A stretch of DNA of 64,000 nucleotides, taken from assembly GCA_965552055.1 (NCBI GenBank), contig CBEVQO010000002.1, positions 288,001 to 352,000 on the forward strand. Reading direction: 5' to 3'. The notes beneath the pieces were generated by a model that ran no database searches, was not told the origin of the DNA, and worked only from the letters and a program-made list of their open reading frames with translations. Every line of letters starts with the position of its first letter. The stretch's first letter is position 1. This stretch comes from an uncultured bacterium. GTDB lineage: Bacteria > Hydrothermota > UBA3073 > NMUJ01 > CBEVQO01. Shown here piece after piece: positions 1 to 64,000 of this stretch. Made by a program: the position numbers and the translations under genes.

Positions 1-1194
1 ATCGTATCCCCCGTAGGCAACAGTTTAAAGGAATTCTGGGATGCACTACTTGCTGGCAAAAGCGGTATCTCCCGCATTACTCGCTTCGATACCACGAATT
101 TGACAGTAAAAATAGCAGCAGAAGTCAAAAATTTCGACCCCGCGAAATATTTCACGCCCAGGGAATTGAGAAGAATGGACAGATTTACCCAATACGCAAT
201 GGTAGCTGCTATTCAGGCAGTCGAAGATAGTGGAATTGAGTTTAAGGAACCTTACAGAGCAGGTGTGATTATAGGCTCGGGAATCGGCGGTATTGAGACA
301 TGGGAAGCAGAACATAAGAAGTTGCTGGAATCACCGAGAAGGGTTTCTCCTCTCTTTATTCCAATGATGATAATGAATACTGCATCTGCTATGGTTGCGA
401 TGCGATGGGGATTAAGGGGACCGAATTTTGGTGTGGTATCTGCCTGTGCTACTTCAAATCATTCCATAGGCGTTGCATATCACATTATAAAACATGGGGA
501 TGCTGATGTCATGCTCGCTGGAGGCACAGAAGCTGCCGTTACTCCGCTTTCTATCGCTGGCTTCGCAAATATGAAAGCACTTTCTACCCGTAATGACGAG
601 CCCGAAAAAGCATCAAGACCTTTTGACAGGGATAGGGATGGCTTTGTGGTAGGCGAAGGAGCAGCTGTTTTTGTACTTGAGGAATATGAGCATGCTAAAA
701 AAAGGGGTGCGAAGATTTATTGTGAATTGGCAGGATATGGTGCAAACTGTGATGCATATCATCTCACCGCACCTGAACCTTCTGGTGAGGTAGCAGCAGA
801 TGTAATGTTAAGAGCCCTAAAAGATGCCGGGGTATCACCCGATGAAGTTGACTATATAAATGCACATGGCACTTCCACCCCCTTAAATGACAAAACAGAA
901 ACTCTGGCTATAAAGAAAGCATTTGGAGAAAGGGCTTATAAAATTCCGATTTCTTCTACGAAATCGATGATAGGTCATCTACTTGGTGCTGCAGGTGCGT
1001 GTGAAGCAGTTGCTACTGTGATGACAATCAAAGAGAATGTAATTCATCCAACGATAAACCTGGAAAATCCTGACCCCGAATGCGACCTCGATTATGTACC
1101 TAAAGAGCCCCGAGAAAAAGAAGTGAAAGTAGCGATTTCAAACTCGTTTGGCTTCGGCGGACACAACGCCTGCCTCGTATTCAGAAAAATTTAA
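1..1194 (+). CDS. fabF: Beta-ketoacyl-ACP synthase II (5'-truncated by window edge)
   Basis: Frame open from base 1 ([30 protein letters not shown]...). Motifs SACATS (catalytic Cys), [20 protein letters not shown] and [10 protein letters not shown]. Confidence 0.97.
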
Positions 1195-1202
1195 AATCTC
1201 CC

Positions 1203-1230
1203 TTGACTTTCACCTAAAAATGGATATATT
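1203..1230 (+). promoter_or_regulatory. Putative sigma70-type promoter TTGACT-N16-TATATT, leaderless start
   Basis: TTGACT 1203-1208 and TATATT 1225-1230. ATG at 1237 is 6 nt after the -10 box, with no SD. Confidence 0.55.
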
Positions 1231-1236
1231 TTCGAG

Positions 1237-1560
1237 ATGGAAAAATTAATTAATAAATTGAAAAAATGGGGAGATGAAATAGGAAAGGAAGTATTTGGCA
1301 AAAGTATGGGACAAAAATTAGTCGATAATTTTGCAAAATCATTAGAATGTGCAAGAAGTATGGCTATCGAAGTAACTACTGATGAGGGTAAAAAAATTTT
1401 ATTTTATCTTGATGGGCTGAGAAAAATTTTAGTAAGTGGCTTAAATGTGAAAACACCCTTTGGCAATGTTTCACGAAAGGAAGCTATTATTGCTTTTATA
1501 GAGTGGAAATTATATCCCGGAATAAAACCTGGACATATACGCCGCAAGAATGGCGGTTAG
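1237..1560 (+). CDS. Hypothetical protein (107 aa), first gene of a bicistron
   Basis: ORF follows the promoter and overlaps the next start; no family recognised. Confidence 0.6.
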   Translation: MEKLINKLKKWGDEIGKEVFGKSMGQKLVDNFAKSLECARSMAIEVTTDEGKKILFYLDGLRKILVSGLNVKTPFGNVSRKEAIIAFIEWKLYPGIKPGHIRRKNGG

Positions 1561-1975
1561 AGTTAAAATAAAAATAAAAGTAGGAAATGAAGAAATAGAA
1601 ACAACGGCCCTTGCGAATTCTGGCTATGAAGCTTTTAAAAAACCCGAAATAATTTTGCCGGAGACACTCGCAAATAAACTTGGAATAAAGGAAGACAAAT
1701 TCAATTTCAAGAGAGTGCATTTTCAAGATATAAAAGGTGCATTTAATTCCCCTGTTTATCAAAACGCTGCTATTATTTGGCTAAATATTAATCCTGATAG
1801 AAAAGTAACTGTCGATGTAGTTGTTACAGATAGAGAAGAAGAAGTTTTATTGAGTGATAAACTAATAAGTGCACTCGGCATAGATATTGTAGATGCAGGC
1901 GAAGGTATCTGGAAATTAAGGGAAGACCCTCCTCATATTTTTAGAAAATCCGAAAGAAGACAGGTATGGAGTTAA
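1550..1975 (+). CDS. Retropepsin-fold (clan AA aspartic protease-like) protein, catalytic Asp replaced by Asn
   Basis: IETTALANSGYE in place of ALxDTG, and EVLLSDKLISALGI resembling the second clan AA motif; resembles small archaeal-type proteins. Confidence 0.55.
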   Translation: MAVRVKIKIKVGNEEIETTALANSGYEAFKKPEIILPETLANKLGIKEDKFNFKRVHFQDIKGAFNSPVYQNAAIIWLNINPDRKVTVDVVVTDREEEVLLSDKLISALGIDIVDAGEGIWKLREDPPHIFRKSERRQVWS

Positions 1976-2512
1976 TTAAACTTTTTTGAGCTTGCCATCT
2001 ATCTCAAAATTGTTACCACCTAAATGATGTACTATTTTTACCTTATCAATATCCCAGTATTCTCCAAATACTCCTTCTTTTGCTTCTGCATGCACTATTT
2101 CTCCCACAAAAATCGTATATCTGCCGATATCAAAAGTATATTTCAATTTGCATTCTATAAAAGCAACGCATTCTCTTATCCATGGACATTTAACATTTTT
2201 GCCTTTCATCGGAGTTAATCTTGCCGCTTTAAATTTATCAACTTCACTACCAGATTTTGTACCGCATACCCATATTGCATTTAATAAACTTTCATCAGGA
2301 ATATTTATGGTAAATTCTTTTTCTTTCATTATTAAATCATGTGAATATCTTTCTTTTCTAACGCTTATTGCTACAAGTGGCGGACTACTGCATACAGGCG
2401 TCACCCATGCAATAGAAATTATATTGGGATAAGAAGGTCCATTAACGGTAACAAGAACACAGGGACCATTATTCACCAGTCTATAAGCATATTTCAAATC
2501 CACTTCTCTCAT
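1976..2512 (-). CDS. Flavin reductase-like FMN-binding protein
   Basis: YRLVNNGPCVLVT, PPLVAISV, EFTINIP, CGTKSG..VDKF and IFVGEIV are typical of the family. Start placed at ATG 2512 after a GGGGGTGAG SD. Confidence 0.9.
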   Translation of the reverse strand: MREVDLKYAYRLVNNGPCVLVTVNGPSYPNIISIAWVTPVCSSPPLVAISVRKERYSHDLIMKEKEFTINIPDESLLNAIWVCGTKSGSEVDKFKAARLTPMKGKNVKCPWIRECVAFIECKLKYTFDIGRYTIFVGEIVHAEAKEGVFGEYWDIDKVKIVHHLGGNNFEIDGKLKKV

Positions 2513-2520
2513 CTCACCCC

Positions 2521-3480
2521 CTATTTCATTATTTGCCATAGCCTTTTGAAATTCACATCTTTTATCCTTCGAATTAAACTCAATTTATCTTTCATACCCA
2601 TTGCAAGAATATACAGCAAAAATTTCTTTAAAATCGCGTTTTCAATACCTATGTTTTCCAGAATTAATCTTTCCCATATTATCATCCCTTCCGTTATTCC
2701 ATCACAATCTGTAAAATCTTTCAGCAAGTAAAAAGTATATTTCACGGGTTTTGCCGAAAAATATCTTTTTGTAAGTTTTTTGAATAAATTAAAATCAATT
2801 TTTACCTTCTGCATAAACATTATAATATCAAGTAGCCATTTCAAGCTTGCAAAACCTTCCTTCAACACATGGTTACATAAGTAAATCAGCTCCTGTTCCG
2901 GTTGCATAATGAAAAAATCTCCTTCTTTCTTTACATTTTCCCATATTTCATCGGGTTCTATCCTAAAAAACAATCTCTGAAAAGGACTTTTCTGGTTCAC
3001 AATATGCCAGTGTACTTCTATCATCACTTTTCCAAGAAAAGATTCATGGTTTCCTTCATTACTATAAAGTTTTCTGTATCCCATCTCTTTTAAAATTTTA
3101 ACAATTTCAGGATAGTCTTCTTTCTTTACAAGAACATCTACATCATTTAACTCTCTGGCACCAATATCTTTATAAACCGTCCTTAACATCCTTATACCTT
3201 TTAATGGAATGATTGGAATACCCTGCGCTCTTTGTATCAACCTATCAAATTCTGATAAAAACAAAACATTCCTGTAAACGGTTTGATTATAAAGTTTATG
3301 TATTTCTGCCAGTAAACTTTTATTTAATTTCTTGTCTATTTTATTTTCTGTAATTTTCGAATAGAGAAAAGGTAAAACATCAATCAAAAAGGGATTTTTT
3401 AACGCTTTTTCAATAAATTTCTCGAGTTCATGTAAATTTACTTCTGCAGGTCTTAAAAGAATTCCAAGGTATTTTCTCAT
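2521..3480 (-). CDS. Uncharacterised nucleotidyltransferase (NTP_transf_5-like)
   Basis: IPIIPLKG...VY...ARELNDVDVLV, IEVHW and LKWLLDI match the family pattern LKG-x-Y-x-R-x-DxD ... ExH ... LxWxxD. Confidence 0.85.
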   Translation of the reverse strand: MRKYLGILLRPAEVNLHELEKFIEKALKNPFLIDVLPFLYSKITENKIDKKLNKSLLAEIHKLYNQTVYRNVLFLSEFDRLIQRAQGIPIIPLKGIRMLRTVYKDIGARELNDVDVLVKKEDYPEIVKILKEMGYRKLYSNEGNHESFLGKVMIEVHWHIVNQKSPFQRLFFRIEPDEIWENVKKEGDFFIMQPEQELIYLCNHVLKEGFASLKWLLDIIMFMQKVKIDFNLFKKLTKRYFSAKPVKYTFYLLKDFTDCDGITEGMIIWERLILENIGIENAILKKFLLYILAMGMKDKLSLIRRIKDVNFKRLWQIMK

Positions 3481-4949
3481 TTTACTTTAACGATTTTTCT
3501 TACTTTAAATATTTTTCCGGTTTCAAGTGTTACAAAATACACGCCTGCTGGTAATTTTTCTGTTTTCCATTTTATAGTATAATAACCGGGTTCATATTGT
3601 TTTTTAGCGATAACTTCAATACATCTACCTGCTACATCGAAAATTCTTATTTTAACAAAAGATTTTTTTGGTATTGCGAATCTTATCATCATATAATTCT
3701 TAAATGGATTTGGGTAAACGGGATATAATGCGAACACTTTTGGTAGCAAATCCGGTTTATAAGTATCTGACTTTCCCTGCAAAGCATATATTTCTTTTTC
3801 GGTTATAAGAAAAACTTTTGCATCACACATTATGGGAGAAACTTTAACTTTTCCTTTTAGCTCTTCTTCATAAATTTTCTTTCCGGTTTCAATATCAAAT
3901 GCGAAGAATTTTCCTTGACTTGAGATACAGTAAATGATATTCCCCGAAATGATAGGAGAAACTGGCTTTTTTCCTGTGAATTCACCGAGTTTTTGGCACC
4001 ATTTTACTTTACCAGAAAACATGTTGATGCAATAAAGATATTCCCCTTTATATGCTGCTATTAAGACAACTTCATTGTTTCCGACTGCGATATTTGACAC
4101 TTTTAACTTTTCTGCCTTTAATGCACGCTTCAAAGGCGGTCCTACAAGGTATTCTGCCTGTGGCAACGGGATAAACTCTGTGGCTATTTCAATCTTCTCT
4201 CTTTGCCTCATTTTAATATCTTTAAGTAAATTATATTTCCATGCCAATCTACCATTATCTTTATTTACAGCGTAAAGATAGGGGTCAAAGCCACCGGGTG
4301 CGAAGAATACAAAATAACTCGCAGATGAAGGATTAAGAGACCTGAAAGCATTTTTAGTTGAAAATTCCCAGAGTTTTTCACCTGTTTCAATGGATATCGC
4401 ATAAATTTTACCATCATTTGAAGAAATATAAATCTTTTTATTTCTCACAACAGGCATTGAATGAATGAATTGCAAAGTGCTTATTTTCTTCTTCTCTCCT
4501 TTCTCTTCGATTATAAATTCTTTATAGGGTCTTCCTTTTGGATACAATAACTTTTCGCCATAGGGCAGTATTCCTCCCCTTGTTATACCAAGATTTTTCT
4601 TACAGATTGAAAATCTGCCTGTTTTTACATCGACCTTATAATAAATTCCCTTATCTGTTAAAAAATGACATTTTCCCTTTTTAATCGTTATAAACTCCGA
4701 AGGTCTTCCTTCCAGTTTTACCTTCCATCTAATTTTACCGTTCCATGTATTTATCGCAATCATTTTGCCTTCTTTCGTCCCGAACACAAGAATTCCCTCA
4801 TAGTAAACAGGATGTGTCACAATATCTGTCTCTGCTTTATATGTCCACAAATGTTTAAAAGGTGGTTTGATTCTTTCTCCTATATTTCTCGTAGCACTCA
4901 AATCGTATCCGGGATATAACCAATTTGTGAATAATATAAATAACAGCAT
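3477..4949 (-). CDS. PQQ-like (BamB-type) beta-propeller protein with C-terminal T9SS type A/FlgD-Ig-like sorting domain
   Basis: Hydrophobic N-terminus; repeated A(I/F)xxxTGxxxW blades; C-terminus YPNPF...IRFAIP...IRIFDVAGR...LPAGVYFVTL...KIVKVK. Confidence 0.85.
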   Translation of the reverse strand: MLLFILFTNWLYPGYDLSATRNIGERIKPPFKHLWTYKAETDIVTHPVYYEGILVFGTKEGKMIAINTWNGKIRWKVKLEGRPSEFITIKKGKCHFLTDKGIYYKVDVKTGRFSICKKNLGITRGGILPYGEKLLYPKGRPYKEFIIEEKGEKKKISTLQFIHSMPVVRNKKIYISSNDGKIYAISIETGEKLWEFSTKNAFRSLNPSSASYFVFFAPGGFDPYLYAVNKDNGRLAWKYNLLKDIKMRQREKIEIATEFIPLPQAEYLVGPPLKRALKAEKLKVSNIAVGNNEVVLIAAYKGEYLYCINMFSGKVKWCQKLGEFTGKKPVSPIISGNIIYCISSQGKFFAFDIETGKKIYEEELKGKVKVSPIMCDAKVFLITEKEIYALQGKSDTYKPDLLPKVFALYPVYPNPFKNYMMIRFAIPKKSFVKIRIFDVAGRCIEVIAKKQYEPGYYTIKWKTEKLPAGVYFVTLETGKIFKVRKIVKVK

Positions 4950-4957
4950 TTCTCCTC

Positions 4958-5086
4958 CTAAGATTTATCTACCCCCAGATTACACTGCAAACCTGTTATA
5001 TCGCCTGCTGTCTGGCATTTATTACATTGTGCAACTGCATAAATTTTCTCTGATTTTACCTCCGGCTCTTTAAATTCTTTTTTCAT
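4958..5086 (-). CDS. Small Cys-rich peptide 2 (42 aa), RiPP-precursor-like: MKKEFKEPEVKSEKIYAVAQCNKCQTAGDITGLQCNLGVDKS
   Basis: Translated by hand (below the ORF-track cutoff). AAGGAGGGG SD directly upstream of ATG 5086; stop TAG overlaps the SD of the next gene; clearly paralogous to peptide 1. Confidence 0.85.
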   Translation of the reverse strand: MKKEFKEPEVKSEKIYAVAQCNKCQTAGDITGLQCNLGVDKS

Positions 5087-5097
5087 ATCCCCTCCTT

Positions 5098-5232
5098 TTA
5101 AGATTCCTTTGGCAAAATATTACAATCCAATCCCCCTATCTCTGCTATTGATACACATTTGCCACATGCCTGAGCTATTACATAGATTTTCTCACTTTTA
5201 CATTCGGGTTCATGCCATTCTTTCTTTTCCAT
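5098..5232 (-). CDS. Small Cys-rich peptide 1 (44 aa), RiPP-precursor-like: MEKKEWHEPECKSEKIYVIAQACGKCVSIAEIGGLDCNILPKES
   Basis: Translated by hand. AGGAGGT SD upstream of ATG 5232; overlaps the 3' end of the giant gene; paralog of peptide 2. Confidence 0.85.
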   Translation of the reverse strand: MEKKEWHEPECKSEKIYVIAQACGKCVSIAEIGGLDCNILPKES

Positions 5233-8200
5233 TTTGCACCTCCTATTCCTATACGGAATATCTTACCGGATGTTGTAAATGTAATTACTCCTTGAGCGAC
5301 ATTTAGCATTGGAGTAGATTCTATTTTTTGTCCCGGGTCAAATTTCCATAATATTTTTCCTGTTTTTTCTGATACCGCTATTAATCCCTTTTCTGTACCG
5401 ATATAAATCTTTCCGTTGTACACCAGGGGTTTAGTTGTTGGCTTTGCACTAATGTTCAGAGGATATTGTGCCCAGCCCCAGGGATTTGGATTTCCATCAA
5501 TATCATAACAATAGATATTACCAAGTGTATCCGCAAAGTATATTTTACCCCACCAGTACCATGGTCCTTTTATAGCCGGAGCATTAAGTACATCCTGCCA
5601 AATTAAATCATAAGGCTGAGCTCTTAAACTATCGAGGCAATAAACATTTTTCTTAATGTTGCCAAAGTAAATCCTATAGTGGCTACCTGCCACTCTTCCA
5701 AATGCCGGTATATTAACGATATCTCCATCTGTTCCGTATTTTGCCTGCTCTACTCCTGTACCCGCACCGATTTTGTAAAGCGTATCGTCACATGAACCAC
5801 CATGCAGGAAACCGAATCCGTATCCCGGCATCGCTCTTATCGCGCCTCCTGTAGAGAAAGACCAGATAACACTGCCATCACCTCTATCAACTGCATAGAA
5901 ATTACCATCCTTTGCTCCAAAGTAAATTACACCACCATATTCAAATACACCGGAGATTATAGAATCACCAATATTCGTCCGCCATATCACATCACCATCT
6001 GTCCTGTTAACTGCATATAAAGTGCCAGCAGATGTGCCAAAGAACAAAGTATCACCTCTCACACAAATCAAATCACTTGCATAACCTCCATATTTTTTCT
6101 TCCATAAGAGATTACCCAAACTGTCGACAGCATACAATGTGCCGGATTTTGTAGAATAATAACTGGCACCATCAAATGCATGACCTATTCCTGAAGTTAC
6201 ATCTTTCCTGAATATCCTGATACCTGGATGTTGCCACTTTAGATCGATGTAAGCGGAATCTTTCCAAACTATTTGTGCACCATTAAGTTCTTCTTCATAC
6301 AATTCTCCTGAATGCTCTCCCATATAATTTTCACAGAAGATATAAATACCTGCACCATTCGCAGAAATATTTTTGTAACATGTAGTATCAAATAATAGAC
6401 CGCTGTAAGTATCGGAGTAAGCAGATGTTTTTATCACCCGCAAAGCTTTTGAAAGAGAGGACATATTCATAAACCATACATTTTCAAGAGTATCTATTTG
6501 TGATGTTGTATCGAGAATGAGACCCGATATTCCATCGCATAATAATCTGCTGATACTAACATTTCCTTTCAATCTTACTTCTGGATATTTTACACCCTGC
6601 TGTGTGGATGTTATTGAAGGCATTAAACCTTTTGCTATGAATTTGCCTTTTGCTATAAGATTTGCACCTACTTTTACTTCTGCCAGTGAGTCAATTATAA
6701 AAGCCGAATTTTGATCGATGGTAAGAACATTCTGCACTTTTAGAACAGATTTTCCTGAAAGGACGAAATCTGCATCCTGGAATTTGAGGTTATAGAAGTA
6801 ATTATTTTGTCCCTGTATTATTTTTACACTATCTTTTGCGATGACTATTTCTCCAGCTGAAGGCGTGAATGTTCCACCTGTATCTATCCAGTCACCCATT
6901 ACAATGTGAGTATAACTGCCAGGGTCAAATTCTCCCTTTAGAATCTTGAAATCACCGTAAATTGTTAGAGGACCTGTTGCAGTAACAGATGCTACCTGCT
7001 TTGTAGAATCTTTTTCTTCTTTCTTTGTAGAATAAGAATTTTCGATTATAAGATTATAAAACTTACTTTGCGATATTTGTTGCGGTTGATCACCGCAGAA
7101 AATGCAAGTCGAAGAATCAGGGATAAATTCACCGTTATTTATCCAGTCTCCTTTGATTCTTATAGTATCATCATTTGCCTTAAATACTCTTCCTGCATTT
7201 ATTTGTAAATCGTTAAGTATCACCAAATTATTCGTCAGTTTTATTGTATCTGCGTCTATTGTGAGGTTATAGAATGTATCTTCGGGTACATCCATTTTTG
7301 CCTGCAATATAACTGTGCCTGTTTGTGGCATAAACTTACCCTGATTAATCCATGAAGATGTCTTGAAAATAGCTCCTTCTCCTCCTTTGAATACTGCGCC
7401 TGTCCCAATATGGAAGCTATCTGTAACAGTGACCGTAACTCCTGCTGCAAGCGAAAGCGTATCGCCAGATATAACCAAGGACTTAAATGTTTCCGAATTC
7501 GTTATACAATTAGTTCCATCGAAAGTTACGACTCCTGCTGTCTGCTGGAATGTTCCGTTGTCAATCCATGTACCTGCGCAGAATATTGTAGATTTTGAAA
7601 TAAGATTTATTCCACCGCCTTTTTCTATCTTCACATTTCCATTGCAATCAAGATACATTCCGGGGACCGTCAAATTTACATTCGCTCCATTTTTCACAAA
7701 TATTGCAGCACATTGTGCAGTAGTGTTCACGGTTGGATCGAAAGGTGCATCCTGAATTATAACCTGATCTGTTGCAGTAGGCACTGTGCCATCCTGCCAG
7801 TTAGAAGGATTATCCCATCTATCATCAACTGTGCCTGTCCATACATCTGCAAGTATCCATTCTATTCTTGCGTACTGCGTAGTTGTATCATAAGCATCTC
7901 CTGCCTTATCTCCGGAATATGCTACCATGGTTACAATCGCAGAATCAGGGGAAGTGCATTTTAAATGGAAATTATACTGACATGAAGCATCATAAGAGTG
8001 CCCACTAAATGTAGCCGTATATCCTGCATTTCTGTAAATCTGTAAGAATGTTCCACCTGACTCGATATTTGTGAAATTAATGCCATCGAGTGCAGCAATC
8101 TGAGCATCTTCCCATATCCTCAATCCTCTCTTACAAACTCTATTTACATTCAATGCAGTTACATCTATCTCTCCTCTTACTTCAAATCCAAAGTAAGACA

Positions 8201-11200
8201 AATTATTTATACTCGTTATAGTTGGTGTTACTCCATTTGCACTGAATTTTCCGCCATTTTCGATAAACAATGTATCTGCTACTTTAAGTGTACAACTGCC
8301 ACTAAGCTGTAAGAGACCTCCGGAATTCACAATTATGTAAGAGTTAGCACTGACAACAGAGCTATTGAGTGTTAAAATACTATCAACAATTATCGAATCT
8401 CTAATAGTGTGTCTTCTATTCACGAAATCAAATTTCCCTTTCTTAATCCACAATTTTCCATCTATTTGAGTGCCTGTCTTTGTAACAACCTGTGTTCCTG
8501 AATCTATTATCACATCATAGAAATTATTTGTCGATTTCTGATATATTTCCTGATTTTCTCCGCAAAGTATAATTTCACCTGCTGATGGCGTAAATGTACC
8601 GAGAGTATCATTCCAGTTACCCTTCACATAGTGCGTGTAAGTACCTGGCACAAATTCTCCTGCTTCTATTACAAAATCTCCATATATCCTTAGTGAACTC
8701 TGTGCTGTCACTGTTCCGGTTGATTTCACAATCACACTATAGAAATTATTCTGGGTCAATTGTGTAATATTTTGGGATGTTCCTGCAAATATTATCTTTC
8801 CTCCCGTTGGTCTAAATGTGCATCCTGTTTCTATCCAATCACCTTTTACCGTATGAGTAAATGTATCTGGGACAAATATACCCGATGCAAGCTCTATATC
8901 TCCATAAATCCGTAATTTAGATAGTGCTTTTAAAGTATCTGTTTTTTCAATCTTTATATCGTAGAAATTATTCCCATTGCCCAATTTGACTGTAGATTTG
9001 CTTCCCAAGAAGATAACCTTACCCGATGTAGGTGCAAATGTACCTGATACTGTATTCCAATCACCGTAAATCCTGTGAGTATAACTGCCAGGTATAAACT
9101 CTCCTGATAAAAGTGTTAAATCTCCTTTAATTACTAAACTATCAAGTGCGGTTACAGATGCAGTTGGCGCCATACTCAAATTATAAAGATAATTTCCTGT
9201 GCCTAATTTTATCTGCTGCGCACCTCCTGCAAGATAAACAGTACCATCATCTGCTTTGAATTCGCCTCCTGAAGCATCAAAATCACCCCGTACTTCAAGG
9301 ACATTATCGGACGGTATAAAGACTCCCGATTTTACAGTAAAATCATTTTTTACAAAGATATCTGTCTTCTGCCATATTGTATCGCCATCGATCTCAAGAT
9401 TTATGAAATAGTTACTTGCTTTTTGCCATATTTCACCTTTTCCTGTTAAGACTATTTTTCCGCCAACCGGATTGAATGTCCCTCCCGTATCCACCCAATC
9501 ACCACCAATATAATGCGTAAAACTACCTGCAATAAATTTACCTTTATTTATTACAAAATCACCATGCACATGTAAAGAATCAAAAGCTTCCACACTTGTA
9601 AGGCAATTTATCTCGACATTATTAAAGTAGTTTGTCTGACTTGAGGTGATTTTCTGATAATTTCCTGTAAACTTTATTTTTCCTCCTGTTTGATGAAATG
9701 TTCCCAATACATCACTCCAATCGCCTTTAACTTCATGGGTAAAGGTATCTGGATTGAATGTACCTGTTATCGTTATATCCCCATAGATCTTCAGCGGTGT
9801 TTTTGCAGTTACAGTACCTGCTATTTTAATATTTGCAAAGTTATTATCTTGTGCCTGCCATATTTCTGAATTACCGGTAAATCTTATTTCACCACTTGTA
9901 GCTGTAAATGTTCCTCCTGTATCTATCCAGTTTCCTTCAACATAATGGATATAACTTGCTGGTGAAAATTCGCCTTTCAGCAACACAAAATCGCCTTTTA
10001 TATTAATCGGTGACTGACATAGCACTTTTCCCGAATTCTTATTAATCGTTAAATTATAGAAGTAACTTTGCGGTGTTAGATTTATTACCTGCTGGTAATC
10101 TCCACAGAATATTATTTCACCTGAATCTGCATAGAGTGTTCCATTTACTATTAAATCTCCTTTTAAATACAGTTTAAATGTATCACAATGTAAATAAGCG
10201 CTATCGTCTATTCTAAGGGACATGCAATATGCATTCGTATCGAGGTATGGGAATCTAACAGCAGTATCTGGTATTACGACATCTTCTGTATCCGTAGGCA
10301 CTCCTGGTGGCGACCAGTTATTGGGATTGCTCCATAAACTATCAACATCTCCCTGCCATACTCTCTGCGCAATCCAGTAAATGTGAGCTTTATTAACCTC
10401 TTCATCATAACTCTCACCTGCTTTTGCACCCGAATAATTTACCATATAAATCACTGTAGAATCTCCACCACCATCTGCATAAACATTCACACTGCAAGAT
10501 GCATCAAAATAACAACCTGTGAAGTTTTGAATAAATAGACCTTTCCTGTAAATTTGCAGATGTTTCCCTTTATTACCCACTTTCTCAAAACTCACATTAT
10601 TCAAACTAATTATTTCTGCAAGTGTGTCAATATAGAATCCATCACTATCCGCATATGAGAATTTCAATCTTTCACAATTTAATTTTCCTGAAAATCTAAA
10701 TGAAAAGCGATTCAATGTATCGAGTGCAGTTATTTGCGGTGTCAAACCTGTAAACTCACAATAAGAACCTTCCTGCGCCTTAAATGTTTCTCCTACTTTC
10801 AAAATAGATGCTCCCTGCATTATTAAAGTATCATTAATCACAATATATTTTCCTCTCAATTCTCCGCCTGTCATCTTTAAATTGCCGGAAATTATCACAC
10901 TATCTTCAACTGTATGTACTCCTGTTTGTATATCAAGTTCTCCTGTGAGTAACTTTAATTTTGAATTTATTTTAAGACCGGTTAATGGAGTAACTTTTTG
11001 AGAGTTTAATGTCAGGTTGTAGAAATTGTTTTGCGAAGATGTGATAATTTCTATGGTATCACCTTCAAATTTTATCTCACCTGCTGTTGGATTAAATTTA
11101 CCATTTTGGTCGTTCCAATTACCTTCGATTATATGAGTAAATGCCCCGGGTTCAAATCTTCCACCGCTTATTGTGATATCGCCCTTCACTCTAATAGGCG

Positions 11201-14200
11201 TTTCTGCTATTATCGTATCTGTAAGGTTTGGAGTTATATCAAGATTTGCAAAGTAATTATTTTCACCCTGATAAATTTTTGATGTTCTTCCTGTTAATAC
11301 AATTTTACCATCTGTAGGCTGGAAAACCCCTCCTGTATCAATCCAGTTACCTTCAACAGTATGAGTATAACTACCTGCATAAAATGTTCCTTTCTTCAGT
11401 ATGAAGTCTCCTTTTAATGTAAGAGCAGAAGATGCTGTTAACTGAGATAAATTCTTTTCTATTATAATTGTATTGAAGTAATTACCATTTGCTAATTCTA
11501 CCTGCGCAGAAGCATCCCCTCTAAATACAAATTTGCCGGAGTCAGCCGTAAAGACCCCTTGAGATGTAAAGTTTCCATAAACGATATGGGTATAACTCCC
11601 GGGATTTAAACTTCCAGACTCTATCGTAAGATTACCTTCACAGATGATTGATGATTTTAAGTAAGTATTGGATGTTTTAATTGTGAAATTCTGGAATCTA
11701 TTTTTAACAGTATCCTGTAGCACATTTGATACACTTCCTGTAAACCAGACATCAGCATTTGCTGGGAATACAACCACTCCTCCTGTGTCAATCCAGTCTG
11801 CTCCTACTTTAATAAGCGAAGGTGCATCAAATACCCCGGAATTCAAAACAAAATCTCCTTTAAGGGTTATATTTGTTTTTGCACTCAAAGTATCCTGAAC
11901 TTTTATTTCAATATTTGCAAAGTAATTATTTGCGCCTTGCCATATTTCTCCTTCTTTACCGTCGAACAATATCTTTCCTTCTTCTGCTGTAAATACCCCT
12001 CCCGTATCAATCCAGTCACCCCGCACCGTATGGGTGTAAGAACCTGCTTCAAATATACCCGAAGATAACATGAAATCACCGTAAATTTTCAATGCACTCT
12101 GTGCAAATACGGTATCACTTGCTCTAATTTCAAGATTAGCAAAGTTATTATTTGAACCTTGAATTATCTTAAATTTATTTCCATCCAGTATTATCTTCCC
12201 AGAATCTTGTGTAAATATAACTGCTGTATCAACCCAATCACCTGCTATCTCGTGCACATAACCCCACGGCTCTATCACTCCTGATAACATGTAAAGCGCA
12301 CCATTAACATCTATAGGCGAATCAAAGTAGACACTATCTGCATTTATTTCCATCTCGTAGAAGTAATTATCTGCATCCGTCAAAATGTGTTGCACTGCTC
12401 CATTGAACACAATTTTGCCTGCAGAAGGTCTAAATATACCTCCAGTATCCACCCAGTCACCTTTTACATAATGAGTATAAGATGAAGGCTCAAATCCTCC
12501 TTTATAAATCATAAAATCACCTTCTATTGTCAATCCATCTTGTGCAATTAATTCCCCGCCTGTGCTATTTATTATTATCTTATCAAATGCGCTTAAACCA
12601 CCCTTTACATATTGGTCGCTTCCACCATTAAATACAACATCAGAACCTCCGTGAATAAAATTACCGTCATTTATCCAGTCACCTCCAACATAAATCGTAT
12701 ACCCTTTTCCTTTCAATGTTTGCTTGATGTGTAAATCATTCATGCATATCAGCTCAGCATTCAGACTGTCTATTGCATTTATTACAAGGTTATAAAATGT
12801 ATCCTGTGGTAATGTCATATCTGCAAGAAACTCAACCGTGCTTTGCTCATAATGGAATTTACCGGAATTATTCCAGCTATAAACCTGTATCAAGGTATTT
12901 GTTCCTCCATGGAAATCTGCATTTGTGCCTATTATGAAATTATTTGTAATTTTCAAAGTATCGCCATAATTTACACTTACATTTGAATTATCCGCAAACT
13001 TCAAATTATAGAATGTGCATTTGCCTGAAATTACCCCTGTTGACTCTATTACAACCCATCCACCTGTATGGTTGAATACGCCATCATTTGTAAAGTCATT
13101 CCATACAAACAATGTTCCATCTGATAAATCAAATTGACCTTTAATTGTAAAATCACCCTGCACATGTAATATTTTATCCGAATTCATTGTAAGCTTTGCT
13201 CCACTCTTTATCAACACTCCTGCACATGTATCTGTGATATTTAAAATTGGATAATTATTATTCGCATTTGCTGGTATTATTACGAGTTCTGTATCTACAG
13301 GTGGTCTTCCTAATGACCAGTTTTTGGCATTGTGACTCGCAGGCAGACCAGCAGCTACTGCATCCCACCAGCTGCTATTTGTTCCTCCAACCCACACATC
13401 TGCACTCGTCCATTCAATATTGGCACCATTAACTTCATGATCATAGTTTTCACCCGCTTTACTTCCGCTTGCTCCACTCATTATTATATCAACATTATTA
13501 CCACCACCGTCAGCATAAACATTTGTATCACAGTATTGATCATAAGAATGCAAACTAAATGTAGCGTTAAAATCAGCATTTCTATAAATTTGCATATAAA
13601 CTCTATGTCCCGTGCCTCTTTGATTTGTAAACTTTACTTCATCTAACCTCGTAATCTGTGCCTGATTATAAATACATAAGCCTCCTGTATCTATATAAGA
13701 TATGGTTAAACCATCTATTTCGAGTTCTCCATAGACATTGAAATCAAAGGGTTTTGTTGTATCTTTTGCAGTAATTTCCGGAGAACCCGAAGTAAATATC
13801 TTTCCTCCATTTGCAATGTAAAGTTGTGTTCCCAGCTTCAATGCCGGGCTTCCTATTAATTTAAGCACCCCTCCTGATTGCACATTAAGCCCTGTTCCTA
13901 CTTCAAGTACAGATGTACCAAGATCAAGCGTTCCATAAACATTTACACCGGAAGCTACTTTATGTGTTAACCCATCTGAAAGATATAGTTCACCTGCGTT
14001 TATCAGCAATGCTCCATTTATATTAAGACCATCTTCCGCTGTTGCTACTCCTGTAACATCTATTGTTAAATTATAGAAGTTATTTGTCGCAGATGTATAA
14101 ATGTGCGGATTTTCACCATTAAGAATTATTGTCCCACCTGTAGGTTTAAATACTCCTCCTTTATCATACCAATCACCGCCTATTTCATGAGTAAAGTTAC

Positions 14201-17200
14201 CGGGTATAAATGTTCCTGACAATATTGCAAAGTACCCTTCTGTTTTCAGTGCTGTCATAGCCCATACAGTATCCGAAGGGTTTATTTTCACATTGTTGAA
14301 ATGATTACCAATTTTTGCATAAATCTTCTGTTTCGTTCCATCAAATATTATGGTCGAAGTTGTATCTATAAATATTCCTCCGGTATCTGCCCAGTTGCCT
14401 CCAATTCTATGAGTATATGCATTTGGTACAAATTCACCGGATAAAATCACAAAATCGCCATTTATATCCAGTGAATCTGCTGCTATAAGTTTATTTGTAA
14501 CCTCACATATTACATTATTGAAGTAATTACCTGCCTTTGTATTTATCTGCTGTGTAACTCCGTCAAAAATTATTGTTCCTGATATTTGATTAAATATTCC
14601 TCCCTCATCATCCCAATCACCTGCCACCCGATGCGTGAAACTACCAGGGTTAAATGTACCTGTTATTGTAATATCGCCATCAACATTTATAGAAGTATAT
14701 GCCGTTATGTTTCCAGAAATCGTAAGATTATAAAAGTTATTACCTGTACCCTGATAAATACCTTTATTAACACCGGAAAGTATTATCTCGCCTTCCTGTG
14801 CTTTAAACTCTCCGAGAGTATCAATCCAGTTACCATTAACTGTGTGAGTATAATCACCCGGTATGAATTTTCCTTTGATTTCAACATCGCCATTTATTTG
14901 CAGATTACTTTTTGCGATCGCTGTTCCTTCACATACAAAATCGTTGAAAATTTCATCATCTGTATAAATTTGTGATGAATCAATGAAGATAACCTTACCT
15001 GCATCTTGTTTAAAGTATCCGCCTATTGCATAAAAATCACCGCCTATTCTGTGGGTATAAGATTGAGCATAATAAACTCCCTGCAATATTTTAAAATCAC
15101 CCATAATCTTTATAGAATCAAGTGCTGTAACGGTATCATTTGCCTGTATCACTAAATTGTTGAAGTAATCATTTGCACTAACATTTATTTGTTGCTTATT
15201 ACCTGCAAATATCACAGTTCCCGTTAAATCCTGTATTACACCTGTTTCGGAATCCCAGTTGCCCTCTACCTGCAATTCGAAAGTATCGAGTATTAATTGA
15301 CCCGATGTAATTTTGACATCTCCTTTTACAACTACATCTGTTTGTAATGTTAAATTATTATCAACATCTATTTCTATATTATGGAAGTAATTTCCTTCTT
15401 TCTGTTTGATAACTGCATTTTGTCCGTTAAACAATATTTTTCCGGAAGTCGGTCTGAAAGTTCCATTTATTTCATACCATCCACCACCTACTATATGTGT
15501 GTAAACACCTGGTATGAATTCTCCCGATTTCAATGTAATATTGTTCTTTATAATTATTGGACCACCTGCTGTTATGCTTCCTGTTTGCTTATTGATAACA
15601 AGGTTGTAAAATTCTCCTGAATCTCCGAGTGCTATTTGATTTGCAAGTCCTGTAAATTCTATAGTCCCGTCACCTGCATCAAATCTTCCCATATTATGCA
15701 TATTTCCTTTTATAACGAGAGTATAGGAACCTCCGGGTCCTTCTTTAAATCTTGCACCTGTTTCGATGTTTAAGGAAGCAATTGTATCATCCATATCAAG
15801 AACAGGGTAATTTGTAAGTCCTCCTGGTATTACCACATCTTCTGTATCTGCTGGCAGACCAACTGGATCCCAGTTAAACGGATTACTCCACAAAGTATCT
15901 TGCGCCCCTGTCCATACTTTCTTTATCATCCAGATAATTTCTGCACCATTGACTTCCTCATCGTAATCTTCACCTCCCTTGGGACCAGAATAATCTGAGA
16001 AAATTAACCTTACCGAATTACCATAACCATTTGCATAAACATTTGTATCACATGAAGCATCAAAGGAGCAGCCAAGAAATTCTTTCTCAAAATCGGCATT
16101 TCTATGAATTTGTAAATGCCTGCTCGGATTGCCTCCCGGTTGTACACTCTGGAATGATACATTCGAAAGATCAATTATTGTAGCACTTGTATCAATATAC
16201 ATACCATTGACATCGGCTCCTGAAAATACAAGGCGCAAAACTTCGATTTCTCCTCTTACTTTAAAACTATAATAATTTATTCCATCATTCTGAATTTTAG
16301 GCGTCGTACCGAATGCCTCAAATTTGCCGTCAATCAAAGCCGCTTTTCCTAGCGTAAGTACACATTGATTCTCCATATAAAGGACACCTGTTTCTTTTAT
16401 TATCAAAGAATCACTCACTTTTAACTCACTCTGTCCAAGATGTAATGAATCTTCCGCTATTACCTTGCCATCTACGGTATGGGTTAAAGCATCACCAAGA
16501 TAAAATGTTCCTGAAATTATTCTCAAATTACCTTTTACTGTTATATTTGTCTGCGTTTCTATTCTTCCTGTCCCTTCAATTATTAGATTATTAAAATGAT
16601 TTGTTGCACCCTGATTTATAGTGGCATTTTCTCCTATCAATTTCACTGTTCCTGTAAGGTCTGTAAATGTTCCTCCTGCATCCGACCAGTTACCTCCGCA
16701 TATTACAGTATCTTCTATAGAGAATGTACCCTGTTGCAATGTAAAATCACCACCTATTAAAAGTTTAGTCTTCGCAGTAGCAACTCCAGATACATTAATT
16801 GTCAAATTGTTGAATTTATTACCTTCTTTCTGATAAATAACAGGTGATATTCCATCAAGCACCACACCACCTTCTGTTTGCACAAACTCACATAGAGTAT
16901 CGACCCAATCACTCGCAATATAGTGAGTATAAGCACCAGGAAGTATAACACCCGATTTCATCACAAAGTCACCATTTACATCTATCTGTGACTTAAATTC
17001 AACAGTATCTGTGCTGCCTACATCTATCACAAGATTCCATAGCTTGCTACCTGTATTTAATTGTAAATCTTTTGTGCTTCCTTGCAAAATTACTGTCGCT
17101 GCATCAAAGTCAGTATTTCCTCCTGCTTCTATCCAATCACCATCCACCCATAAAGTACATGCTACGGCATCTTTCAAATATCCACTCTGCAAAGTAAAGT

Positions 17201-20200
17201 TATTTACTTTTATATTTGTCTCAAGATTAACTACACTTCCGGTATTTATGGTGAGATTTGCGAAATTGTTATTTGCACCCTGTTTTATGTATATGGTATC
17301 TGCATCATCAAGCACTATCTCACCCTGTGATGGTTTAAATGTACACAATGCATCATCCCAGTTGCCACAAATGTAATGAGTGTAAGCACCCGGAATTATT
17401 ACACCATTTTGCATTATAAATTCAGAGTTTACATCGATAGATGACGCAAATTCAACTGTATCCTGAGCATTTTGTAACGCAATTTTTAGCTTATAGAAAT
17501 TATTCCCTGTTCCTTGCTTTATTTGTTGTTTGCCTGTTCCACATATCACTATCATTCCGGAATCCGGTGTAAACACTCCTCCTGCATCATCCCAATTACC
17601 CTTCACATAATGAGTAAAGTTACCGGGATTAAATTCTCCTTGCCTCAATTTAAAATCTGTAACCGTGATTGATGTCTTCGCATAAAGAACACCTCCTGTC
17701 TTATCAACAATTAATTTATTGAATGTTATTGCATTCCCTTTTATCTCTTGATTTCCTGTGCCATTAAAAATCACTATTCCAGAACCTGCATCAAAACTTC
17801 CATTGTTCATGAAATCACCACCAACATATAATGTACAATTAAGTGCTCTTAATGTCTTTGTTGATAATATCTTCAAATCATTCTTCACCACAAGCTTCGT
17901 ATAAGGTATCTTCGCATTAGCACCTATTGTGAGATTGTAAAATACTTCATTTGGCACTATTGTATCCCTAACGATAACTTCACCTGTTTGGCAATCAAAT
18001 GTTCCACCTGAATTGTTCCAACCTTTTACATCAAATACTGCGTTGTTTCCTCCATAAAATGTAGCTCCTGACAATAAGTTAAAACTATTTGTTACTTTTA
18101 CTGTTTCGCCATCTGCGATACCAACACCTGCTCCTGTGATTTTTATATTTAAAAATGTAGTACTCCATATCTTTGCGTTGGCACCATAAAATTCAACTAA
18201 ACCGCTTCGCTGATCAAATACTCCTCCCATATTTTTCCAGTTGCCTCCTACTCTTATCACACTATTCGAATCTTGCACAATCTTCGCACCGGATTTTAAT
18301 TCAACATCTCCTGATACATTCAAAGTACATACAGTATCTACATATAGCATTGTTGAAGAAAGTAAAAGTATTGATGCACATTCTGCGTGCAAAGTGTCAA
18401 CATGTGGATATACAGACCTTTGAGGTATTAGGACTTTATCGTTGAGTTTAGGAATATCGTCCGGTGGATCCCAGTTATGCGCTTTGCTCCATCTCCAGTG
18501 AGTACCTGCTGGCCAGGGGGCACCCGTACCTCCAACCCACACTTTACCCATTGTCCACAAAACAGCACCTCCATTTGTCTCCTCATCATACGCTTCTCCA
18601 GCTCCACTACCAGCATAATAGAAAACTTTTAACTTTGCTACAGTATCCGTAGTGGATACACCACCATCTATGTGAATATTAACATCACCTGCATAAACGG
18701 TATCATAATAGTGGTCATAAATAGTTTTATCAAAAGTACCACTTCTATAAATTTGCAGAAATCTATCGGTACCTGCTGTGCGCTGTAAACTATCAAATCG
18801 AACACTCGAAAGATCTGTCAATGTTGCTGCTGGATAAATGTATAAACCATTTGAATTTAAGTATCTGAAAATTGCACCTTCAACATCAATTTCACCTTTT
18901 ACTCCAAAGCCATAATATTGTCCTGAATTTCGATGTGTTATCAATGGCTGAGCATTTCCTACGCTTCTCGTTACAAATTTACCTGTTGATGCAACTTCTA
19001 TCCCTTTTACCAGCTGTAACTGTGCTGCTCCTTCCATTTTCATTAAACCTGCAACTATCACAGTATCCGCTGCTATGCCTCCGCCAGAATTTTTCATCAC
19101 CACACCACCTGATTGTCCTATTTCCATTTTGCCCGTTAGTAAACCTTTTGAATTGAGTATTAAAACACCCGATTTTACTTTTGTACTGTCAAGAACCATC
19201 AAATTACTTTGTGCCTTTACTGTATCACTTTCTATCACAAGTAGATACAAAGTATCTGTCCCAATGTCTATATTCTGTACCTCTCCGTTCAAAATAATTT
19301 TACTATTTTTCACAAGAAGCTTTCCATCTGCTGATTTAAAATCACCTTTTATTCTGTGAGTAAAGTTACCTCCATCGAATACACCTTGCTGATAGATCCA
19401 AAACATTCCATGAATATTCAGAGAATCTTGCGCTTTTATAGTATCGGATGTGCTTATTCCAAAGTTATAGAAGTAATTGCCTGTCCCAAGGTAAATATTT
19501 GATTTTCCGGGAAAACCAATCCAACCTGAAGTCGCATGGAAAATACCTCCTCTACTATCCCAATCTCCATAAACTTTCATTACTGTTTGAGGCGGAATAA
19601 ACTCACCTTGTGTTATAACAAAGTTACCTTTCACAATTATTCCTGTGTTTGCTTTCTTCGAATAAGCAGTATTTATCTCAAGATTATAAAAGGCATTCTT
19701 GGTTGTATCCTGATAAATAGAGTCAGCATATCCATCAAGTACTATTTTGCCAGAAGAAGGATTGAATACACCTCCCAAATCCCACCATGTACCGCCTATA
19801 TAGTGAGTATAAGAATCAGGATAAAATACGCCCGAAAGTATCTTAAAGTAACCATCAACATTTAATGAAGATTGAGCTTTTAATGAATCTTCTACTTCTA
19901 CCTTCACATTGTAAAAGTTATTTCCACTACCTGTTTTAACATCTTGTTTTATCCCTGTGAAATGCACGATCCCTGATGTCGGCGTAAATGTACCACCGGT
20001 ATCCACCCAGTCACCTTTTATCTCTATGTAGCTACCGGGTACAAAACTGCCTGATGAAAGAGTAAAGTCACCAAAAATTTTCAAAGGAGTAAGCGCCTGA
20101 CAATTTGAAGATATCTTCAGGTTATAAAAGTTATTCTTTGAAGTGTCTTGATATATTACCTGAATTCCTGTTCCATTAAATACGATTTCTCCAGACGATG

Positions 20201-23200
20201 GTGCAAACTTACCCTGCCTATCATCCCAATTTCCTTCTATGTAATGTGTGTAAGACTGAGGAATAAATTCTCCACCCAAAATTGTAAAATCACCTGTGAT
20301 CTTTAAAGAAGTTTGTGCTACTACACAATTTGTAACATTTATTTCAACATCAGCAAATTGATTATTCGCACCTTGCCATACATTTGAAGAATCACCATCA
20401 AATACAAACTTGCCAGAAGTTAATAATCTTCCTCCAGTATCATCGTAATCACCACCTACTCTATGTGTATAACTTCCGGCATCGTAACATCCTCCTTGTA
20501 TCTCAAAGTTTCCTTTCACAGTAATATCCGAAAGCGCCCATACTGTATCTGACACATTTATAACAAGATTGTTGAAGTAATCTCCTGTTAATAGTGTTAT
20601 CCTTTGTGTATCTCCATCGAAGATAAAAGTACCTGCATCTGCCCTAAACACTCCACTTATATTTTCAAAGTCGCCAGCTATTGTATGAGTAAAAGATTGG
20701 GGGTCAAATTCACCTTCCCTTATTCTTAACTTACCATCTATATCGAGCGAAGAATAGGCAACAACTTTCCCTGCTAGTTTATAAATATCAAGGTCATAAA
20801 TTGAACTGCTATCCGTTATCTTTATAGATTGATTATATTCACCTCTGAAACATAATTTACCTGTCCCGGGAATCAGCTTACCGTTATCTTCAAAATTACC
20901 AAAGATGTAAAGAACATTTGACTTCAATTTTAACTTTGCACCTGGATTTATCTTTACACTAAAAGCATATCCTGCAACATCAAGCACAGGGTCTCTTATA
21001 GTATCTGGTATTACTACATCTGAAGATTCATCTGGTACTCCTGCTGGCTTCCAGTTATTGGGATTACTCCACAAAGAGTCAACCGCTCCTGTCCAGCGTT
21101 TCTGTATGAGCCATTTTATCTCCGCACCATTTGTCTCTTCATCGTAAGCCTCTCCTGCTTTAGGACCGCTATACCCCGACACAAAAATTTTAACATTACC
21201 ACCTGCACCATCAGCATGGATATTTGTATCACATGTAGCATCAAAATATAAACCTATTAAAGTAACATTGTAAGTCCCTTGCCTATAAATATGCAAATGA
21301 GTGCTCGGATTACCACCAGGTTCAACATTCTCAAAAATAACATTGGAAATATTTTGTATAACTGCTGGCGTATCTATTACCATTCCTTCACTATTAGCAT
21401 AACTGAAATAAAGTTTTGTAATGTTTACAGTTCCCCTTATTTTAAATGAATAGTAAGTTGATGGAGATATGGATGTAACTGTAGGCGCTGCTCCCTCCGA
21501 GATAAACGAACCTGTTTCTCTTATAAGTACTCCTTTTGCTAACCTTAAAATAGAACTACCATAAAGATGCAAAACTCCATCACTCACAAGATTGCCTACC
21601 ACCACTAGATCACTACCTGATACATTAAGCTCACCCGATTGACCAATATAGACGCTATCTTTTAAAGTATCGTAGTAACCTGTTGAAAGATCAAATTCTC
21701 CTGAAACAACTTTTAGTAAACTATCCACTATTAATTTGCTGCTCATTAAAGCTGTACCTGTCACATTTATCGTTAACCTATTAAATTTATTACCCGAACC
21801 AAGATTAATTTGAGGAGATGTGCCTGCAAATACTATTTCGCCAGCTGAAGGAGAAAATGCACCCCCTGATACATCGAAATCTCCTTTTATTGTGTCAACA
21901 TAATTTCCAGGGTCGAAGCTTCCACCGTTTATTATCTTAAAATCGCCAAAAATTCTAAGACTCGTATTTGCTACTGCGTTTCCTCCATCAATTGTTAAAG
22001 AATAGAAATTATTTGTAGATGATGTTGTTATCTGAGGATTTGCTCCGGTTAAAATTATTTCTCCTGCTGTCGGTGTAAACTCAACTTGCGTATCATCCCA
22101 ATTCCCACTTATCCTGTGAGTATATGAACCTGGGTCAAATTTCCCACTTTCAAGATAAAGTGCACCATTCACAGTTATATTACTTAATGCTGTGACAGTA
22201 TTTGTGGGTCTTAAGATTAAATCATTAAAATAGTTGCCCGCACCCTGTGTAATTTGCTGGTTAACTCCACAGAAAACAATGCCTCCTTGAGATGCTTTGA
22301 AAATACCGCCCGCATCAGACCAATCTCCTTTTACAGTATCTCTGTAAGGCGAGGGTATAAATGTTGCATTATTTTGAATTGAAAAATCACCATAAATTGC
22401 AATACAACTTTCAGCTTCTACTGTATCTGCAACAATCCATAAGTTATAAAAATGATTTTGCGGTGAAGTGTAAATATATGTATGTGTGTTTCCACCAAGT
22501 TCAACACGCCCTGCATTTGGCTTAAATTCTCCATTTGTAACATCAAAATTACCTTTCACTTTCAATACATATGATTGTGGGTCAAAATAGGCATTTTCCA
22601 ATGTAAAATCACCATCAATAGTGAGATCGGACAACATTCGAATTGTATCACCCGAAAGCACCTCAAAGTCATAAAAACTATTTGTTGATAACTGTGTTAC
22701 TTTAAACAAAGAATTTGTTGTTGAAATACTTATTTTACCTTGACCATGCTGGAAAGTGCCTGCTTCTTCTAACCACTCTGTTCCCGAAAGATTTATTGTA
22801 TTGCCATTTTGATTGTAAGTGCCATTCTTCAAAACGAATTTTCCTTGAACCGTTATTGAAGTAACCTGGATAACAGTACCTGTTGCATTTATCACAAGAT
22901 CATTTAAATAAGATGTAGCACCTGTAACTTGTAAAGTCTCTACGCTACTTCCTGCAAATATCACACAACCTGTTCCACAATCAAAGTTCACTACCTTAAA
23001 ATCGCCTTTTACTGTCAAAGTCTCATCCTCTGCTCGACAGATACCAGTAGAAGTAACTACAAAATCATTTTCACAGGTTATATCTGTCTTCAAAGTACAC
23101 TCACCTGCTATTTCAAGGTTATAATAGGTCTCATCGGGTACGCCCATATCACCGGCAAGGACGACCGTACCCGTGCCATAATTGAATACACCATTATTTT

Positions 23201-23753
23201 CCCATTTTTTACATATTATCAACCTCGTATCGTTACCTGCATTTAAAATACCCGAAGATATTATCTTTAAACTGTCAGTCTTCGCACTATCTCCATCGTT
23301 AATTGAAATTTCGCCCGAGATTAAAATATTTTTGAATCTTCCCTCATTATGAATGACCGCTCCTTCTTCAAATTCTATGGTGCCATCAATTTGCCGTAAA
23401 GTTCCTTCATCGATCCAATGTCCTCCCACGGAGATAGTATAATTAGAGTTTAATCTTAAAATACCATTTGAACGAATTATTACATCGTGTTCAACTGACA
23501 GATTTTTATCAACGGTAAGCGATTCATCTTCAATTATGAGCCAACCGCATTCAGCGTCGTCCGAAAAAATGCGCGGACAACTGCGACCCGATGCTAAACT
23601 TGGAATCTTAACACTATCCGCAGTGGTAGGCACTCCTTTAGGTATCCAGTTACTCGCTCTATGCCAGTCAGAATCAGTGGAACCATTCCAAGTTCTAAGT
23701 ACCCCATAGAGGGGTAACGAAAAAAGAAAAATTATCACAGAAAATTTTTTCAT
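5178..23753 (-). CDS. Giant (6191 aa) secreted repetitive beta-rich surface protein/adhesin with C-terminal PQQ-like beta-propeller
   Basis: Uninterrupted 18.6-kb ORF; signal peptide MKKFSVIIFLFSLPLYG; seven modules starting WxGxxxxxW..NW..P; many ~55-aa repeats (YTHxxxGDWxDTGGxFxP...NxFxNLxI); last ~330 aa are propeller blades. Confidence 0.9.
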   Translation of the reverse strand: MKKFSVIIFLFSLPLYGVLRTWNGSTDSDWHRASNWIPKGVPTTADSVKIPSLASGRSCPRIFSDDAECGWLIIEDESLTVDKNLSVEHDVIIRSNGILRLNSNYTISVGGHWIDEGTLRQIDGTIEFEEGAVIHNEGRFKNILISGEISINDGDSAKTDSLKIISSGILNAGNDTRLIICKKWENNGVFNYGTGTVVLAGDMGVPDETYYNLEIAGECTLKTDITCENDFVVTSTGICRAEDETLTVKGDFKVVNFDCGTGCVIFAGSSVETLQVTGATSYLNDLVINATGTVIQVTSITVQGKFVLKNGTYNQNGNTINLSGTEWLEEAGTFQHGQGKISISTTNSLFKVTQLSTNSFYDFEVLSGDTIRMLSDLTIDGDFTLENAYFDPQSYVLKVKGNFDVTNGEFKPNAGRVELGGNTHTYIYTSPQNHFYNLWIVADTVEAESCIAIYGDFSIQNNATFIPSPYRDTVKGDWSDAGGIFKASQGGIVFCGVNQQITQGAGNYFNDLILRPTNTVTALSNITVNGALYLESGKFDPGSYTHRISGNWDDTQVEFTPTAGEIILTGANPQITTSSTNNFYSLTIDGGNAVANTSLRIFGDFKIINGGSFDPGNYVDTIKGDFDVSGGAFSPSAGEIVFAGTSPQINLGSGNKFNRLTINVTGTALMSSKLIVDSLLKVVSGEFDLSTGYYDTLKDSVYIGQSGELNVSGSDLVVVGNLVSDGVLHLYGSSILRLAKGVLIRETGSFISEGAAPTVTSISPSTYYSFKIRGTVNITKLYFSYANSEGMVIDTPAVIQNISNVIFENVEPGGNPSTHLHIYRQGTYNVTLIGLYFDATCDTNIHADGAGGNVKIFVSGYSGPKAGEAYDEETNGAEIKWLIQKRWTGAVDSLWSNPNNWKPAGVPDESSDVVIPDTIRDPVLDVAGYAFSVKINPGAKLKLKSNVLYIFGNFEDNGKLIPGTGKLCFRGEYNQSIKITDSSSIYDLDIYKLAGKVVAYSSLDIDGKLRIREGEFDPQSFTHTIAGDFENISGVFRADAGTFIFDGDTQRITLLTGDYFNNLVINVSDTVWALSDITVKGNFEIQGGCYDAGSYTHRVGGDYDDTGGRLLTSGKFVFDGDSSNVWQGANNQFADVEINVTNCVVAQTSLKITGDFTILGGEFIPQSYTHYIEGNWDDRQGKFAPSSGEIVFNGTGIQVIYQDTSKNNFYNLKISSNCQALTPLKIFGDFTLSSGSFVPGSYIEIKGDWVDTGGTFTPTSGIVHFTGIKQDVKTGSGNNFYNVKVEVEDSLKAQSSLNVDGYFKILSGVFYPDSYTHYIGGTWWDLGGVFNPSSGKIVLDGYADSIYQDTTKNAFYNLEINTAYSKKANTGIIVKGNFVITQGEFIPPQTVMKVYGDWDSRGGIFHATSGWIGFPGKSNIYLGTGNYFYNFGISTSDTIKAQDSLNIHGMFWIYQQGVFDGGNFTHRIKGDFKSADGKLLVKNSKIILNGEVQNIDIGTDTLYLLVIESDTVKAQSNLMVLDSTKVKSGVLILNSKGLLTGKMEIGQSGGVVMKNSGGGIAADTVIVAGLMKMEGAAQLQLVKGIEVASTGKFVTRSVGNAQPLITHRNSGQYYGFGVKGEIDVEGAIFRYLNSNGLYIYPAATLTDLSSVRFDSLQRTAGTDRFLQIYRSGTFDKTIYDHYYDTVYAGDVNIHIDGGVSTTDTVAKLKVFYYAGSGAGEAYDEETNGGAVLWTMGKVWVGGTGAPWPAGTHWRWSKAHNWDPPDDIPKLNDKVLIPQRSVYPHVDTLHAECASILLLSSTMLYVDTVCTLNVSGDVELKSGAKIVQDSNSVIRVGGNWKNMGGVFDQRSGLVEFYGANAKIWSTTFLNIKITGAGVGIADGETVKVTNSFNLLSGATFYGGNNAVFDVKGWNNSGGTFDCQTGEVIVRDTIVPNEVFYNLTIGANAKIPYTKLVVKNDLKILSTKTLRALNCTLYVGGDFMNNGSFDAGSGIVIFNGTGNQEIKGNAITFNKLIVDKTGGVLYAKTSITVTDFKLRQGEFNPGNFTHYVKGNWDDAGGVFTPDSGMIVICGTGKQQIKQGTGNNFYKLKIALQNAQDTVEFASSIDVNSEFIMQNGVIIPGAYTHYICGNWDDALCTFKPSQGEIVLDDADTIYIKQGANNNFANLTINTGSVVNLETNIKVNNFTLQSGYLKDAVACTLWVDGDWIEAGGNTDFDAATVILQGSTKDLQLNTGSKLWNLVIDVGSTDTVEFKSQIDVNGDFVMKSGVILPGAYTHYIASDWVDTLCEFVQTEGGVVLDGISPVIYQKEGNKFNNLTINVSGVATAKTKLLIGGDFTLQQGTFSIEDTVICGGNWSDAGGTFTDLTGTVKLIGENATINQGATNHFNNLIIEGTGRIETQTNITVKGNLRIISGTFYLGDALTHTVDGKVIAEDSLHLGQSELKVSDSLIIKETGVLYMENQCVLTLGKAALIDGKFEAFGTTPKIQNDGINYYSFKVRGEIEVLRLVFSGADVNGMYIDTSATIIDLSNVSFQSVQPGGNPSRHLQIHRNADFEKEFLGCSFDASCDTNVYANGYGNSVRLIFSDYSGPKGGEDYDEEVNGAEIIWMIKKVWTGAQDTLWSNPFNWDPVGLPADTEDVVIPGGLTNYPVLDMDDTIASLNIETGARFKEGPGGSYTLVIKGNMHNMGRFDAGDGTIEFTGLANQIALGDSGEFYNLVINKQTGSITAGGPIIIKNNITLKSGEFIPGVYTHIVGGGWYEINGTFRPTSGKILFNGQNAVIKQKEGNYFHNIEIDVDNNLTLQTDVVVKGDVKITSGQLILDTFELQVEGNWDSETGVIQDLTGTVIFAGNKQQINVSANDYFNNLVIQANDTVTALDSIKIMGDFKILQGVYYAQSYTHRIGGDFYAIGGYFKQDAGKVIFIDSSQIYTDDEIFNDFVCEGTAIAKSNLQINGDVEIKGKFIPGDYTHTVNGNWIDTLGEFKAQEGEIILSGVNKGIYQGTGNNFYNLTISGNITAYTSINVDGDITITGTFNPGSFTHRVAGDWDDEGGIFNQISGTIIFDGVTQQINTKAGNYFNNVICEVTNKLIAADSLDINGDFVILSGEFVPNAYTHRIGGNWADTGGIFIDTTSTIIFDGTKQKIYAKIGNHFNNVKINPSDTVWAMTALKTEGYFAILSGTFIPGNFTHEIGGDWYDKGGVFKPTGGTIILNGENPHIYTSATNNFYNLTIDVTGVATAEDGLNINGALLINAGELYLSDGLTHKVASGVNVYGTLDLGTSVLEVGTGLNVQSGGVLKLIGSPALKLGTQLYIANGGKIFTSGSPEITAKDTTKPFDFNVYGELEIDGLTISYIDTGGLCIYNQAQITRLDEVKFTNQRGTGHRVYMQIYRNADFNATFSLHSYDQYCDTNVYADGGGNNVDIIMSGASGSKAGENYDHEVNGANIEWTSADVWVGGTNSSWWDAVAAGLPASHNAKNWSLGRPPVDTELVIIPANANNNYPILNITDTCAGVLIKSGAKLTMNSDKILHVQGDFTIKGQFDLSDGTLFVWNDFTNDGVFNHTGGWVVIESTGVISGKCTFYNLKFADNSNVSVNYGDTLKITNNFIIGTNADFHGGTNTLIQVYSWNNSGKFHYEQSTVEFLADMTLPQDTFYNLVINAIDSLNAELICMNDLHIKQTLKGKGYTIYVGGDWINDGNFIHGGSDVVFNGGSDQYVKGGLSAFDKIIINSTGGELIAQDGLTIEGDFMIYKGGFEPSSYTHYVKGDWVDTGGIFRPSAGKIVFNGAVQHILTDADNYFYEMEINADSVYFDSPIDVNGALYMLSGVIEPWGYVHEIAGDWVDTAVIFTQDSGKIILDGNKFKIIQGSNNNFANLEIRASDTVFAQSALKIYGDFMLSSGIFEAGSYTHTVRGDWIDTGGVFTAEEGKILFDGKEGEIWQGANNYFANIEIKVQDTLSAKTNITLKGDFVLNSGVFDAPSLIKVGADWIDTGGVVVFPANADVWFTGSVSNVLQDTVKNRFQNFTIKTSNTYLKSSIICEGNLTIESGSLNPGSYTHIVYGNFTSQGVFTADSGKFVFRGDASAQVELANGNYFNTIIIEKNLSQLTASSALTLKGDFILKKGTFYAGSYTHTVEGNWIDTGGVFQPTDGKIVLTGRTSKIYQGENNYFANLDITPNLTDTIIAETPIRVKGDITISGGRFEPGAFTHIIEGNWNDQNGKFNPTAGEIKFEGDTIEIITSSQNNFYNLTLNSQKVTPLTGLKINSKLKLLTGELDIQTGVHTVEDSVIISGNLKMTGGELRGKYIVINDTLIMQGASILKVGETFKAQEGSYCEFTGLTPQITALDTLNRFSFRFSGKLNCERLKFSYADSDGFYIDTLAEIISLNNVSFEKVGNKGKHLQIYRKGLFIQNFTGCYFDASCSVNVYADGGGDSTVIYMVNYSGAKAGESYDEEVNKAHIYWIAQRVWQGDVDSLWSNPNNWSPPGVPTDTEDVVIPDTAVRFPYLDTNAYCMSLRIDDSAYLHCDTFKLYLKGDLIVNGTLYADSGEIIFCGDYQQVINLTPQSYFYNLTINKNSGKVLCQSPINIKGDFVLLKGEFSPASYIHYVEGNWIDTGGTFTATSGEIRFTGNSEIWQAQDNNFANIKIAGTVTAKTPLKIYGDITITGTFNPDTFTHEVKGDWSDVLGTFHQTGGKIKFTGNYQKITSSQTNYFNNVEINCLTSVEAFDSLHVHGDFVINKGKFIAGSFTHYIGGDWVDTGGTFNPVGGKIVLTGKGEIWQKASNYFINLEIDGDTIWQKTDIFVKNDFTVKSGVFIPSDNVLEVRGDFDASGGEFKADDGTVYLAGGAQQIKLGTGNYLYNLSMAPTASVTALDSLVIKGDLTLLSGEFIPGSYTHRIYGDWNTVSGTFAPTSGKVIFLGSKSTVKLGNGNNFYDIKIEKTDTLKALSKLRIYGDIELASGIFVPDTFTHTVKGDWIETGCTFRPTGGKIIFAGTSQNITQLTQNNFYSVIVKSTGTVTAQSSLRIYGDFVIEAGEFVPGTYTHYVKGNWNDTLGTFTPSAGEIILCGENQEIYQKSTNNFYDVIIDSGTQVVTKTGTQIDGKLWIKKGKFDFVNRRHTIRDSIIVDSILTLNSSVVSANSYIIVNSGGLLQLSGSCTLKVADTLFIENGGKFSANGVTPTITSINNLSYFGFEVRGEIDVTALNVNRVCKRGLRIWEDAQIAALDGINFTNIESGGTFLQIYRNAGYTATFSGHSYDASCQYNFHLKCTSPDSAIVTMVAYSGDKAGDAYDTTTQYARIEWILADVWTGTVDDRWDNPSNWQDGTVPTATDQVIIQDAPFDPTVNTTAQCAAIFVKNGANVNLTVPGMYLDCNGNVKIEKGGGINLISKSTIFCAGTWIDNGTFQQTAGVVTFDGTNCITNSETFKSLVISGDTLSLAAGVTVTVTDSFHIGTGAVFKGGEGAIFKTSSWINQGKFMPQTGTVILQAKMDVPEDTFYNLTIDADTIKLTNNLVILNDLQINAGRVFKANDDTIRIKGDWINNGEFIPDSSTCIFCGDQPQQISQSKFYNLIIENSYSTKKEEKDSTKQVASVTATGPLTIYGDFKILKGEFDPGSYTHIVMGDWIDTGGTFTPSAGEIVIAKDSVKIIQGQNNYFYNLKFQDADFVLSGKSVLKVQNVLTIDQNSAFIIDSLAEVKVGANLIAKGKFIAKGLMPSITSTQQGVKYPEVRLKGNVSISRLLCDGISGLILDTTSQIDTLENVWFMNMSSLSKALRVIKTSAYSDTYSGLLFDTTCYKNISANGAGIYIFCENYMGEHSGELYEEELNGAQIVWKDSAYIDLKWQHPGIRIFRKDVTSGIGHAFDGASYYSTKSGTLYAVDSLGNLLWKKKYGGYASDLICVRGDTLFFGTSAGTLYAVNRTDGDVIWRTNIGDSIISGVFEYGGVIYFGAKDGNFYAVDRGDGSVIWSFSTGGAIRAMPGYGFGFLHGGSCDDTLYKIGAGTGVEQAKYGTDGDIVNIPAFGRVAGSHYRIYFGNIKKNVYCLDSLRAQPYDLIWQDVLNAPAIKGPWYWWGKIYFADTLGNIYCYDIDGNPNPWGWAQYPLNISAKPTTKPLVYNGKIYIGTEKGLIAVSEKTGKILWKFDPGQKIESTPMLNVAQGVITFTTSGKIFRIGIGGAKWKRKNGMNPNVKVRKSM

Positions 23754-23759
23754 TTTTTA

Positions 23760-23786
23760 ATTATAAACCGCTTTCGGGAGTGTCAA
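23760..23786 (-). promoter_or_regulatory. Putative promoter TTGACA-N15-TATAAT for the giant-protein operon, leaderless
   Basis: TTGACA 23786-23781 and TATAAT 23765-23760. ATG 23753 lies 6 nt downstream, with no SD. Confidence 0.7.
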
Positions 23787-23819
23787 GAAAAAATTTTTAA
23801 AAATTTTTGTCAAATTTAA

Positions 23820-24245
23820 TCAGAAAATATAAGAGAAAAGAAAACCAAGGGACACGCCCAGAAAAGCACCGCACAATATCTCCAAGGGTGTGTGCCCCCA
23901 TATTTCTCTTAAAGGAACATAAGGAAATTTATGCTCCTTAAATAGCATCTGCACTATTTTATTTAGGATTTCGGCTTGCCTGCCTGCTGCACGCCGTAAA
24001 CCCCCTGCTTCATACATTATAAACAATGTAAGACAAAGTGAAATGCTAAATGCAGAAGAACCGACCCCCTCTCCAATACCAATTGCTGTGGTTAAAGCTA
24101 CAAAAGATGAAGTATGGGCACTAGGCATACCACCGGGCTCAACGAGCTTCCTGAAATCGGGCTTCTTATCCTTAATCCAGTATATTATAAACTTCAATAT
24201 CTGACTTATAACGGCAACAGCTATGAAAATAAGCCAGTAATACAT
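23820..24245 (-). CDS. Divergent PAP2 family (DUF212) membrane protein
   Basis: PGGMPSAHTS, GLRRAAGRQAEILN and LREIWGHTPLE motifs. Confidence 0.9.
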   Translation of the reverse strand: MYYWLIFIAVAVISQILKFIIYWIKDKKPDFRKLVEPGGMPSAHTSSFVALTTAIGIGEGVGSSAFSISLCLTLFIMYEAGGLRRAAGRQAEILNKIVQMLFKEHKFPYVPLREIWGHTPLEILCGAFLGVSLGFLFSYIF

Positions 24246-25069
24246 CTTCTACCCCCCTCCACCAGAAAAATAAGAATTAACCTTAAGAAAAGACCACAAA
24301 TCACAAAAATATCGGTAAAAAAATTAAATCCATAATGCTTTTTGAAATACTTATACATCGAAATGTTATGATGGAGAAAAGCTTTTGCCCAATCTTTTTC
24401 CACAACTGCTCCAAATTTATGATAAAAAATAGCATCGGGATAATAATAATTTTTATAGCCCATCTTCTTTAATCTGTAACACAAATCCACATCTTCACAG
24501 AACAAAAAAAATCTCTCATCAAATCCACCTGCTTTCCAGAAAACATCTTTTTTTATTAAAAAAACAGCACCCCTTGACCACTCAATTTCCTGCACCTTTT
24601 CATAATCTGCATCGTACATCAAATATTCTCTCGAAAACCTGCTTTTTGGAAAAATCTTTCGCAAAATAGATTTCCGCCCAAAAGCAACCCTCATAATCGT
24701 TGGAAAACGACGCAAAGATAACTGCAAACTACCATCAAAATTCAATAATTTACCTGTCACAACTCCAGCATCTTCCTTTTTCTCTGCAAAGCTGAGTAAT
24801 TTCTCGATAGCATCGAGTTCCGGGATAACATCTGGATTTAAGAAAAGTAAATATTCGCCTTTTGCTAACTTCGCACCAAGATTGCAGGCACGGGCAAATC
24901 CAACATTCCTGTAAGGATAAATATAAATAACACCATCCAAATTGCAATCACCACTGTTATCAACCACTATTATCTCATTTTCTAATTTTAAATATTTTTT
25001 CAAATTCCTTACGAGATTTTTTGTAAATTCCGATGTCTTATAATTCACGATTATCACAGATATTTTCAC
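24221..25069 (-). CDS. Glycosyltransferase family 2 (WbbL/rhamnosyltransferase-like)
   Basis: ISVIIVNY, IIVVDN, NVGFARACNLG, LFLNPD and GFDERFFLFCEDVDLCYR. Confidence 0.92.
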   Translation of the reverse strand: MKISVIIVNYKTSEFTKNLVRNLKKYLKLENEIIVVDNSGDCNLDGVIYIYPYRNVGFARACNLGAKLAKGEYLLFLNPDVIPELDAIEKLLSFAEKKEDAGVVTGKLLNFDGSLQLSLRRFPTIMRVAFGRKSILRKIFPKSRFSREYLMYDADYEKVQEIEWSRGAVFLIKKDVFWKAGGFDERFFLFCEDVDLCYRLKKMGYKNYYYPDAIFYHKFGAVVEKDWAKAFLHHNISMYKYFKKHYGFNFFTDIFVICGLFLRLILIFLVEGGRRCITGLFS

Positions 25070-26895
25070 TTCTTTTCAAATATCACAAAATATCTTTTGG
25101 GGGAAGCAAATTCTTTATAAATTGCTAAAATCTTTTCATATTCGGGTAAAGAATATTCCTTCTTCTTAAAGCCAAATTCTCTCTCGCAAATCAAACTATC
25201 ATTTTTTTCTTCATACAGAATTTTGCAATATATTAAGTCATCTTCATATTCATATTTTTGTGGCAGATAAACGATTTTAATGTTTTCCGGCAATTTCACA
25301 CATACTTTATATTTTGACAAAAATGGTATATCAATTACAAGAGGATAATGTCTTTCTTTAATTGATAAATACATTGCCTCTCTACCTGTCCCCAATATAT
25401 TCGCAGGTAAACCAAAATTATAACGGTTTAAATACGAATGCCTTAAATAATCGGGTGCTATGAATTTTAAACTTATTTCAACAGCAGAATTTAAATCTTC
25501 AACTCCCTTTATCTCATAAGAAATTAATTTCGCTCCCTGCTTGATATTGTTTGTATAACCCTGCATCAACTTATCGATCTCTTCTTTGCTTTTTCGCATA
25601 AAAATCCTGCGATATAAACGAGATAAAGAACCTCTTACCTCACACATAAATTCACCTTCGAGGTTAAAATTTTTATCAATTTCGCCTTTCATAAAAACCT
25701 TTGTATAGGAATTATCAAAATCTGGTAAAGGAACACGATAAAATTCAAAACCTTTATCTTTCACGATAAATAATTTCCTGCCTGCAAACTTACTGCGGAG
25801 AACAAAATTTTCATTAAATCCTTTTAATATGCCAAAAATACCACCTTCCTGTATCTCAGGAAGAGGAAGCTTGGGGTCAAGCAGTAAATAGCCCGCTTTT
25901 TGCGGAACCGCTACGAGCATATCGGTAAATAATGGCATAGGTATCTCTGTATCTATCTCAAATTTCGAAAAATAAGCAGGATAAGCTTTTATACCGCACA
26001 ATTTTAAAAATGCAATCAAAAGTGCACATTTATCTTTTATATCACCATATTTATTTACATATATTTTAGAGCATCTGGTTGGTTTGAAACCTGCGAAAGA
26101 AAGAGCTATAGGGATATCACGCCATTCTTTCGTAACCCATTCATAAATGAGATACAAACTATCTGTGGTCAAATATTTCTTCAATTTTTTCATCCCTTTT
26201 TGAGATTTATTAAACTCTTTTCTCAGGTAATCGGCAACTTCTTTCCATGTTTTAAATGTGGTATATTGAACATTAGGAGTTATATCAGCTGATGGCGGAG
26301 AGAAAGGTTCGGCAATATACCTATCAACAGAATCCACCCAGAATCTGTAAATTTTAAATTTACCACTATCTTTTTCTTCAAACTTTATAATATCACCTTC
26401 AATCTTGTATTTAAAATATTGTTTTTTTGGCAAAATTATTTTCAACTCTTTATGAACTATTGGTTCACTTTTTTTCATCTGCACTTTATCATAAAGCATC
26501 AATTTTCCTTTTATCTTCTTCTCTTTTTCAAATTCAATAAATATCTCGCTACCCGGATTTACATCGGGATAAGCTATCGTTTTTGCCATTAAATTGGCAT
26601 ATTGCGGAGCTTTAAAAGTTTCGGATGCCGAGAGGTCTCCAATAGCTCCTTTAACGGGATGTTTCTTTTTGCCATCAACACATGTATACACCTGCAAGAT
26701 TTTAAAATCTTCTTCTTTGTGATATCGGAAATAATCGTTGCCATATTTTTCTCTTCCTCTTTTCGTCAAAATCTTCATGTGTTTTTTATATCTGTAGATT
26801 TGTTTTTTGCCATCAATCTTTATAACTTCATTTTCAAGCAGATAGACAGCGGATGCCCCTTTTAAATCGAAAAATATCAAAAAAAGAAAAATCAT
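25066..26895 (-). CDS. DUF3857/transglutaminase-like domain protein, probably catalytically inactive
   Basis: Paralog of the upstream gene. YGDIKDK in place of GxCxDK, and FTDMLV in place of FNHxI. Confidence 0.8.
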   Translation of the reverse strand: MIFLFLIFFDLKGASAVYLLENEVIKIDGKKQIYRYKKHMKILTKRGREKYGNDYFRYHKEEDFKILQVYTCVDGKKKHPVKGAIGDLSASETFKAPQYANLMAKTIAYPDVNPGSEIFIEFEKEKKIKGKLMLYDKVQMKKSEPIVHKELKIILPKKQYFKYKIEGDIIKFEEKDSGKFKIYRFWVDSVDRYIAEPFSPPSADITPNVQYTTFKTWKEVADYLRKEFNKSQKGMKKLKKYLTTDSLYLIYEWVTKEWRDIPIALSFAGFKPTRCSKIYVNKYGDIKDKCALLIAFLKLCGIKAYPAYFSKFEIDTEIPMPLFTDMLVAVPQKAGYLLLDPKLPLPEIQEGGIFGILKGFNENFVLRSKFAGRKLFIVKDKGFEFYRVPLPDFDNSYTKVFMKGEIDKNFNLEGEFMCEVRGSLSRLYRRIFMRKSKEEIDKLMQGYTNNIKQGAKLISYEIKGVEDLNSAVEISLKFIAPDYLRHSYLNRYNFGLPANILGTGREAMYLSIKERHYPLVIDIPFLSKYKVCVKLPENIKIVYLPQKYEYEDDLIYCKILYEEKNDSLICEREFGFKKKEYSLPEYEKILAIYKEFASPKRYFVIFEKK

Positions 26896-28727
26896 TTTTC
26901 TTTCAAAATAATTTCACCCTCAAAAGCTTTTTCCATCTTATCATAAAATTCCTTACAAGCAGGATAATCCTCCGGAGGAATTAGGGATTTTTTGAAACAG
27001 AAGAAGGATTTTTGAATTATTTTATTATCTTCGATTTTTATTTGCCGTGCTACTTTTATATAATCATTCTCAAGGACTGTATCCCGTGGTACAAAAAATA
27101 TTTTTAGATTTTCGGGGATTTCTGTTTCGATTATAGATTTACTCGCCATTTTAACAGTGAAATAAACGGGATATTTCCTTTTTTCCAGTGCAAAAGGTGA
27201 AAATTGTGAAGGCGAAAATTTCACACTAACCCTGCCACCTCCCAGATGCCATTCATCTCCTATAATCGTCGCATAATCGGGAAGCGTTGCAAAAATCTCA
27301 AGGGTCATCGGTTTTGAGAAATCATCGGGATTGCCGAAGCGAATGGAATCAATTCTGGCAGAAGGATGAGCGGTAGAGAAGCTCTGTTCAAATAGTTGCT
27401 TTATCTGTTCCTTAGATAAAAACTTTAACATTGCACGCAAACCCATATCCGTAGAGCCCTTGCCCCACATCTTAAAATACATCTTCGCAACATTATCTCT
27501 GGATAAAGTAATCTTCGTCTCAACATAATTTAAATTGGCTTCAGGAGGAACAGACGGCGTCCTACGCATAGTATCGCCATAGGGTGTGCAGATAAGCACA
27601 TCTTTGTCGGCTTCTATCGGAGATAAAAATTCAACAGAACTTTCAATCGTAGGGTCAAGATAAATTATAGTGTCTTCTCTGACAATCGCACAGATAGCAT
27701 GATTAAAACGCGAAATATCTGCAATATCATGTGAAATACGCATAACAGGATTTGTAAGCACCATAAAGGCTTTTTTAATACCCGCTTCCCTTAGCATTGC
27801 ACAAAGTAAACCCGCTTTATCCCTGCATACCCCGTATTTCCTGTAATAAACACTATCAGGATACTCCGGAACAAAACCACCGTATCTACCTGTTAATCTC
27901 GTCTCAACATACCTTATCTCTTTATTGACAAATTCATATAAACTTCTCACCTTATCTTCAAAAGATTTCGCATTTTCTATCAATTCTTTAACTTTTTGTT
28001 TCAATTCTTTACCGCATTTCAATCTTTTTTCGCAGACATTATAATACCATCTTGAGATTTCTTTCCAGTCTTTTGCATTGCTGACAATTACTTTTGTAGC
28101 AACATCAGGAATGGGTGGCATTAAGGGTTCTTTTACAATCTGTGGAATATCCCTTGCATACCATTTGTATTTTATCATATTTCCCTCTTCTTTTCTTTCA
28201 AAAGACACACTTAAATTTCCTTCGATTTTATATTTAAATTTCAGGGATTCCGGAGCTTTTAATATCATAACTTTCTCCATAATGGGGTCTTCTCCTTCGA
28301 ACAAAGTAAAAGTCGAATAGTGACCTTCCATTGGTGGTACTTTCATCACATATTCTACTGCAAAATCTATTTCGTCTTCCTGAGACAATGTTGGGAAAAT
28401 TATTTTAACTGAACGGAAATTAGGTATAAGAAATCTTGAGCCCTTCCATGCGGGCATAGGCATATCCTTTATGTTATCAGGTGGAACAGTTGTAACAGTA
28501 CCATCTTTATGAATAACCTTAGCGGAAAGAACCCTAACAGTATCATAAAGTGTTATATACCAGAAAGTTTTTTCCGAATGAACTTTTATACCAAAGGGGG
28601 ATAACATTTTAATCCTTTTATGAATTATCATTTTTCCCGTGCAATCTTCATTTAAAAATATTTTTAAACTATCAAATTTCACGATAGCATCTGCTTCCAG
28701 CTGGAATATGAGAAGAAATACAGGCAT
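26892..28727 (-). CDS. DUF3857/transglutaminase-like cysteine protease domain protein
   Basis: Intact Cys-His-Asp triad motifs YGVCRDKA, FNHAIC and YLDPT. Confidence 0.88.
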   Translation of the reverse strand: MPVFLLIFQLEADAIVKFDSLKIFLNEDCTGKMIIHKRIKMLSPFGIKVHSEKTFWYITLYDTVRVLSAKVIHKDGTVTTVPPDNIKDMPMPAWKGSRFLIPNFRSVKIIFPTLSQEDEIDFAVEYVMKVPPMEGHYSTFTLFEGEDPIMEKVMILKAPESLKFKYKIEGNLSVSFERKEEGNMIKYKWYARDIPQIVKEPLMPPIPDVATKVIVSNAKDWKEISRWYYNVCEKRLKCGKELKQKVKELIENAKSFEDKVRSLYEFVNKEIRYVETRLTGRYGGFVPEYPDSVYYRKYGVCRDKAGLLCAMLREAGIKKAFMVLTNPVMRISHDIADISRFNHAICAIVREDTIIYLDPTIESSVEFLSPIEADKDVLICTPYGDTMRRTPSVPPEANLNYVETKITLSRDNVAKMYFKMWGKGSTDMGLRAMLKFLSKEQIKQLFEQSFSTAHPSARIDSIRFGNPDDFSKPMTLEIFATLPDYATIIGDEWHLGGGRVSVKFSPSQFSPFALEKRKYPVYFTVKMASKSIIETEIPENLKIFFVPRDTVLENDYIKVARQIKIEDNKIIQKSFFCFKKSLIPPEDYPACKEFYDKMEKAFEGEIILKEK

Positions 28728-28732
28728 CTTAA

Positions 28733-28759
28733 AGAATAATCATTATCCAGGTATGTCAA
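28733..28759 (-). promoter_or_regulatory. Putative promoter TTGACA-N15-TATTCT, leaderless
   Basis: TTGACA 28759-28754 and TATTCT 28738-28733. ATG 28727 is 5 nt downstream; back-to-back with the tRNA promoter. Confidence 0.55.
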
Positions 28760-28774
28760 TAGAAATTTTTGAGC

Positions 28775-28801
28775 TTGACAACTTGACAATTTGTGTATAA
28801 T
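28775..28801 (+). promoter_or_regulatory. Putative promoter TTGACA-N15-TATAAT for tRNA-Val/thrS operon
   Basis: TTGACA 28775-28780 and TATAAT 28796-28801; the tRNA begins at 28809. Confidence 0.7.
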
Positions 28802-28808
28802 AGAATGT

Positions 28809-28884
28809 GGGCGGTTAGCTCAGGGGTTAGAGCGCCTATTTGACATGTAGGAGGTCGCAGGTTCGAGTCCTGCACCGCCCACCA
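28809..28884 (+). tRNA. tRNA-Val(GAC)
   Basis: Acceptor stem GGGCGGT/ACCGCCC; D arm TAGCTCAG..GG..AGAGC; anticodon stem CCTAT/GTAGG with loop TTGACAT; T arm GCAGG-TTCGAGT-CCTGC; encoded CCA. Confidence 0.97.
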
Positions 28885-28897
28885 AAAGGAGTGTGAT

Positions 28898-29278
28898 GTG
28901 GAAAACTATCTTAATTTACATCTTCAATATTTAAAAGAAGGGAGAAATCTTTTAAAAGATAAAAATTATAATCAGGCAGGTGAAAAATACTGGGGGGCTG
29001 TTGCAACTCTTATAAAGGCTGTTGCAGATAAAAAGGGTAAAAAATTAATGTCCCACGGAGAAATATGGAAATTTATAAAGGAAATAGCAGATGAAATGAA
29101 GGAGGAAGGCATTATAAACCTCTTTGGCAGTGCCAACAATCTTCATCAAAATTATTATGAAGGATGGTTGCCTCCTGAAGTCGTAAAAAAATATGCTGAA
29201 GATTGTGAAAAATTAATCGATAAGCTGAAAAAATTTTACAAACTGGATGAAAATGGAGAAAATCAAAATAAAAATTAA
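28898..29278 (+). CDS. PaREP1/HEPN-like family protein
   Basis: QAGEKYWGA...IKA and ANNLHQNYYE motifs typical of the archaeal PaREP1 family; AAGGAG SD. Confidence 0.8.
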   Translation: MENYLNLHLQYLKEGRNLLKDKNYNQAGEKYWGAVATLIKAVADKKGKKLMSHGEIWKFIKEIADEMKEEGIINLFGSANNLHQNYYEGWLPPEVVKKYAEDCEKLIDKLKKFYKLDENGENQNKN

Positions 29279-31154
29279 AGGTAAGGAAATAGAAATCGAA
29301 AAAGGCAAAAGATTTATTGATATCTGTGATGACAAAAATGTGATAGCGGTTGAATTTAACGGCAAAATTTATGATTTACAAAGGGAGATAGAAGAAGAAG
29401 GAGAGATAAGGTGGCTTACTTTTGATGATGAAGAAAGCAAAAAAGTTTACTGGCATTCAACTGCTCATATAATGGCTCAGGCAGTAAAAGAACTTTTCCC
29501 TGATGCAAAGTTAGGCGTGGGACCACCCATTGAAAATGGATTTTATTATGACTTTGAAATAAAACCTTTAACACCCGAAGATTTGCAAAAAATTGAAGAA
29601 AAAATGAAAGAAATCATCAAAAAAGATTTAAAATTTGAAAGAATAAAAATAAGCCGAGAAGAAGCAAAAAAACTTTTTGAAAAGTTAGGTGAGAAATTCA
29701 AATTAGAACTATTAGAAGAAATCGAAGAACCCATTACGATTTACAAACAGGGAGATTTCGTCGATTTATGTACAGGTCCACATGTGCCTTCCACTTCTTA
29801 CATTAAGGCATTTAAATTACTAACAGTTTCAGCTGCTTACTGGAGAGGAGACGAAAAAAGAGAGAGTTTACAGAGAATTTACGGAATATCATTTGATTCT
29901 GAAGAAAAATTAAATGAATGGCTAAAGTATTATGAAGAAGCAAAGAAATATGACCACAGAAGGGTAGGTAAAGAACAGGATTTATTCTCAATTCAGGAAG
30001 AGTGCGGTCCAGGGCTTGTCTTATGGCATCCAAAAGGTGGAATCATAAGAAAAATAATCGAAGATTTCTGGAAAGAAGAGCATTTAAAAAGGGGCTATCA
30101 AATAGTTTACACACCACATGTTGCAAAAGCAGAATTATGGAAGATTTCGGGTCATCTGGATTATTACAAAGAATTTATGTGTCTGTGTAAATTTGGTGAT
30201 GAAGAATATGTTTTAAAACCAATGAATTGTCCTTTTCATATTTTGATTTATAAAAGTCAGGTGAGGAGTTATAGGGATTTGCCTATTCGCTATGCTGAAC
30301 TTGGCACAGTTTACAGATATGAAAGGTCAGGGGTGTTGCATGGCTTATTGCGTGTGAGAGGCTTTACTCAGGACGATGCCCATATCTTCTGTCGCCCGGA
30401 CCAGGTTGAAGATGAAATTTTAAATCTTTTAGACCTTGTCGAATATATGACAGGAGTTTTTGGATTAAAAGAATTTAAAGTGGAATTATCTGTGAGAGAC
30501 CCCCATCACAAAGAAAAGTATGCAGGAAATGATGAAGAATGGGAATTAGCAGAAGATTCTCTTTCAAAAGCGCTTGATAAAAAAGGCTGGAAATATAAGA
30601 GAGCAGAAGGAGAGGCTGTTTTTTACGGACCTAAAATTGATGTCAAGTTTAAAGATGCAATCGGAAGAGTATGGCAGGGACCCACTATTCAGTTTGATTT
30701 TAATCTTCCAAAAAGATTCAATGTGACTTTTATCGATAAAGATGGTAAAGAGAAAAATGTAGTGATGATTCACAGAGCAATACTTGGTTCGCTTGAAAGA
30801 TTTTTGGGTACCCTTCTTGAATATCACAGGGGGGCACTTCCTGTATGGCTTTCACCCATCCAGGTATGGATTTGCTCCGTTGTAACAGATGTAAATGATT
30901 ATTGTGAAAAAATAAAGGCAAAGCTTGAAAAAGAAGGAATTAGATGTTATTTTGACGATAGCGCAGATAGAATCACTGCGAAAATAAAAAGGGCAAGTTT
31001 ACAAAGACCACCTTATATACTTATTGTGGGCAAAAAGGAAGTTGAAGAAAATACGGTATCTGTGCGAAAACGAGGAAAAGGAGAAATTGGAAAATTTTTA
31101 CTTGACGAATTCATTAATTTAATAAAAAAAGAGATAAGTGAGAGGGTGGTGTGA
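29247..31154 (+). CDS. thrS: Threonine--tRNA ligase
   Basis: TGS domain, WHSTAH, DLCTGPH, KPMNCPFH, RVRGFTQDDAH, FYGPKID and IHRAILGSLERF. Start may be ATG 29253. Confidence 0.98.
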   Translation: MKMEKIKIKIKGKEIEIEKGKRFIDICDDKNVIAVEFNGKIYDLQREIEEEGEIRWLTFDDEESKKVYWHSTAHIMAQAVKELFPDAKLGVGPPIENGFYYDFEIKPLTPEDLQKIEEKMKEIIKKDLKFERIKISREEAKKLFEKLGEKFKLELLEEIEEPITIYKQGDFVDLCTGPHVPSTSYIKAFKLLTVSAAYWRGDEKRESLQRIYGISFDSEEKLNEWLKYYEEAKKYDHRRVGKEQDLFSIQEECGPGLVLWHPKGGIIRKIIEDFWKEEHLKRGYQIVYTPHVAKAELWKISGHLDYYKEFMCLCKFGDEEYVLKPMNCPFHILIYKSQVRSYRDLPIRYAELGTVYRYERSGVLHGLLRVRGFTQDDAHIFCRPDQVEDEILNLLDLVEYMTGVFGLKEFKVELSVRDPHHKEKYAGNDEEWELAEDSLSKALDKKGWKYKRAEGEAVFYGPKIDVKFKDAIGRVWQGPTIQFDFNLPKRFNVTFIDKDGKEKNVVMIHRAILGSLERFLGTLLEYHRGALPVWLSPIQVWICSVVTDVNDYCEKIKAKLEKEGIRCYFDDSADRITAKIKRASLQRPPYILIVGKKEVEENTVSVRKRGKGEIGKFLLDEFINLIKKEISERVV

Positions 31155-31648
31155 AGGATTTAAGGGTTAATGAAAGAATAAGAGCCAGAGAAGTAAAAGT
31201 GGTGGATGAAAACGGCAAATTACTTGGAATATTCGATATAAGAGATGCTCTGAGAATGGCTCGTGAAAGAGGACTTGACCTTGTGGAGGTTGCACCAAAT
31301 CAAAATCCACCTGTATGCAAAATAATGGATTACGGAAAATACAAATATATGAAAGAAAAGAAAGATGAAAGAAGAAAACATCAACAAGAAATGAAAGAAA
31401 TAAGAATGAGTCTGGGAATATCTGAACATGATTATGAGATAAAACTCAGACAAATAAAAGAATTTTTGGAAGATGGAGACAAAGTTAGAATTAATCTGCG
31501 CTTCAAAGGGAGACAGATACTATTCAAGGATAAAGGGATTGACCTTCTCAAGAGGATAATATCCGACCTCGAAGATACGGCGAAAGTGATTACAGAGCCG
31601 AAGATTGAAGGAAGGGTGGGTGTTTTAGTTTTAGCTCCAAAGAGATGA
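31151..31648 (+). CDS. infC: Translation initiation factor IF-3
   Basis: RVNERIRAREV...LDLVEVAPN..PPVCKIMDYGKY; position after thrS; GTG start. Confidence 0.97.
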   Translation: MKDLRVNERIRAREVKVVDENGKLLGIFDIRDALRMARERGLDLVEVAPNQNPPVCKIMDYGKYKYMKEKKDERRKHQQEMKEIRMSLGISEHDYEIKLRQIKEFLEDGDKVRINLRFKGRQILFKDKGIDLLKRIISDLEDTAKVITEPKIEGRVGVLVLAPKR

Positions 31649-31854
31649 GCAAGCAAAAATTAAAAACAAAAAAATCAATAGCAAAAAGGGTAAAGGAGAC
31701 GGCGACCGGCAAATTAAAGCGCCATCAGGCTGGAAAAAGCCACTATGCTACGAAAAAGGAAAGAAAGAGAAAGAGACATTTGAGAAAACCTTCACTCGTA
31801 TCTCCAGAGGACCAAGGTAGAATTAAAAAAGCATTACCTTATGGACTGCCATGA
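31645..31854 (+). CDS. rpmI: 50S ribosomal protein L35
   Basis: [16 protein letters not shown]...AGKSH; synteny. Confidence 0.95.
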
Positions 31855-32210
31855 CGAGAGCAACTAATGCACCTGCATCGAGGCGTAGACGGAAAAAATG
31901 GTTAAAAATGGCAAAGGGATACTACGGAAAGAGAAGCAGTTGCTACAGGATAGCGAAAACAGCGGTAATGAAGGCTCTGAAACACGCTTACAGACACAGA
32001 AGGGAGAAAAAGAGAGATTTCAGGAGATTATGGATAATGAGGATTAATGCGGCTGTCAGACAGCATGGTTTAAATTACAGCACATTCATAAACGGATTGA
32101 AGAAACTGAATATCCAGTTAAACAGAAAAATGCTGATGGAAATGGCACTGGAAGAACCAAAGGCTTTTGAGGAACTGGTAAATAAAGTAAAAGAGGTAGT
32201 TGCAACCTGA
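31851..32210 (+). CDS. rplT: 50S ribosomal protein L20
   Basis: [29 protein letters not shown] and LNRKML. Confidence 0.98.
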
Positions 32211-32361
32211 AGATTTATTAATTGAAAAGATTAAAAAATTGATTGAAGAACTGAAAAAAGAGAAGGATACAAAAAGGAAAATAAGCGAAAAGCTCAGGAA
32301 GATGAGAGATAGGATTAAGAAATTCTTAGAAAATGAAGGTAGAAGTAGAGATATTGAATAG
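32200..32361 (+). CDS. Short coiled-coil protein (53 aa), ZapB-like by position: [53 protein letters not shown]
   Basis: Hand-translated; TTG start after GAGGT; fills the rplT-zapA gap; heptad pattern. Confidence 0.6.
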
Positions 32362-32596
32362 GAAATTTCCATTAATTTGTGAAGCACCTTCAGAGGATTA
32401 TGTTTTAAAGGTTGCGAATTATTTTAATGAGAGAATTAAAGAAATTCAGGAGACGGGTGTAACCGACCCTCTCTCCCTCGCCATACTCGCGGGTCTAAAT
32501 ATAGTAGACGAGTTATTCGAGATGCGCTCGAAATACGAGAAAAAAGAGAAGGCGATAGAAGAGGCATTAAATTTATTATCTGAAGTCGAAATATAA
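32333..32596 (+). CDS. zapA: Cell division protein ZapA
   Basis: [12 protein letters not shown]...VANYFNERIKEI...LAILAGLNIVDELF; upstream of rny. Confidence 0.9.
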   Translation: MKVEVEILNRKFPLICEAPSEDYVLKVANYFNERIKEIQETGVTDPLSLAILAGLNIVDELFEMRSKYEKKEKAIEEALNLLSEVEI

Positions 32597-32679
32597 CCCT
32601 GCGGTGTGCGTGACTGAAGGGACTTATTAGCCCAGCTCTGGGAAAGTTTTTGGTGGGTCCCTTGCACGGCACCGCGGGG
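32597..32679 (+). ncRNA. Long hairpin RNA, probable abbreviated 6S (SsrS)-like RNA
   Basis: Locally GC-rich 83-nt rod: CCCTGCGGTG/CACCGCGGGG, CGTG/CACG, AAGGGACTTATTA/TGGTGGGTCCCTT (with G-U pairs) and apical CCCA-GCTC-TGGG. Lies directly after the zapA stop, the conserved 6S position. Confidence 0.6.
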
Positions 32680-32691
32680 CAAGGAGGTAAA

Positions 32692-34245
32692 ATGTTATAT
32701 TTTATTGCCGGTATAATCGGAGGAATTTGTGGTATAGGTGCAGGATATTATATCGCAGGCAAAATAAGAGAAAAAAGACTAAAAGAAGCGAAAAAGACAG
32801 CTGAAGATATAATCTTAGAAGCAAAAAAAGAAGCAGAAAGAATAAAGGAAGCTGCAAAAACAGAGGTAAGAATCGAAAAATCAAAGATAAAAGAAACACT
32901 GCAAAAAGAAAAAGAGAAAATGTTCAAAGAATTTGAGGAAAAAGAAAAAAATCTCAGAACAAAAGAAATAGAAATCGAAAGGAAAGCCGATATAATCGCA
33001 CGAAAAGAACACGAAATAAGAAATAAAGAAAAATCCATTGAAGAAAAAGAAAGGTCATTAAAAGCTAAACACGAAGAACTTGACAGAAGATTAAGAGAAG
33101 CAAATGAACAGTTACAGAGAATATCAGGGATGACCAAAGAAGAAGCGAAGAAAATTTTAATGGAAAATTTACTCGAAGAAGCAAGGCTGGAAGCTGCTCA
33201 AAAAATTAAAGAAATAAAGGAAAAAGCAGAAAGAGAAGCAGAAAAAGAAGCAATAAATATAATTTCTCAAGCAATCGAAAGATGTGCAGCAAGAAGGACA
33301 ATTGAGACGACAACGGTCACAGTTGAACTGCCTGATGACGCCTTAAAGGGAAGATTGATAGGAAGAGAAGGAAGAAACATAAGGGCATTTGACAGCATTT
33401 TTGGTGTAGACCTATTAATTGATGATACTCCAGGTGTTGTAACGATATCCTGTTTTGACCCGAGAAGAAGGGAAATTGCAAGAATAGCACTCGAACGCCT
33501 CATAAGAGATGGTAGAATTCATCCAGCCAGAATAGAAGAAGAAGCAGAAAAGGCAAAACAGGAATTCGAAAGAAGGGTCGAAGAAATAGGAAAAAAGACG
33601 GTAATAGAAGCAGGTATTAAAAATCTTCATCCCGAACTTGTGAAAATGATAGGAATGTTGAAATTCCGTTCAAGTTATGGACAAAATGTACTCGAGCATT
33701 CAGTCGAAGTGATGCAAATAGCATCCATAATGGCACAGGAACTCGGACTCGATGTTGAAACCACAAAAAGAGCAGCTCTACTTCACGATATTGGCAAAGC
33801 AGCAGGACAGGAATATCAGGGTAAACATCAGGAAATCGGTGCAAAAATAGCAAAAAGATTTGGTGAATCAGAAATAGTTGTAAATGCAATTGCAGCGCAT
33901 CATGGAGATGTTGAACCTATTTCCCCAATCGCAGTAATAGTGCAGGCAGCAGACGCTATATCAGGAGCAAGACCGGGAGCAAGAAGAGAAACATTCGAAG
34001 CATATATCGAAAGATTACAAAAACTCGAAGAAATCGTTATGTCTTTTGACGGCGTAGAAAACTGTTACGCAATTCAAGCAGGAAGAGAAGTTAGAGTAAT
34101 CGTGCAACCCGAAAAAGTACCAGATACAAGACTGCAAGATATGGCAGAAGAAATCGCAAAGAAAATAGAAAAAGAAATGAAATATCCGGGAGAAATAAAA
34201 GTAGTAGTTTTGAGAGAAACAAGAGCTATTGAATTTGCGAAATGA
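32692..34245 (+). CDS. rny: Ribonuclease Y
   Basis: N-terminal TM helix, coiled coil, KH domain (KGRLIGREGRNIR) and HD domain (LLHDIGK). Start at ATG 32692 after AAGGAGG. Confidence 0.97.
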   Translation: MLYFIAGIIGGICGIGAGYYIAGKIREKRLKEAKKTAEDIILEAKKEAERIKEAAKTEVRIEKSKIKETLQKEKEKMFKEFEEKEKNLRTKEIEIERKADIIARKEHEIRNKEKSIEEKERSLKAKHEELDRRLREANEQLQRISGMTKEEAKKILMENLLEEARLEAAQKIKEIKEKAEREAEKEAINIISQAIERCAARRTIETTTVTVELPDDALKGRLIGREGRNIRAFDSIFGVDLLIDDTPGVVTISCFDPRRREIARIALERLIRDGRIHPARIEEEAEKAKQEFERRVEEIGKKTVIEAGIKNLHPELVKMIGMLKFRSSYGQNVLEHSVEVMQIASIMAQELGLDVETTKRAALLHDIGKAAGQEYQGKHQEIGAKIAKRFGESEIVVNAIAAHHGDVEPISPIAVIVQAADAISGARPGARRETFEAYIERLQKLEEIVMSFDGVENCYAIQAGREVRVIVQPEKVPDTRLQDMAEEIAKKIEKEMKYPGEIKVVVLRETRAIEFAK

Positions 34246-35027
34246 GAATATTATTTTTGGGTGATGTTTTTGGGAGACCGGGTAGAAGGATACTCGCTAA
34301 CTTTTTGCCTGAATTTAAAAAGAAATATAATATAGATTTTGTTATTGCGAATGGCGAAAATGTAGCCGGCGGTCAGGGAATAACACTTAACACCTATCAA
34401 AAACTTATATCATACGGAGTAGATTGTATTACCTGTGGAACGCATTTATGGGACAAACCCGAAGATGCAATGCAGGTTACTAAATCCGAAAAAGCATGGA
34501 GATTTTTAAGACCTGCAAATTATCCCTTTATACCGGGAAAAGGTTCGGAATATTTTGAGCCTCCGGGAATTGGCGTTATCAACTTGCTTGGCAGATTATA
34601 TATGCCACACCCACTAATTGATTGCCCTTTCAGAACAGCGCTTAAAGAAATTGAAAAATTAAGAGAAAAAACAAAAGTAATAATAATAGATTTTCATGCA
34701 GAATCTGTAATGGAAAAGAAAGCACTTGCCTGTTATCTTGATGGAAAGGTAACCGCTGTAATTGGTACCCATACTCATGTTCAATCTGCCGATGAAGAAA
34801 TCTTACCTCATGGCACTGCCTATCTCACAGATGCAGGGATGGTAGGTTCTTTTAATTCGATAATCGGAGTTAAACACGAAAAATCTCTTGCTGTATTTCT
34901 CACTGGGATACCTCATCGGTTCGACACTGCTTACGGAGAGCATAAAGTAAACGGTGTGTTAATAGATGCTGATGAAAAAACAGGAAAAGCATTGTCCATA
35001 AAAAGAGTATGGTGTGATGCAGGATAA
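34242..35027 (+). CDS. ymdB: YmdB-like metallophosphoesterase
   Basis: [22 protein letters not shown] and GTHTHV; usual position after rny. Confidence 0.92.
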
Positions 35028-35436
35028 ATACAAACAACCAAAACTCGCAGTAGATGCCATCATAGAAATTGGTGATAAAATCGTTTTAATTCGTCGCAAA
35101 AATCCTCCTTATGGCTGGGCATTACCCGGAGGCTTTGTGGAATACGGTGAGACACTTGAGCAAGCTGTAAGGAGAGAAGCAATGGAAGAAACGGGCTTGG
35201 AACTTTTAGACTTACGGCAATTTCATGCTTACTCTGAACCCGATAGAGACCCTCGTTTTCATGTTGTATCTGTTGTTTTCATCGCAAAAGGCAAAGGCAC
35301 ACCAAGAGCCGCAGATGACGCAGCAGGAATAGCACTGTTCTCAAAAGACGAATTACCAGAAGATATAGCATTTGATCATAAAAAAATACTCGAAGATTAT
35401 TTCAAATTTAAAGCAACAGGTGAAATTCCTCGATGA
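35014..35436 (+). CDS. NUDIX hydrolase (ADP-ribose pyrophosphatase-like)
   Basis: Nudix box [37 protein letters not shown]. Confidence 0.93.
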
Positions 35437-36493
35437 ATTTCGGGATAGAAATTTAGCCCAAAAATTAATTTCTAAAATAAAAAATTTCAAAAAAGAAGTC
35501 AAAATAATGGAAGTATGCGGTACTCATACTGTTAATTTTTTCCGCTTTGGATTACATAATTTAATTCCTCCTAATGTAAAGATAATATCAGGACCTGGAT
35601 GCCCTGTTTGTGTAACATCTCAAAAAGATATAGATTATGCTGTAGAACTATCAAACTTTACTTCAATTTTAACTTATGGCGATATGATGAGAGTGCCCGG
35701 CACCAGGTCTTCTCTCGAAAAAGAAAAAGCAAAAGGCAAAGATATAAGAGTAATTTATTCCGCATATGATGTCTTAAAAATTGTGGAAAAAGAAAAAGAC
35801 AAAAATTTTGTATTTTTTGCAATAGGTTTTGAGACAACAGCTCCTGCTACTGCATTTTTGCTTTGCGAAATGAAGAAAAATAATATAAAAAATTTAAAAA
35901 TCTTCTGCTGTCATAAACTTATACCTCCTGCTATGAAAGCAATCTGTGAAGGACAGATAAAAATAAACGCTTTCCTCTGTCCAGGACATGTATCAACAAT
36001 TATAGGTGAAACACCTTATTATGAAATCGCAGAAAAATATAAAATACCCTGCATTATAACAGGCTTCGAAGCTATTGATATACTTTTTGGAATAACGAAA
36101 GCGATTGAATTAATTGAAAAAGGTGATTATATTGTCTTTAACGCTTATAAAAGAGCGGTTAGAAAAAAGGGAAACGAAAGGGCACTCGAACTTTTAGAAG
36201 AAGTTTTTGATAAAGTAGATGCTGAATGGCGCGGACTTGGAGTAATTCCAGAAAGCGGCTACAGCATAAAAGAAGAGTTTAAGGATTTTGATGTTAGAAA
36301 TTTTTTTAATTTTAAAATTGAAAGCTACGAATATCCTGGCTGTCGTTGTGGTGATGTTTTAAAGGGACTAATTGAACCCATTGAATGTCCTCATTTTGGT
36401 AAAAACTGCACTCCTGAAAACCCTCTGGGTCCGTGCATGGTTTCATCGGAAGGCACCTGTGCTGCTTATTATAAATTTAAACTATCACTTTGA
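35420..36493 (+). CDS. hypD: Hydrogenase maturation protein HypD
   Basis: [25 protein letters not shown] and [14 protein letters not shown]. Start placed at GTG 35420. Confidence 0.96.
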
Positions 36494-38014
36494 AAACCTG
36501 CTCAAAAGCATACCTGTGAATAATCGCCTCTCCTGACGGTCAAATATCAGGAAATATCCGGCAATGTATGACACTATCAACGATAATATAAAAATCAAAG
36601 CAAGTGTTCTGAAGCTTGTAATTAAAGGCTTCATCAAATACATAAGAAATACAGGTATAAAGCCGATGAATATACAATCTTTTAAAACTCTCACTACATC
36701 TTTTAAGGATAGTGCTAACATATTTGAAGCGACATATCGCATAAAAACAGGCGTTAAGACGATTTCCTGGGCTAAGAAAGATATCGCTGCTCCCTTTATT
36801 CCAATTTTTGGTATCAGTAAAAAGCACAATGCAACATGGAGACAGGTTTTCGCAATCTGCACGAAAGCATTCATCTGAGGATAACCCATTCCCCGAGCAG
36901 TAATATCAGCCAGTCTTGAAAAATTCCTTATCAAAAAAGATAACGATAATAACTGTAATATAACTGCACTTTTAAGGGCAAAATTCTTACCCATCCAGAA
37001 GAAAAGTATTTCTCTCGAAAAGAAAATAACAGAAAAAAACAAAGGAATAATACCGAAGGACACATATTTTATGCTTTTTAAAAACAGCATGTTCCTTTTT
37101 TTCACTTCTTTTATTCCATCCAGTTCACTTATTGCAGGAAATATCACAGAGATTATGGCATCGGTTATAGCTCCGCCTCTTTTTGCAAGATTATATGGCA
37201 CAATGTAATAAGATACCCATGATACCGGCATAAATAATCCTATTATAAATTTATCAATATAGGCTGATGTTCGTTCAAAAATTTTACCAACCAGAACAAA
37301 GCCACCGAACTTTATAAGCTTTACGAAAATATCTTTCTCGAATAAAAATTTTAATGACAAAAAATTAAAAAATCTTTTAAAAACAATTAAATTCACAAAA
37401 AGTCCAAGAACCTGAACACATAAGTATGCTATCGCCACTTCTTTTAAATGGAATCCCATGTATAAAAGAATCACAAACAAAAGAATCTGTATACTGGTTA
37501 ATCCTGCGGTTATTTTCGTAGTTAAATCAAATCTCTGGAAGGCAGAAAAAACACTGTGAAAAACAGATTGACACATACCAAAAAAGAAGCTCACAGAAGC
37601 TATATAAAACACAAAATAAGATGTTTTCAGTAAATATGATGGTATTTTAAATAAAGATAGAAAAAATTTTGCAAATAATAGTATAACACCGCAACCTACT
37701 GCTCCTATCAAAAAATGTATGGTTAACGCAACGCCTATTATCCTGTTAACTTCCTCTTTTTTATCCTTACTCCAGTACTCTGATACAAATTTTATAACAG
37801 CATGATTTGTACCGAGATTTAGAAACTGGAAATAACCGAGTGTAACAAGCACCATTCCCCATATTCCGTAAGCTTCTTCACCGAGTTTATGAACGATATA
37901 GGGAGCGGTCAATATCGATAGCAAAAGCAACCATATCTGTAAAAATATGTTGTATAAAAAATTACGGGATAAAGTATAAGGGGAAGTTATAATTCTCTTT
38001 TGTGATTTATTCAA
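36485..38014 (-). CDS. Wzx-type polysaccharide flippase (MOP superfamily)
   Basis: About 12-14 hydrophobic segments; PYIVHKLGEEAYGIW, DKFIIG..M...VSYY and LIPKIGIKGAAIS. Confidence 0.88.
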   Translation of the reverse strand: MNKSQKRIITSPYTLSRNFLYNIFLQIWLLLLSILTAPYIVHKLGEEAYGIWGMVLVTLGYFQFLNLGTNHAVIKFVSEYWSKDKKEEVNRIIGVALTIHFLIGAVGCGVILLFAKFFLSLFKIPSYLLKTSYFVFYIASVSFFFGMCQSVFHSVFSAFQRFDLTTKITAGLTSIQILLFVILLYMGFHLKEVAIAYLCVQVLGLFVNLIVFKRFFNFLSLKFLFEKDIFVKLIKFGGFVLVGKIFERTSAYIDKFIIGLFMPVSWVSYYIVPYNLAKRGGAITDAIISVIFPAISELDGIKEVKKRNMLFLKSIKYVSFGIIPLFFSVIFFSREILFFWMGKNFALKSAVILQLLSLSFLIRNFSRLADITARGMGYPQMNAFVQIAKTCLHVALCFLLIPKIGIKGAAISFLAQEIVLTPVFMRYVASNMLALSLKDVVRVLKDCIFIGFIPVFLMYLMKPLITSFRTLALIFILSLIVSYIAGYFLIFDRQERRLFTGMLLSRFSK

Positions 38015-38021
38015 GATAAGG

Positions 38022-39664
<1,643 letters not shown>

Positions 39665-39672
39665 AAAACCCC

Positions 39673-40044
39673 CTAAAACTCCCTAAATTCCCTCTTTCTC
39701 AACATCGTTAAATCAATATCGCCTGTCATAGGATTTGGTATTAAGCCCCATTCTTCCATACATGTGGCACCTATTATCATCTCAATCTCCCTTCCATGCT
39801 CATCCCTTCCTATTTCTTCAATGGGATACGCTTTGACATCAAACTCAAGACCATCAATCGAACAAAGTAAAATACACGCTTCTTCTATTTCATAACTTTT
39901 ACCTCCAAGTCCCACTTCAAAAGGTTTTATTTTAAATTTTTTATCGGAAATGAGCTCTTTTTTAATATAAGAGCGCATAGAACCCGTATCAAATAGAGCA
40001 TAAACTTTCTTATCACCCACTTTTATTTCTTTAAATACTCTCAT
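39673..40044 (-). CDS. Retropepsin-like (clan AA) aspartic protease
   Basis: ALFDTGS catalytic motif and MIIGATCMEEW second motif. Confidence 0.8.
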   Translation of the reverse strand: MRVFKEIKVGDKKVYALFDTGSMRSYIKKELISDKKFKIKPFEVGLGGKSYEIEEACILLCSIDGLEFDVKAYPIEEIGRDEHGREIEMIIGATCMEEWGLIPNPMTGDIDLTMLRKREFREF

Positions 40045-40867
40045 TTTTTTCGAATAATTCCAGGGATATTTTTTCCTGCTCTTTATAAGCTGCCAATCTT
40101 TTCAGCAACAAATCAAAATTGACCTTATGTCCATCAAATTCCGGTCCATCAACGCACGCAAATTTCGTCTCACCGCCAACCTCTACTCTGCACGCCCCAC
40201 ACATGCCCGTCCCATCAACCATTATTGGATTTAAACTAACTATAGTTTTCACTCCAAAGGGTCGAGTAACATCGGCACATACTTTCATCATTATAGTGGG
40301 ACCTATGGCTATCACCCTGTCAATCTTCCTCCCGCTTTCGAGCAACTCTTTTAAAACATCGGAAACAAAACCCTTTCTTCCGTAACTCCCATCATCAGTT
40401 GTGATGTAAACTTCATCCGATACTTTTCTTACCCAATCTTCCAATATTAAAAGTTCTTTAGTCCTTGCCCCGATTATTGAAATAATTGTATTGCCCTTCT
40501 CTTTGAGTGCCCTGATAATAGGATAAAGGGGAGCAATACCAACTCCTCCACCTACTCCTATCACAGTACCAAAATTTTCAATTTCCGAGGGTCTGCCAAG
40601 GGGTCCAATAACATGTGGTATCTCATCACCCTCATTAAGACAGGTACCTAAATATCTCGTAGTTTTACCTACTTCCTGAAATATCATTGTAAAAGTCCCC
40701 TTCTCTTTGTTCGCATCCACAATGGTCAAAGGAATCCTTTCACCTTTCTCATGAGCAATCACAACAATAAATTGTCCAGGTAAAGCTTTTTCCGCTATAT
40801 ACGGATTCTCAACTTCAAAAAGCTTTATACCGGGAGCCAGCTCCTCTTTTTTCATTATCCTATTCAT
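40031..40867 (-). CDS. nfnA: NfnA/SudB FAD/NAD-binding [2Fe-2S] subunit
   Basis: PGQF, GERIPLTI, GGGVG, TDDGSYG and MVDGTGMCGACRV...FACVDGPEFDGH. Confidence 0.9.
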   Translation of the reverse strand: MNRIMKKEELAPGIKLFEVENPYIAEKALPGQFIVVIAHEKGERIPLTIVDANKEKGTFTMIFQEVGKTTRYLGTCLNEGDEIPHVIGPLGRPSEIENFGTVIGVGGGVGIAPLYPIIRALKEKGNTIISIIGARTKELLILEDWVRKVSDEVYITTDDGSYGRKGFVSDVLKELLESGRKIDRVIAIGPTIMMKVCADVTRPFGVKTIVSLNPIMVDGTGMCGACRVEVGGETKFACVDGPEFDGHKVNFDLLLKRLAAYKEQEKISLELFEKNESI

Positions 40868-40875
40868 GACTTCAC

Positions 40876-40902
40876 ATTATACATAGAATACAGCTTTGCA
40901 AA
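40876..40902 (-). promoter_or_regulatory. Putative promoter TTTGCA-N15-TATAAT for nfnA operon
   Basis: TATAAT 40881-40876 and TTTGCA 40902-40897. ATG 40867 is 8 nt downstream, with no SD. Confidence 0.5.
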
Positions 40903-40910
40903 CAAAAATT

Positions 40911-41306
40911 TTAAAATAATTTTTCCGGATTCTTAATGCAAATTCCCACACCGCATTCTAAACTTTCGTATGCCACACGCAAATAGGGCAATAATCCCGC
41001 AGTTTTATAAATCTCTATCGGTCGCGTAAAATTGAGTGAAAAATTAAAACCAATTCCCCTTTCTGCTCCATCTGAATTATTCAAAAAACAGCAATCAAAA
41101 CCAATTTCAGGATAAATATTCAGGAAATAATTAAATCTCCTCGAATAAAAAAGTCTTAACATCTTAACATTTTCATATTCATAAATTGCAAAATTTACAA
41201 AATTTTCCTTGCCGGTATTTATTTCTATAACTTTCAGATAGGGGATATTCTCTGACAATCCGAAATTAAAAAAATTTAATCCAAGTTTAATAATAATCAA
41301 TGTCAT
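40911..41306 (-). CDS. Hypothetical protein (131 aa), alternating aromatic/beta-strand pattern
   Basis: ORF overlaps the DUF503 stop in the same operon; no family recognised. Confidence 0.5.
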   Translation of the reverse strand: MTLIIIKLGLNFFNFGLSENIPYLKVIEINTGKENFVNFAIYEYENVKMLRLFYSRRFNYFLNIYPEIGFDCCFLNNSDGAERGIGFNFSLNFTRPIEIYKTAGLLPYLRVAYESLECGVGICIKNPEKLF

Positions 41307-41565
41307 GCTCCAGAATTTCTACTCTTCCATCGTTTTCTATAAATTTTTTCAGTTTCTCGAACAATGCCGATAAATTTGGAGGTCCTGTATCAACGGCAGC
41401 TATTGTAATCTGACAGAAATTCCAGGAATTATTTGGCTCTTCACGAATGGAAACATTAAATCTGTTCCTTATCTTTTGCATCAAACTTTTTATAACTCTT
41501 CTTTTATCCTTCAAAGAAGCGCTATAGGGGATTATAAGTGCCAATCTCAGTACCCCTACCGTCAT
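41287..41565 (-). CDS. DUF503 (YlxP-like) protein
   Basis: VGVLRLALIIP..ASLKDKRRVIKSL...RFNVS; position after infB. Confidence 0.9.
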   Translation of the reverse strand: MTVGVLRLALIIPYSASLKDKRRVIKSLMQKIRNRFNVSIREEPNNSWNFCQITIAAVDTGPPNLSALFEKLKKFIENDGRVEILEHDIDYY

Positions 41566-43682
41566 ATGGCAATTTCCCTCTTCTTTTCAACAATTTCATA
41601 TACTTCAATAATATCACCTTCTTTAATCTTGAAATTATCACTCAATCCTATTCCGCACTCGTATCCTTCTAACACTTCTTTTACATCTTCTTTGAATCTT
41701 TTAAGTGACGCTATTTCCCCATCGAATACAACTTCTCCATCTCTTCTAACTCTTGCTTTGGCATTCCTCACGACTTTACCTGAAAGCACATAACAACCTG
41801 CTATCCATCCTACATTCTTTATCTTAAAAACTTTGCGAACTTCTGCTTTGCCGAGCTCCTGTTCCTCGTATACAGGTGGAAGCAGTCCTGCCAGCACTTT
41901 CTTTATATCTTCGAGCGCATGATAAATTATATCGTAAGTCCTTATCTCTACTCCTTCTACTTTTGCAAGCTCCTTTGCTCTTAATTCGGGTTTCACATGA
42001 TAACCTATTATCACCGCGTTCGATGCCTTACCAAGAAGTACATCGCTTTCTGTAACAGAACCCACTCCCCTGTGTACAATTTTTACTTTAACATTTTCAA
42101 CCTGCACTTTCTCGAGTGAATCACAAAGGGCTTCCACCGAGCCAGCTGTATCACCTTTCACTATAACTTTTAACTCCTCAGCTTCACCTGCTGTTAAGCG
42201 CCTGTGAAATTCTTCTAAACTAACCATAGACCTTCGTGTCTCCACCTGTAATGCCTCTCTTCTTTTGCGTGCTAATTCTTTTGCTTCATCTTCCGACTCA
42301 CAAACTCTTAATTTATCTCCAACAAAAGGCAAATCTTCAAAACCTACAATTTGACCGGGTTCACCGGGACCTACACTTTCGAGTTCTCTCCCCCATTCAT
42401 CATAAATCATCCTGACCTTGCCGTATACTGCACCTGCTACAAACCAGTCACCCTTTTTAAGTGTACCTTTTTCTATTATTACAGTTGCTACTTTGCCTTT
42501 ACCTTTTTCTATTTTTGTTTCAATAATTGTCCCTCTTGCTGGACCATCTTTTGGAGCTTTAAGGTCGAGTTCTTCTGCTACTACAAGGATGGCGTGTAAA
42601 AGGTCTTCAATACCTTCGCCTGTTTTGGCAGATGTATGAACAGCTATCACATTTCCGCCGTAATCTTCGACCAGCACATTATAGTTAGCGAGTTCCCTTT
42701 TTACTCTATCCGGGTCTGCACTATCGAGGTCAATTTTATTGATAGCAACAACCATTGGCACACCTGCATCCCTTGTATGATTTATCGCTTCAACTGTTTG
42801 TGCCTTCACACCTTCATTTGCAGCTACTACAAGCACAACTATATCTGTAACCTGTGCACCCCTTGCACGCATGGCAGTAAAAGCTTCGTGACCAGGTGTA
42901 TCGATAAATGTAATCTTTTTGCCTTCATATTCAACGGTATATGCTCCTATGTGCTGGGTTATTCCTCCCTTTTCCTTAGCCGCTACCTGAGTTTTCCTTA
43001 TGTAATCAAGCAAACTTGTCTTCCCATGGTCCACATGTCCCATAACCGTAACAACAGGCGGTCGCGGATATAATTTTTCTTCGGCTTCTTTCTCTTCTTC
43101 TTTTTCTTCTTCCCAGTAAGGTATTAACTCTGCTTCATAACCGAATTCATGCAAAATCATCTCTGCATCTTCGAAAGGCAATCTTTGATTGATAGTTACC
43201 TGTTTGCCAAGTTTAAGGCATTCTGCAATAAGGTCAAGAGGGTCTTTACCTATTAATTCTGCAAGCTCTTTAACGGATACTGTTTCGCCCAATCTTATTA
43301 CTCTTTTTTCTTCTTCCTCTATTATTTCTCTCTTCGGTTTTTTATACTTCCTTTCAATTCTAGAAGCCTGCATTTTTGCATAGGTTTTTTCAACCCTCAT
43401 TTTCGCCCGTTCAAATTTCTTTTTCTCACGGGGCACAAAAGGTTTTTTCTTTTGAGGCTTTAAGCCCATTCTTTTTCTTACGATATCGCGTTTACGCATC
43501 ACCTTCATTATCCTTTCCCTTTCTTCCTCTATTCTCTTTTTGCATTCTTCAACTGCTTTCTCGGGTACAACACTGGAAGGTCCCCTCACATCATATCCGA
43601 GTTCGTGCAATACATGTAGCACAACAGAACTCGGCATATTTAATTCTCTTGCTAAATCACACAATCTTTTACCTTCAGGCAT
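41562..43682 (-). CDS. infB: Translation initiation factor IF-2
   Basis: RPPVVTVMGHVDHGKTSLLD, GGITQHIGAY, FIDTPGHEAF and SLKRFKEDVKEV..GYECG. Confidence 0.99.
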   Translation of the reverse strand: MPEGKRLCDLARELNMPSSVVLHVLHELGYDVRGPSSVVPEKAVEECKKRIEEERERIMKVMRKRDIVRKRMGLKPQKKKPFVPREKKKFERAKMRVEKTYAKMQASRIERKYKKPKREIIEEEEKRVIRLGETVSVKELAELIGKDPLDLIAECLKLGKQVTINQRLPFEDAEMILHEFGYEAELIPYWEEEKEEEKEAEEKLYPRPPVVTVMGHVDHGKTSLLDYIRKTQVAAKEKGGITQHIGAYTVEYEGKKITFIDTPGHEAFTAMRARGAQVTDIVVLVVAANEGVKAQTVEAINHTRDAGVPMVVAINKIDLDSADPDRVKRELANYNVLVEDYGGNVIAVHTSAKTGEGIEDLLHAILVVAEELDLKAPKDGPARGTIIETKIEKGKGKVATVIIEKGTLKKGDWFVAGAVYGKVRMIYDEWGRELESVGPGEPGQIVGFEDLPFVGDKLRVCESEDEAKELARKRREALQVETRRSMVSLEEFHRRLTAGEAEELKVIVKGDTAGSVEALCDSLEKVQVENVKVKIVHRGVGSVTESDVLLGKASNAVIIGYHVKPELRAKELAKVEGVEIRTYDIIYHALEDIKKVLAGLLPPVYEEQELGKAEVRKVFKIKNVGWIAGCYVLSGKVVRNAKARVRRDGEVVFDGEIASLKRFKEDVKEVLEGYECGIGLSDNFKIKEGDIIEVYEIVEKKREIAI

Positions 43683-44895
43683 TTTCTTTCACCTCACTAT
43701 ATTTTTGTGCTATCTCAAAAATACGCCTGGCTTTATCTTCTGTCATACCAGGAATTTCCATCAAACCCTCTATTCCCCTCTTAACTATAGTATCCGTCGT
43801 TAAAAAGCCATTATCTATTAACATCTTTTTCTCTTCTTTTGAATATTCTTTGACCAAACTTACTCCCTTCTTCTGATAATCAGATTCTGAAATTACCGTT
43901 ATCCTGTATCCTGTTAATTTCGATGCTAACCTTGCGTTCAAACCGTTAACTCCTATTACCTGTTTCATCGCATCATCCGGCACAACAACCGTTGCCTGCT
44001 TCTTATAATGATTTATTTTCTCATGGATTATCCTTGAAGTTGATAATGCCCTCGCTATAAAAACAAGAGGGTCATTTGACCACTGAATAACATCTATTTT
44101 TTCGTTATTTAACTCTTTCACTATGGTTTGTATCCTTGAGCCCTTTACACCGACGCATGCACCAACCGGTTCTACCCTGCTATCAAGTGATGTAACCGCT
44201 ACTTTTGAGCGCTGACCAGGCACTCTCGCGATACCTTTTATTTTAACAATGCCATCCCGGACTTCAGGGATTTCTAATTTAAACAACTCTTCAAGAAATT
44301 TCTCATGAGTACGGGACAAAATTATCCTTCCCCTTTCATCTACTTTTAAAATAAGGGCTTTTATGGGGTCGCCCTGCTTATACCGGTCACCTGGAATTTG
44401 CTCATCAGCAGGAAGATATGCTTCAGCATCCTTAAGCTGAATCAACATCCCTCTCCTGTCTATCTTTTTTACAGTGCCTGCAACAATCTGCCCTTCTTTG
44501 CCCTTATATCTCTCATATGCACTCTTTAACTCTGCCTCATAAATTCTTTTCCTCAATAAATCTTTGGCTTTCACAATAGCCAGTCTGCTTACTTTTTCGG
44601 GGGACAATTCGGTTTCTATGTAATCACCTGGCTGTGCATCAGGCTTTATTTTTTGTGCCTCCTCAAGAGAAATATCAAGATTGGGATTTCTAACTCTTTT
44701 TTTAACTTTCTTTTTCAAGATTATCTTTAAATCACCCTGCTGTGTAAATTTAACCTCAACTTCCGCATCCTCACCTATAGTCTTTTTTACTGCTTCTGTA
44801 AAACTATCTATAAAAATTTGTTTCACTTCTTCAATTGGTAAAGATTTCTCTTCTGCTATTGCTTTCATTTCTTCAAGCAAGCGCTTAGGCATCAC
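43675..44895 (-). CDS. nusA: Transcription termination/antitermination factor NusA
   Basis: S1 domain, ARVPGQRSKVAV, PVGACVGVKGSRI, KH domains and C-terminal HhH. Confidence 0.96.
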   Translation of the reverse strand: MMPKRLLEEMKAIAEEKSLPIEEVKQIFIDSFTEAVKKTIGEDAEVEVKFTQQGDLKIILKKKVKKRVRNPNLDISLEEAQKIKPDAQPGDYIETELSPEKVSRLAIVKAKDLLRKRIYEAELKSAYERYKGKEGQIVAGTVKKIDRRGMLIQLKDAEAYLPADEQIPGDRYKQGDPIKALILKVDERGRIILSRTHEKFLEELFKLEIPEVRDGIVKIKGIARVPGQRSKVAVTSLDSRVEPVGACVGVKGSRIQTIVKELNNEKIDVIQWSNDPLVFIARALSTSRIIHEKINHYKKQATVVVPDDAMKQVIGVNGLNARLASKLTGYRITVISESDYQKKGVSLVKEYSKEEKKMLIDNGFLTTDTIVKRGIEGLMEIPGMTEDKARRIFEIAQKYSEVKENA

Positions 44896-46576
44896 TCCTC
44901 CCTATCTCTATTATTTTCGAAAGAGCTTCTCCCTCTTTAAACCTCAAAAATTCGCCCGTCTTCCTGTTCTTAACCTCTATAAAGCCCTCTTTTAACCTCT
45001 TACCAAGCACAATTATGTAAGGTATGCCTATTAAATCATTATCTTTAAATTTAACTCCATGTCTCTCATCTCTATCATCATACAAAACTTCAATCCCTTC
45101 TTTTACAAGCTTATCGTAAATTTCTTCTGCTGTTTTTCTAATTTTTTCATCGCTCATATCTACAGGTATTATGGAAAATTTAAAAGGCGCAATTGAAGTG
45201 GGCCATACGATGCCATCTTTATCAGACCATGTTTCAATAACGCTCATCATTATCCTTTCAATCCCTATCCCGTAACTTCCCATAACTATGGGTTTTTCTT
45301 TTCCATCTTTATCAACAAAATATGCACCCATAGATTCGGAATATTTTGTACCAAGTTCAAAGATATGACCAACTTCTATTGTTTTAACAAAATTCAAAGG
45401 TCTCCCGCAATTCACACACAAATCACCTTCCTTGGGCTCCTTCAAATCAAGATATGCTTTAACTTTTACATCACGCTCAATGTTCACACCTGTGTAGTGA
45501 TAATAATCTTCGTTCGCTCCTGTAACAAGACCTTTTCTCCCTTTCAAACTTTCATCAGCATAAACTTCGATATCCTTTCCGATAGGACTTATATATCCTG
45601 CTTCTGCACCGATTATTTCTTTTATCTCCTCAGATGTGGCAGGACGCAGATTCCCTATTTGCCTCAATTTATCTTCACTTACATCATGAGCTCCATCAAC
45701 AAGAACAAAAACAGGTTTACCATCATCTTTTATGAATAATAAACTTTTCATCAAATCTTTATCTTTGACTTTCAAAAATTTTGTTATTTCTTCAACAGTA
45801 CCAGGGACAGGTGTATGAACTTTCTTCAGCTCAGTATCCGGAAGGTCATCATAATTCACTTTTGTGCGTGCAAGTGAATGACTCGCTTTGTATCCGCAAT
45901 TATCGCAAACAACAATCTCATCTTCACCTGCATCGGAACGCACCATAAATTCTTCCGAATGCGCACCCCCCATAACACCAGAGGCAGCTTCTACCACCTC
46001 AACTTCAAGACCGCAGCGCTTGAAAATGCGTAAATACGCTTCCCTGTGCAACTTATAACTCTCATGTAATTCTTCAAAGCTCCTATCCAAACTGTAAGAA
46101 TCTTTCATTATAAACTGACGGGCCCTTAAAGGACCGGCACGCGGACGCTTCTCATCCCTAAATTTCAAATGAATCTGATACCATATTTGTGGCAAATCTT
46201 TATAGGACTTTATTTCCTTTCTCGCTATATCCGTTATGACTTCTTCATGGGTTGGTGCAAGGCACACGGTTCTTCCTGCTCTATCATGTAAACGAAACAT
46301 ATCCTCGCCAAAAGCAGATAATCTACCTGTTTCTTCCCACATATTTGCTGGAGTGAGATTACCGAGTAAAAATTCCTGACCGCCTATTCTGTCCATTTCT
46401 TCCCTTACAATCTGTATTATTTTTCTCAAAACTCTCCATCCGAGTGGCAAATAGTTATAAACACCTGACATCACAGGACGGATGAGACCTGCTTTTAAAG
46501 CAAGCATGTGCGAAAGGGTCTCAACATTTTTAGGCTTTTCTCTCATCGTCGGTATAAAAAATTTACTCCACCTCAT
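44885..46576 (-). CDS. proS: Proline--tRNA ligase (bacterial type with editing insertion)
   Basis: LAPTHEE, FRDEKRPR, FIMKDSYS, IEVGHIFELGTKYS and MGSYGIG. Confidence 0.98.
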   Translation of the reverse strand: MRWSKFFIPTMREKPKNVETLSHMLALKAGLIRPVMSGVYNYLPLGWRVLRKIIQIVREEMDRIGGQEFLLGNLTPANMWEETGRLSAFGEDMFRLHDRAGRTVCLAPTHEEVITDIARKEIKSYKDLPQIWYQIHLKFRDEKRPRAGPLRARQFIMKDSYSLDRSFEELHESYKLHREAYLRIFKRCGLEVEVVEAASGVMGGAHSEEFMVRSDAGEDEIVVCDNCGYKASHSLARTKVNYDDLPDTELKKVHTPVPGTVEEITKFLKVKDKDLMKSLLFIKDDGKPVFVLVDGAHDVSEDKLRQIGNLRPATSEEIKEIIGAEAGYISPIGKDIEVYADESLKGRKGLVTGANEDYYHYTGVNIERDVKVKAYLDLKEPKEGDLCVNCGRPLNFVKTIEVGHIFELGTKYSESMGAYFVDKDGKEKPIVMGSYGIGIERIMMSVIETWSDKDGIVWPTSIAPFKFSIIPVDMSDEKIRKTAEEIYDKLVKEGIEVLYDDRDERHGVKFKDNDLIGIPYIIVLGKRLKEGFIEVKNRKTGEFLRFKEGEALSKIIEIGRSDA

Positions 46577-46585
46577 CTATCCTAA

Positions 46586-46613
46586 ATATTATAAAAATTT
46601 ACCAGTTTGTCAA
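46586..46613 (-). promoter_or_regulatory. Putative promoter for proS-nusA-infB (TTGACA with TATAAT at 14 nt or TAATAT at 16 nt)
   Basis: TTGACA 46613-46608; the AT-rich TATAATAT stretch ends 9 nt before ATG 46576. Confidence 0.5.
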
Positions 46614-46689
46614 GCTAAAAAATTATAGCTTTAAAAAATCCGTTATTACCTTATAACTTACAAAATTTTTGATAAATTCAAGTTGTAGT

Positions 46690-47340
46690 TTACTTCAAAA
46701 ATTTAAATATTGCCATCAATGTAGCGATTATGATGAACCAGATATTTGTATTCCATGTAATGATATTAAATCTTTTATCCATATCCTGGCGTAACTCATT
46801 TATTCTTTTATCTGTATCTTCACGCATCTCTGTAAATCGACGATTCATCTGGTCAACCAACAGCTCAAATCTCTTATCCAAATGTCTCATTAATTCTTCA
46901 AATCGACGATTTGTTTCTTCTCTCATCTCTGCAAACCTGCGGTTGTTCTCCTCCATCATTTCCTCAAACCTGCGGTTTATTTCTTCAAAACGTCGGTTGT
47001 TCTCTTCTCTCATCTCTTCAAACCTGCAGTTTATCTCTTCAAAGCGTCGGTTGTTCTCTTCTCTCATCTCTGCAAACCTGCGGTTGTTCTCCTCCATCAT
47101 CTCCTCAAACCTGCGGTTTATCTCTTCAAAGCGTCGGTTGTTCTCTTCCCTCATCTCTTCAAATCTGCAGTTTATCTCTTCAAAGCGTGCATTCATATCT
47201 TCCCTCAATTCATCTGTCCTTTTATTTATAGTCTCGATAACCATCTTATAAATGTTTAGCATTTCTGGCGTTAACCCCATATCCATTAAAGTTTCTTTTA
47301 CTATCCTTCTTACATCTTCTTCGGTCAGCGTTTTTGACAT
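46690..47340 (-). CDS. Membrane-anchored coiled-coil repeat protein (DUF1640/CCDC90-like architecture)
   Basis: Mixed 7- and 11-residue RFxEM/I repeats followed by a C-terminal hydrophobic anchor (IWFIIIATLMAIF). Confidence 0.75.
   Translation of the reverse strand: MSKTLTEEDVRRIVKETLMDMGLTPEMLNIYKMVIETINKRTDELREDMNARFEEINCRFEEMREENNRRFEEINRRFEEMMEENNRRFAEMREENNRRFEEINCRFEEMREENNRRFEEINRRFEEMMEENNRRFAEMREETNRRFEELMRHLDKRFELLVDQMNRRFTEMREDTDKRINELRQDMDKRFNIITWNTNIWFIIIATLMAIFKFLK
46906..47187 (-). repeat. Intragenic tandem duplication, 2 x 141 bp, built of 21/33-bp subunits
   Basis: The 47-aa unit RFEEINC-RFEEMREENNR-RFEEINR-RFEEMMEENNR-RFAEMREE(N/T)NR occurs twice with near-identical DNA. 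Confidence 0.9.
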
Positions 47341-47341
47341 A

Positions 47342-48808
47342 TCACCTCCTTATTACTTCTATCAATTCCTTTTTATCATCATAAATTTCTATAACGAGGG
47401 GCATCTTACCGGGTAAAGAGTGTGTAGCGCACGCCAAACACGGGTCATACGCTCTAAACGCCATCTCCACCATATTCAAAATGCCATCATCTGCTTTGCC
47501 ATTTTTTATCAATTTTTTAGCAACTTTCCTTATCGCCATACACATGCTCCCATAGTTAAATGCTGTTGCAACGATTAAATTTACCTTCTGAGCTATCCCA
47601 TTTTCATCTGCAACATAATGATGTATTAAAGTGCCTCTGGGAGCTTCAACGATTCCTACTCCTTCGCCTTTATATTTCGATGGGTCAGGTATCTCCCTTG
47701 CTTTGCCTTCGACAATTTCTGGGTCCTTTGACAGCTCATAAGCCCTTTCTGCTGCATAAATCGTTTCTATCGCACGAGCTAGATGAAATGCCAGAACATT
47801 ATGACATGGTTTCGGAAACTTATCATAAAATCTTTCGTATGCTTCCTGAGCTTTGGGAGTTGCCATGCCACTTGCTACATTAAGACGACCAAGAGGTGCT
47901 GCACTCATCAGCCCACTGTCACGACCATCTTTTAAACCCTTCCAGCCAACTTTACGCAAATAAGGGAATTTCAAATAACTCCAGGGTTCTACATGCTCCG
48001 CAATGTAATCAAGATACTCATGCTCTGTAAATTTACAATATTCTTCACCATCAGGATAAATAACTTTTACCTTGCCATCATAAAAATTAACCTTATCTTC
48101 TTCATCAACAAGTCCTATGTAATATGTTTCAAGATAATACAAATCCTTATCTTCCACTATTTCCTTTAATTCTTTATTTTTCTCAATTGTATCCATCGCC
48201 AGATTAAAAGTAAACTCTGCAAAATCAATTATTTCCTTTGACATTTTCTCTATCTCTTCTCTTTCTTCCGGTGTAGGCTTTTTTGAAACTCCTCCCGGTA
48301 AATTCTGTACGGGATGGGCGGATTTACCTCCGAGAATATCTTCAATCTTCACAGCATTTGCTCTTGCTTTTATAAATGCTTTGCCAACATCAAGACCTGC
48401 TTTCTCAATCACTCCCAGTATATTTCTCAACGCTTTATTTTCTCTGGGACCTACAACAAAATCAGGTGCAAATGCCAGCACATAAATATGCTCTAAATGA
48501 CTTTCTATCATATGTGCACAGTATCCTAACTCTCTCAATTTCTTACCGGCAGAAGGCACTTCAACACCATAAAGGTCATCAAGTGTCTTACCCGATGCCA
48601 TGTGATGAGCCCATGGACAAACCCCACATAATCTCGTAGTTATCCTTGGCAATTCCTCAACAGGTCTGCCTTTGCAAAATTCTTCAAAGCCCCTGAATTC
48701 CACTATCTGAAAGAAAGCTTCCTCAACATTGCCCTTATCATCCAGAAATATTGAAATTTTGGCATGACCCTCAAGACGGGAAACAGGTTCTATCGTTATT
48801 ACAGACAT
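47342..48808 (-). CDS. mvhA: [NiFe] hydrogenase large subunit, MvhA-like (group 3c-like)
   Basis: SRLEGHAKI, L1 RLCGVCPWAH, EAPRGTLIHHY, and L2 DPCLACATH followed by a cleavable C-terminal extension. Confidence 0.88.
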   Translation of the reverse strand: MSVITIEPVSRLEGHAKISIFLDDKGNVEEAFFQIVEFRGFEEFCKGRPVEELPRITTRLCGVCPWAHHMASGKTLDDLYGVEVPSAGKKLRELGYCAHMIESHLEHIYVLAFAPDFVVGPRENKALRNILGVIEKAGLDVGKAFIKARANAVKIEDILGGKSAHPVQNLPGGVSKKPTPEEREEIEKMSKEIIDFAEFTFNLAMDTIEKNKELKEIVEDKDLYYLETYYIGLVDEEDKVNFYDGKVKVIYPDGEEYCKFTEHEYLDYIAEHVEPWSYLKFPYLRKVGWKGLKDGRDSGLMSAAPLGRLNVASGMATPKAQEAYERFYDKFPKPCHNVLAFHLARAIETIYAAERAYELSKDPEIVEGKAREIPDPSKYKGEGVGIVEAPRGTLIHHYVADENGIAQKVNLIVATAFNYGSMCMAIRKVAKKLIKNGKADDGILNMVEMAFRAYDPCLACATHSLPGKMPLVIEIYDDKKELIEVIRR

Positions 48809-48816
48809 AGCCCCTC

Positions 48817-49821
48817 CTATTTCAAATCTTTTTGCTTCCTTTTTAAAATGGAATCCGCCATCGAAAATCTATAAAAATATCCAGCAGGGTCTTTTATCCT
48901 ATCGATAAGCTTTTGTATCTCTTCTTCTGTCATATCCTTTTCTTTATCAACAACCAATATCGATGTGAAAGCAGAAAGCATAGCAGCTCCCTGTTCCAAT
49001 GCATTATCGGGCTTTCCGCAGCATCCTCTGCACGGCATATTAGCATTTATGCAGGGTGCACCACAGCCACCCCTTGTAGCAGGTCCCATACATAAAATAC
49101 CCTGTGCCAAAAAGCATTTATCAGGGTCGGGCGTAACTTCATGCAAATATTTAATGTCCTCAATTATCAATTTTTCTGGTTTTGTATCTTTTCTCGGACA
49201 TTCTTCACACAATGCTTTATCAAATGATGCAGGGAATTTTGATTCGGGTGGTGCACCTCCCTTTGCAAGATGCACTATCAAATCAAGCACCCTGTGAATC
49301 ATATCATGAGTCGGAGGACAACCCGGAATATAATAATCAACCTTCACCACATCATCCAGTTTTTTTACAGTATCAAACAATTTAGGTAATGTTAATTTAT
49401 ATTTACCATTTACTATGACTTCGGGCGATGGCAATACACCTTCGGGATTCTCAACCGATACCACTTCACGATAAGCAGTGTTAAGACAACCTCTGGCATC
49501 GGAGAAATTAGCGAGCGAAGGAATACCTCCAAAGCATGCACATGAACCAAAAGCAATAAGCACTTTGCATTTTTCACGCATAACCTTTGCCATCTCTTCG
49601 TTATCCTCATTTCGTATTGCACCATGGTATATACCGATGTCAACCGATTTCTCTGGCAGTGCTTTAAACTCCTTATATTTAACATCTACCAGTGTTGGAC
49701 CGAATACAATTTCAATATTTTCAAAAAGCTGGAGTAATTTTTCGTGCAGATTCAATATCTCAATCTCGCATCCAACGCAACTCGCTCCCCTTTTCGTGGC
49801 AAACTTCAATTTACCCATCAT
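48817..49821 (-). CDS. mvhG: [NiFe] hydrogenase small subunit, MvhG-like
   Basis: SCVGCE, FGSCACFGGIP, IPGCPP, CEECPR and CFLAQGILCMGPATRGGCGAPC...PCRGC. Start at ATG 49821 after AAGGAGG. Confidence 0.88.
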   Translation of the reverse strand: MMGKLKFATKRGASCVGCEIEILNLHEKLLQLFENIEIVFGPTLVDVKYKEFKALPEKSVDIGIYHGAIRNEDNEEMAKVMREKCKVLIAFGSCACFGGIPSLANFSDARGCLNTAYREVVSVENPEGVLPSPEVIVNGKYKLTLPKLFDTVKKLDDVVKVDYYIPGCPPTHDMIHRVLDLIVHLAKGGAPPESKFPASFDKALCEECPRKDTKPEKLIIEDIKYLHEVTPDPDKCFLAQGILCMGPATRGGCGAPCINANMPCRGCCGKPDNALEQGAAMLSAFTSILVVDKEKDMTEEEIQKLIDRIKDPAGYFYRFSMADSILKRKQKDLK

Positions 49822-49836
49822 TCCCTCCTTACACCA

Positions 49837-49863
49837 AATATACTCAATCTCCCATTTTGTCAA
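49837..49863 (-). promoter_or_regulatory. Putative promoter TTGACA-N15-TATATT for the hydrogenase operon
   Basis: TTGACA 49863-49858 and TATATT 49842-49837, followed by the SD and ATG 49821. Confidence 0.65.
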
Positions 49864-49875
49864 GGAAAATAAATG

Positions 49876-50424
49876 TTATAAAAGTGCGATAATCATTTGC
49901 ACTATTCCTACGAAAAAGCCGATAACTCCACCCATCAGAATTATGAAGCGTATCTCCCTGCCTGATGCCGTGAATACGAGTTTCTCAAGTTCTTCGAGAT
50001 TAAAACTCCTTATTTTATCCTCAACTATTTTGCCGAAGTCAACAGCAGATAGAGCTTTTTCGAGGAAACCGCGCTCAAGAGCACCTTCGATTGCCGCTTT
50101 TAAAACGGGTCTTATCATACTTAATATAATTCTATTGATTTTAAACTCCTTTTCAATTAATTCAATTATTGCGTTTACTGCTTTATCAACTCCTCCTTTT
50201 TCCGTTATCCATTTTTTAATGGTTTCGGTATCGAGCAAGTGCTTTTTTATAACATCACCTACTTTCTGGGCGACATCATCTTTGTATTTGGGAAGGAGGC
50301 CCTGAATCGTGAAAAACAGTATTTTACGGGGCTTTCTCGGTCTGAAAAGCATAATGATGGCAATCTTATTCGTAATCCACCCGATAAATGCACCAATAAA
50401 AGGCATCAGAAATTTGATAATCAT
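49876..50424 (-). CDS. DUF445 (YheB-like) membrane protein
   Basis: IGAFIGWITNKIAIIMLFRP...QGLLPK and C-terminal ELEKLV...EIRFI..MGGVIGF. Confidence 0.9.
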   Translation of the reverse strand: MIIKFLMPFIGAFIGWITNKIAIIMLFRPRKPRKILFFTIQGLLPKYKDDVAQKVGDVIKKHLLDTETIKKWITEKGGVDKAVNAIIELIEKEFKINRIILSMIRPVLKAAIEGALERGFLEKALSAVDFGKIVEDKIRSFNLEELEKLVFTASGREIRFIILMGGVIGFFVGIVQMIIALL

Positions 50425-50428
50425 AACA

Positions 50429-51079
50429 TTACTCCTTTTTCTCTTCGCTCAACCTTTTAATTACACACATTAAAATAATCAATCCTTTTATCAATTTTTC
50501 TCTCATCTTTTTCCTCTGGAAATATCTAATAATTATCTCTAATGGTGACGGAGGAAACGGTAAAAGAGGAATAGGGCGAGGAAAAGGAGGAAGAGGAAAA
50601 GGATATTTTTTAATAGTTAATAATGTAATTAATGCAAGCAAATCTTTCGGACTCAAAGAGGGGATTTTTTCCTTTAATTTTTGCATCAATTTTTCTTTGT
50701 CTTCCTCATCGATTTTTGCTTTCTTCAATTCTTCTGCTAATTTTTCTCTTTCTTCGGGGCTTAAATGGTGTACTATTTCGAGTAAAACTTTTTCTGCTAT
50801 ATTCATTTCTGTTTCTTTTAGAGAGAGTTTCTTTTCGGCATTCCATTCATCTGCAATTTTTTCTATAATTTCTGCTTCTTTTTCTTTATATTTTTCTAAT
50901 GGAATATTTTTCTCACCTGTTAGCCATTCCCAAAGCATCAATCTCAATCCGGTTGGTGTGTATCTTTCTTTTAGTTTCTCAACTTTCACTTTAAATTCGT
51001 CCTCCGTACTCGCTCCCTGTATAAGTGCCAATAAAAACGCCAACTCCTCCCTTGACATTTTTAAAATCTCTTCATACAT
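50429..51079 (-). CDS. Hypothetical protein, weakly YaaW/UPF0174-like, with Pro-rich hydrophobic segment
   Basis: EIIEKIAD...EMNIAEKVLLEIVHHLSPEEREKL resembles the YaaW helical core; contains PFPLPPFPRPIPLLPFPPSP. Confidence 0.5.
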   Translation of the reverse strand: MYEEILKMSREELAFLLALIQGASTEDEFKVKVEKLKERYTPTGLRLMLWEWLTGEKNIPLEKYKEKEAEIIEKIADEWNAEKKLSLKETEMNIAEKVLLEIVHHLSPEEREKLAEELKKAKIDEEDKEKLMQKLKEKIPSLSPKDLLALITLLTIKKYPFPLPPFPRPIPLLPFPPSPLEIIIRYFQRKKMREKLIKGLIILMCVIKRLSEEKKE

Positions 51080-52043
51080 TTTCCCCTCCTCCTGTTATTA
51101 AAACTTTATACTCCTCCCAATCACTTACATGTTTACCTGGCCAGAAAATTGATATATTATATAAAACTTTGTCACCTTCATATAAAGTAATTTCGTCAAA
51201 GGAAACGCTTAGTTCATAAAATAATCTCCACAATTCGCATTGTAACATGTTGGTACCAAGTATCTCCTCCCAAACTGGTTTTTGCAAATAAAGGCCACAA
51301 AGACCTTCTGCAAGTGCCATCATCACATTTACTTTATCTTCGGATAAGAAAAATGCACCTTTATGGAAGTTTATCAACCCGAGAAATTCTCTGAATTGCT
51401 GACGAATTAAAGAATCTTTTACTATTGAATTCCCTCTTATTTCTTTATAATTGGTAGGCATCTGTCCAAACACCATAACCGACATGCCTGTAAATTTTTC
51501 TTCCTGTGAAGTGTCCAGTTCTATAACTTCCTGTAATGCCCTTCTTCCTATTCTGCTTCTGTATAATGGTCTGCCTTCTATTCTGTGAACTTCTGCTGCA
51601 AATTCTTCGATCTCTGCCATAGCGATTTTAGGTATTATTATGAGTATCCAGTTGGGGTATCTCGATTTCATAAAAGCTTTGCTTAGCACAGATGAATATG
51701 TGCAACTTAAAAGAATATTAGTGTCAAATCCCAAGATTATATCGTCATAAGATTTAAGACGCTCGACTACTTCTTCGAAATTACCGTAATTAACTGCCCC
51801 GCATCTTAATAAAGCATCTCTCAATGCATCTTTTATCGACTTTTGTTTTTTCGCTTCTTTTATTTTATCAACTTCAGATAATACTTCAAACACATATCCT
51901 CTATTTTTTGAGTAAAATACCTTTAGCAATTCCATCTCCTTTTCGCATCCCCATTCTTTACATTTACTCTTAATCACAATCTCATTTGTCTCTATAAGTT
52001 TTCTAAATTCTTCCTCATATTTCTTAATAGTTTCCACTTTCAT
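51072..52043 (-). CDS. PIN-domain ribonuclease-like protein
   Basis: ILGFDTNILL (first PIN Asp), IIIPKIAMAEIE, DSLIR and FLSEDK..MMALAEGL give the conserved acidic PIN residues. Confidence 0.75.
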   Translation of the reverse strand: MKVETIKKYEEEFRKLIETNEIVIKSKCKEWGCEKEMELLKVFYSKNRGYVFEVLSEVDKIKEAKKQKSIKDALRDALLRCGAVNYGNFEEVVERLKSYDDIILGFDTNILLSCTYSSVLSKAFMKSRYPNWILIIIPKIAMAEIEEFAAEVHRIEGRPLYRSRIGRRALQEVIELDTSQEEKFTGMSVMVFGQMPTNYKEIRGNSIVKDSLIRQQFREFLGLINFHKGAFFLSEDKVNVMMALAEGLCGLYLQKPVWEEILGTNMLQCELWRLFYELSVSFDEITLYEGDKVLYNISIFWPGKHVSDWEEYKVLITGGGENV

Positions 52044-52060
52044 CTACCCTCCTTTTTTCT

Positions 52061-52285
52061 TTATTGAGTTAATTTTATCCAAACTTCGGGTAACTGTACT
52101 TTTACCCATTCACCTTTTTTATCAATTATACGCACTTTAACCCCAGCGGATAAGAGGCCGATAATTTTACTTTCTTGATAGGGTTCTTTCCTCATCAGTA
52201 TTTCCTTATCCGTAACTATATATTTCTTTCTGCACCCTAAAATACTTATTGCAAAAAACGCCATTAAAATTACACACTTCCTCAT
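52061..52285 (-). CDS. Small lipoprotein with bacterial SH3-like domain
   Basis: Lipobox ILGC; MRKEP..ESKIIGLL..GVKVRIIDKKGEWVKV. Confidence 0.75.
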   Translation of the reverse strand: MRKCVILMAFFAISILGCRKKYIVTDKEILMRKEPYQESKIIGLLSAGVKVRIIDKKGEWVKVQLPEVWIKLTQ

Positions 52286-52297
52286 TTCATCCTCCCT

Positions 52298-54754
52298 TCA
52301 CAAATTTTTACTCTCAATTATCTTTTTTATTTCTTTTACAAATCTTTTCTTATCAGAATATAAACACTCTTCCATTGTCTCCCATATTTTTGCATTTTCT
52401 TTATCAATCTGCTTATAATACGATAAATAAAGTTTAAGCCCTTCCTTAGGAGTTTTTCTCGTAATTTCTCTATAAATCTTTTCAATTTTATTCACAATAG
52501 AAGGATTTATGTAATAAAATGTACTTTCTTCTATTGGAAATCCTTCAAATTGTTTAATTTCTATTTCTTTTTCTAAAATAGATGAATCGTTTAAGTCATA
52601 AGCAACAACCTTAAATATATTTTTCCCTAATTTTAATTGCAATGAAAGAATTAAGTCTATTTCTTTTTTATCAAACATTTTTCTTATCAATAAACTATCG
52701 TCCCAATAAAATTTTACTTGTTTAACCAAAGTATCGTCTTTCACTTTTACTTTTACTTTAATTATGCTATCACAAATTACATTTGGAATTTTAATGCTAA
52801 TTTTAGGCAATGTGACATCATTATAAAACTTAAAAGTTTTACTCATAAAGCCTTTATCAGTTTTCAATACCCATTTTATTGATATTTGATTTAGCATGGG
52901 ATTAAGGTAATGTCTGGTTAATATGAGAGGTAAACTTGTAGTTGAAAGAACGCGGTCATTTATTTTTACAATTAATTTTTTAATATGTCTCCTGTGTGAG
53001 CAATCAATCACCACTCTGTCTTCTTTCTTCTTTATTATAGGCTCTATTCTTGTAATTTTCAAAGAGTATACTCTCTCATTTCCGTATTTATCTAAAGCAA
53101 TGAGATTTACTCTCGAGATTTTTTCTTCTTGTAATTTATCGGTTAATAAAAAGAAATCTTCCTTTAGTTTTTTACTACTTATTTCTCTTTTAATTATTCT
53201 CTCATAAGAAGTATTCGGAGTAAAAACCGAACATTTTACAGTTGAAAGCATTGCATTATCCTCCACATAATATGATAACAATAAACTATCATTAATTATT
53301 TTATAATCCGCCATTTTAATTACCGGGGGCAATAAATCAATATATTTTTCAAAATCTTTAACCCACTTCCCTCTCCCTTTAAACAGAAGTAATTTTAATT
53401 TAAGGGTAGTTGCTAATGGTTTATTGATATAAATTGTCAGCTTATTTTTAGTACAATGATATTTATAAGGTATTTTACTCCTTATTTTAAGCGAGTCACA
53501 CTCACATTTTATCTGGATTTTGTTTCTCTTTTGCATTAATGCTAAATTTGGTTCTGACAATTCTATTTCTTCCCTTCTCACATTATTTGCTTTATCAAAT
53601 GCTATCAAATAAAGTTTTTCGTTTTCTCCTATTGGTAATGTTTTTTCTCCGCTCGCATCTATTTCATAAGTATTATCAGTTTTTAGAAAAACGCTGGATA
53701 TCGAAAAATTATCCTCTACTTTCCATTTGATTTTTATTTTGTCTCTTTTTATTTCATAAGAATAAAATATTTTGGGCGGGTTCTTATCCCATAATATTAC
53801 CTTTTCCTTTTCATAAGTTAAACCTTCTTTCAAGAATACTCTTAATTTAATTTTATGTTTTCCTTCTTTCGAAATAAATTTTTCTAAATTTAACTTTATT
53901 GAGGGAGATTTAGTTACCAGAACCGAGCGTCCATCAATAAAAAGAATTGCTTTTTTAAAAGGAAAGTTAGTCAATACTTTTACTTTAAATTTTGAAGCTC
54001 GGGGACCCCATTCCCTTCTTTCCGGAAATTCTATTTTTGCAATATTTTTTGTAACTGTAAGAGAATATTCTTTGTAAAAATCACTGAATGCCAAGATATA
54101 ATTATAATTACCGCTGGGTAAAATAAATTTCTCGGTTGAGAAAATACCATCTTCTTTTAATCCATCATTATGTTTTCCGTCATCATATAAAATGATTTGC
54201 TTATTAAGAGCTGGAATTATACATTTACCTACTGTATCTCTTATCCGGGTAGTGTACACCATCAGTTTTAATGTATCTTTTAATGCGTACCTTTCAGTAG
54301 CAATCTTATATTTAGTATTAAGTATCTTGATACCTTTAATGCGAGGTCCGAACATCCGTTTAGTTATATAAACTCCTGAAATAAAGGAAAATAAAAGTAA
54401 AAATGGAAGAGAGAGAATAATTGTTTTTACCACTTTTAATTGCTTCGTTATTTCTCCGATTATTTCAAAAATTTTTGTCTTTAAATTCTCCACAAAGTTA
54501 TTTACTTTTTCTTCAGTATTTTTCATCGAATAACTTAAATTTTCATTAAAATCGGTCAATATTTGTGAAATCTTTCTTTTGAGTTCTTCGTTCAATGCTC
54601 TAGTTATTTCCGGAAAAACTTCTCGTTTAAGCATTTCTTCTTTTAATTTGCAGACGATCGCCACTACCTGATCCACTAAAACTCTATCCCAGAATTCTTT
54701 TAATATCTCTTCTGTCTTCTTTTTTAATAATTCAAAAATTTCATCCCTTTTCAT
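52298..54754 (-). CDS. Single-pass membrane protein (818 aa): cytoplasmic helical N-terminus, extracytoplasmic Ig-like repeats
   Basis: TM segment IILSLPFLLLFSFISGVYI; LYDDGKHNDGLKEDGIFS Ca-binding-like loop; repeated DxxPPxI...VEDN...AxDxxxN Ig-type motifs. Confidence 0.7.
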   Translation of the reverse strand: MKRDEIFELLKKKTEEILKEFWDRVLVDQVVAIVCKLKEEMLKREVFPEITRALNEELKRKISQILTDFNENLSYSMKNTEEKVNNFVENLKTKIFEIIGEITKQLKVVKTIILSLPFLLLFSFISGVYITKRMFGPRIKGIKILNTKYKIATERYALKDTLKLMVYTTRIRDTVGKCIIPALNKQIILYDDGKHNDGLKEDGIFSTEKFILPSGNYNYILAFSDFYKEYSLTVTKNIAKIEFPERREWGPRASKFKVKVLTNFPFKKAILFIDGRSVLVTKSPSIKLNLEKFISKEGKHKIKLRVFLKEGLTYEKEKVILWDKNPPKIFYSYEIKRDKIKIKWKVEDNFSISSVFLKTDNTYEIDASGEKTLPIGENEKLYLIAFDKANNVRREEIELSEPNLALMQKRNKIQIKCECDSLKIRSKIPYKYHCTKNKLTIYINKPLATTLKLKLLLFKGRGKWVKDFEKYIDLLPPVIKMADYKIINDSLLLSYYVEDNAMLSTVKCSVFTPNTSYERIIKREISSKKLKEDFFLLTDKLQEEKISRVNLIALDKYGNERVYSLKITRIEPIIKKKEDRVVIDCSHRRHIKKLIVKINDRVLSTTSLPLILTRHYLNPMLNQISIKWVLKTDKGFMSKTFKFYNDVTLPKISIKIPNVICDSIIKVKVKVKDDTLVKQVKFYWDDSLLIRKMFDKKEIDLILSLQLKLGKNIFKVVAYDLNDSSILEKEIEIKQFEGFPIEESTFYYINPSIVNKIEKIYREITRKTPKEGLKLYLSYYKQIDKENAKIWETMEECLYSDKKRFVKEIKKIIESKNL

Positions 54755-56834
54755 GATATTTCCTCCTTATTTTCCTTATTTTTTCTATTTTTCTACTACA
54801 AAATTCCACTTTTTTATTCTCTTCGTTTATTCTTCTAATGAGTAATTCTTTTTCTCTATTTATTTCTTCCTCAGTTCTTTCTAAATCCTTTCTCAAAGTA
54901 TCTATTTGAGAATCAATTTCTTTAATTTTTCTTTTTGTTTCTTCCTTTATTTCTTTCTTGATTTCTTCACAGATTTTTTTACTTTTCTTTTTTACTTCAT
55001 CTTCATCAAATTGTTCATTAAATTTTTCAAATATCTCTTGTACTATTGATTTAGCATCTCTTTTTGCCCTTCGCCAATAGCAGAGACATTTAGCCGTAAA
55101 TGGTTCAGTCCAATCTTCTCTTTTATAGCCCCAGTATTCTGAATCTTTATTATCGATTTTCATTTTACACCAATTTACATAAGGCTCCAATTGCATTAAT
55201 CTAAATTTATTTATAATCTTACGCAAAACATTATTATTTTTTATTTTCATCTTACAATAATTCCTCAATTCTTCTCTCTTCTCTTCTAATAAATAACGCA
55301 AATCATTATCAAAATAATTTTTTACTTTTTTGTATTTTTTAATACCTAAAATGGTCTCGCCGGGTTCACATCTAATCTCTATGTCTTCCAAAACATCTTC
55401 ACATTCGCTTTCTATTTTTTGTTTCATCATGTTTATAGTATCTACGGCTTCCTTTTTATCTTTTTCAACTTTCTCTAATTTTATTCTTTCTTTTTCTTTA
55501 ATTATTCTTTTCATCTCCTCCAATCTACTTATTTCTGCTCTTAACCTTTCTTCCCTCTGGGTCTTTTCTTCTTCGAGCGCTTCTTTTCTTTTTTGCAAAC
55601 TTTCCATCATTTGACGATGATGTTCTTCTTTTTCTTTTAATTTTTCGAGCACTTCTTGAACTATTCCTAAAAGAGGTTCTTTGATCAAAGGTTCGTGCTT
55701 TTTCTCTAAATGAGATTTCAAATCGGATACAAATTTTTCCCATTCTTTGTCCTCTTTTCCTTCTTTTACATTTTTCACTGAGACAAAATAAACTTTTGAA
55801 ATTTTATAATCTTTTAACCATTTAAGTACAAATTCTCTTATTTCTTTTATTGCCTTCTCTCCTCCTTCTGAATATGGAATGTCTTTTTTGTTAATCACAA
55901 AAAATACCCTCTCATTCATTTCTTCTTTTCTATCAATAGTTGGTTTTATCAAATTTAAAATACAATCGAGTATTTCTTTTACATTTTTATTAAAACCTCC
56001 TTTTTGTCCTGGTGCCACGATTATAAAAGCATCACTTTTTATTATTTGGTCTACAGCTATTCCCGTATGTCTTTTTATTAGCGAATGAGTACCTGGAGTA
56101 TCAACTACTTCCACATCTTTCAAAATATCGAAAGGATATTTTACCTCCACTCTATTTATCAAAAAACCATACAAAATATCATCATAAGTTTTATATTTCT
56201 CAACTTTGGTCAGTAACTTTGATTCTATTGCCTTCATTTTTTCATAATCAAAATAAACTTTTACATTTTGTGGATATTTATCAGTAAACTCTTTTAAAAT
56301 TTCCATCTTCTGCTCCTCTTGTAACTTTTTGGAATATTCATATATTTTTTCTTTTATTTCATCCATGTAATTTTTCAGTTGTTGAGAGGAAATTTTTTCT
56401 TTTGTTTGTTCATTTTGAGCATATTTTATTAACCCATCATTTATAAACATTGTCAATGCTTTTATTGATTCATTTTCGGGAATTATCTTAACTCTTTTTT
56501 CATCTATTTCAGTTTTATATAATGTAAAACTTTGTTCTTTTTCAAAATATATTTTTTTCTCTTTTTGCCCGTAATGCACAAAAGTCACAGCACAAGTAGT
56601 AGGAGTAGGTCCTTCTGGTAACATGTCTTCTTTCAATAAACAATTTAGCAGAGAAGATTTTCCAGCCGAAAAAGGTCCTGTTACAGTAATATAATATTTC
56701 TCTTCTTCTATTTTCTTCTTCACCTCATCTATTCGCCTTAAAAGTAAAGGCAAGGGAATATCCTCTATCTCGTTTTTAATCTTCGTAAGCAGATTCTTTG
56801 CACGCATTTTACTTTCATGATGTAATGTTTTCAT
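54741..56834 (-). CDS. Dynamin-like GTPase 4 (canonical motifs, long coiled-coil C-terminus)
   Basis: G1 GPFSAGKSS, G2 PTPTT, G3 DTPG, G4 INKKD. Start placed at ATG 56834 after AGGAGG. Confidence 0.9.
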   Translation of the reverse strand: MKTLHHESKMRAKNLLTKIKNEIEDIPLPLLLRRIDEVKKKIEEEKYYITVTGPFSAGKSSLLNCLLKEDMLPEGPTPTTCAVTFVHYGQKEKKIYFEKEQSFTLYKTEIDEKRVKIIPENESIKALTMFINDGLIKYAQNEQTKEKISSQQLKNYMDEIKEKIYEYSKKLQEEQKMEILKEFTDKYPQNVKVYFDYEKMKAIESKLLTKVEKYKTYDDILYGFLINRVEVKYPFDILKDVEVVDTPGTHSLIKRHTGIAVDQIIKSDAFIIVAPGQKGGFNKNVKEILDCILNLIKPTIDRKEEMNERVFFVINKKDIPYSEGGEKAIKEIREFVLKWLKDYKISKVYFVSVKNVKEGKEDKEWEKFVSDLKSHLEKKHEPLIKEPLLGIVQEVLEKLKEKEEHHRQMMESLQKRKEALEEEKTQREERLRAEISRLEEMKRIIKEKERIKLEKVEKDKKEAVDTINMMKQKIESECEDVLEDIEIRCEPGETILGIKKYKKVKNYFDNDLRYLLEEKREELRNYCKMKIKNNNVLRKIINKFRLMQLEPYVNWCKMKIDNKDSEYWGYKREDWTEPFTAKCLCYWRRAKRDAKSIVQEIFEKFNEQFDEDEVKKKSKKICEEIKKEIKEETKRKIKEIDSQIDTLRKDLERTEEEINREKELLIRRINEENKKVEFCSRKIEKIRKIRRKYHEKG

Positions 56835-57702
56835 TTTCACCTCCTTTTAACATCTCCATTCCTTTTAGTAAAAACCATAATGTAAAAACTTCTCCTAATG
56901 TATCAATCTCGTTCTTTACTTTATTCAAAATCCTTCTGATTTTGTCCAAATAAAATGCCGAACATTTCTCCAAAATTATTTTTAACACATCGTTCACATT
57001 AGTATGAGAGAACTTAACTATGTCCTTTTTACTGCAATTAAAATCTTTGAGGATTTGCTCCCTCGTCAATCGCACAAACTCATCCTTCCTTTCACTTTTT
57101 TCGTAATTTATTGCAAAGATAACTTCTTTGTTTACCCCAATTTTTATTTCTTCCACATTTTGACAGAAAAACGCATAATCTTCTCCCTCCTGGTGTATTA
57201 CTAAATTAATTAAATTAATGTCGGGACTAGTTTTAGAAACAAATTCCGGTATTTTATTCACATATTTTTCCCAATTTTTCTGTATTTCATCCTCTGCACT
57301 CCCCCAGCCCGGTGTGTCAATAAACCGGCAAATTAATAAAAGAGGATGATTATATTCTATCTCAGCATAAATAATTTTATTTACTTCATTCTGTGCCTTT
57401 TGATAAGATGCTACTTTTTGCCATTTCTTTTTATCATATATTGTTTTTTCATCACCATTCTCATACTTTATAAAAGCCCTAAAAGATTCTCCGTACTTCA
57501 CTAAAGTGAAAAAATAAGAAGTAGAAGTAAATCCCATAGGTACCAAATGTTCTGATTCTTTCGTTATATCAATATCTAGAAGTTTATTGATAAGTAAAGA
57601 TTTCCCCGCTTTATCACTCCCCCATATACCAAAAATTAATTCCGGCTCATCACTGCATAAGATCTGTTTTTTTACAAAAATTAAGTCCTCTAACTTTAAC
57701 AT
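56815..57702 (-). CDS. Dynamin-like GTPase 3 (short, degenerate)
   Basis: G1 GSDKAGKS, TLVKYGE, HPLL..CRFIDTPG; G4 degenerate (INYE); little stalk. Confidence 0.75.
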   Translation of the reverse strand: MLKLEDLIFVKKQILCSDEPELIFGIWGSDKAGKSLLINKLLDIDITKESEHLVPMGFTSTSYFFTLVKYGESFRAFIKYENGDEKTIYDKKKWQKVASYQKAQNEVNKIIYAEIEYNHPLLLICRFIDTPGWGSAEDEIQKNWEKYVNKIPEFVSKTSPDINLINLVIHQEGEDYAFFCQNVEEIKIGVNKEVIFAINYEKSERKDEFVRLTREQILKDFNCSKKDIVKFSHTNVNDVLKIILEKCSAFYLDKIRRILNKVKNEIDTLGEVFTLWFLLKGMEMLKGGENENITS

Positions 57703-59261
57703 TTTATTTCTTCCTTTATTCTTTTAATCTCTTCTTTTATCTCTAATATTTCCTCATATTTTCTTTTTACATTTTCTAATTCTTTTTGATATTTATTTGC
57801 ATCAATTTTTGCATTTATTTGCTGTATATATTTATTTATTGCTTCTTGAAGATGCTCTTTTATCGCTTCCTGTGTCTCTTCGCATAAAGTATCAAGAATT
57901 TCATTAACCTTATTTTTGATACTACGCTTTTCCACTTCTTTTAGTACATTTTTCAAAATTTGACCGGTATATTTAAATACTCTCTTAAAAAATATCTTCC
58001 AGTTTTTTATTTTATCCATCTCCTCGGATCTTATCTTTTGCCCCGAAGATTTTTTCGAAAATTTCTTTACCAACTTTTCGGCTAATTTCTCCGAAATAGA
58101 GTCTAGTATCTCTTCTACTTTTTGATTTATTTTTTCTTTCCATTCCTCAGGCAAATTTTCAAAAATTTCTTCTATTTTAGAAATAACAGGCACAGGTAAT
58201 TTACCTTCCTCTTCTTTTGTTTCTATCTCTATTGGCATAATATCTATATTTTGCAATATACAAAACTTTTTAACTACTTCTTTAATTCTTTCACTAAATT
58301 TTGTCTCGAAATTCTGAAGCCATTCCTCGGGATATAAATTTTCATTTATCTCCAATTCACGCTCAAAATTTATTTTTCCTTCTTTTATTATACTTTTCAC
58401 TTCTATTAATACTCCTTCAAGCATATTTTGTAGCAAATGCATTCTCTTTTCCAGAGCAGATTTTACTCTCTTAACTCTTTCTGCTTCTTTTTCGCTTTCT
58501 TTCAATTTTTCTTCAATTTTTTTGAAGGTCTTATCGGCTAATTTTTCGATATTATTAATAAAAGTCTTCAAATGTGTTTGAGAGCCTTTTTGCTCTAAAA
58601 AATGCTCTAAATATTCTAAAAATCCTCCATCGATTTTATTCTTACCCGAAGTGAAAAACACGGGGAATTCCATACCCAAGTTTTTCTTAAAATTCGCAAA
58701 AAACTGCAAAAACTCCATTTTTGCTTCTTCTTTCACCTCGTCGATTTTATTCACAATTACAGCAAAATCTTTATTTTTTAAGTTCTTAATAAATTCTTTA
58801 ATTAAACCTGTCATAGGCTGTGAAGCTCTGGTAAAAACTGCAACAAAGTCAGCATATTTTACAAAAGAATTGGTAATTTCTGAAAGTTCTTTCTTTAAGG
58901 ATTTTAAACCTGGGGAGTCCACCCAGTAAATAGGGGGTAAATCCTCTTTCTTACATTCTAACGCATAAATATAATGTGAATTTAGAATCTTATTTAACTT
59001 TTGCGTCTTACCTTTATTTTTTATGAGTATAATCTTTTCAGTAGTGGGTAGCACATCTACTCTTAAATTCAGTTCAAAAAGAGAGTTCAAAAATGTGGTC
59101 TTGCCTGTGTTAAATTCTCCAGCAAACATTAGGATAAAAGGCTCCTGTAAAACTTCTTTTAACTTTTCGATTTCTTCTTTCTCATCGCAGTATTTCTGTA
59201 ACCTATCTGCCAAAGATTTACTTCTTTCTAATAAATTCATATAATTTTTCATCTCAAACAT
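57696..59261 (-). CDS. Dynamin-like GTPase 2
   Basis: G1 GEFNTGKTT, G2 LPTT, G3 DSPG, G4 VNKID. Start placed at ATG 59261 after GAGGAGG. Confidence 0.88.
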   Translation of the reverse strand: MFEMKNYMNLLERSKSLADRLQKYCDEKEEIEKLKEVLQEPFILMFAGEFNTGKTTFLNSLFELNLRVDVLPTTEKIILIKNKGKTQKLNKILNSHYIYALECKKEDLPPIYWVDSPGLKSLKKELSEITNSFVKYADFVAVFTRASQPMTGLIKEFIKNLKNKDFAVIVNKIDEVKEEAKMEFLQFFANFKKNLGMEFPVFFTSGKNKIDGGFLEYLEHFLEQKGSQTHLKTFINNIEKLADKTFKKIEEKLKESEKEAERVKRVKSALEKRMHLLQNMLEGVLIEVKSIIKEGKINFERELEINENLYPEEWLQNFETKFSERIKEVVKKFCILQNIDIMPIEIETKEEEGKLPVPVISKIEEIFENLPEEWKEKINQKVEEILDSISEKLAEKLVKKFSKKSSGQKIRSEEMDKIKNWKIFFKRVFKYTGQILKNVLKEVEKRSIKNKVNEILDTLCEETQEAIKEHLQEAINKYIQQINAKIDANKYQKELENVKRKYEEILEIKEEIKRIKEEIKC

Positions 59262-61015
59262 TGCTCCTCCTCTTTTATAACATCCATTGTCCTTCTTGTT
59301 AATTTTCTCAACTCTGTCCATTTATCCTTATTTTCTTCCAATTCTATTATTTTCTTATCTATCCCTTTTATTTTTTCGAGCATTTTGTCCTTTATCTTTT
59401 CAAAAGCTTCTCCAAAAACTTTTTTAAACTCCTCACACACTTTTTCTTCTGTCCTCTTAAACGCAATTTTCATTTCCGTATAAAGTTTGCTTTTCAATTC
59501 AACAAGTTTTCTTCTAAGAGTAAGAGAACCTAATATTATAATAATTATATCATCGATTGGACCAGGAATAAATTGAGCGATTACCAAAAGTATACTAATT
59601 ATGCCTATTTTTTGCCATATATCGTTAATAACATCAGCAATCATATTTTTTATTTCCTCTGGAGCTATTTCAGGTTTAATCTTTACCGGCAAACGCTCTA
59701 ACAAAGCGATTGTGAACTCCGATTCCATTAATTCTTTCACTTCTTTTTGTATTTTGTCCTGTATTTTTTCTACTTCGTGTTTTGTTTTTTCTTTTACTCT
59801 TTTCATCACTTCCTCTTTTAACTTATCTTTCTTCCTAAAATAGCTACTTATCTTACCTGTTATTCTCTCTATTTCGTTATACGATACCTCAAAATACAGC
59901 TCTCTCAGTTTCTTTATCTCATTTGAAATTATAAACTCAATTTTCTCTTCTATTCTTCTTTTTGCAGGATAGAGAGTTTCTTTTATATATTCATTTTCTA
60001 AACTTTTACGCTCATATAATTTTTCTAATTCACCTTTAATTTGTTCAATTTCTTTTACACAGATTTTATTCAATTTATTCAATTCTTTTTCCATTCCACC
60101 TAAAATTGATTTTATCTTTTGCGCTCTTAAACCTTTCACATTATCAAAAAACTCTTCTCGTAAGAATTTTATTAACGATAGGTATCCCCATCTATCTAAT
60201 TCTTTTTCATCAAAGCCATTTTTTAATATTTCTTTTACTTTCTTTGCGGAGTATAAAAATACTCTATTTTTCACCATCTCTTTACTAAAATTCACACTTA
60301 TCCAATCTTTTATTTTTTCGATATTTTCCTGTGATTCTTCTTGATCAATTTTGTTAATCACCCCCACAATACTTTTGCTGTATTCTTTTAACTCCTCTAT
60401 CAATGACTTTTCTATTTCCGAACCCGCTTGAGTAGCATCAAATATCCATATAGCAGCATTTACTTTCGGTAAATATTCATATACCACTTTATCGTCTAAT
60501 TCATAAGGAGAGTTAAATCCGGGAGTATTGACCATCACAAGATTTGTTAATTCTTTGCAGGGTAAAAATAACTTAATTATAGTTTCTTCTCTTTTTATCT
60601 TGTCCTCTTGATGTTTTATGTATTCCCATAAACTTTTTAAATCCTCTTTTTCATTTATTGCTATCTCCTTCTTTTTTGTTCCCATTAAAATCTCCGCTTT
60701 TATGTGTTCTCCATAATGTAATTCAGTAATAACTGCATCTGTCGGAGTAAATCCCTCTGGTAGTAATTGGTCTTCAATTAGAATGTGGTCAATTGCCTCA
60801 TTAGCTATTAACACCGAATTTATAAAAGTAGATTTCCCGCTCTTAGTTTCCCCAATTACCGCTAATCTAAATGGCTCTTCCACAACCTTTTTATATTTTT
60901 GCAAGTTCGAAAGCACCACGGGAATGAATGAATCAAGATTCTTGAATTTATCTGCCTCTTCAATAAAATTATCTATTGCACTAATTACTGCATTTTGTTT
61001 TATATCTGCAATCAT
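59249..61015 (-). CDS. Dynamin-like GTPase 1 with hydrophobic membrane paddle
   Basis: G1 GETKSGKST, G2 TPTD, G3 variant NTPG, G4 INKID; hairpin IGIISILLVIAQFIPGPIDDIIIIILGSL. Confidence 0.9.
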   Translation of the reverse strand: MIADIKQNAVISAIDNFIEEADKFKNLDSFIPVVLSNLQKYKKVVEEPFRLAVIGETKSGKSTFINSVLIANEAIDHILIEDQLLPEGFTPTDAVITELHYGEHIKAEILMGTKKKEIAINEKEDLKSLWEYIKHQEDKIKREETIIKLFLPCKELTNLVMVNTPGFNSPYELDDKVVYEYLPKVNAAIWIFDATQAGSEIEKSLIEELKEYSKSIVGVINKIDQEESQENIEKIKDWISVNFSKEMVKNRVFLYSAKKVKEILKNGFDEKELDRWGYLSLIKFLREEFFDNVKGLRAQKIKSILGGMEKELNKLNKICVKEIEQIKGELEKLYERKSLENEYIKETLYPAKRRIEEKIEFIISNEIKKLRELYFEVSYNEIERITGKISSYFRKKDKLKEEVMKRVKEKTKHEVEKIQDKIQKEVKELMESEFTIALLERLPVKIKPEIAPEEIKNMIADVINDIWQKIGIISILLVIAQFIPGPIDDIIIIILGSLTLRRKLVELKSKLYTEMKIAFKRTEEKVCEEFKKVFGEAFEKIKDKMLEKIKGIDKKIIELEENKDKWTELRKLTRRTMDVIKEEEQCLR

Positions 61016-61191
61016 TTCCCCTCCTTTTCTATATCTTTTAAGATTTTATCTATTGTTTCGGCTACAATTTGCTTAATATTTTCAAAAGTTTTATTTAATT
61101 TTTCATCTGTGGTCTCGATGCAAAAATTTCTTAACTCTTTCAGTGAATCAATTAACCATTTTGTTTCCTTGTATAGTTTCTCCCTAAACAT
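61012..61191 (-). CDS. Small helical protein (59 aa): MFREKLYKETKWLIDSLKELRNFCIETTDEKLNKTFENIKQIVAETIDKILKDIEKEGK
   Basis: Hand-translated; fills the gap exactly; its stop overlaps the dynamin-1 ATG (ATGA) and its last codons carry that gene's SD. Confidence 0.7.
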   Translation of the reverse strand: MFREKLYKETKWLIDSLKELRNFCIETTDEKLNKTFENIKQIVAETIDKILKDIEKEGK

Positions 61192-61198
61192 GTTTATT

Positions 61199-61420
61199 TT
61201 ATTCTATTCCTAGCCATCTAAATGGGCAAATTTTACAAACGATAATCCTTAAAAACCACGGCACAGGACAATTCATGCACGGATGAATAATGCCCTTTTT
61301 CGTCTCACCTCCTTCCTTTTTTATCACTTTTTCATCGTGAAGTTTATTTATTTCTTTCTCATATGCGTCTAAATTCCATTTATCAGTTATATTTTTAACT
61401 ATTTCAAATCTTTCTCTCAT
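61199..61420 (-). CDS. Small protein (73 aa) with two CxxC motifs
   Basis: HPCMNCPVPWFLRIIVCKICPF; translationally coupled to repeat copy C. Confidence 0.65.
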   Translation of the reverse strand: MRERFEIVKNITDKWNLDAYEKEINKLHDEKVIKKEGGETKKGIIHPCMNCPVPWFLRIIVCKICPFRWLGIE

Positions 61421-61673
61421 TTCCCCTCCTTTTCTGCTTCTTTTTCTAATTGTTCTGCTATTGTGCGCAGGGCTTCTGCTCCTGCTTTTAAGCCTGCTTT
61501 CTTCCAGAAGTCCGCTTTTTGGTAGCGTGATTTGCCATCCTTATCTTCCTGTGTGCCTTCTTCCATAAAATCTTTTACAAACCTTGCCATCACTTTACTT
61601 GCGAATTCCTCCCAGAATTCCTGTCTCTTCCAGAAAGGTACTTTTTCCTTTTCACTCATATCCCCCTCCTTAT
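61407..61673 (-). repeat. Dispersed direct repeat, copy C (~266 bp, includes the 80-aa ORF, its SD and the next gene's first codons)
   Basis: Identical to 62246-62511 except one substitution in codon 2 and one extra G in the SD run. Confidence 0.95.
61417..61659 (-). CDS. Repeated 80-aa amphipathic helical protein, copy C
   Basis: SD AAGGAGGGGG; ATGA overlap with the downstream gene; two paralogs nearby. Confidence 0.85.
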   Translation of the reverse strand: MSEKEKVPFWKRQEFWEEFASKVMARFVKDFMEEGTQEDKDGKSRYQKADFWKKAGLKAGAEALRTIAEQLEKEAEKEGK

Positions 61674-61676
61674 TAA

Positions 61677-61703
61677 AACTTAAATGAGTTACAGCAATGT
61701 CAA
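61677..61703 (-). promoter_or_regulatory. Possible internal promoter TTGACA-N15-TAAGTT upstream of copy C and the dynamin genes
   Basis: TTGACA 61703-61698 and TAAGTT 61682-61677. Partly inside the 43-aa ORF, so it may be coincidental. Confidence 0.4.
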
Positions 61704-61820
61704 CAAATATATTCTAAAAGTTTGCTTTGGACCGATTAAATTAAATAAAGGAGCAAGTATTTTATAATACCAAGGAATAGGCAATCTAGGAATTCCTTTA
61801 ACAGTAATCGGCTTACTCAT
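61689..61820 (-). CDS. Small hydrophobic protein (43 aa): MSKPITVKGIPRLPIPWYYKILAPLFNLIGPKQTFRIYLLTLL
   Basis: Hand-translated; AAGGAGGT SD upstream of ATG 61820; shares a PxPW motif with the 73-aa ORF. Confidence 0.65.
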   Translation of the reverse strand: MSKPITVKGIPRLPIPWYYKILAPLFNLIGPKQTFRIYLLTLL

Positions 61821-61830
61821 ATGCACCTCC

Positions 61831-62259
61831 TTATAACCCATATTCTGATGGATTTAATCTCCTTTTCTCACAATATCTTTTTAAATCTTTCTGTACAAGT
61901 TTAATGCAAAGCGCAATTACAGTAGCATCGTCGAGATACCCTATGACAGGAATAAAATCAGGAACAATATCCCAGGGATTGATGAAATATATTAAAGCTG
62001 CAGCAACAGCTGCAATAGTATACCACGGAACATCAAAATCGCCTTTGAAAGAATCTCTTAACATTTCGTATAAGAGCCTTATTTGCATCCCAAGTTTTAC
62101 CAACCAATCTATTGCTGAATCTAGCAAGCCTGCCTTTTCGAGTTTCTTAGGAGTCGCCTCAATTGCGTATTTTACATCTTCTTTGTCAACATTTTCCCTT
62201 GCTTTGTTATACATTGCTTCTATTTTTTTCTTCTGTTCATCGGTTAATCTTTCTCTCAT
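61831..62259 (-). CDS. YkvA/DUF1232 family membrane protein
   Basis: ALIYFINPWDIVPDFIPVIGYLDDATVI signature. Confidence 0.92.
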   Translation of the reverse strand: MRERLTDEQKKKIEAMYNKARENVDKEDVKYAIEATPKKLEKAGLLDSAIDWLVKLGMQIRLLYEMLRDSFKGDFDVPWYTIAAVAAALIYFINPWDIVPDFIPVIGYLDDATVIALCIKLVQKDLKRYCEKRRLNPSEYGL

Positions 62260-62511
62260 TTCCCCTCCTTTTCTGCTTCTTTTTCTAATTGTTCTGCTAT
62301 TGTGCGCAGGGCTTCTGCTCCTGCTTTTAAGCCTGCTTTCTTCCAGAAGTCCGCTTTTTGGTAGCGTGATTTGCCATCCTTATCTTCCTGTGTGCCTTCT
62401 TCCATAAAATCTTTTACAAACCTTGCCATCACTTTACTTGCGAATTCCTCCCAGAATTCCTGTCTCTTCCAGAAAGGTACTTTTTCCTTTTCACCCATAT
62501 CCCCTCCTTAT
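62246..62511 (-). repeat. Dispersed direct repeat, copy B
   Basis: Near-identical to 61407-61673 and 63356-63590. Confidence 0.95.
62256..62498 (-). CDS. Repeated 80-aa amphipathic helical protein, copy B
   Basis: SD AAGGAGGGG; ATGA overlap with the ykvA-like gene. Confidence 0.85.
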   Translation of the reverse strand: MGEKEKVPFWKRQEFWEEFASKVMARFVKDFMEEGTQEDKDGKSRYQKADFWKKAGLKAGAEALRTIAEQLEKEAEKEGK

Positions 62512-63344
62512 GGCATCCAATGGTTTATTTCCCCAGAATTTATAAATTTTTGTAAAATCTCTATCCTTTTTGCAGAAGGAGGATGATCTGATTTTATCCG
62601 CTCCCACCACGATAGATGCTTTTCATACATCCCCATTTTTGAAAGACAGCTTATAGCATATTCAGGAGGAATACCCGCTTCTTGCATCAGTTTTACTGCA
62701 CATTTATCTGCACTCACTTCTCTATCTCTTTGCCTCTTTTGTCTTATTAAAGGAACTTTATCAAGCCAGCTATATATCTCAAAATGTCCCAAAATCATAT
62801 GAGAAATTTCGTGGCTCATTATAAATATTATTTCATTTAAATCCAAATATTTAAAAGAAGCAGGGGTGATTGCAATCTCGCCTATAAAAGCTGCCCCAAA
62901 CTGCTGCGGCTTTACACATGCATTTATAGCGTAATTCATATACTCCACAGGAGTACAGCCTGCTTGCATTGCTTCTTCTATAATCTCATTTTGATAGTAG
63001 GGACGCACTCTTACAAGATGCCAGTCTATATTTGAATGCTTCATTTTAATTGTTTGTGCCAGAGGCAAATAAAATATTTCATTCGCTATTTTATTTAATG
63101 CAATCAAACGTTTACTCCAGACATCTGACCAGCGCTTTAACTGCAACAGCGCAAGTACGATTATAGCAATATTTACAAATAATTGCCATTTGTGAAAGTA
63201 TTTGAAATTAAAATAAATACCTGTAAGGAGAAGTGCTCCTGTGAGTAATTTTTTAACTTTTGCTGTCACATCATATTCTCTTAATAAACCCACAAGGGTT
63301 AAAATTGCAACAGCACAATAAAGTCCAATCTTAACGGCGTTCAT
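62508..63344 (-). CDS. M48-family (HtpX/Ste24-like) membrane zinc metalloprotease
   Basis: Three N-terminal TM segments; YAINAC, HEISH (HExxH), REVSAD and SDHPPSAKRI. Confidence 0.88.
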   Translation of the reverse strand: MNAVKIGLYCAVAILTLVGLLREYDVTAKVKKLLTGALLLTGIYFNFKYFHKWQLFVNIAIIVLALLQLKRWSDVWSKRLIALNKIANEIFYLPLAQTIKMKHSNIDWHLVRVRPYYQNEIIEEAMQAGCTPVEYMNYAINACVKPQQFGAAFIGEIAITPASFKYLDLNEIIFIMSHEISHMILGHFEIYSWLDKVPLIRQKRQRDREVSADKCAVKLMQEAGIPPEYAISCLSKMGMYEKHLSWWERIKSDHPPSAKRIEILQKFINSGEINHWMP

Positions 63345-63582
63345 CCTTTTCCTCCTCTGCTTCTTTTTCTAATTGTTCTGCTATTGTGCGCAGGGCTTCT
63401 GCTCCTGCTTTTAAGCCTGCTTTCTTCCAGAAGTCCGCTTTTTGGTAGCGTGATTTGCCATCCTTATCTTCCTGTGTGCCTTCTTCCATAAAATCTTTTA
63501 CAAACCTTGCCATCACCCTGCCTGCGAATTCCTCCCAGAATTCCTGCCTCTTCCAGAAAGGTACTTTTTCCTTTTCACCCAT
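63331..63582 (-). CDS. Repeated helical protein, copy A (83 aa, divergent C-terminus)
   Basis: Same sequence as copies B and C except GR for SK and the tail EEEKDERR. Start placed at ATG 63582 after the GAGGGGG SD. Confidence 0.85.
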   Translation of the reverse strand: MGEKEKVPFWKRQEFWEEFAGRVMARFVKDFMEEGTQEDKDGKSRYQKADFWKKAGLKAGAEALRTIAEQLEKEAEEEKDERR

Positions 63583-63590
63583 ATCCCCCT
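63356..63590 (-). repeat. Dispersed direct repeat, copy A
   Basis: About 5 substitutions versus copy B over ~230 bp. Confidence 0.93.
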
Positions 63591-63596
63591 CTTTCA

Positions 63597-64000
63597 TTAT
63601 CTTATACGATGAGATGGAAATTTTATGACAAAGAAATTTAAAATTTTTTCATCCTGCACTACCCAGACCCATAAATCTTCCTTAAACTCAACCTCCCCAT
63701 AATTGGATATTTCTTTTCTTTTGCCATTTTCCACAATTATTTTTATATTTTCCTTTTCCGGTGCTCCTATTCGCAAATAATATTTACCACGCTTCTTTCT
63801 AATCGCAAACTCCATCAAACAACCATCAATTTTGCGTTTAAATACCTTTTCCTCTTTGAGAAAAAAACGCAAAAGTGAATCGGAAATCAAAAAATAGAGA
63901 TTAGGTGCCCTGCAAAAATTAATTTTAGAAATCTCATAAGGTATATCTAACTTTACTTTCTTTAATCTCCTTTTCAAAATCTCAAATCGCTTTTTCTCCA
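63597..64000 (-). CDS. Hypothetical protein, 5'-truncated by window edge
   Basis: Frame stays open beyond 63977 to the end of the window (EKKRFEILKRRLKK...). Confidence 0.55.
   Translation of the reverse strand, partial: EKKRFEILKRRLKKVKLDIPYEISKINFCRAPNLYFLISDSLLRFFLKEEKVFKRKIDGCLMEFAIRKKRGKYYLRIGAPEKENIKIIVENGKRKEISNYGEVEFKEDLWVWVVQDEKILNFFVIKFPSHRIR

Follow-up and report, generated by a model that had tools for sequence, protein, structure and literature searches.

Two short reading frames of the window (the whole stretch of 64,000 nucleotides analysed here) are probably the tandem precursors of a widespread, uncharacterised RiPP modification system whose enzymes would act in trans. Both small ORFs, designated ORF1 and ORF2 (Table 1), are real genes. 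Their translations match exactly those of a preliminary description of this DNA, which had reported them as missed by the annotation track and as each preceded by a strong Shine-Dalgarno sequence; AGGAGG ribosome-binding sites are indeed found 6 nt upstream of the ORF1 ATG and 4 nt upstream of the ORF2 ATG. The two frames are separated by 11 nt, and ORF2 from the next gene by 8 nt, and from this spacing we infer that the precursors are probably co-transcribed with neighbouring genes. A promoter and terminator scan was uninformative (17 promoter-like sites for 18.5 expected, and 0 terminators). ORF1 overlaps the final 18 codons, at the 3' end, of the 6191-aa ORF (end at 5178), whose giant product is considered here as context. 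ORF2 was compared with a related strain, in which it is spanned by a low-depth contig. The two versions show 18 differences; of the 10 that are listed, 9 affect third codon positions without altering the amino acid, and 1 replaces Leu by Val. The comparison indicates that ORF2 evolves under purifying selection.

Table 1. Features of the window, numbered from its first letter, and cassette-type enzymes located on two other contigs (C6 and C7) of the same genome.
Feature	Location	Strand	Remarks
Flavin reductase (PF01613)	1976..2539	-	19-nt overlap with NTP_transf_5 gene
NTP_transf_5 (PF14907) nucleotidyltransferase	2521..3480	-	E 5.3e-44
PQQ_2/BamB-type beta-propeller	3477..4949	-	490 aa; T9SS C-terminal sorting domain
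Precursor peptide 2 (ORF2)	4958..5086	-	42 aa; unannotated paralogue of peptide 1; core CNKC..C; C-terminal Ser
Precursor peptide 1 (ORF1)	5098..5232	-	44 aa; unannotated; leader KKEWHEPECKSEKIY; A-Q-A precedes first core Cys; core CGKC..C; C-terminal Ser; last Cys 8th from end
Giant protein	5178..23753	-	6191 aa; last ~300 residues are a PQQ_2-type propeller
S26-type peptidase	C6 50275-50709
rSAM/SPASM enzyme	C6 50613-51617		located by tblastn with the G018 rSAM
HprK-like (kinase-like) protein	C7 47998-48588
PqqD	C7 48554-48853		sole PqqD of the genome

Peptides 1 and 2, the only copies in the genome, are 57% identical to each other and differ mainly between the cysteines. Both carry the leader features [YWF]xxP ([WF]xxP in the pair) and EK[IV][FY]. 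Each also has a Cys-x-Lys, a Cys at the eighth position from the C-terminus and a C-terminal Ser 21-24 residues past the first core Cys. In ORF2, V-A-Q takes the place of A-x-A ahead of the core Cys. Profile searches place the two peptides, as divergent members, in a large conserved peptide family; they are its most divergent members, and their first relative is reached only at E 0.0022.

A profile built from the window pair and one relative gave 23 matches at E<=1e-3 among 1.84 billion representatives, 21 of which are further small peptides of 42-79 aa. The other two were excluded as off-target: a 371-aa repeat protein, and a 1654-aa protein set aside by its length and its 7 matched stretches. 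With a larger profile the family amounts to 1099 clusters at 90% identity in 5.8 billion proteins. Genomic copies were searched with a profile from a 7-sequence subset of the 23, and 557 of 590 pattern matches were confirmed as relatives; the same search with a 3-sequence profile gave 100 pattern matches and 0 confirmations. Members occur in Elusimicrobia, Acidobacteriota, Armatimonadota and others. Weaker candidates were rejected, namely two matches of the phylum search in genomes G093 and G095 (E 0.03-0.05), which lie inside 305-aa ORFs and were taken as chance, and, in the genome search, weak matches other than that of genome G018, which fall within long ORFs or contain stops.

The family follows the pattern KKxYxKPx[IVM]x[ST]EKx[FY]ETxALA-CGKC-x-C-x6-Ser(C-terminal). 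The leader motif [YWF]xxP, on which the preliminary description had in part based the RiPP-precursor-like character of the peptides, is present in all 135 family members fetched. Cys-x-Lys is invariant. Of 206 distinct sequences, 203 end in S, 2 in Y and 1 in T, and 189 have a Cys at the eighth position from the C-terminus. Ahead of the core Cys, A is found at -3 in 198 of 204 sequences and at -1 in 195 of 205. The core length is constant at 21-24 residues, and the entire peptide, core included, is conserved between phyla. Neither Pfam nor NCBIfam gave a family for the two peptides or for 23 family members scanned; NapG, SkfA and E7 matches (E 0.02-0.2) concerned 1-2 members each and were dismissed. 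In the ESM Atlas only unnamed small-peptide clusters were found at 0.89, and the lasso leader families that came up at 0.76-0.78 give no more than a lead.

To characterize the system encoded around the peptide, we examined 75 loci of the family, 50 of which have at least 6 kb of flank on each side. In these 50 loci the recurrent partners are a radical SAM/SPASM enzyme (rSAM; 36 loci), an HPr-kinase-like P-loop protein (ScmC-like, 29), PqqD (26), an S24/S26 peptidase (26) and NTP_transf_5 (15); the counts over all 75 loci are 48, 41, 37, 36 and 17, respectively. From gene content, the full cassette thus appears as an HPr-kinase-like (ScmC-like) protein, PqqD, rSAM/SPASM, precursor, an S24/S26 (SipW/archaeal-type) peptidase and often NTP_transf_5. 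In G018, a genome of the same class as ours, the order is HprK-like, PqqD, rSAM/SPASM, peptide and S26, and in G147 and G148, of the same phylum, the rSAM gene adjoins the peptide. The search with both peptides and the tabulation of their neighbours, both suggested by the preliminary description, yield a large family near which rSAM, PqqD and NTP_transf_5 recur, as it had expected of the last. The 17 loci with NTP_transf_5 are nearly all from Acidobacteriota, and it is absent from 33 of the 48 rSAM-bearing loci, so that decoration of the Ser, if it takes place, would not be universal. Nine of the 50 full-flank loci contain the precursor with none of the five enzymes, and a link there would need genome-wide co-occurrence. 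The rSAM orthologues of G018, Elusimicrobia and Acidobacteria score with both PF04055 and PF13186. Every NCBIfam match of the cassette enzymes is far under its curated cut-off, and orthology therefore gives no basis for assigning an activity to any of them.

Domain scans of the window found no maturase (PqqD, rSAM or leader peptidase). Cassette-type enzymes of all these kinds were located elsewhere in the genome, on C6 and C7 (Table 1). The G018 rSAM and the C6 enzyme share 39.6% identity (E 2e-77, tblastn), and an S26 gene adjoins the latter. Compared with cassette rSAMs, the C6 enzyme has a median of 189 bits against 98.6 for the next paralogue; it was matched by BLAST alone, and its ORF visibly contains CNLHCKHC (radical SAM CxxxCxxC). 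The S26 protein retains GRSMSP, HR and GDN, which we take to be the S26 peptidase boxes. NTP_transf_5 has one copy above cut-off in the genome, on the contig of the window (C2), and is the only cassette enzyme still adjoining the precursors. All five enzyme genes are intact, with one orthologue each, over three contigs. With the precursors on C2, rSAM and S26 on C6, and the kinase-like protein and PqqD on C7, the cassette has in all probability been broken up in this genome and its maturases would act in trans, as the preliminary description had put forward. Its other term for the system, orphan, no longer applies: the family is large and conserved, and enzyme orthologues are present elsewhere in the genome.

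The two peptides might instead be unmodified Cys mini-proteins, metal binders for instance, or decaying remnants that the scattered enzymes do not process. Their three Cys including a CxxC, the window devoid of maturase, their strong divergence and the loss of A-x-A in ORF2 are in keeping with this. We nevertheless hold it to be very improbable in view of the selection on ORF2, of the [WF]xxP, CxK, Cys-8 and C-terminal Ser retained in both ORFs, of the intact enzyme genes, and of the PqqD and rSAM genes that adjoin the family in most loci.

Two proteins of the putative system were examined by structure modelling. Twenty-four sequences of the kinase-like protein share R, H, Walker-A G/K, D-E and P-F-x-G without exception; the one of our genome is among them, but is without a ~90-residue N-terminal part found in most homologues. 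For its AF2 model (pLDDT 94.5) the best Foldseek matches were HPrK/P 1knx (E 1.4e-5) and ATP-PEPCK, with modest TM values of only 0.34-0.55; a PDB sequence search with the kinase-like profile returned generic P-loops only. Co-folding of the peptide with an RRE had also been proposed in the preliminary description. The PqqD-peptide pair scored 0.57 and the best of 3 controls 0.00, with at least 72% of contacts common between runs and a partner pLDDT of at least 54. In calibration the mark was reached by 116 of 157 solved complexes and by 2 of 215 mismatched pairs, counts which apply here only roughly, since the present runs used alignments of our own; those reaching it at 0.60 or less were only 18 of the 157 solved complexes and both mismatched pairs. 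Leader-PqqD complexes are already among the solved structures, and resemblance to these may account for the pass. The co-fold weakly supports binding of the leader by PqqD.

These elements can be assembled into a candidate pathway for the RiPP system. PqqD would bind the leader at [YWF]xxPx[IVM]..EKI[FY]E, and the rSAM/SPASM enzyme would install a crosslink, most likely a thioether, in which the invariant Cys-x-Lys, the Cys at the eighth position from the C-terminus, or both take part. The S26-type peptidase would cut after the near-invariant A-L-A ahead of the first core Cys, which would release a product of 21-24 residues. The HprK-like protein would phosphorylate the near-invariant C-terminal Ser, and NTP_transf_5 may then decorate the Ser phosphate. 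We infer this chemistry (Cys crosslink, A-x-A cleavage, Ser phosphorylation and decoration) from motifs and from analogy with lasso peptides, the nucleotidyltransferases of which we take, as did the preliminary description, to be PF14907 proteins. In lasso systems, according to PMC8498205, the C-terminal Ser of the precursor is the target of HPr-kinase homologues, which phosphorylate it, and the phosphate receives a hexose through a nucleotidyltransferase.

The role of the product was considered from the genes that accompany it. The annotations given previously for the window (NTP_transf_5, sorting-domain propeller, flavin reductase, propeller-ending giant protein) are confirmed, with no Pfam family in residues 1-3095 of the giant protein. 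The flavin reductase, formerly counted in the system, has a homologue in 0 of 75 related loci and is not a conserved partner. The 490-aa propeller is an associated neighbour whose membership in the system is uncertain. One reading is that the mature peptide, rather than being an antibiotic, would serve outside the cytoplasm as a conserved ligand, cofactor or tag of the adjoining secreted propeller or giant surface proteins. The conservation of the whole peptide between phyla, with a core of 21-24 residues, goes in this direction, antimicrobial RiPP cores being usually variable. Twenty-one loci, of which 19 are from Acidobacteriota, 1 from Binatus and 1 from Verrucomicrobia, encode a ~760-aa DNRLRE and PQQ_2-propeller protein downstream of the precursor, and 12 loci a 162-aa protein in such a position; in several loci these proteins are encoded between precursor and peptidase. 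Elusimicrobia (19 loci), G147 and G148 have genes for giant secreted proteins after the cassette. Both window neighbours bear PQQ_2 propellers, and the genome has six PQQ_2 genes in all, these two included. However, the large neighbours are non-homologous between phyla (profile searches gave one 25-residue PQQ-repeat match) and their folds vary (fn3, S8 subtilase, beta-helix, propeller), the likeness of the 490-aa propeller to the ~760-aa protein being a domain-level analogy only. Moreover these lineages are rich in large surface proteins and the neighbour counts carry no background control, and PQQ_2 denotes a fold and is no evidence of a quinone cofactor. The case for a propeller ligand is thus circumstantial, and we regard such a role as unlikely. 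If true, it would account for the fact that precursors, propellers and nucleotidyltransferase have remained together in this genome, the other enzymes having moved away.

An ordinary antimicrobial or signalling RiPP, for which the surface-protein neighbours would be coincidental, was also considered. PqqD, rSAM/SPASM and a leader peptidase together are typical of sactipeptide and ranthipeptide bacteriocin clusters, and the divergence of the window paralogues mainly between their cysteines fits with such a product. Against this, no recurrent transporter or immunity gene was seen in the 25 largest neighbour clusters, which are partly annotated, and core conservation between phyla is unusual for bacteriocins; we find an antimicrobial or signalling role unlikely as well. 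The most elaborate proposal would be a conserved, crosslinked, non-antibiotic product of 21-24 residues, with its Ser phosphorylated by the HprK-like protein and decorated by NTP_transf_5, serving as extracellular ligand, cofactor or tag for propeller or giant proteins, and it too is unlikely taken as a whole. To our knowledge, such tailoring of a C-terminal Ser is so far known from lasso peptides only.

Whatever the exact product, near letter-for-letter conservation over several phyla, together with five dedicated enzymes, makes a basic cellular or cell-surface role likely and a bacteriocin less so. The family is unnamed and absent from the Pfam and NCBIfam models, and neither it nor the cassette is described in the openly accessible literature searched. 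Its carriers belong to several phyla of mostly uncultured bacteria, to which the window adds a further phylum, in divergent form. Since such a cassette can be dispersed over three loci, genome mining that relies on clusters would overlook it. The nucleotidyltransferase and the secreted propellers retained beside the precursor are a pointer to the site of action of the product, and the invariant C-terminal Ser, combined with the HprK-like protein, is a concrete prediction that can be tested by mass spectrometry.

The putative system was finally compared with known ones. SynChlorMet (SCM; NCBIfam TIGR04248-TIGR04251, i.e. ScmC, ScmD, ScmE and ScmF) is an rSAM cassette for peptide maturation that was defined bioinformatically. 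It has in common with the present one an HprK-like protein, a PqqD-family protein, rSAM/SPASM and a small peptide alongside. ScmC is the best NCBIfam match of the kinase-like proteins (E 2.9e-11 and 3.1e-8), but all SCM cut-offs are missed: 33-43 bits against 125 for ScmC, 24-42 against 100 for ScmD, and ~71-100 against 400 for ScmE/F. The present cassette differs by having one rSAM instead of two, another precursor family, and an extra S26-type peptidase and NTP_transf_5. The HPr-rel-A system (TIGR04352, TIGR04353) was rejected, with 28-29 against 200 bits for HprK_rel_A and 20-27.5 against 35 for PqqD_rel_X.

Phosphorylated and phosphoglycosylated lasso peptides (paeninodin, pseudomycoidin) resemble the present system in their tailoring set, with an HPr-kinase homologue (an HPr-kinase-like protein in the present case), an uncharacterised nucleotidyltransferase, PqqD and a precursor ending in Ser (PMC8498205, PMC7533575). 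In contrast the core enzyme is here a rSAM/SPASM. Neither a lasso cyclase nor a B2 peptidase was found near the window, near C6:50 kb or C7:48 kb, or among annotated cassette neighbours. The sole PF13471 (Transglut_core3) match of the genome is at C2:162 kb, and the PF00733 (Asn-synthase) matches, at C2:18 kb, C3:158 and 173 kb and C1:446 kb, are not beside it. With no cyclase/B2 pair near any part of the system, a lasso system is ruled out.

Sactipeptides, ranthipeptides, PqqA and MftA involve, as is proposed here, an RRE-guided rSAM/SPASM acting on a short Cys-containing peptide. Matches of our enzymes to AlbA, StsB, PqqE, MftC, WgkB and GeoRSP are all far under curated cut-offs. PQQ biosynthesis itself, whose PqqA precursor carries a Glu/Tyr pair, was discarded: PqqE (TIGR02109) scores 87-96 against 381 bits and no model matched the PqqA motif. 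The family described here nevertheless resembles PqqA and MftA by its conservation over the full peptide and by its fixed C-terminal residue.

Re-reading of the sequence reproduced exactly the positions and translations of the two short tandem ORFs, ORF1 and ORF2, put forward in the preliminary description as RiPP precursors. Each ATG is preceded by AGGAGG, at 6 nt for ORF1 and 4 nt for ORF2. ORF1 and the giant 6191-aa ORF (stop at 5178) overlap by the latter's final 18 codons, 11 nt separate ORF1 from ORF2, and the next gene follows the end of ORF2 after 8 nt. The two peptides are 57% identical, and a genome-wide search detected no further copies in the 2.23-Mb genome. Strain variation provides independent evidence that ORF2 codes: a related strain, present as a low-depth contig in a public metagenome run, differs at 18 positions across ORF2, and among the ten differences listed nine are synonymous third-position changes and one replaces Leu by Val. 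For the main strain in the same run, the sole indel of the covered stretch is located in the 11-nt spacer, where one metagenome contig lacks a base at window position 5096; this loss would alter how far the ribosome-binding site of ORF2 lies from the stop of ORF1.

Precursor genes, their window neighbours, and candidate maturation genes on contigs C6 and C7 of the same genome
Feature	Location	Strand	Remarks
ORF1 (precursor peptide 1)	window 5232-5098	minus	44 aa
ORF2 (precursor peptide 2)	window 5086-4958	minus	42 aa
PQQ_2-type beta-propeller with T9SS sorting tail	window 3477-4949	minus	490 aa; downstream of peptides, same strand
NTP_transf_5 protein		minus	downstream of peptides, same strand; PF14907, E 5.3e-44
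Flavin reductase		minus	downstream of peptides, same strand
Giant protein	window 5178-23753	minus	6191 aa; PQQ_2-type propeller at C-terminal end
rSAM/SPASM gene	C6:50613-51617		tblastn, 39.6% identity, E 2e-77
S26-like peptidase gene	C6:50275-50709		overlaps end of the C6 rSAM gene
PqqD and kinase-like gene	C7		adjoining; tblastn

For residues 1-3095 of the giant protein (window 14469-23753, minus strand) no Pfam match was obtained at E<=0.001; on visual inspection this region seems repetitive, GDW..GG.F and FYNL motifs turning up again and again. The giant protein has its C-terminal propeller without a T9SS sorting domain, and the 490-aa protein has both propeller and sorting domain. Their ORFs share a frame, and the two peptide genes between them occupy the other two frames. 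It is conceivable that the giant and 490-aa genes are one ancestral gene split by the peptide pair, a common frame being expected by chance in one case out of three. On the plus strand, two small genes overlap (1237-1560 and 1550-1975); the 141-aa product has a weak, sub-cut-off match (E 0.0012) to TIGR03698, a clan AA aspartic protease model, and the 107-aa product matched no family. Both the window (1-1194) and G148, a genome of the same phylum (locus L026, 12500-13738), have a FabF (beta-ketoacyl-ACP synthase II) gene at a distance of a few kb from the peptides, an arrangement that may be a remnant of synteny.

Both ORF1 and ORF2 code for peptides, and these are members of a large family. 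Neither matches a Pfam or NCBIfam model, nor does any of 23 family members searched against both collections. Searching 61 related genomes yielded a single borderline match (E 0.0022); it lies in G018, which belongs to the same class, and is an ORF of 56 aa that shares the leader and the CxKC pattern. The profile of these three peptides retrieved 23 matches at E<=1e-3 from 1.84 billion representative proteins, 21 of them peptides of 42-79 aa sharing one pattern; a 25-sequence profile run on 5.8 billion proteins retrieved 1099 clusters at 90% identity, none with a Pfam domain and with every source-given name reading "hypothetical protein". Of 590 matches to the pattern on contigs representing one genome per species, 557 could be confirmed as relatives. 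No published account of the family was found in the literature covered, to which subscription journals and supplements do not belong. To this family the window adds a divergent precursor pair in a further phylum, a cassette split three ways, NTP_transf_5 and propellers kept beside the precursors, and an argument drawn from the Ser at the C-terminus and from a kinase-like protein.

Motifs were counted on 206 distinct sequences, numbered from the first core Cys. The leader carries Tyr at -18 (196/204) and Pro at -15 (197/204), and A-L-A directly precedes the core (A-3, 198/204; L-2, 196/205; A-1, 195/205). The core, 21-24 residues from first Cys to end, contains Cys-x-Lys (205/206, this motif being the anchor of the alignment), a Cys eighth from the end (189/206) and a terminal Ser (203 sequences, against two Tyr and one Thr). 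Both window peptides retain [WF]xxP, CxK, the Cys eighth from the end and the terminal Ser; before the core Cys, ORF1 keeps A-Q-A and ORF2 has V-A-Q. In the Acidobacteriota loci L069-L101 the second Cys of CGKC becomes L, M, H or I, the leader gains a Cys (KPxC), and the cassette is in many cases preceded by a gene for a sensor histidine kinase of about 1100 aa.

The genes around the family were counted at 75 loci, labelled Elusimicrobia, Acidobacteriota, Armatimonadota, Verrucomicrobia and Binatus. The rSAM/SPASM gene is present at 48 of them (36 of the 50 with >=6 kb on both sides), the 296-aa ScmC-like family at 41 (29), PqqD at 37 (26), the S24/S26 peptidase at 36 (26) and NTP_transf_5 at 17 (15); these are lower bounds, because some short genes that overlap others escape the ORF calling. 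Nine loci of the full-flank set, where alone this was counted, have none of the five enzymes, and four of these are among the five full-flank loci of Armatimonadota. The flavin reductase, previously taken as part of the system, drops out, with a homologue at none of the 75 loci. The order in G018 is a 916-aa T9SS protein, the 296-aa protein, PqqD, rSAM/SPASM, the peptide and an S24/S26 peptidase matching the archaeal/SipW-type signal peptidase I model above its cut-off. Acidobacteriota typically show NTP_transf_5, ScmC-like, PqqD, rSAM, peptide, a DNRLRE and PQQ_2-propeller protein of about 760 aa, a 162-aa protein and S26; Elusimicrobia show pilin-like genes, ScmC-like, PqqD, peptide, S26, rSAM, an Rrf2 regulator and an fn3 protein of about 2000 aa. 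In G147 and G148, both of the same phylum as the window, an rSAM gene adjoins the peptide gene in divergent orientation, and an S8-subtilase protein of about 2000 aa follows; just past the rSAM gene both genomes encode a conserved protein of 82-102 aa that is rich in Cys (minus strand; L025 8403-8711, L026 503-751).

The preliminary description had proposed maturases acting in trans or a new chemistry, and tblastn with the G018 proteins bears out the former, locating the enzymes on C6 and C7. The median score of the C6 rSAM protein against 49 cassette rSAMs is 189 bits, compared with 98.6 for the next SPASM paralogue. The genome has a single PqqD and a single NTP_transf_5 above cut-off; each cassette enzyme is therefore present once and the cassette is spread over three contigs, NTP_transf_5 being the only enzyme still beside the precursors. 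On C7 (45464-48853; L004 6465-9854), three genes precede the kinase-like/PqqD pair, coding for a GT4 glycosyltransferase, an ATPase (AAA_22) and a protein of 243 aa; grpE-dnaK-dnaJ comes directly after the pair. The 243-aa protein matched no family; one of the 75 loci, L032, has a homologue, encoded two genes upstream from the kinase-like one.

The kinase-like protein matched no Pfam family; two homologues match NCBIfam ScmC and HprK-related kinases A and B weakly, far below cut-offs. An alignment of 24 sequences, including the 196-aa copy of this genome, which is without the N-terminal part of about 90 residues, shows invariant R, H, Walker-A G and K, D-E and P-F-x-G. The closest folds to its AF2 model (pLDDT 94.5) are HPr kinase/phosphorylase (1knx, E 1.4e-5) and ATP-dependent PEP carboxykinase, with modest TM scores (0.34-0.55).

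The most likely maturation route, as we infer it, has four steps. The conserved leader would first be bound by PqqD. Co-folding of the PqqD from this genome with peptide 1 weakly supports this, scoring 0.57 against 0.00 for the best of three controls; runs share >=72% of contacts, with partner pLDDT >=54. Among solved complexes 116 of 157 reached the mark, and among mismatched pairs 2 of 215, counts that are only rough here because own alignments were used; at scores <=0.60 it was reached by only 18 of the 157, and by both passing mismatches. As leader-PqqD complexes are already solved, the pass may reflect likeness to them. The rSAM/SPASM enzyme would then install in the core a crosslink involving the invariant Cys-x-Lys, the Cys eighth from the end, or both; a thioether is our guess, by analogy with sactipeptides and ranthipeptides. 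Cleavage after A-L-A would fall to the S26-type peptidase, whose copy in this genome retains the GRSMSP, HR and GDN boxes; A-x-A is the classical signal peptidase I site. Finally, by analogy with lasso peptides, whose nucleotidyltransferases we take to be PF14907, the kinase-like protein would phosphorylate the C-terminal Ser and NTP_transf_5 would decorate the phosphate. According to PMC8498205 and PMC7533575, lasso precursors receive a phosphate on their C-terminal Ser from HPr-kinase homologues, and in pseudomycoidin a nucleotidyltransferase puts one or two hexoses on the Ser phosphate.

A lasso system proper was rejected, the single Transglut_core3 match and the Asn-synthase genes sitting elsewhere and apart from one another. 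Membership of SynChlorMet, GeoRSP, HPr-rel-A, PQQ or mycofactocin was also rejected, every score being far below the curated cut-off.

A large secreted protein often adjoins the precursor gene: a PQQ_2-propeller protein after it at 21 loci (19 Acidobacteriota, one Binatus, one Verrucomicrobia), an fn3 giant after the cassette at 19 Elusimicrobial loci, and an S8 giant in G147 and G148, all as raw counts, uncorrected for background. In the window PQQ_2 propellers flank the peptides on both sides, and the genome has six PQQ_2 genes. The earlier idea that the product is a ligand or cofactor for the propellers appears possible but unlikely to us, because these large neighbours are not homologous across phyla. 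Most antimicrobial RiPPs are unlike this family, whose core is fixed in length and conserved across phyla; in this respect cofactor precursors offer the nearer likeness.

Follow-up and report, generated by a model that had tools for sequence, protein, structure and literature searches.

A cluster of four divergent bacterial dynamins with candidate DUF1232, M48 and DUF445 partners in an uncultured member of the Hydrothermota

Dynamins encoded by adjacent genes are known from the Eleos system (formerly "Dynamins"), which consists of LeoBC and LeoA, and from LeoABC of enterotoxigenic E. coli. In the dynamin-system account of Millman et al. (preprint), the two-gene system is described to protect against jumbo phages and, in 60% of its occurrences, to have defence genes next to it. 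Further close counterparts of the dynamins analyzed here are the paired bacterial dynamin-like proteins (BDLPs), i.e. Nostoc BDLP (2j68), DLP1/DLP2 of C. jejuni (5owv), DynA of B. subtilis and IniA/IniC of M. tuberculosis.

The window (the whole stretch of 64,000 nucleotides that was analyzed) contains 18 consecutive ORFs that fill positions 49876..64000 and are all located on the (-) strand. Their order in the ORF lists was identical to that given in the first-pass annotation, and the tight one-strand packing with many overlaps was confirmed: The widest gap (29 nt) separates the 50-aa ORF from repeat ORF C, the remaining gaps comprise 4-17 nt or are replaced by overlaps of 1-26 nt, and dyn1 and dyn2 overlap by 73 nt as listed (4 nt if a later ATG is used). 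The richness of the cluster in membrane proteins was reflected by TM segments in the M48 protease, the DUF1232 protein, dyn1, the 818-aa protein and the DUF445 protein (hydrophobicity scan). As had been expected, the cluster continues beyond the window edge, with two more genes in the upstream sequence. The 145-aa ORF cut by the window end (63597..64000; complete at L001:597-1034) gave no family in Pfam and NCBIfam searches; the first gene of the cluster is a 100-aa ORF outside the window (L001:1006-1308), beyond which a divergent DUF2283 gene follows. The sub-threshold DUF697 match of the 100-aa ORF (E = 0.0075) received no support from pairwise comparison.

According to the sequence comparisons, the core of the cluster is formed by four ancient paralogous BDLPs that only weakly resemble LeoBC and LeoA of Eleos. 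The four dynamins of the first-pass annotation were recovered by Pfam, with Dynamin_N matches above the cut-off in three proteins, while that of the 295-aa protein narrowly missed it. The LeoBC-like dyn1 (588 aa, 59249..61015; Dynamin_N 8.7e-19) matches the PADLOC LeoBC profile over nearly its full length (5e-14, residues 47-561), exhibits a hydrophobic hairpin at residues 462-500 (hydrophobicity scan) and has Nostoc BDLP as closest solved relative by sequence (5.3e-4). The following dyn2 (541 aa, 57696..59321; Dynamin_N 1.9e-08) resembles LeoA only over its N-terminal part (PADLOC LeoA 1.6e-11, residues 28-199); the hydrophobicity scan revealed no TM segment and the PDB sequence search no match. 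The protein dyn3 (295 aa, 56815..57702; Dynamin_N 1.2e-05, sub-threshold with 25.9 bits versus a cut-off of 27 bits) extends hardly beyond the dynamin-like GTPase domain; its top blastp match is a dynamin of another genome of the phylum, G122 (1.6e-10), and IniA is its weakly matching nearest solved relative (0.038). In dyn4 (699 aa, 54741..56840; Dynamin_N 9.8e-17, residues 51-288) the GTPase domain contains an insertion; the nearest solved relative is the C. jejuni DLP (6.5e-12), and the NCBIfam DynA match (3.6e-25) scores far below the family cut-off. By eye, the P-loops of the cluster dynamins are intact; the G3 motif of dyn1 reads NTPG instead of DTPG, and dyn3 possesses P-loop and DTPG without an NKxD motif. 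In consequence, not all of the four proteins need be active GTPases. Since every dynamin has its closer relatives among the dynamins of other genomes and not within the cluster, the array is considered old and not a product of recent duplication; three-dynamin arrays are also present in the genomes G122 and G096 of the phylum.

The likeness to Eleos and LeoABC consists in the adjacent position of a LeoBC-like dyn1 followed by a LeoA-like dyn2. In addition, the same-phylum genome G254 harbors a canonical Eleos pair (LeoBC 9.3e-85, LeoA 1e-100) with a DUF445 gene, 38% identical to that of the cluster, immediately upstream. In contrast to the two or three dynamin genes of these systems, the cluster contains four, and its Eleos-profile matches are weak (5e-14, 1.6e-11, 4.4e-12) and partial, restricted in dyn2 and dyn4 to the N-terminal GTPase part. 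DUF1232, M48 and short DUF445 proteins do not appear in the dynamin-system account of Millman et al. (preprint), and the two canonical plasmid-borne Eleos loci inspected were devoid of them. Furthermore, the cluster is not surrounded by a defence island, the proximity of which had been proposed as a check, but has housekeeping genes on its flanks (hydrogenase, proS and nusA as well as Fe-S and NAD genes). With the paired BDLPs it shares tandem genes, one member with a membrane hairpin, and the DynA match of dyn4; however, the similarity concerns mostly the GTPase domain (E-values from 6.5e-12 to 0.04), and the array comprises four members, one of them hardly more than this domain. The system had been put forward as a candidate undescribed one, which goes too far, as the dynamin core is of the described LeoABC/Eleos kind; the first-pass interpretation was thus borne out in part. 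The DUF1232, M48 and short DUF445 proteins were found again with dynamins when co-occurrence was examined, whereas the PIN nuclease was not.

Judged from its sequence relatives, the DUF1232 (YkvA-family) small membrane protein (142 aa, 61831..62259; PF06803 1.3e-14) is the best-supported candidate for a dynamin partner in the cluster. Among the neighbourhoods taken from 10 other genomes of the phylum with genuine dynamins, two (G122 and G079) contain an orthologue-like DUF1232 gene at a distance of 3 kb or less (40% and 38% identity, respectively), and in G254 it is located 11.3 kb from the dynamins on the same strand. Of the 53 DUF1232 matches obtained from 272 genomes, these three proteins and that of the window score best, in a ranking for which three of the four were used to build the model. 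In another phylum, DUF1232 and Dynamin_N are united in a single protein, after which a second dynamin gene follows, in 5 of 251 genomes (25-54% identity, both domains exceeding the Pfam cut-offs). The link is not a general one: A dynamin is present within 10 kb in only two of the best 80 DUF1232 loci across genomes, one of which is the G079 locus again. The literature searched does not contain a DUF1232-dynamin partnership.

The membrane-anchored M48 zinc protease (278 aa, 62508..63344; PF01435 4.7e-12) shows HEISH and E-x-x-AD motifs by eye and a TM segment at residues 3-21 in the hydrophobicity scan. A full-length homologue in G254 (PF01435 1.2e-12; blastp 9e-10 over 252 aa) overlaps the DUF1232 gene. 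The short-form DUF445 membrane protein (182 aa, 49876..50424; PF04286 2.1e-25) has TM segments at each end according to the same scan; DUF445-like matches are rare (10 of 272 genomes of the phylum), and in the genome G031 a short DUF445 gene adjoins DUF1232. The M48, DUF445 and CHAT links were observed in one other genome apiece.

Upstream of the cluster lies a TPR-CHAT protease with a divergent sigma-like gene and a small protein ahead of it; this module is located 2.3 kb from DUF1232, with the divergent DUF2283 gene standing between it and the cluster. In G031, a sigma-like gene and a zf-HC2 anti-sigma protein come before the TPR-CHAT protease, and DUF1232 and DUF445 directly after it (the sigma assignments at both loci fall under the Pfam cut-offs). 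A protease-plus-sigma module is known from the type III-E Craspase, in which the TPR-CHAT protein Csx29 is combined with Csx30 and RpoE. The modules of both genomes resemble it in the sigma-like gene preceding the protease; they differ in that the TPR-CHAT protease of the own locus has no Cas7-11 gene beside it, that the DUF2283 gene separates it from the cluster, and that the link is seen in two genomes. A regulatory or input role of the sigma-like/TPR-CHAT module in the dynamin system is conceivable.

With about an even chance in our estimation, the cluster represents an expanded, very divergent BDLP machine of the Eleos type that guards the membrane, its accessories being the DUF1232, DUF445 and M48 proteins. 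The principal alternative, which is considered possible albeit rather unlikely, is a housekeeping operon for envelope maintenance or vesiculation that would serve membrane repair under heat or envelope stress, or budding, with no dedicated anti-phage role. M48 proteases of the HtpX type serve the quality control of membranes, while membrane repair, envelope stress and the release of vesicles are the contexts to which DynA, IniA and LeoA are linked; these roles, the same-strand housekeeping flanks, the genome-typical GC3 of dyn1-3 and of the M48, DUF1232 and PIN genes, and the housekeeping contexts of the further DUF1232 genes of the phylum are consistent with such an operon. The dynamin part is AT-rich as annotated (GC 26.5-30% versus 34-37% for the contigs), mainly as an effect of the Lys/Glu/Ile composition (low GC2), and is thus not clear evidence of foreign origin. 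The GC3 of dyn1-3 is normal, with only dyn4 and the 818-aa gene in the 2nd-4th percentile; the GC/codon analysis yielded no clear signal of horizontal acquisition. However, genuine dynamins are patchily distributed (11 of 272 genomes of the phylum at E<=1e-9; none found in the same order, where three genomes gave a best E of 7.9e-5), which fits accessory better than core genes. Moreover, the dynamins of the relatives adjoin CRISPR-Cas (G096 and G254), the PADLOC candidate PDC-S11 (G122, 3e-40), HerA/mad8, an LHH nuclease and SUKH (G075) or an HSDR_N-like nuclease (G271), and the DUF445 homologue of G254 borders a canonical Eleos pair.

Several genes of the cluster are, as far as homology searches indicate, lineage-specific additions. 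They comprise the 80-aa ORF present in three copies, the genes of the 818-aa, SH3 and CxxC proteins, and the mini-ORFs. The three repeat ORFs proved to be genuine copies at the DNA level (B and C 100% identical over 259 nt, A 91%). Repeat ORF A (88 aa, 63331..63597) runs with its 3' end 14 nt into the start of the M48 gene, while the stop codons of B (80 aa, 62256..62498) and C (80 aa, 61417..61659) overlap the starts of the DUF1232 and CxxC genes, respectively (ATGA in both cases). The genome scan gave no copies beyond these three, and in a set of 5.8 billion proteins the sole match of B was its own cluster. No Pfam family was obtained for the hydrophobic mini-ORF (50 or 43 aa, 61689..61841), of which the related loci contain no homologue, for the 73-aa protein with two CxxC pairs, possibly a zinc ribbon by its sequence (61199..61420), and for the 59-aa ORF, helical by composition, that shares 4 nt with the start of dyn1 (61012..61191). 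The 818-aa single-pass membrane protein (52298..54754) comprises an N-terminal helical part that differs among strains, the TM segment (residues 112-130) and a long, predicted beta-rich part; it matches only itself among 5.8 billion proteins, with no convincing match among 60 relatives. Its label "Ig" was not confirmed (no Pfam match; AlphaFold model unusable at pLDDT 35.6). The SH3_3 lipoprotein (74 aa, 52061..52285; SH3_3 2.2e-07; lipobox ILGC by eye) has a longer SH3_3 counterpart adjoining a dynamin in G071 only. As no relatives were found, conservation cannot back the 818-aa and SH3 proteins as envelope sensors. For the 216-aa acidic helical protein (50429..51079), "YaaW-like" is a lead only: Pfam was blank even at E<=10, and the label stems from language-model resemblance, the nearest ESM Atlas clusters being DUF3944/YaaW/MsyB-like at a score of 0.94, with recognition under the reliable range.

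These genes bear on a further, less probable explanation, according to which cooperation is limited to the four dynamins and perhaps DUF1232. The others would then be neighbours without a functional relation, and their tight packing would reflect a compact genome and a region transcribed in one direction. One-strandedness alone indeed says little, as the (-) strand carries all genes over 20 kb, the hydrogenase, proS and nusA genes among them, with negative GC skew all along; the hydrogenase gene begins only ~54 nt after DUF445. The PIN, 818-aa, repeat, 216-aa, CxxC and mini-ORF proteins are without homologue in the 12 dynamin neighbourhoods fetched, and a sister strain has lost the PIN core. 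Against mere neighbourhood argue the start/stop overlaps along the whole cluster and the recurrence of M48 with DUF1232 and of DUF445 with dynamins in G254, and of DUF1232 with DUF445 in G031, two genomes of different families of the phylum with different arrangements.

The PIN-domain nuclease (323 aa, 51072..52043; PIN_4 1.5e-05) is most likely a local bystander and not a conserved partner, although it had been annotated as RNase effector. Residues D107, E144, E146 and D236 are invariant among 132 relatives, and the protein resembles the PIN part of CARF-PIN effectors (PADLOC, 5.3e-9). However, none of 79 other PIN loci contained any further homologue of the cluster, be it a dynamin, DUF1232, DUF445 or M48 (80 loci fetched, 34 of at least 8 kb), and a 99%-identical strain (contig L130) has an in-frame deletion of the catalytic core, with intact and deleted forms both present in run X1. 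That the 818-aa and SH3 proteins as sensors, together with the TPR-CHAT protease, activate this nuclease as suicide effector of abortive infection, a reading offered in the first-pass annotation, with the dynamins in support would agree with its catalytic residues, its CARF-PIN similarity, the upstream protease and the three Cas10 loci of the genome, but is very improbable given the PIN survey, the deletion, the supposed sensors without relatives and the frequent combination of PIN relatives with an N-terminal Alba domain (8 of 27 scanned) instead of sensor domains.

In the preferred reading of an Eleos-like machine, dyn1 would be held in the cytoplasmic membrane by its hydrophobic hairpin and would presumably bind the soluble paralogues dyn2, dyn3 and dyn4 to form a GTP-driven hetero-oligomer. 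The DUF1232 and short DUF445 proteins would act as membrane adaptors or triggers of dynamin assembly, and the M48 membrane protease might process or regulate one of the components. The assembly would tether, reseal or reshape the cytoplasmic membrane after damage, an activity that is known for DynA and has been proposed for Eleos; the most likely trigger would be an attack by phages, with defence as the proposed outcome.

The window corresponds to C2:288001–352000 of genome G000. According to the ORF listing, the cluster comprises 18 minus-strand ORFs in an unbroken series from position 49876 to the window end, in the order and with the tight packing that the first-pass annotation had claimed (maximal gap 29 nt; junctions mostly overlaps or gaps of 4–17 nt). 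Read 5' to 3', a 145-aa ORF truncated at the window edge is followed by repeat ORF A, an M48 protease gene, repeat ORF B, a DUF1232 gene, a 50-aa mini-ORF, repeat ORF C, a 73-aa protein with two CxxC pairs and a 59-aa ORF; next come the four dynamin-family genes (dyn1 to dyn4; 588, 541, 295 and 699 aa), and finally the genes of an 818-aa single-pass membrane protein, a 74-aa SH3_3 lipoprotein, a 323-aa PIN protein, a 216-aa acidic protein and a 182-aa DUF445 protein. The Pfam families backed in the cluster are M48, DUF1232, Dynamin_N, SH3_3, PIN_4 and DUF445. The cluster does continue past the window edge, as had been proposed: in the upstream sequence (locus L001) it begins two genes further on, with the complete 145-aa ORF and a 100-aa ORF that ends at L001:1308 and lies 96 nt from a DUF2283 gene of divergent orientation. 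A relationship of this first ORF to the GTPase-DUF697 protein of G254, another genome of the phylum, was considered and dropped, the comparison showing no similarity.

At the opposite end, a NiFe-hydrogenase small-subunit gene follows DUF445 on the same strand after about 54 nt. This gap (window 49821–49875) contains a TTGACA-15 nt-TATATT motif and a strong RBS; although they lie directly after the cluster, the hydrogenase genes may accordingly be served by a promoter of their own. No terminator was predicted; the promoter and terminator scans were at chance level (66 promoter-like sites versus 69.0 expected, and 10 terminator-like sites versus 7.5), the Rfam search of 46000–64000 gave 0 matches, and the DNA contigs from the sequencing runs were fragmentary, none spanning the cluster. 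On the minus strand at 46690–47340 lies the gene of a protein, likewise of 216 aa, with many short 'EEMREENNRRF / EEINRRF' repeats and a C-terminal TM segment, which has only a sub-threshold apolipoprotein-like Pfam match and a GC3 of 0.456, the top of the genome range.

The dynamin core is of a known kind. The Dynamin_N profile (27-bit cut-off) matched dyn1, dyn2 and dyn4 with 68.6, 34.9 and 61.9 bits, and dyn3 just under the cut-off (25.9 bits). Against the PADLOC profiles of Eleos, the dynamin-type anti-phage system consisting of LeoBC and LeoA, dyn1 matched LeoBC at 5e-14 (residues 47–561, model positions 76–562 of 601), whereas dyn2 and dyn4 matched LeoA at 1.6e-11 (residues 28–199 only) and 4.4e-12 (N-terminal part only); for scale, the canonical pair of G254 matches over its full length at 9.3e-85 (LeoBC) and 1e-100 (LeoA). 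By eye, the P-loop GxxxxGK[ST], needed for defence according to Millman et al., is intact in all four proteins; the G3 motif of dyn1 reads NTPG for DTPG, and dyn3 is without NKxD. The nearest solved relatives by sequence are the Nostoc bacterial dynamin-like protein (BDLP) for dyn1, the C. jejuni DLP for dyn4 and, weakly, IniA for dyn3; dyn2 has none. A hydrophobicity scan placed a hydrophobic hairpin at residues 462–500 of dyn1, a TM segment being absent from the other three, and the Pfam model DLP_helical matched none of the four. In the all-against-all comparison each of the four was more similar to a dynamin from a different genome than to its cluster neighbours; they are therefore old paralogues and not the product of a recent tandem duplication. 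No other dynamin was found in genome G000 (the genome under study), and dyn1 gave five weak matches besides itself in a word-indexed protein database.

The visibly AT-rich character of the dynamin part was confirmed (GC 26.5–30% versus 34–37% over 15 contigs) and is mostly attributable to amino-acid composition: in this part GC2 is 0.21–0.25 versus a genome mean of 0.33, and Lys, Glu and Ile make up about 40% of residues. Among 987 long ORFs the GC3 of dyn1 to dyn3 lies at the 28th–56th percentile; only dyn4 and the 818-aa gene fall into the low tail (2nd–4th percentile), and the three repeat ORFs deviate in the opposite direction, at the top of the genome range. With GC3 mostly normal there is thus no clear compositional sign of foreign origin, and such an origin was rejected as unproven.

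The first-pass annotation had proposed a search for co-occurrence of dynamin arrays with YkvA, M48, PIN and YaaW. Within the phylum, Dynamin_N matches occurred in 226 of 272 genomes, mostly as partial P-loop matches of other GTPases; at E<=1e-9 the number was 11 of 272, G000 included, and the three genomes belonging to the same order gave no such match (no other member of the organism's family being among those compared). Twelve neighbourhoods from 10 other genomes were compared with all cluster proteins, and 81 of their ORFs were Pfam-scanned. Recurrence beside dynamins was seen for DUF1232, the short DUF445 and SH3_3; M48, the repeat ORF, the mini-ORFs, the CxxC protein and the 818-aa, PIN and 216-aa proteins had no homologue in the 12 neighbourhoods (blastp E<0.01). 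DUF1232 (PF06803, 54.1 bits versus a 23-bit cut-off) lies within 3 kb of dynamins in two of these genomes: in G122 (40% identity) on the same strand upstream of three dynamins, and in G079 (38% identity) divergent from a trypsin-like protease and a dynamin. In G071 the gene ahead of a dynamin encodes an SH3_3 protein, longer than that of the cluster. The cluster's DUF445 protein (PF04286, 90.9 bits in two stretches versus a 33.8-bit cut-off) has half the model length and hence represents a short form, whose counterpart in G254 (38% identity) lies immediately upstream of the dynamin pair; DUF445-like matches are rare (10 of 272 phylum genomes), and the three short stand-alone forms are those of G000, G254 and G031.

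A profile built from three DUF1232 proteins recovered the family in 45 of the 272 genomes, and its best match outside the model builders was the DUF1232 protein of G254, encoded on the strand of the dynamin pair at a distance of 11.3 kb. A GTPase-DUF697 gene comes before this gene, which overlaps an M48 gene homologous to the cluster M48 over 252 residues; the cluster protein itself matches PF01435 with 46.5 bits (cut-off 20.3), its HEISH and REVSAD motifs (by eye) aligning with those of the G254 homologue. Upstream of the G254 Eleos pair are an RtcR/PspF-like regulator, a 251-aa protein and the short DUF445; downstream are a Card1-like nuclease and type III-B Cmr genes. The G254 locus may represent a CRISPR-linked dynamin locus. 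In the stretch G254:C1:122001–154000 (L043/L127) the pair stands between a CARF_AAA_HTH-like regulator and the Card1 nuclease with the type III-B Cmr genes, the GTPase-DUF697, DUF1232 and M48 genes coming next on the same strand. The cluster's 216-aa protein was also compared with the 251-aa protein as its positional counterpart; no similarity was found.

Beyond the phylum, a DUF1232 profile scan with one genome per species yielded 565 confirmed loci, the best 80 of which were inspected with 10-kb flanks: a dynamin was nearby in two, namely G079 again and L125, a locus of another phylum. In L125 both domains are parts of a single 708-aa protein (DUF1232 at residues 61–96, Dynamin_N at 203–357), whose gene is followed by two further dynamin genes (one short), a DO-GTPase-like gene and that of a DnaJ-type zinc-finger protein. 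Full-length relatives of the fusion were present in five of 251 genomes of that phylum, the query's own included; the four others (L214–L217; 25–54% identity to the query) all show both Pfam domains above cut-off, and a second dynamin gene follows each of them. Among the arguments that DUF1232 proteins and BDLPs would act jointly, this maintained fusion is the strongest. A complex prediction for dyn1 and the DUF1232 protein gave a score of 0.00 without a verdict and bears on their partnership neither way.

The link to dynamins is a feature of a subfamily, not a general property of DUF1232: other DUF1232 genes of the cluster's own phylum stand behind P-type ATPases or other housekeeping genes. 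Among 100 immediate DUF1232 neighbours from 52 loci there was no M48 gene; they were mixed genes, with several other peptidase families among them. In L054, DUF1232 is paired with a GTPase-DUF697 gene as in G254. In this and further loci of other bacteria (L046, L085, L088, L090, L076, L054), DUF1232 lies beside Rce1-like or YgjP-like metalloproteases, DUF4230 or GTPase-DUF697. There are hints here of a possible wider DUF1232-protease or DUF1232-GTPase theme. The literature searched contained nothing linking DUF1232, YkvA or DUF445 with dynamins, and none of the papers found to mention DUF1232 was about dynamins by title and abstract; a publication mentioning at least two of dynamin, DUF1232, YkvA and DUF445 was considered as a precedent and set aside as irrelevant, the loci being unlinked.

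Taken together, the comparisons support a conserved core of a BDLP array and DUF1232, with M48 and the short DUF445 as recurrent accessories. This core may also connect to a sigma/TPR-CHAT module. On the cluster's strand, L001:1604–5651 encodes DUF4230, a divergent sigma-like protein (237 aa), a 143-aa Ig-like ORF and a 765-aa TPR-CHAT protease, the DUF2283 gene following the latter on the opposite strand. In G031, which has no genuine dynamin, the order is sigma-like gene, 187-aa ORF, zf-HC2 anti-sigma gene, TPR-CHAT, DUF1232 and short DUF445, so that its sigma-like/ORF/TPR-CHAT series mirrors the arrangement upstream of the cluster. CHAT proteins are common in the phylum (53 of 272 genomes); CHAT and DUF1232 are both present in 11 genomes, at most 2.5 kb apart in two (G000 and G031) and at most 5 kb in a third, G104, where the proximity was judged coincidental because unrelated genes lie between them. 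The 145-aa ORF of the cluster was set aside as a relative of the 143-aa ORF, the two having in common one 14-residue 'KRFEILK' motif (E 0.016). Two further CHAT proteins are encoded in G000 (C4:161048 and C2:107835), one of these genes again standing after small ORFs, one with an anti-sigma-like Cys motif (by eye). Of a type III-E Craspase-like module, whose TPR-CHAT protease comes together with Cas7-11, Csx30 and RpoE, TPR and CHAT are present upstream of the cluster; the genome's three Cas10 loci are on another contig (C1: 335837, 241266 and 277609).

The repeat ORFs are peculiar to the cluster. Over 259 nt, identity is 100% between copies B and C and 91% for copy A, with about five differing positions among the three in a core of about 228 nt; no further copies were found elsewhere in the genome, and among 5.8 billion proteins of the word-indexed database the ORF matched only its own cluster. 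Each copy has its own Shine-Dalgarno sequence, and its end overlaps the start of the next gene (ATGA at the DUF1232 and CxxC genes, whose proteins both start with MRER; 14 nt at M48). An RNA element was considered for the repeat unit; an Rfam match was absent, and with a fold z of −1.16 none is evident. The repeat ORF is accordingly read as a probable real small protein of two amphipathic helices, in three putatively gene-converted copies that would be translationally coupled to the genes behind them.

Regarding function, we consider it about evenly balanced whether the cluster is an expanded Eleos-like, membrane-guarding machine. This reading is favoured because the core occurs in defence contexts in relatives and because the dynamin system of Millman et al. 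defends: according to that report, a two-gene dynamin system guarded B. subtilis against jumbo phages in a P-loop-dependent manner and had defence genes as neighbours in 60% of cases, the mechanism by which the dynamin operon defends being stated as unknown. Relatives' dynamins show such siting, with CRISPR-Cas nearby in both G096 and G254, the PADLOC candidate PDC-S11 in G122, HerA/mad8, an LHH nuclease and a SUKH immunity protein in G075, and an HSDR_N-like nuclease in G271. The cluster's own flanks differ from Eleos in this respect: the locus does not lie in a defence island, the flanking genes being housekeeping apart from TPR-CHAT and PIN. The Eleos-like reading is limited by this position, by the weak Eleos profile matches and by three of the accessory links each having been seen in one other genome. 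In a plasmid collection, 31 distant records matched the LeoBC homologue of G254, and the two inspected were without DUF1232, DUF445 or M48. For an Eleos-like machine we infer a DUF1232-dynamin binding, a role of the M48 protease, a trigger and a phenotype.

With the same flanks in mind, a housekeeping operon for membrane repair or vesiculation is the next reading; set beside the defence neighbourhoods of the relatives' dynamins, it is considered rather unlikely. That unrelated genes simply adjoin a dynamin core is less likely again.

The first-pass annotation had also cast the PIN protein as an RNase effector. It matches PIN_4 with 25.8 bits (cut-off 21.9), and an exhaustive profile-free search returned 132 relatives (E<=1e-10 for 96). 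Across 10 aligned sequences D107, E144, E146 and D236 do not vary and D210 hardly does; with an N-terminal Alba domain in 8 of the 27 relatives scanned, an RNA-directed nuclease is plausible. In the metagenome scan, another cluster homologue accompanied PIN in only one of 80 loci (34 of the 80 being at least 8 kb), and this one is L130, a contig from a strain with 99% identity, where about 569 nt of the PIN gene are replaced by 8 nt with the frame kept, so that residues ~22–211 including the catalytic core are lost; intact and deleted forms both occur in sequencing run X1. The PIN gene is accordingly a dispensable neighbour at this locus rather than a conserved system's effector, and a PIN-centred abortive-infection model is very improbable. 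Two further labels were not confirmed. The 818-aa protein, described as Ig-like, has no family and no relative, the word-indexed database returning only itself; its ectodomain, predicted mostly beta, gave an alignment-free AlphaFold model that is unusable (pLDDT 35.6). In L130, compared with window 50877–54697, its cytoplasmic N-terminal part has 78% identity and exceeds that of the window by about 330 nt, against 99% identity in the remainder of the gene. The YaaW-like 216-aa protein had no Pfam match even at E<=10; in the ESM Atlas its nearest clusters were DUF3944/YaaW/MsyB-like (0.94, 21 of 30 matches, with a recognition value below the reliable range), and its likeness to YaaW/DUF3944 (UPF0174) is a lead only. 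Further work should accordingly not build on the YaaW label, the PIN nuclease or the 818-aa 'sensor'.

What appears new in the cluster is the four-member array, the triplicated, coupled leader ORF and, most of all, the partnership with DUF1232, which shows in gene neighbourhoods and in fusions, together with M48 and the short DUF445. With a bearing on how BDLPs are recruited to membranes and how Eleos senses phages, DUF1232 emerges as a recurrent gene-neighbour and gene-fusion partner, the short DUF445 and M48 being two further candidates; all three are small, concrete components for binding, localisation and phage-challenge work. Since DUF1232 is fused to dynamins in one phylum and stands beside dynamins, M48, TPR-CHAT and type III-B CRISPR in another, a bolder and decidedly tentative reading is that it would supply Eleos-type dynamins with their missing membrane receptor or trigger and, more widely, represent a protease-gated membrane module of several immune systems; the cluster would then be the most elaborate known dynamin-based membrane immunity, switched by sigma/CHAT.

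Follow-up and report, generated by a model that had tools for sequence, protein, structure and literature searches.

Near-identical copies of a small orphan gene alternate with unrelated genes ahead of a dynamin-like operon: a possible case of nested insertion with target duplication

Introduction

Duplicated bacterial genes can evolve in concert by gene conversion, as exemplified by the two tuf genes of enterobacteria, and polymorphic toxin loci (CDI, Rhs, Maf) carry arrays of orphan modules. Insertion with long target duplication was reportedly first described by Nobusato and colleagues in 2000. In the portion of a further account drawn on here, which concerns restriction-modification genes and applies a 30-bp repeat threshold, the insertions are bracketed by direct repeats of 46 to ~420 bp and display no mobility genes, and a related strain has the empty site with a single repeat copy (Furuta, Abe and Kobayashi 2010, PMC2853133). 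Among bacterial dynamin-like systems, LeoABC/'Dynamins' (Eleos) are defence candidates, while DynA of B. subtilis is linked to membrane integrity and phage resistance in the excerpts of the sources used here (10.1101/2022.05.11.491447, PMC8844932, PMC12998192).

Here we describe a locus in which three copies of a small gene, designated S, alternate with unrelated genes and lead into a dynamin-like operon. The window, that is the whole 64,000-nucleotide stretch of DNA analysed, comes from an uncultured bacterium of a vent habitat and belongs to a metagenome-type assembly of 15 contigs (2.23 Mb, 97% complete).

Results

Anatomy of the S repeats

A repeat search groups the S repeats, all on the minus strand, into a single family with three direct copies of ~259 nt. 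Each repeat unit comprises a ribosome-binding site and the S ORF, together with the ribosome-binding site and the start codon belonging to the following gene. The array contains the following features.

63597..64000 (-), running past the window end to C2:352034: p145, a 145-aa ORF preceding S copy C
63330-63588 (-): repeat copy C, with the S ORF at 63331..63582 (83 aa from a Shine-Dalgarno (SD)-preceded ATG)
62508..63344 (-): M48-family metalloprotease, 278 aa (Pfam Peptidase_M48, E 4.7e-12); unit 1, which separates S copies C and B
62246-62504, extended 62246..62511 (-): repeat copy B, with an SD, the 80-aa S ORF at 62256-62498 and an ATGA in which the S stop overlaps the DUF1232 start
61831..62259 (-): DUF1232 (YkvA-like) membrane protein, 142 aa (Pfam DUF1232, E 1.3e-14)
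61689..61820 (-): hydrophobic ORF of 43 aa, preceded by a strong SD of its own; follows DUF1232 as the second gene of unit 2
61407-61665, extended 61407..61673 (-): repeat copy A, with an SD, the 80-aa S ORF at 61417-61659 and an ATGA in which the S stop overlaps the CxxC start
61199..61420 (-): CxxC...CxxC protein, 73 aa; first gene of strain-variable unit 3
61012..61191 (-): 59-aa helical ORF; second gene of unit 3, after the CxxC gene

A preliminary description of this DNA had reported three direct repeats, each spanning an SD, a small ORF and the SD and start of the next gene, with a different cargo behind each; the repeat search and alignment confirm the former, and the cargo indeed differs each time (M48; DUF1232 + 43 aa; CxxC + 59 aa). 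Copies A and B are 100% identical without gaps in the repeat search, and base comparison separates them by one substitution, which exchanges Ser and Gly at codon 2, and by a G-run of the SD that is displaced by one base. Copy C is 91% identical to A/B across the whole 259 nt and differs by seven substitutions, all transitions (six A>G and one T>C in the direction A/B to C). The preliminary description, whose labels follow transcription order and whose copy A is copy C here, had given the A/B difference correctly (as one substitution and one SD base between its B and C) and had counted only about five of the seven substitutions of the remaining copy. As it also stated, the identity of A and B extends into the following genes, reaching the first 14 nt of the CxxC (MRERF) and DUF1232 (MRERL) genes. 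Homology of copy C to A/B ends ~20 nt before the A/B stop, its C-terminus is different (...EEEKDERR) and its last 14 nt overlap the M48 start; an 88-aa reading of copy C from an upstream ATG is also open. When the repeat DNA was searched against the entire genome, a check that the preliminary description had proposed, only these three copies and one 22-nt chance match were retrieved. The three near-identical S copies between unrelated genes are a real feature.

Stop/start junctions

The junctions C to M48, B to DUF1232, A to CxxC and 59-aa ORF to dyn1, the first dynamin-like gene, all (4/4) display a strong SD within the last codons of the upstream ORF, and at the same four the upstream stop overlaps, or falls beyond, the next ATG. 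The TAA stop codon of M48 overlaps the SD of repeat copy B. The stop/start overlaps suggest that translation of S may be coupled to that of the following gene. The 59-aa ORF and S copies A and B end in the same 19 nt (61012-61030 in the 59-aa ORF), which contain the last codons (EKEGK), the SD and the stop that overlaps the ATG of the next gene, which is dyn1 after the 59-aa ORF. This 19-mer occurs three times genome-wide, always in this locus.

Gene S and the genes between its copies

S is a real, lineage-specific small gene, since 11 of the 17 variant sites found in other samples are synonymous and a helical hairpin is predicted. The 80-aa form is a highly charged protein of 9.4 kDa, for which AlphaFold, run on the single sequence, places two helices at 13-35 and 49-78 (mean pLDDT 79). 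The S protein cluster contains seven sequences, and the copy C protein is identical to P0001. Sequence searches detected no relatives and no S outside one species-level population, while the Pfam scan gave only a sub-threshold TrbI row (E 0.009) and fold searches with the model returned generic matches. S was considered as a WXG100-like small helical-hairpin secretion partner and set aside on sequence grounds: the Pfam scan contains no WXG100 family match and the loop of the model has no WxG motif, while the generic fold matches speak neither for nor against a similar fold. The composition of S differs from that of the neighbouring genes (GC 0.42-0.45 vs 0.28-0.35), and its GC3 of 0.40-0.44 is above that of 98.6% of the long ORFs of the genome, a value to which 80 codons impart a wide sampling error.

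The M48 protein has a hydrophobic N-terminus and weak HtpX/LoiP NCBIfam matches, below cut-off, and is present in a single copy in the genome; none of the cargo genes has a paralog there. The 43-aa ORF is also readable as 50 aa from 61841, the 43-aa form being the cluster representative P0018. No family was found for p145 in Pfam, NCBIfam or PADLOC, nor for the CxxC protein in the profile libraries searched. The CxxC protein cluster consists of this contig's sequence only, and in the protein-cluster search both CxxC and 59-aa proteins were found only in this genome's contig. Just upstream of p145, outside the window, lies a 100-aa hydrophobic ORF.

The dynamin-like operon

The S array leads into four consecutive, overlapping dynamin-like GTPase genes (54741..61015, minus strand).

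59249-61015 (-): dyn1, PADLOC LeoBC 5e-14
57696-59321 (-): dyn2, PADLOC LeoA 1.6e-11
56815-57702 (-): dyn3, dynamin-like GTPase gene
54741-56840 (-): dyn4, PADLOC LeoA 4.4e-12

Their Pfam Dynamin_N E-values are 8.7e-19, 1.9e-08, 1.2e-05 (below cut-off) and 9.8e-17. The LeoA matches of dyn2 and dyn4 cover mostly the GTPase part, and dyn1 has only distant relatives, 24-33% identical across 29-67% of the length. The DUF1232 protein is 39% identical (E 1.6e-29) to the product of a DUF1232 gene in genome G109 that stands two genes upstream of three dynamin-like genes, in a genome where S is absent. DUF1232 is thus conserved beside dynamin-like genes in a second lineage and is not arbitrary captured cargo, which speaks against the earlier suggestion that cargo may be captured or shuffled by homologous recombination. 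No S-like ORF was found in the dynamin-like clusters of three other genomes of the phylum.

The strain-variable unit and the array in other samples

A 405-nt indel (61031..61435, minus strand) comprises the CxxC gene, most of the 59-aa gene and one copy of the 19-mer, and is flanked by the 19-nt repeats at 61012-61030 and 61417-61435. L009, an independent metagenome contig of 1425 nt that is 99% identical by blastn, displays the order DUF1232-43aa-A-dyn1 without these 405 nt, and an 869-nt contig of run X1 has the same joint (61011 to 61417). S copy A directly precedes dyn1 in both. L009 spans copy A entirely, including the junctions 43aa to A and A to the next gene, while the junctions p145 to C, C to M48 and M48 to B recur as loose contig ends in other runs. 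A 4589-nt contig from another source encodes a p145-like protein (138-aa variant), an 83-aa S and M48. Repeat-to-flank junctions recur in the contigs of other samples in five of six cases, the sixth (B to DUF1232) lying outside the compared stretch. In run X2 one contig departs from the locus at 61053 into unrelated sequence.

The four runs compared come from four studies, and their k=31 contigs, which cannot span the repeat, contained no alternative order, no novel cargo at S edges and no excised form; among the contigs of other samples, none displayed an empty site (p145-S-next gene) for the M48 or the DUF1232 unit. The preliminary description had proposed to see whether cargo varies among relatives, and content does vary among strains at one junction, that of the CxxC + 59-aa unit. 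Its suggestion of excision and shuffling through the repeat finds no support in the sole indel, which is bounded by the 19-nt junction repeat and not by whole S copies.

Gene conversion among the copies

Four-gamete violations are present among the seven S sequences, where residues 42 and 44 each combine with the C-terminal type in all four possible ways (the 80-aa form marking positions A/B and the 83-aa form position C), with variants that cannot be assigned to single strains. At site 61495 one base is common to all three copies in this genome, while L009 and all contigs of X1, X2 and X5 that cover the site carry the other base, as does one of the two alleles in X4. These observations support gene conversion, which had been put forward earlier as an alternative, as the process that keeps the S copies alike.

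Mobility machinery

The region 58000-64000 contains no inverted repeats of ≥30 nt, and a Pfam scan of 53 ORFs (15 + 38) from the window and the flank upstream of it matched no transposase or integrase family. Both results agree with the earlier remark that no recombinase or terminal inverted repeat is visible nearby, and the proposed look upstream likewise gave no recombinase among the flank ORFs scanned. Phage_integrase (PF00589) matches are restricted to contigs C6, C7 and C9, with none on C2, and no RVT_1 (reverse transcriptase) match was found in the 97% complete genome. The predicted fold of the S repeat RNA is no more stable than that of shuffled sequences (z -0.86), and up to E 1 Rfam gave no match but two chance microRNA rows.

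Three types of element were rejected on these grounds. An integron is opposed by the absence of PF00589 from C2, the lack of an inverted repeat and the unexceptional structure of the repeat; a diversity-generating retroelement by the lack of RVT_1 and by copy differences that are all transitions; and an IS element or MITE by the lack of terminal inverted repeats, transposase and dispersed copies.

Duplicated junctions elsewhere in the genome

Behind a purC-like gene, two inserted genes lie between copies of a 23-nt repeat containing SD and ATG, and the C-terminal residues of the last inserted ORF are those of purC. At another locus a 31-nt SD + ATG repeat brackets three genes, and the genes behind both copies start with MRWCAL. 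The genome holds a restriction-modification example of insertion with target duplication. The junction-duplication architecture is present at no fewer than three loci in this genome.

Discussion

Proposed history of the array

On balance, we somewhat favour the reading that the S copies are the duplicated landing sites of nested insertions at the S stop/start junction, subsequently subjected to gene conversion. One event would have placed M48 behind S, regenerating S from the ribosome-binding site to ~20 nt before the stop and leaving copies C and B. A second event would have placed DUF1232 and the 43-aa gene behind S, regenerating S together with the first 14 nt of the following gene and leaving copies B and A; DUF1232 and CxxC would share their first codons because this event duplicated 14 nt of the following gene. 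A third, smaller event with the same architecture, a 19-nt duplication of the last S codons, SD and ATG, would separate the strains with and without CxxC + 59-aa. As the duplicated target contains an SD, a full ORF and an SD/ATG overlapping the stop, an inserted gene would obtain a ready, translationally coupled slot. S would have been multiplied as a by-product of the insertions, its copies afterwards being held near-identical by gene conversion. S itself may serve the membrane proteins and dynamin-like proteins of the operon, perhaps as a common accessory required in quantity.

The CxxC + 59-aa unit displays direct repeats and insert-free relatives (L009 and X1), as in long target duplication, with a 19-nt repeat that is shorter than the 30-bp threshold in the consulted part of PMC2853133. 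For the M48 and DUF1232 units the flanking repeats (~238 and ~273 nt) are present and no insert-free strain occurs among the samples; we infer these two events from the anatomy of the repeats.

Several observations stand against the insertion reading. The left boundaries of both large duplications nearly coincide, just upstream of the SD, which is not expected of independent events unless selection or SD microhomology fixes the boundary. The shared 14-nt starts fit only if CxxC preceded DUF1232, in which case the CxxC-less strains would be secondary deletions; against this order stands the confinement of the CxxC and 59-aa proteins to this genome's contig. The high GC3 of S is left unexplained by the insertion model, and the precedent of long target duplication, one of restriction-modification genes, offers no established mechanism.

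Alternative explanations

S may instead be a working partner, such as a chaperone, adaptor or subunit of the dynamin machine, whose copies are kept for downstream translation or dosage, with an incidental duplication origin. We regard this as possible, though it would not be our first expectation, and it is compatible with nested insertion. None of the three copies is disrupted, each has a strong SD, and S is under coding constraint; the genes right behind S (M48, DUF1232 and CxxC, and dyn1 in L009) all encode hydrophobic stretches, as read from the translations. The stop/start overlaps suggestive of coupling and the position of S directly before dyn1 in L009 point the same way. In contrast, the dynamin-like clusters of three other genomes of the phylum do without an S-like ORF, and one identical protein is unlikely to be the specific partner of four unrelated proteins.

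An integrase-free cassette array appears improbable. S would act there as a translated homology arm and expression adaptor or translational coupler, and S + cargo units would circulate among strains, a single crossover in S integrating them and recombination between S copies excising circles and shuffling units. The units with a common 14-nt start would re-equip a dynamin-like membrane-defence operon, as an analogue of an integron without integrase. One crossover between an S + cargo circle and a chromosomal S would yield exactly the S-cargo-S arrangement seen, and the copies are long and identical enough for RecA-type recombination. The same 14-nt start behind both 80-aa copies and the strain-dependent content of the last junction are also accommodated, while the X2 contig departing at 61053 hints at a third arrangement. 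However, the sole indel uses the 19-nt junction repeat rather than whole S, the loose ends at S edges in the four runs from four studies reproduce only the junctions of this genome, and DUF1232 is conserved beside dynamin-like genes in G109, where S is absent. In addition, the array holds three units only, and S is found nowhere outside the species-level population, so no wider cassette pool is visible.

It is very improbable that S is itself mobile, a guest gene copied three times into the junctions of an older operon p145-M48-DUF1232-43aa-CxxC-59aa-dyn. Its GC is unlike that of its neighbours, the same SD-like motif is found at both unit ends, and contig C10 has a 96%-identical pair of ~130-aa genes around an unrelated gene. 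However, there are no inverted repeats, no transposase and no copy elsewhere in the genome, and both the 14-nt extension of A/B identity into two different downstream genes and the missing native 3' end of copy C would remain unexplained.

Finally, an assembly artefact, with one S placed three times or a unit order invented by the assembler, was named in the preliminary description as what could undo it and might be suspected of a 15-contig metagenome-type assembly with a repeat longer than usual assembly k-mers, but is largely refuted, and hardly credible, because five of the six junctions recur in independent contigs, L009 spans copy A completely, the copies differ at fixed sites and, by reasoning, no linear path other than the assembled order uses each unique segment once.

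Implications

The S array is curious, but most likely built from known processes. If the insertion reading is true, operons in compact genomes can grow without mobile-element machinery, genes dropping into a stop/start junction whose duplication, here a whole small gene, supplies the translation signals; as a side effect, an orphan protein would come to be encoded in several copies that gene conversion keeps uniform. Insertion with long target duplication would then be widened beyond restriction-modification genes. For dynamin-like systems, DUF1232 proteins emerge as recurring neighbours, and the small helical protein, the M48 protease and the CxxC peptide are candidate accessories.

Comparison with known systems

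The operon body resembles Leo/Eleos in its dynamin-like GTPases with PADLOC LeoA/LeoBC matches. It differs in that the matches are weak and partial, the genes are four instead of two or three, and M48, DUF1232 and S are added. As in integron cassette arrays, genes without evident promoters of their own are separated by a recurring element and the content is strain-dependent. In contrast, no IntI-type recombinase lies close to the array, and attC-like imperfect inverted repeats and Rfam matches are lacking; the recurring element is here a translated gene, the units are only three, and at least one cargo is a functional part of the operon. Similarly, a conserved block before variable modules provides homology for swapping in CDI, Rhs and Maf arrays, although the block is here a complete small gene instead of the end of a large toxin gene and no profile library searched identifies the cargo as toxin/immunity pairs.

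The S paralogs follow the concerted evolution of the tuf genes in being near-identical within the genome, different between strains and mosaic in their variants across copies. Unlike tuf, three copies of an orphan family lie within 2.2 kb of one operon, with unrelated genes between them. Measured against insertion with long target duplication, as far as the cited portion of its description extends, the array shares genes placed between direct repeats, the lack of transposase, integrase and inverted repeat, and a repeat that can take in the 3' end of the upstream gene. It departs from that precedent in its cargo, which is not of restriction-modification genes, and in the nesting of two or three events at one S junction. 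What is duplicated here is an entire small gene along with both its translation signals, and the scar is a working extra gene.

Anatomy and gene order of the array

A repeat search identifies one family of three direct 259-nt copies, at 61407-61665, 62246-62504 and 63330-63588, and no inverted repeats in 58000-64000. Each copy holds an orphan small ORF, termed S, and the minus strand carries every gene of the array region. The order in the direction of transcription is as follows.

Ahead of copy C, minus: 100-aa ORF, then 145-aa ORF (p145), which crosses the window end
63331-63582, minus: S copy C
Between copies C and B, minus: M48 protease
62256-62498, minus: S copy B
Between copies B and A, minus: DUF1232 protein and 43-aa ORF
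61417-61659, minus: S copy A
Behind copy A, minus: 73-aa CxxC protein and 59-aa ORF
54741..61015, minus: four overlapping dynamin-like GTPase genes (dyn1-dyn4)
Behind the dynamin-like genes: 818-aa ORF, then PIN-domain gene

Two differences separate copies A and B: a substitution in codon 2 and a single base of the G-run at the ribosome-binding site. Past the stop the two stay identical for a further 14 nt, and thus the DUF1232 and CxxC genes have common first codons, both encoding MRER. Copy C differs from A/B at 7 sites, all transitions, and its homology ends ~20 nt ahead of the A/B stop, with a different C-terminus and a 14-nt overlap with the M48 start. The preliminary description had reported repeats with different cargo each time and neither integrase, transposase nor terminal inverted repeats in view, and this picture is confirmed: the genes between the three copies are unrelated and none of those elements is found at the locus. 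The genome-wide search that it had proposed, run with the repeat DNA as query, finds just the three array copies in 2.23 Mb; the cargo genes have no paralogs in the genome. Comparison of S with the other locus proteins gives no match below E 0.25, and protein-level comparisons of the 59-aa ORF with S (E 0.18) and of CxxC with DUF1232 (E 1.3) are likewise negative; p145 and p143 have just one motif of 14 residues in common (E 0.016). The junction motifs at the 5' and 3' ends resemble each other, and this hints, as a lead only, that the array may once have been a pure tandem array of S; a start as in that junction motif is present at 4 of the 703 SD+ATG sites genome-wide. Promoter and terminator scans return sites no more numerous than in shuffles, and an ECF-type promoter upstream of the operon, judged by eye, was dropped as unsupported.

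S is a coding gene without detected relatives

S is a real gene, as indicated by synonymous variants, strong ribosome-binding sites and a predicted hairpin. Eleven of the 17 variant sites within its ORF in other samples are synonymous, every copy carries a strong ribosome-binding site, and the single-sequence AlphaFold model is a two-helix hairpin (helices 13-35 and 49-78, mean pLDDT 79). The protein has a mass of 9.4 kDa, a pI of 6.4, 36 charged residues out of 80 and 10 aromatic residues. Folding of the repeat RNA is no better than that of shuffles (z -0.86), and no Rfam family fits the repeat. At the level of sequence, S finds nothing above threshold in Pfam, NCBIfam, PADLOC or PHROGs, only its own cluster among 5.8 billion clustered proteins, no usable match in the ESM Atlas, and no counterpart in related genomes (0/40), genome_contigs (0) or viral_contigs (0). 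HMMER over 1.84 billion representatives returns its own cluster and a 31-residue stretch (E 8e-4) of a repetitive 1058-aa protein, taken for low-complexity noise. The best Foldseek match to the PDB has E 0.59, and the best hit of a wide VIA-align search (Z 6.7) is inside the range common for helical models; the fold matches of the predicted structure are generic hairpins only. Since no search returns a relative, the function of S can be read from its context only.

Support for the arrangement and variation between strains

A public metagenome contig of 1425 nt, L009 (99% identical), runs from the 43-aa gene through copy A into the gene that follows. Contigs of four sequencing runs from four studies (X1, X2, X4 and X5) were compared over window positions 60600-62245, a stretch picked to hold one copy only, and loose contig ends reproduce the p145-C junction in 4 runs, C-M48 in 3 and M48-B in 2; the B-DUF1232 junction lies outside the compared stretch. 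A 4589-nt contig from another source, known from its protein listing, encodes a p145-like protein along with M48 and an 83-aa form of S. An assembly artefact, which the preliminary description had named as one case that would undo its claim, is not borne out by L009 and the loose ends of the four runs, and is unlikely to explain the three copies.

L009 has the order DUF1232-43aa-A-dyn1 and lacks 405 nt, in which lie the CxxC gene and the greater part of the 59-aa ORF. The same joint is present in an 869-nt contig of X1, which alone among the runs counts as evidence that the CxxC unit is missing; the lack of cover there in X2, X4 and X5 does not count as such. A 19-nt direct repeat borders the 405-nt gap; it takes in the final S codons (EKEGK), a ribosome-binding site and a stop overlapping the next ATG. 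The identical 19 nt close the 59-aa ORF ahead of dyn1, and the 19-mer occupies only three places in the genome, all of them here. One X2 contig departs at 61053 into unrelated sequence and may represent a third arrangement. Signs of the polarity of the CxxC indel conflict: the 14 nt common to both gene starts suggest that CxxC was present before DUF1232 arrived, yet the CxxC and 59-aa proteins are found in this genome only.

Signs of concerted evolution of the S copies

The S cluster contains 7 sequences, which fall into two types by their C-terminus: the 80-aa form is the mark of positions A/B, the 83-aa form that of position C. Across these 7 sequences residues 42 and 44 each appear in all four combinations with the C-terminal type, and similarly residues 21-22 appear in all four combinations with residue 44. 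At site 61495 one base is common to all three copies in this genome, and the other base is carried by L009, by every covering contig of X1, X2 and X5 and by one of two alleles in X4. This pattern, read from variants that cannot be assigned to single strains, points to concerted evolution. No related literature was found on gene conversion among genes for small operon-encoded proteins.

Genomic and dynamin-like context

The window is ordinary chromosome, with genes for IF-2, NusA, ProRS, ThrRS, IF-3, L20, RNase Y and hydrogenase. Further features on this chromosome stretch are the following.

5178-23753, minus: single open frame of 6191 aa; N-terminal 3000 aa without Pfam match, C-terminal part matching PQQ-like beta-propeller
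3477-4949: next gene after that frame; propeller and type IX secretion tail
28898-29278, plus: PaREP1/HEPN-family small gene (PaREP1 1.5e-23), overlapping the threonyl-tRNA synthetase gene start
46690-47340, minus: 216-aa protein with internal tandem repeat and a sub-threshold apolipoprotein-like helical-repeat match, adjoining [NiFe] hydrogenase genes
G000:C2:352604-356001 (L005:1604-5001), minus, just upstream of the window end: three overlapping genes, namely an ECF-type sigma factor (weak match to the type III-E CRISPR-associated RpoE-like model, 4.3e-06), a 143-aa ORF without family and a 765-aa TPR-CHAT protease (CHAT 4.1e-31; Csx29 model 1.7e-10)

The last trio resembles a Craspase signalling arm, with no Cas effector nearby; lying directly upstream, it may control the dynamin-like operon.

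The dynamin-like genes match Pfam Dynamin_N; their matches to the PADLOC LeoA/LeoBC models are weak. Homologs of dyn1 amount to just 5 distant proteins, with 24-33% identity across 29-67% of the dyn1 length; dyn1 has none in related genomes (0/40 at E 1e-5) or in genome_contigs (0), and these queries yield no orthologous operon for comparison. Dynamin_N genes are present in 10 of 271 other genomes of the phylum, and three multi-gene clusters were examined. In one of these, from genome G109, three dynamin-like genes have, two genes upstream and in the same orientation, a DUF1232 gene whose product shares 39% identity with that of the array (E 1.6e-29), and the cluster has no S-like ORF; the other two clusters contain no homologs of array genes. 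DUF1232 is thus a recurring neighbour of dynamin-like clusters and not arbitrary cargo. No literature joining DUF1232 with dynamin was found. At the downstream end of a dynamin-like cluster in genome G089, behind a WD40 protein, a 62-aa protein very rich in CxxC pairs (L032:568-756, G089:C10, minus) recalls the CxxC peptide of the array, with no sequence similarity detected.

Origin of the array

The arrangement is real, unusual and built from known processes. Our favoured reading, which we hold at somewhat better than even chances, is that nested insertions occurred behind S, each duplicating its target, the copies then being kept alike by gene conversion. Insertion of the M48 unit would have duplicated about 238 nt of target, insertion of the DUF1232 unit S plus 14 nt, and insertion of the CxxC unit 19 nt, with gene conversion afterwards maintaining the likeness of the S copies. 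Because the target carries both translation signals, each inserted gene would land in a coupled slot and S would be multiplied. That the two large duplications have almost the same left boundary counts against this reading, as do the conflicting signs on the CxxC indel; the reading also leaves unaccounted for the GC3 of S (0.40-0.44, above 98.6% of long ORFs; mean 0.294, sd 0.039). A further weak point is that no empty site for the M48 or DUF1232 unit is seen in L009 or the contigs of the four runs.

Selection for three working S copies, whether for dosage, for coupling or for a partnership with the membrane proteins, may also have acted and would be consistent with nested insertion. An active cassette system driven by homologous recombination accords with the S-cargo-S anatomy and the 14-nt cargo start common to two units, but is without direct support and seems improbable. 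The recombination linker proposed in the preliminary description is supported in part: the anatomy and the content, variable between strains at CxxC, agree with it, whereas the sole indel is bounded by the 19-nt repeat and not by whole S copies. That S is a guest gene copying itself is unlikely, the genome holding just its three array copies.

Comparison with known elements and junction duplications

Known element classes were rejected: an integron, as contig C2 has no integrase and the array no attC-like hairpins; a retroelement, as reverse transcriptase is absent from the genome; and an IS or MITE, as the locus shows neither inverted repeats nor transposase and the genome no dispersed copies. 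A genome-wide search for isolated, exactly repeated stretches of 17-45 nt within 5 kb reveals two loci of array-like architecture.

G000:C4:165762-167477: purC-like locus; exact 23-nt repeat (purC-like gene end, ribosome-binding site, next start) around two inserted genes
G000:C3:261724-264332: exact 31-nt SD+ATG repeat around three genes of 543, 117 and 130 aa

At the purC-like locus the purC-like gene and the last inserted ORF have the same terminal residues, a parallel to the common ending of S and the 59-aa ORF. Similarly, the gene after either repeat copy at the C3 locus begins MRWCAL, as DUF1232 and CxxC both begin MRER, and this locus is a candidate for another junction-duplicating insertion. 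An unrelated 106-aa gene at G000:C10:62540-63630 sits between two copies of a ~130-aa gene (96% over 385 nt), which makes this the second small gene of the genome seen in duplicate on either side of a different one. For its size the genome is repeat-rich: 146 repeat pairs reach at least 120 nt and 90% identity, among them families of ~180-nt repeats dispersed over several contigs.

Furuta et al. (2010, PMC2853133) describe 'insertion with long target duplication', with repeats of 46 to about 420 bp and mobility genes absent, where the empty site of a related strain holds one repeat copy; they place the cases mostly in naturally competent species and give the mechanism as unknown. Set beside that class, the array would represent a novel form of insertion with target duplication, combined with concerted evolution, in a little-known lineage and beside an uncharacterised dynamin-like system.
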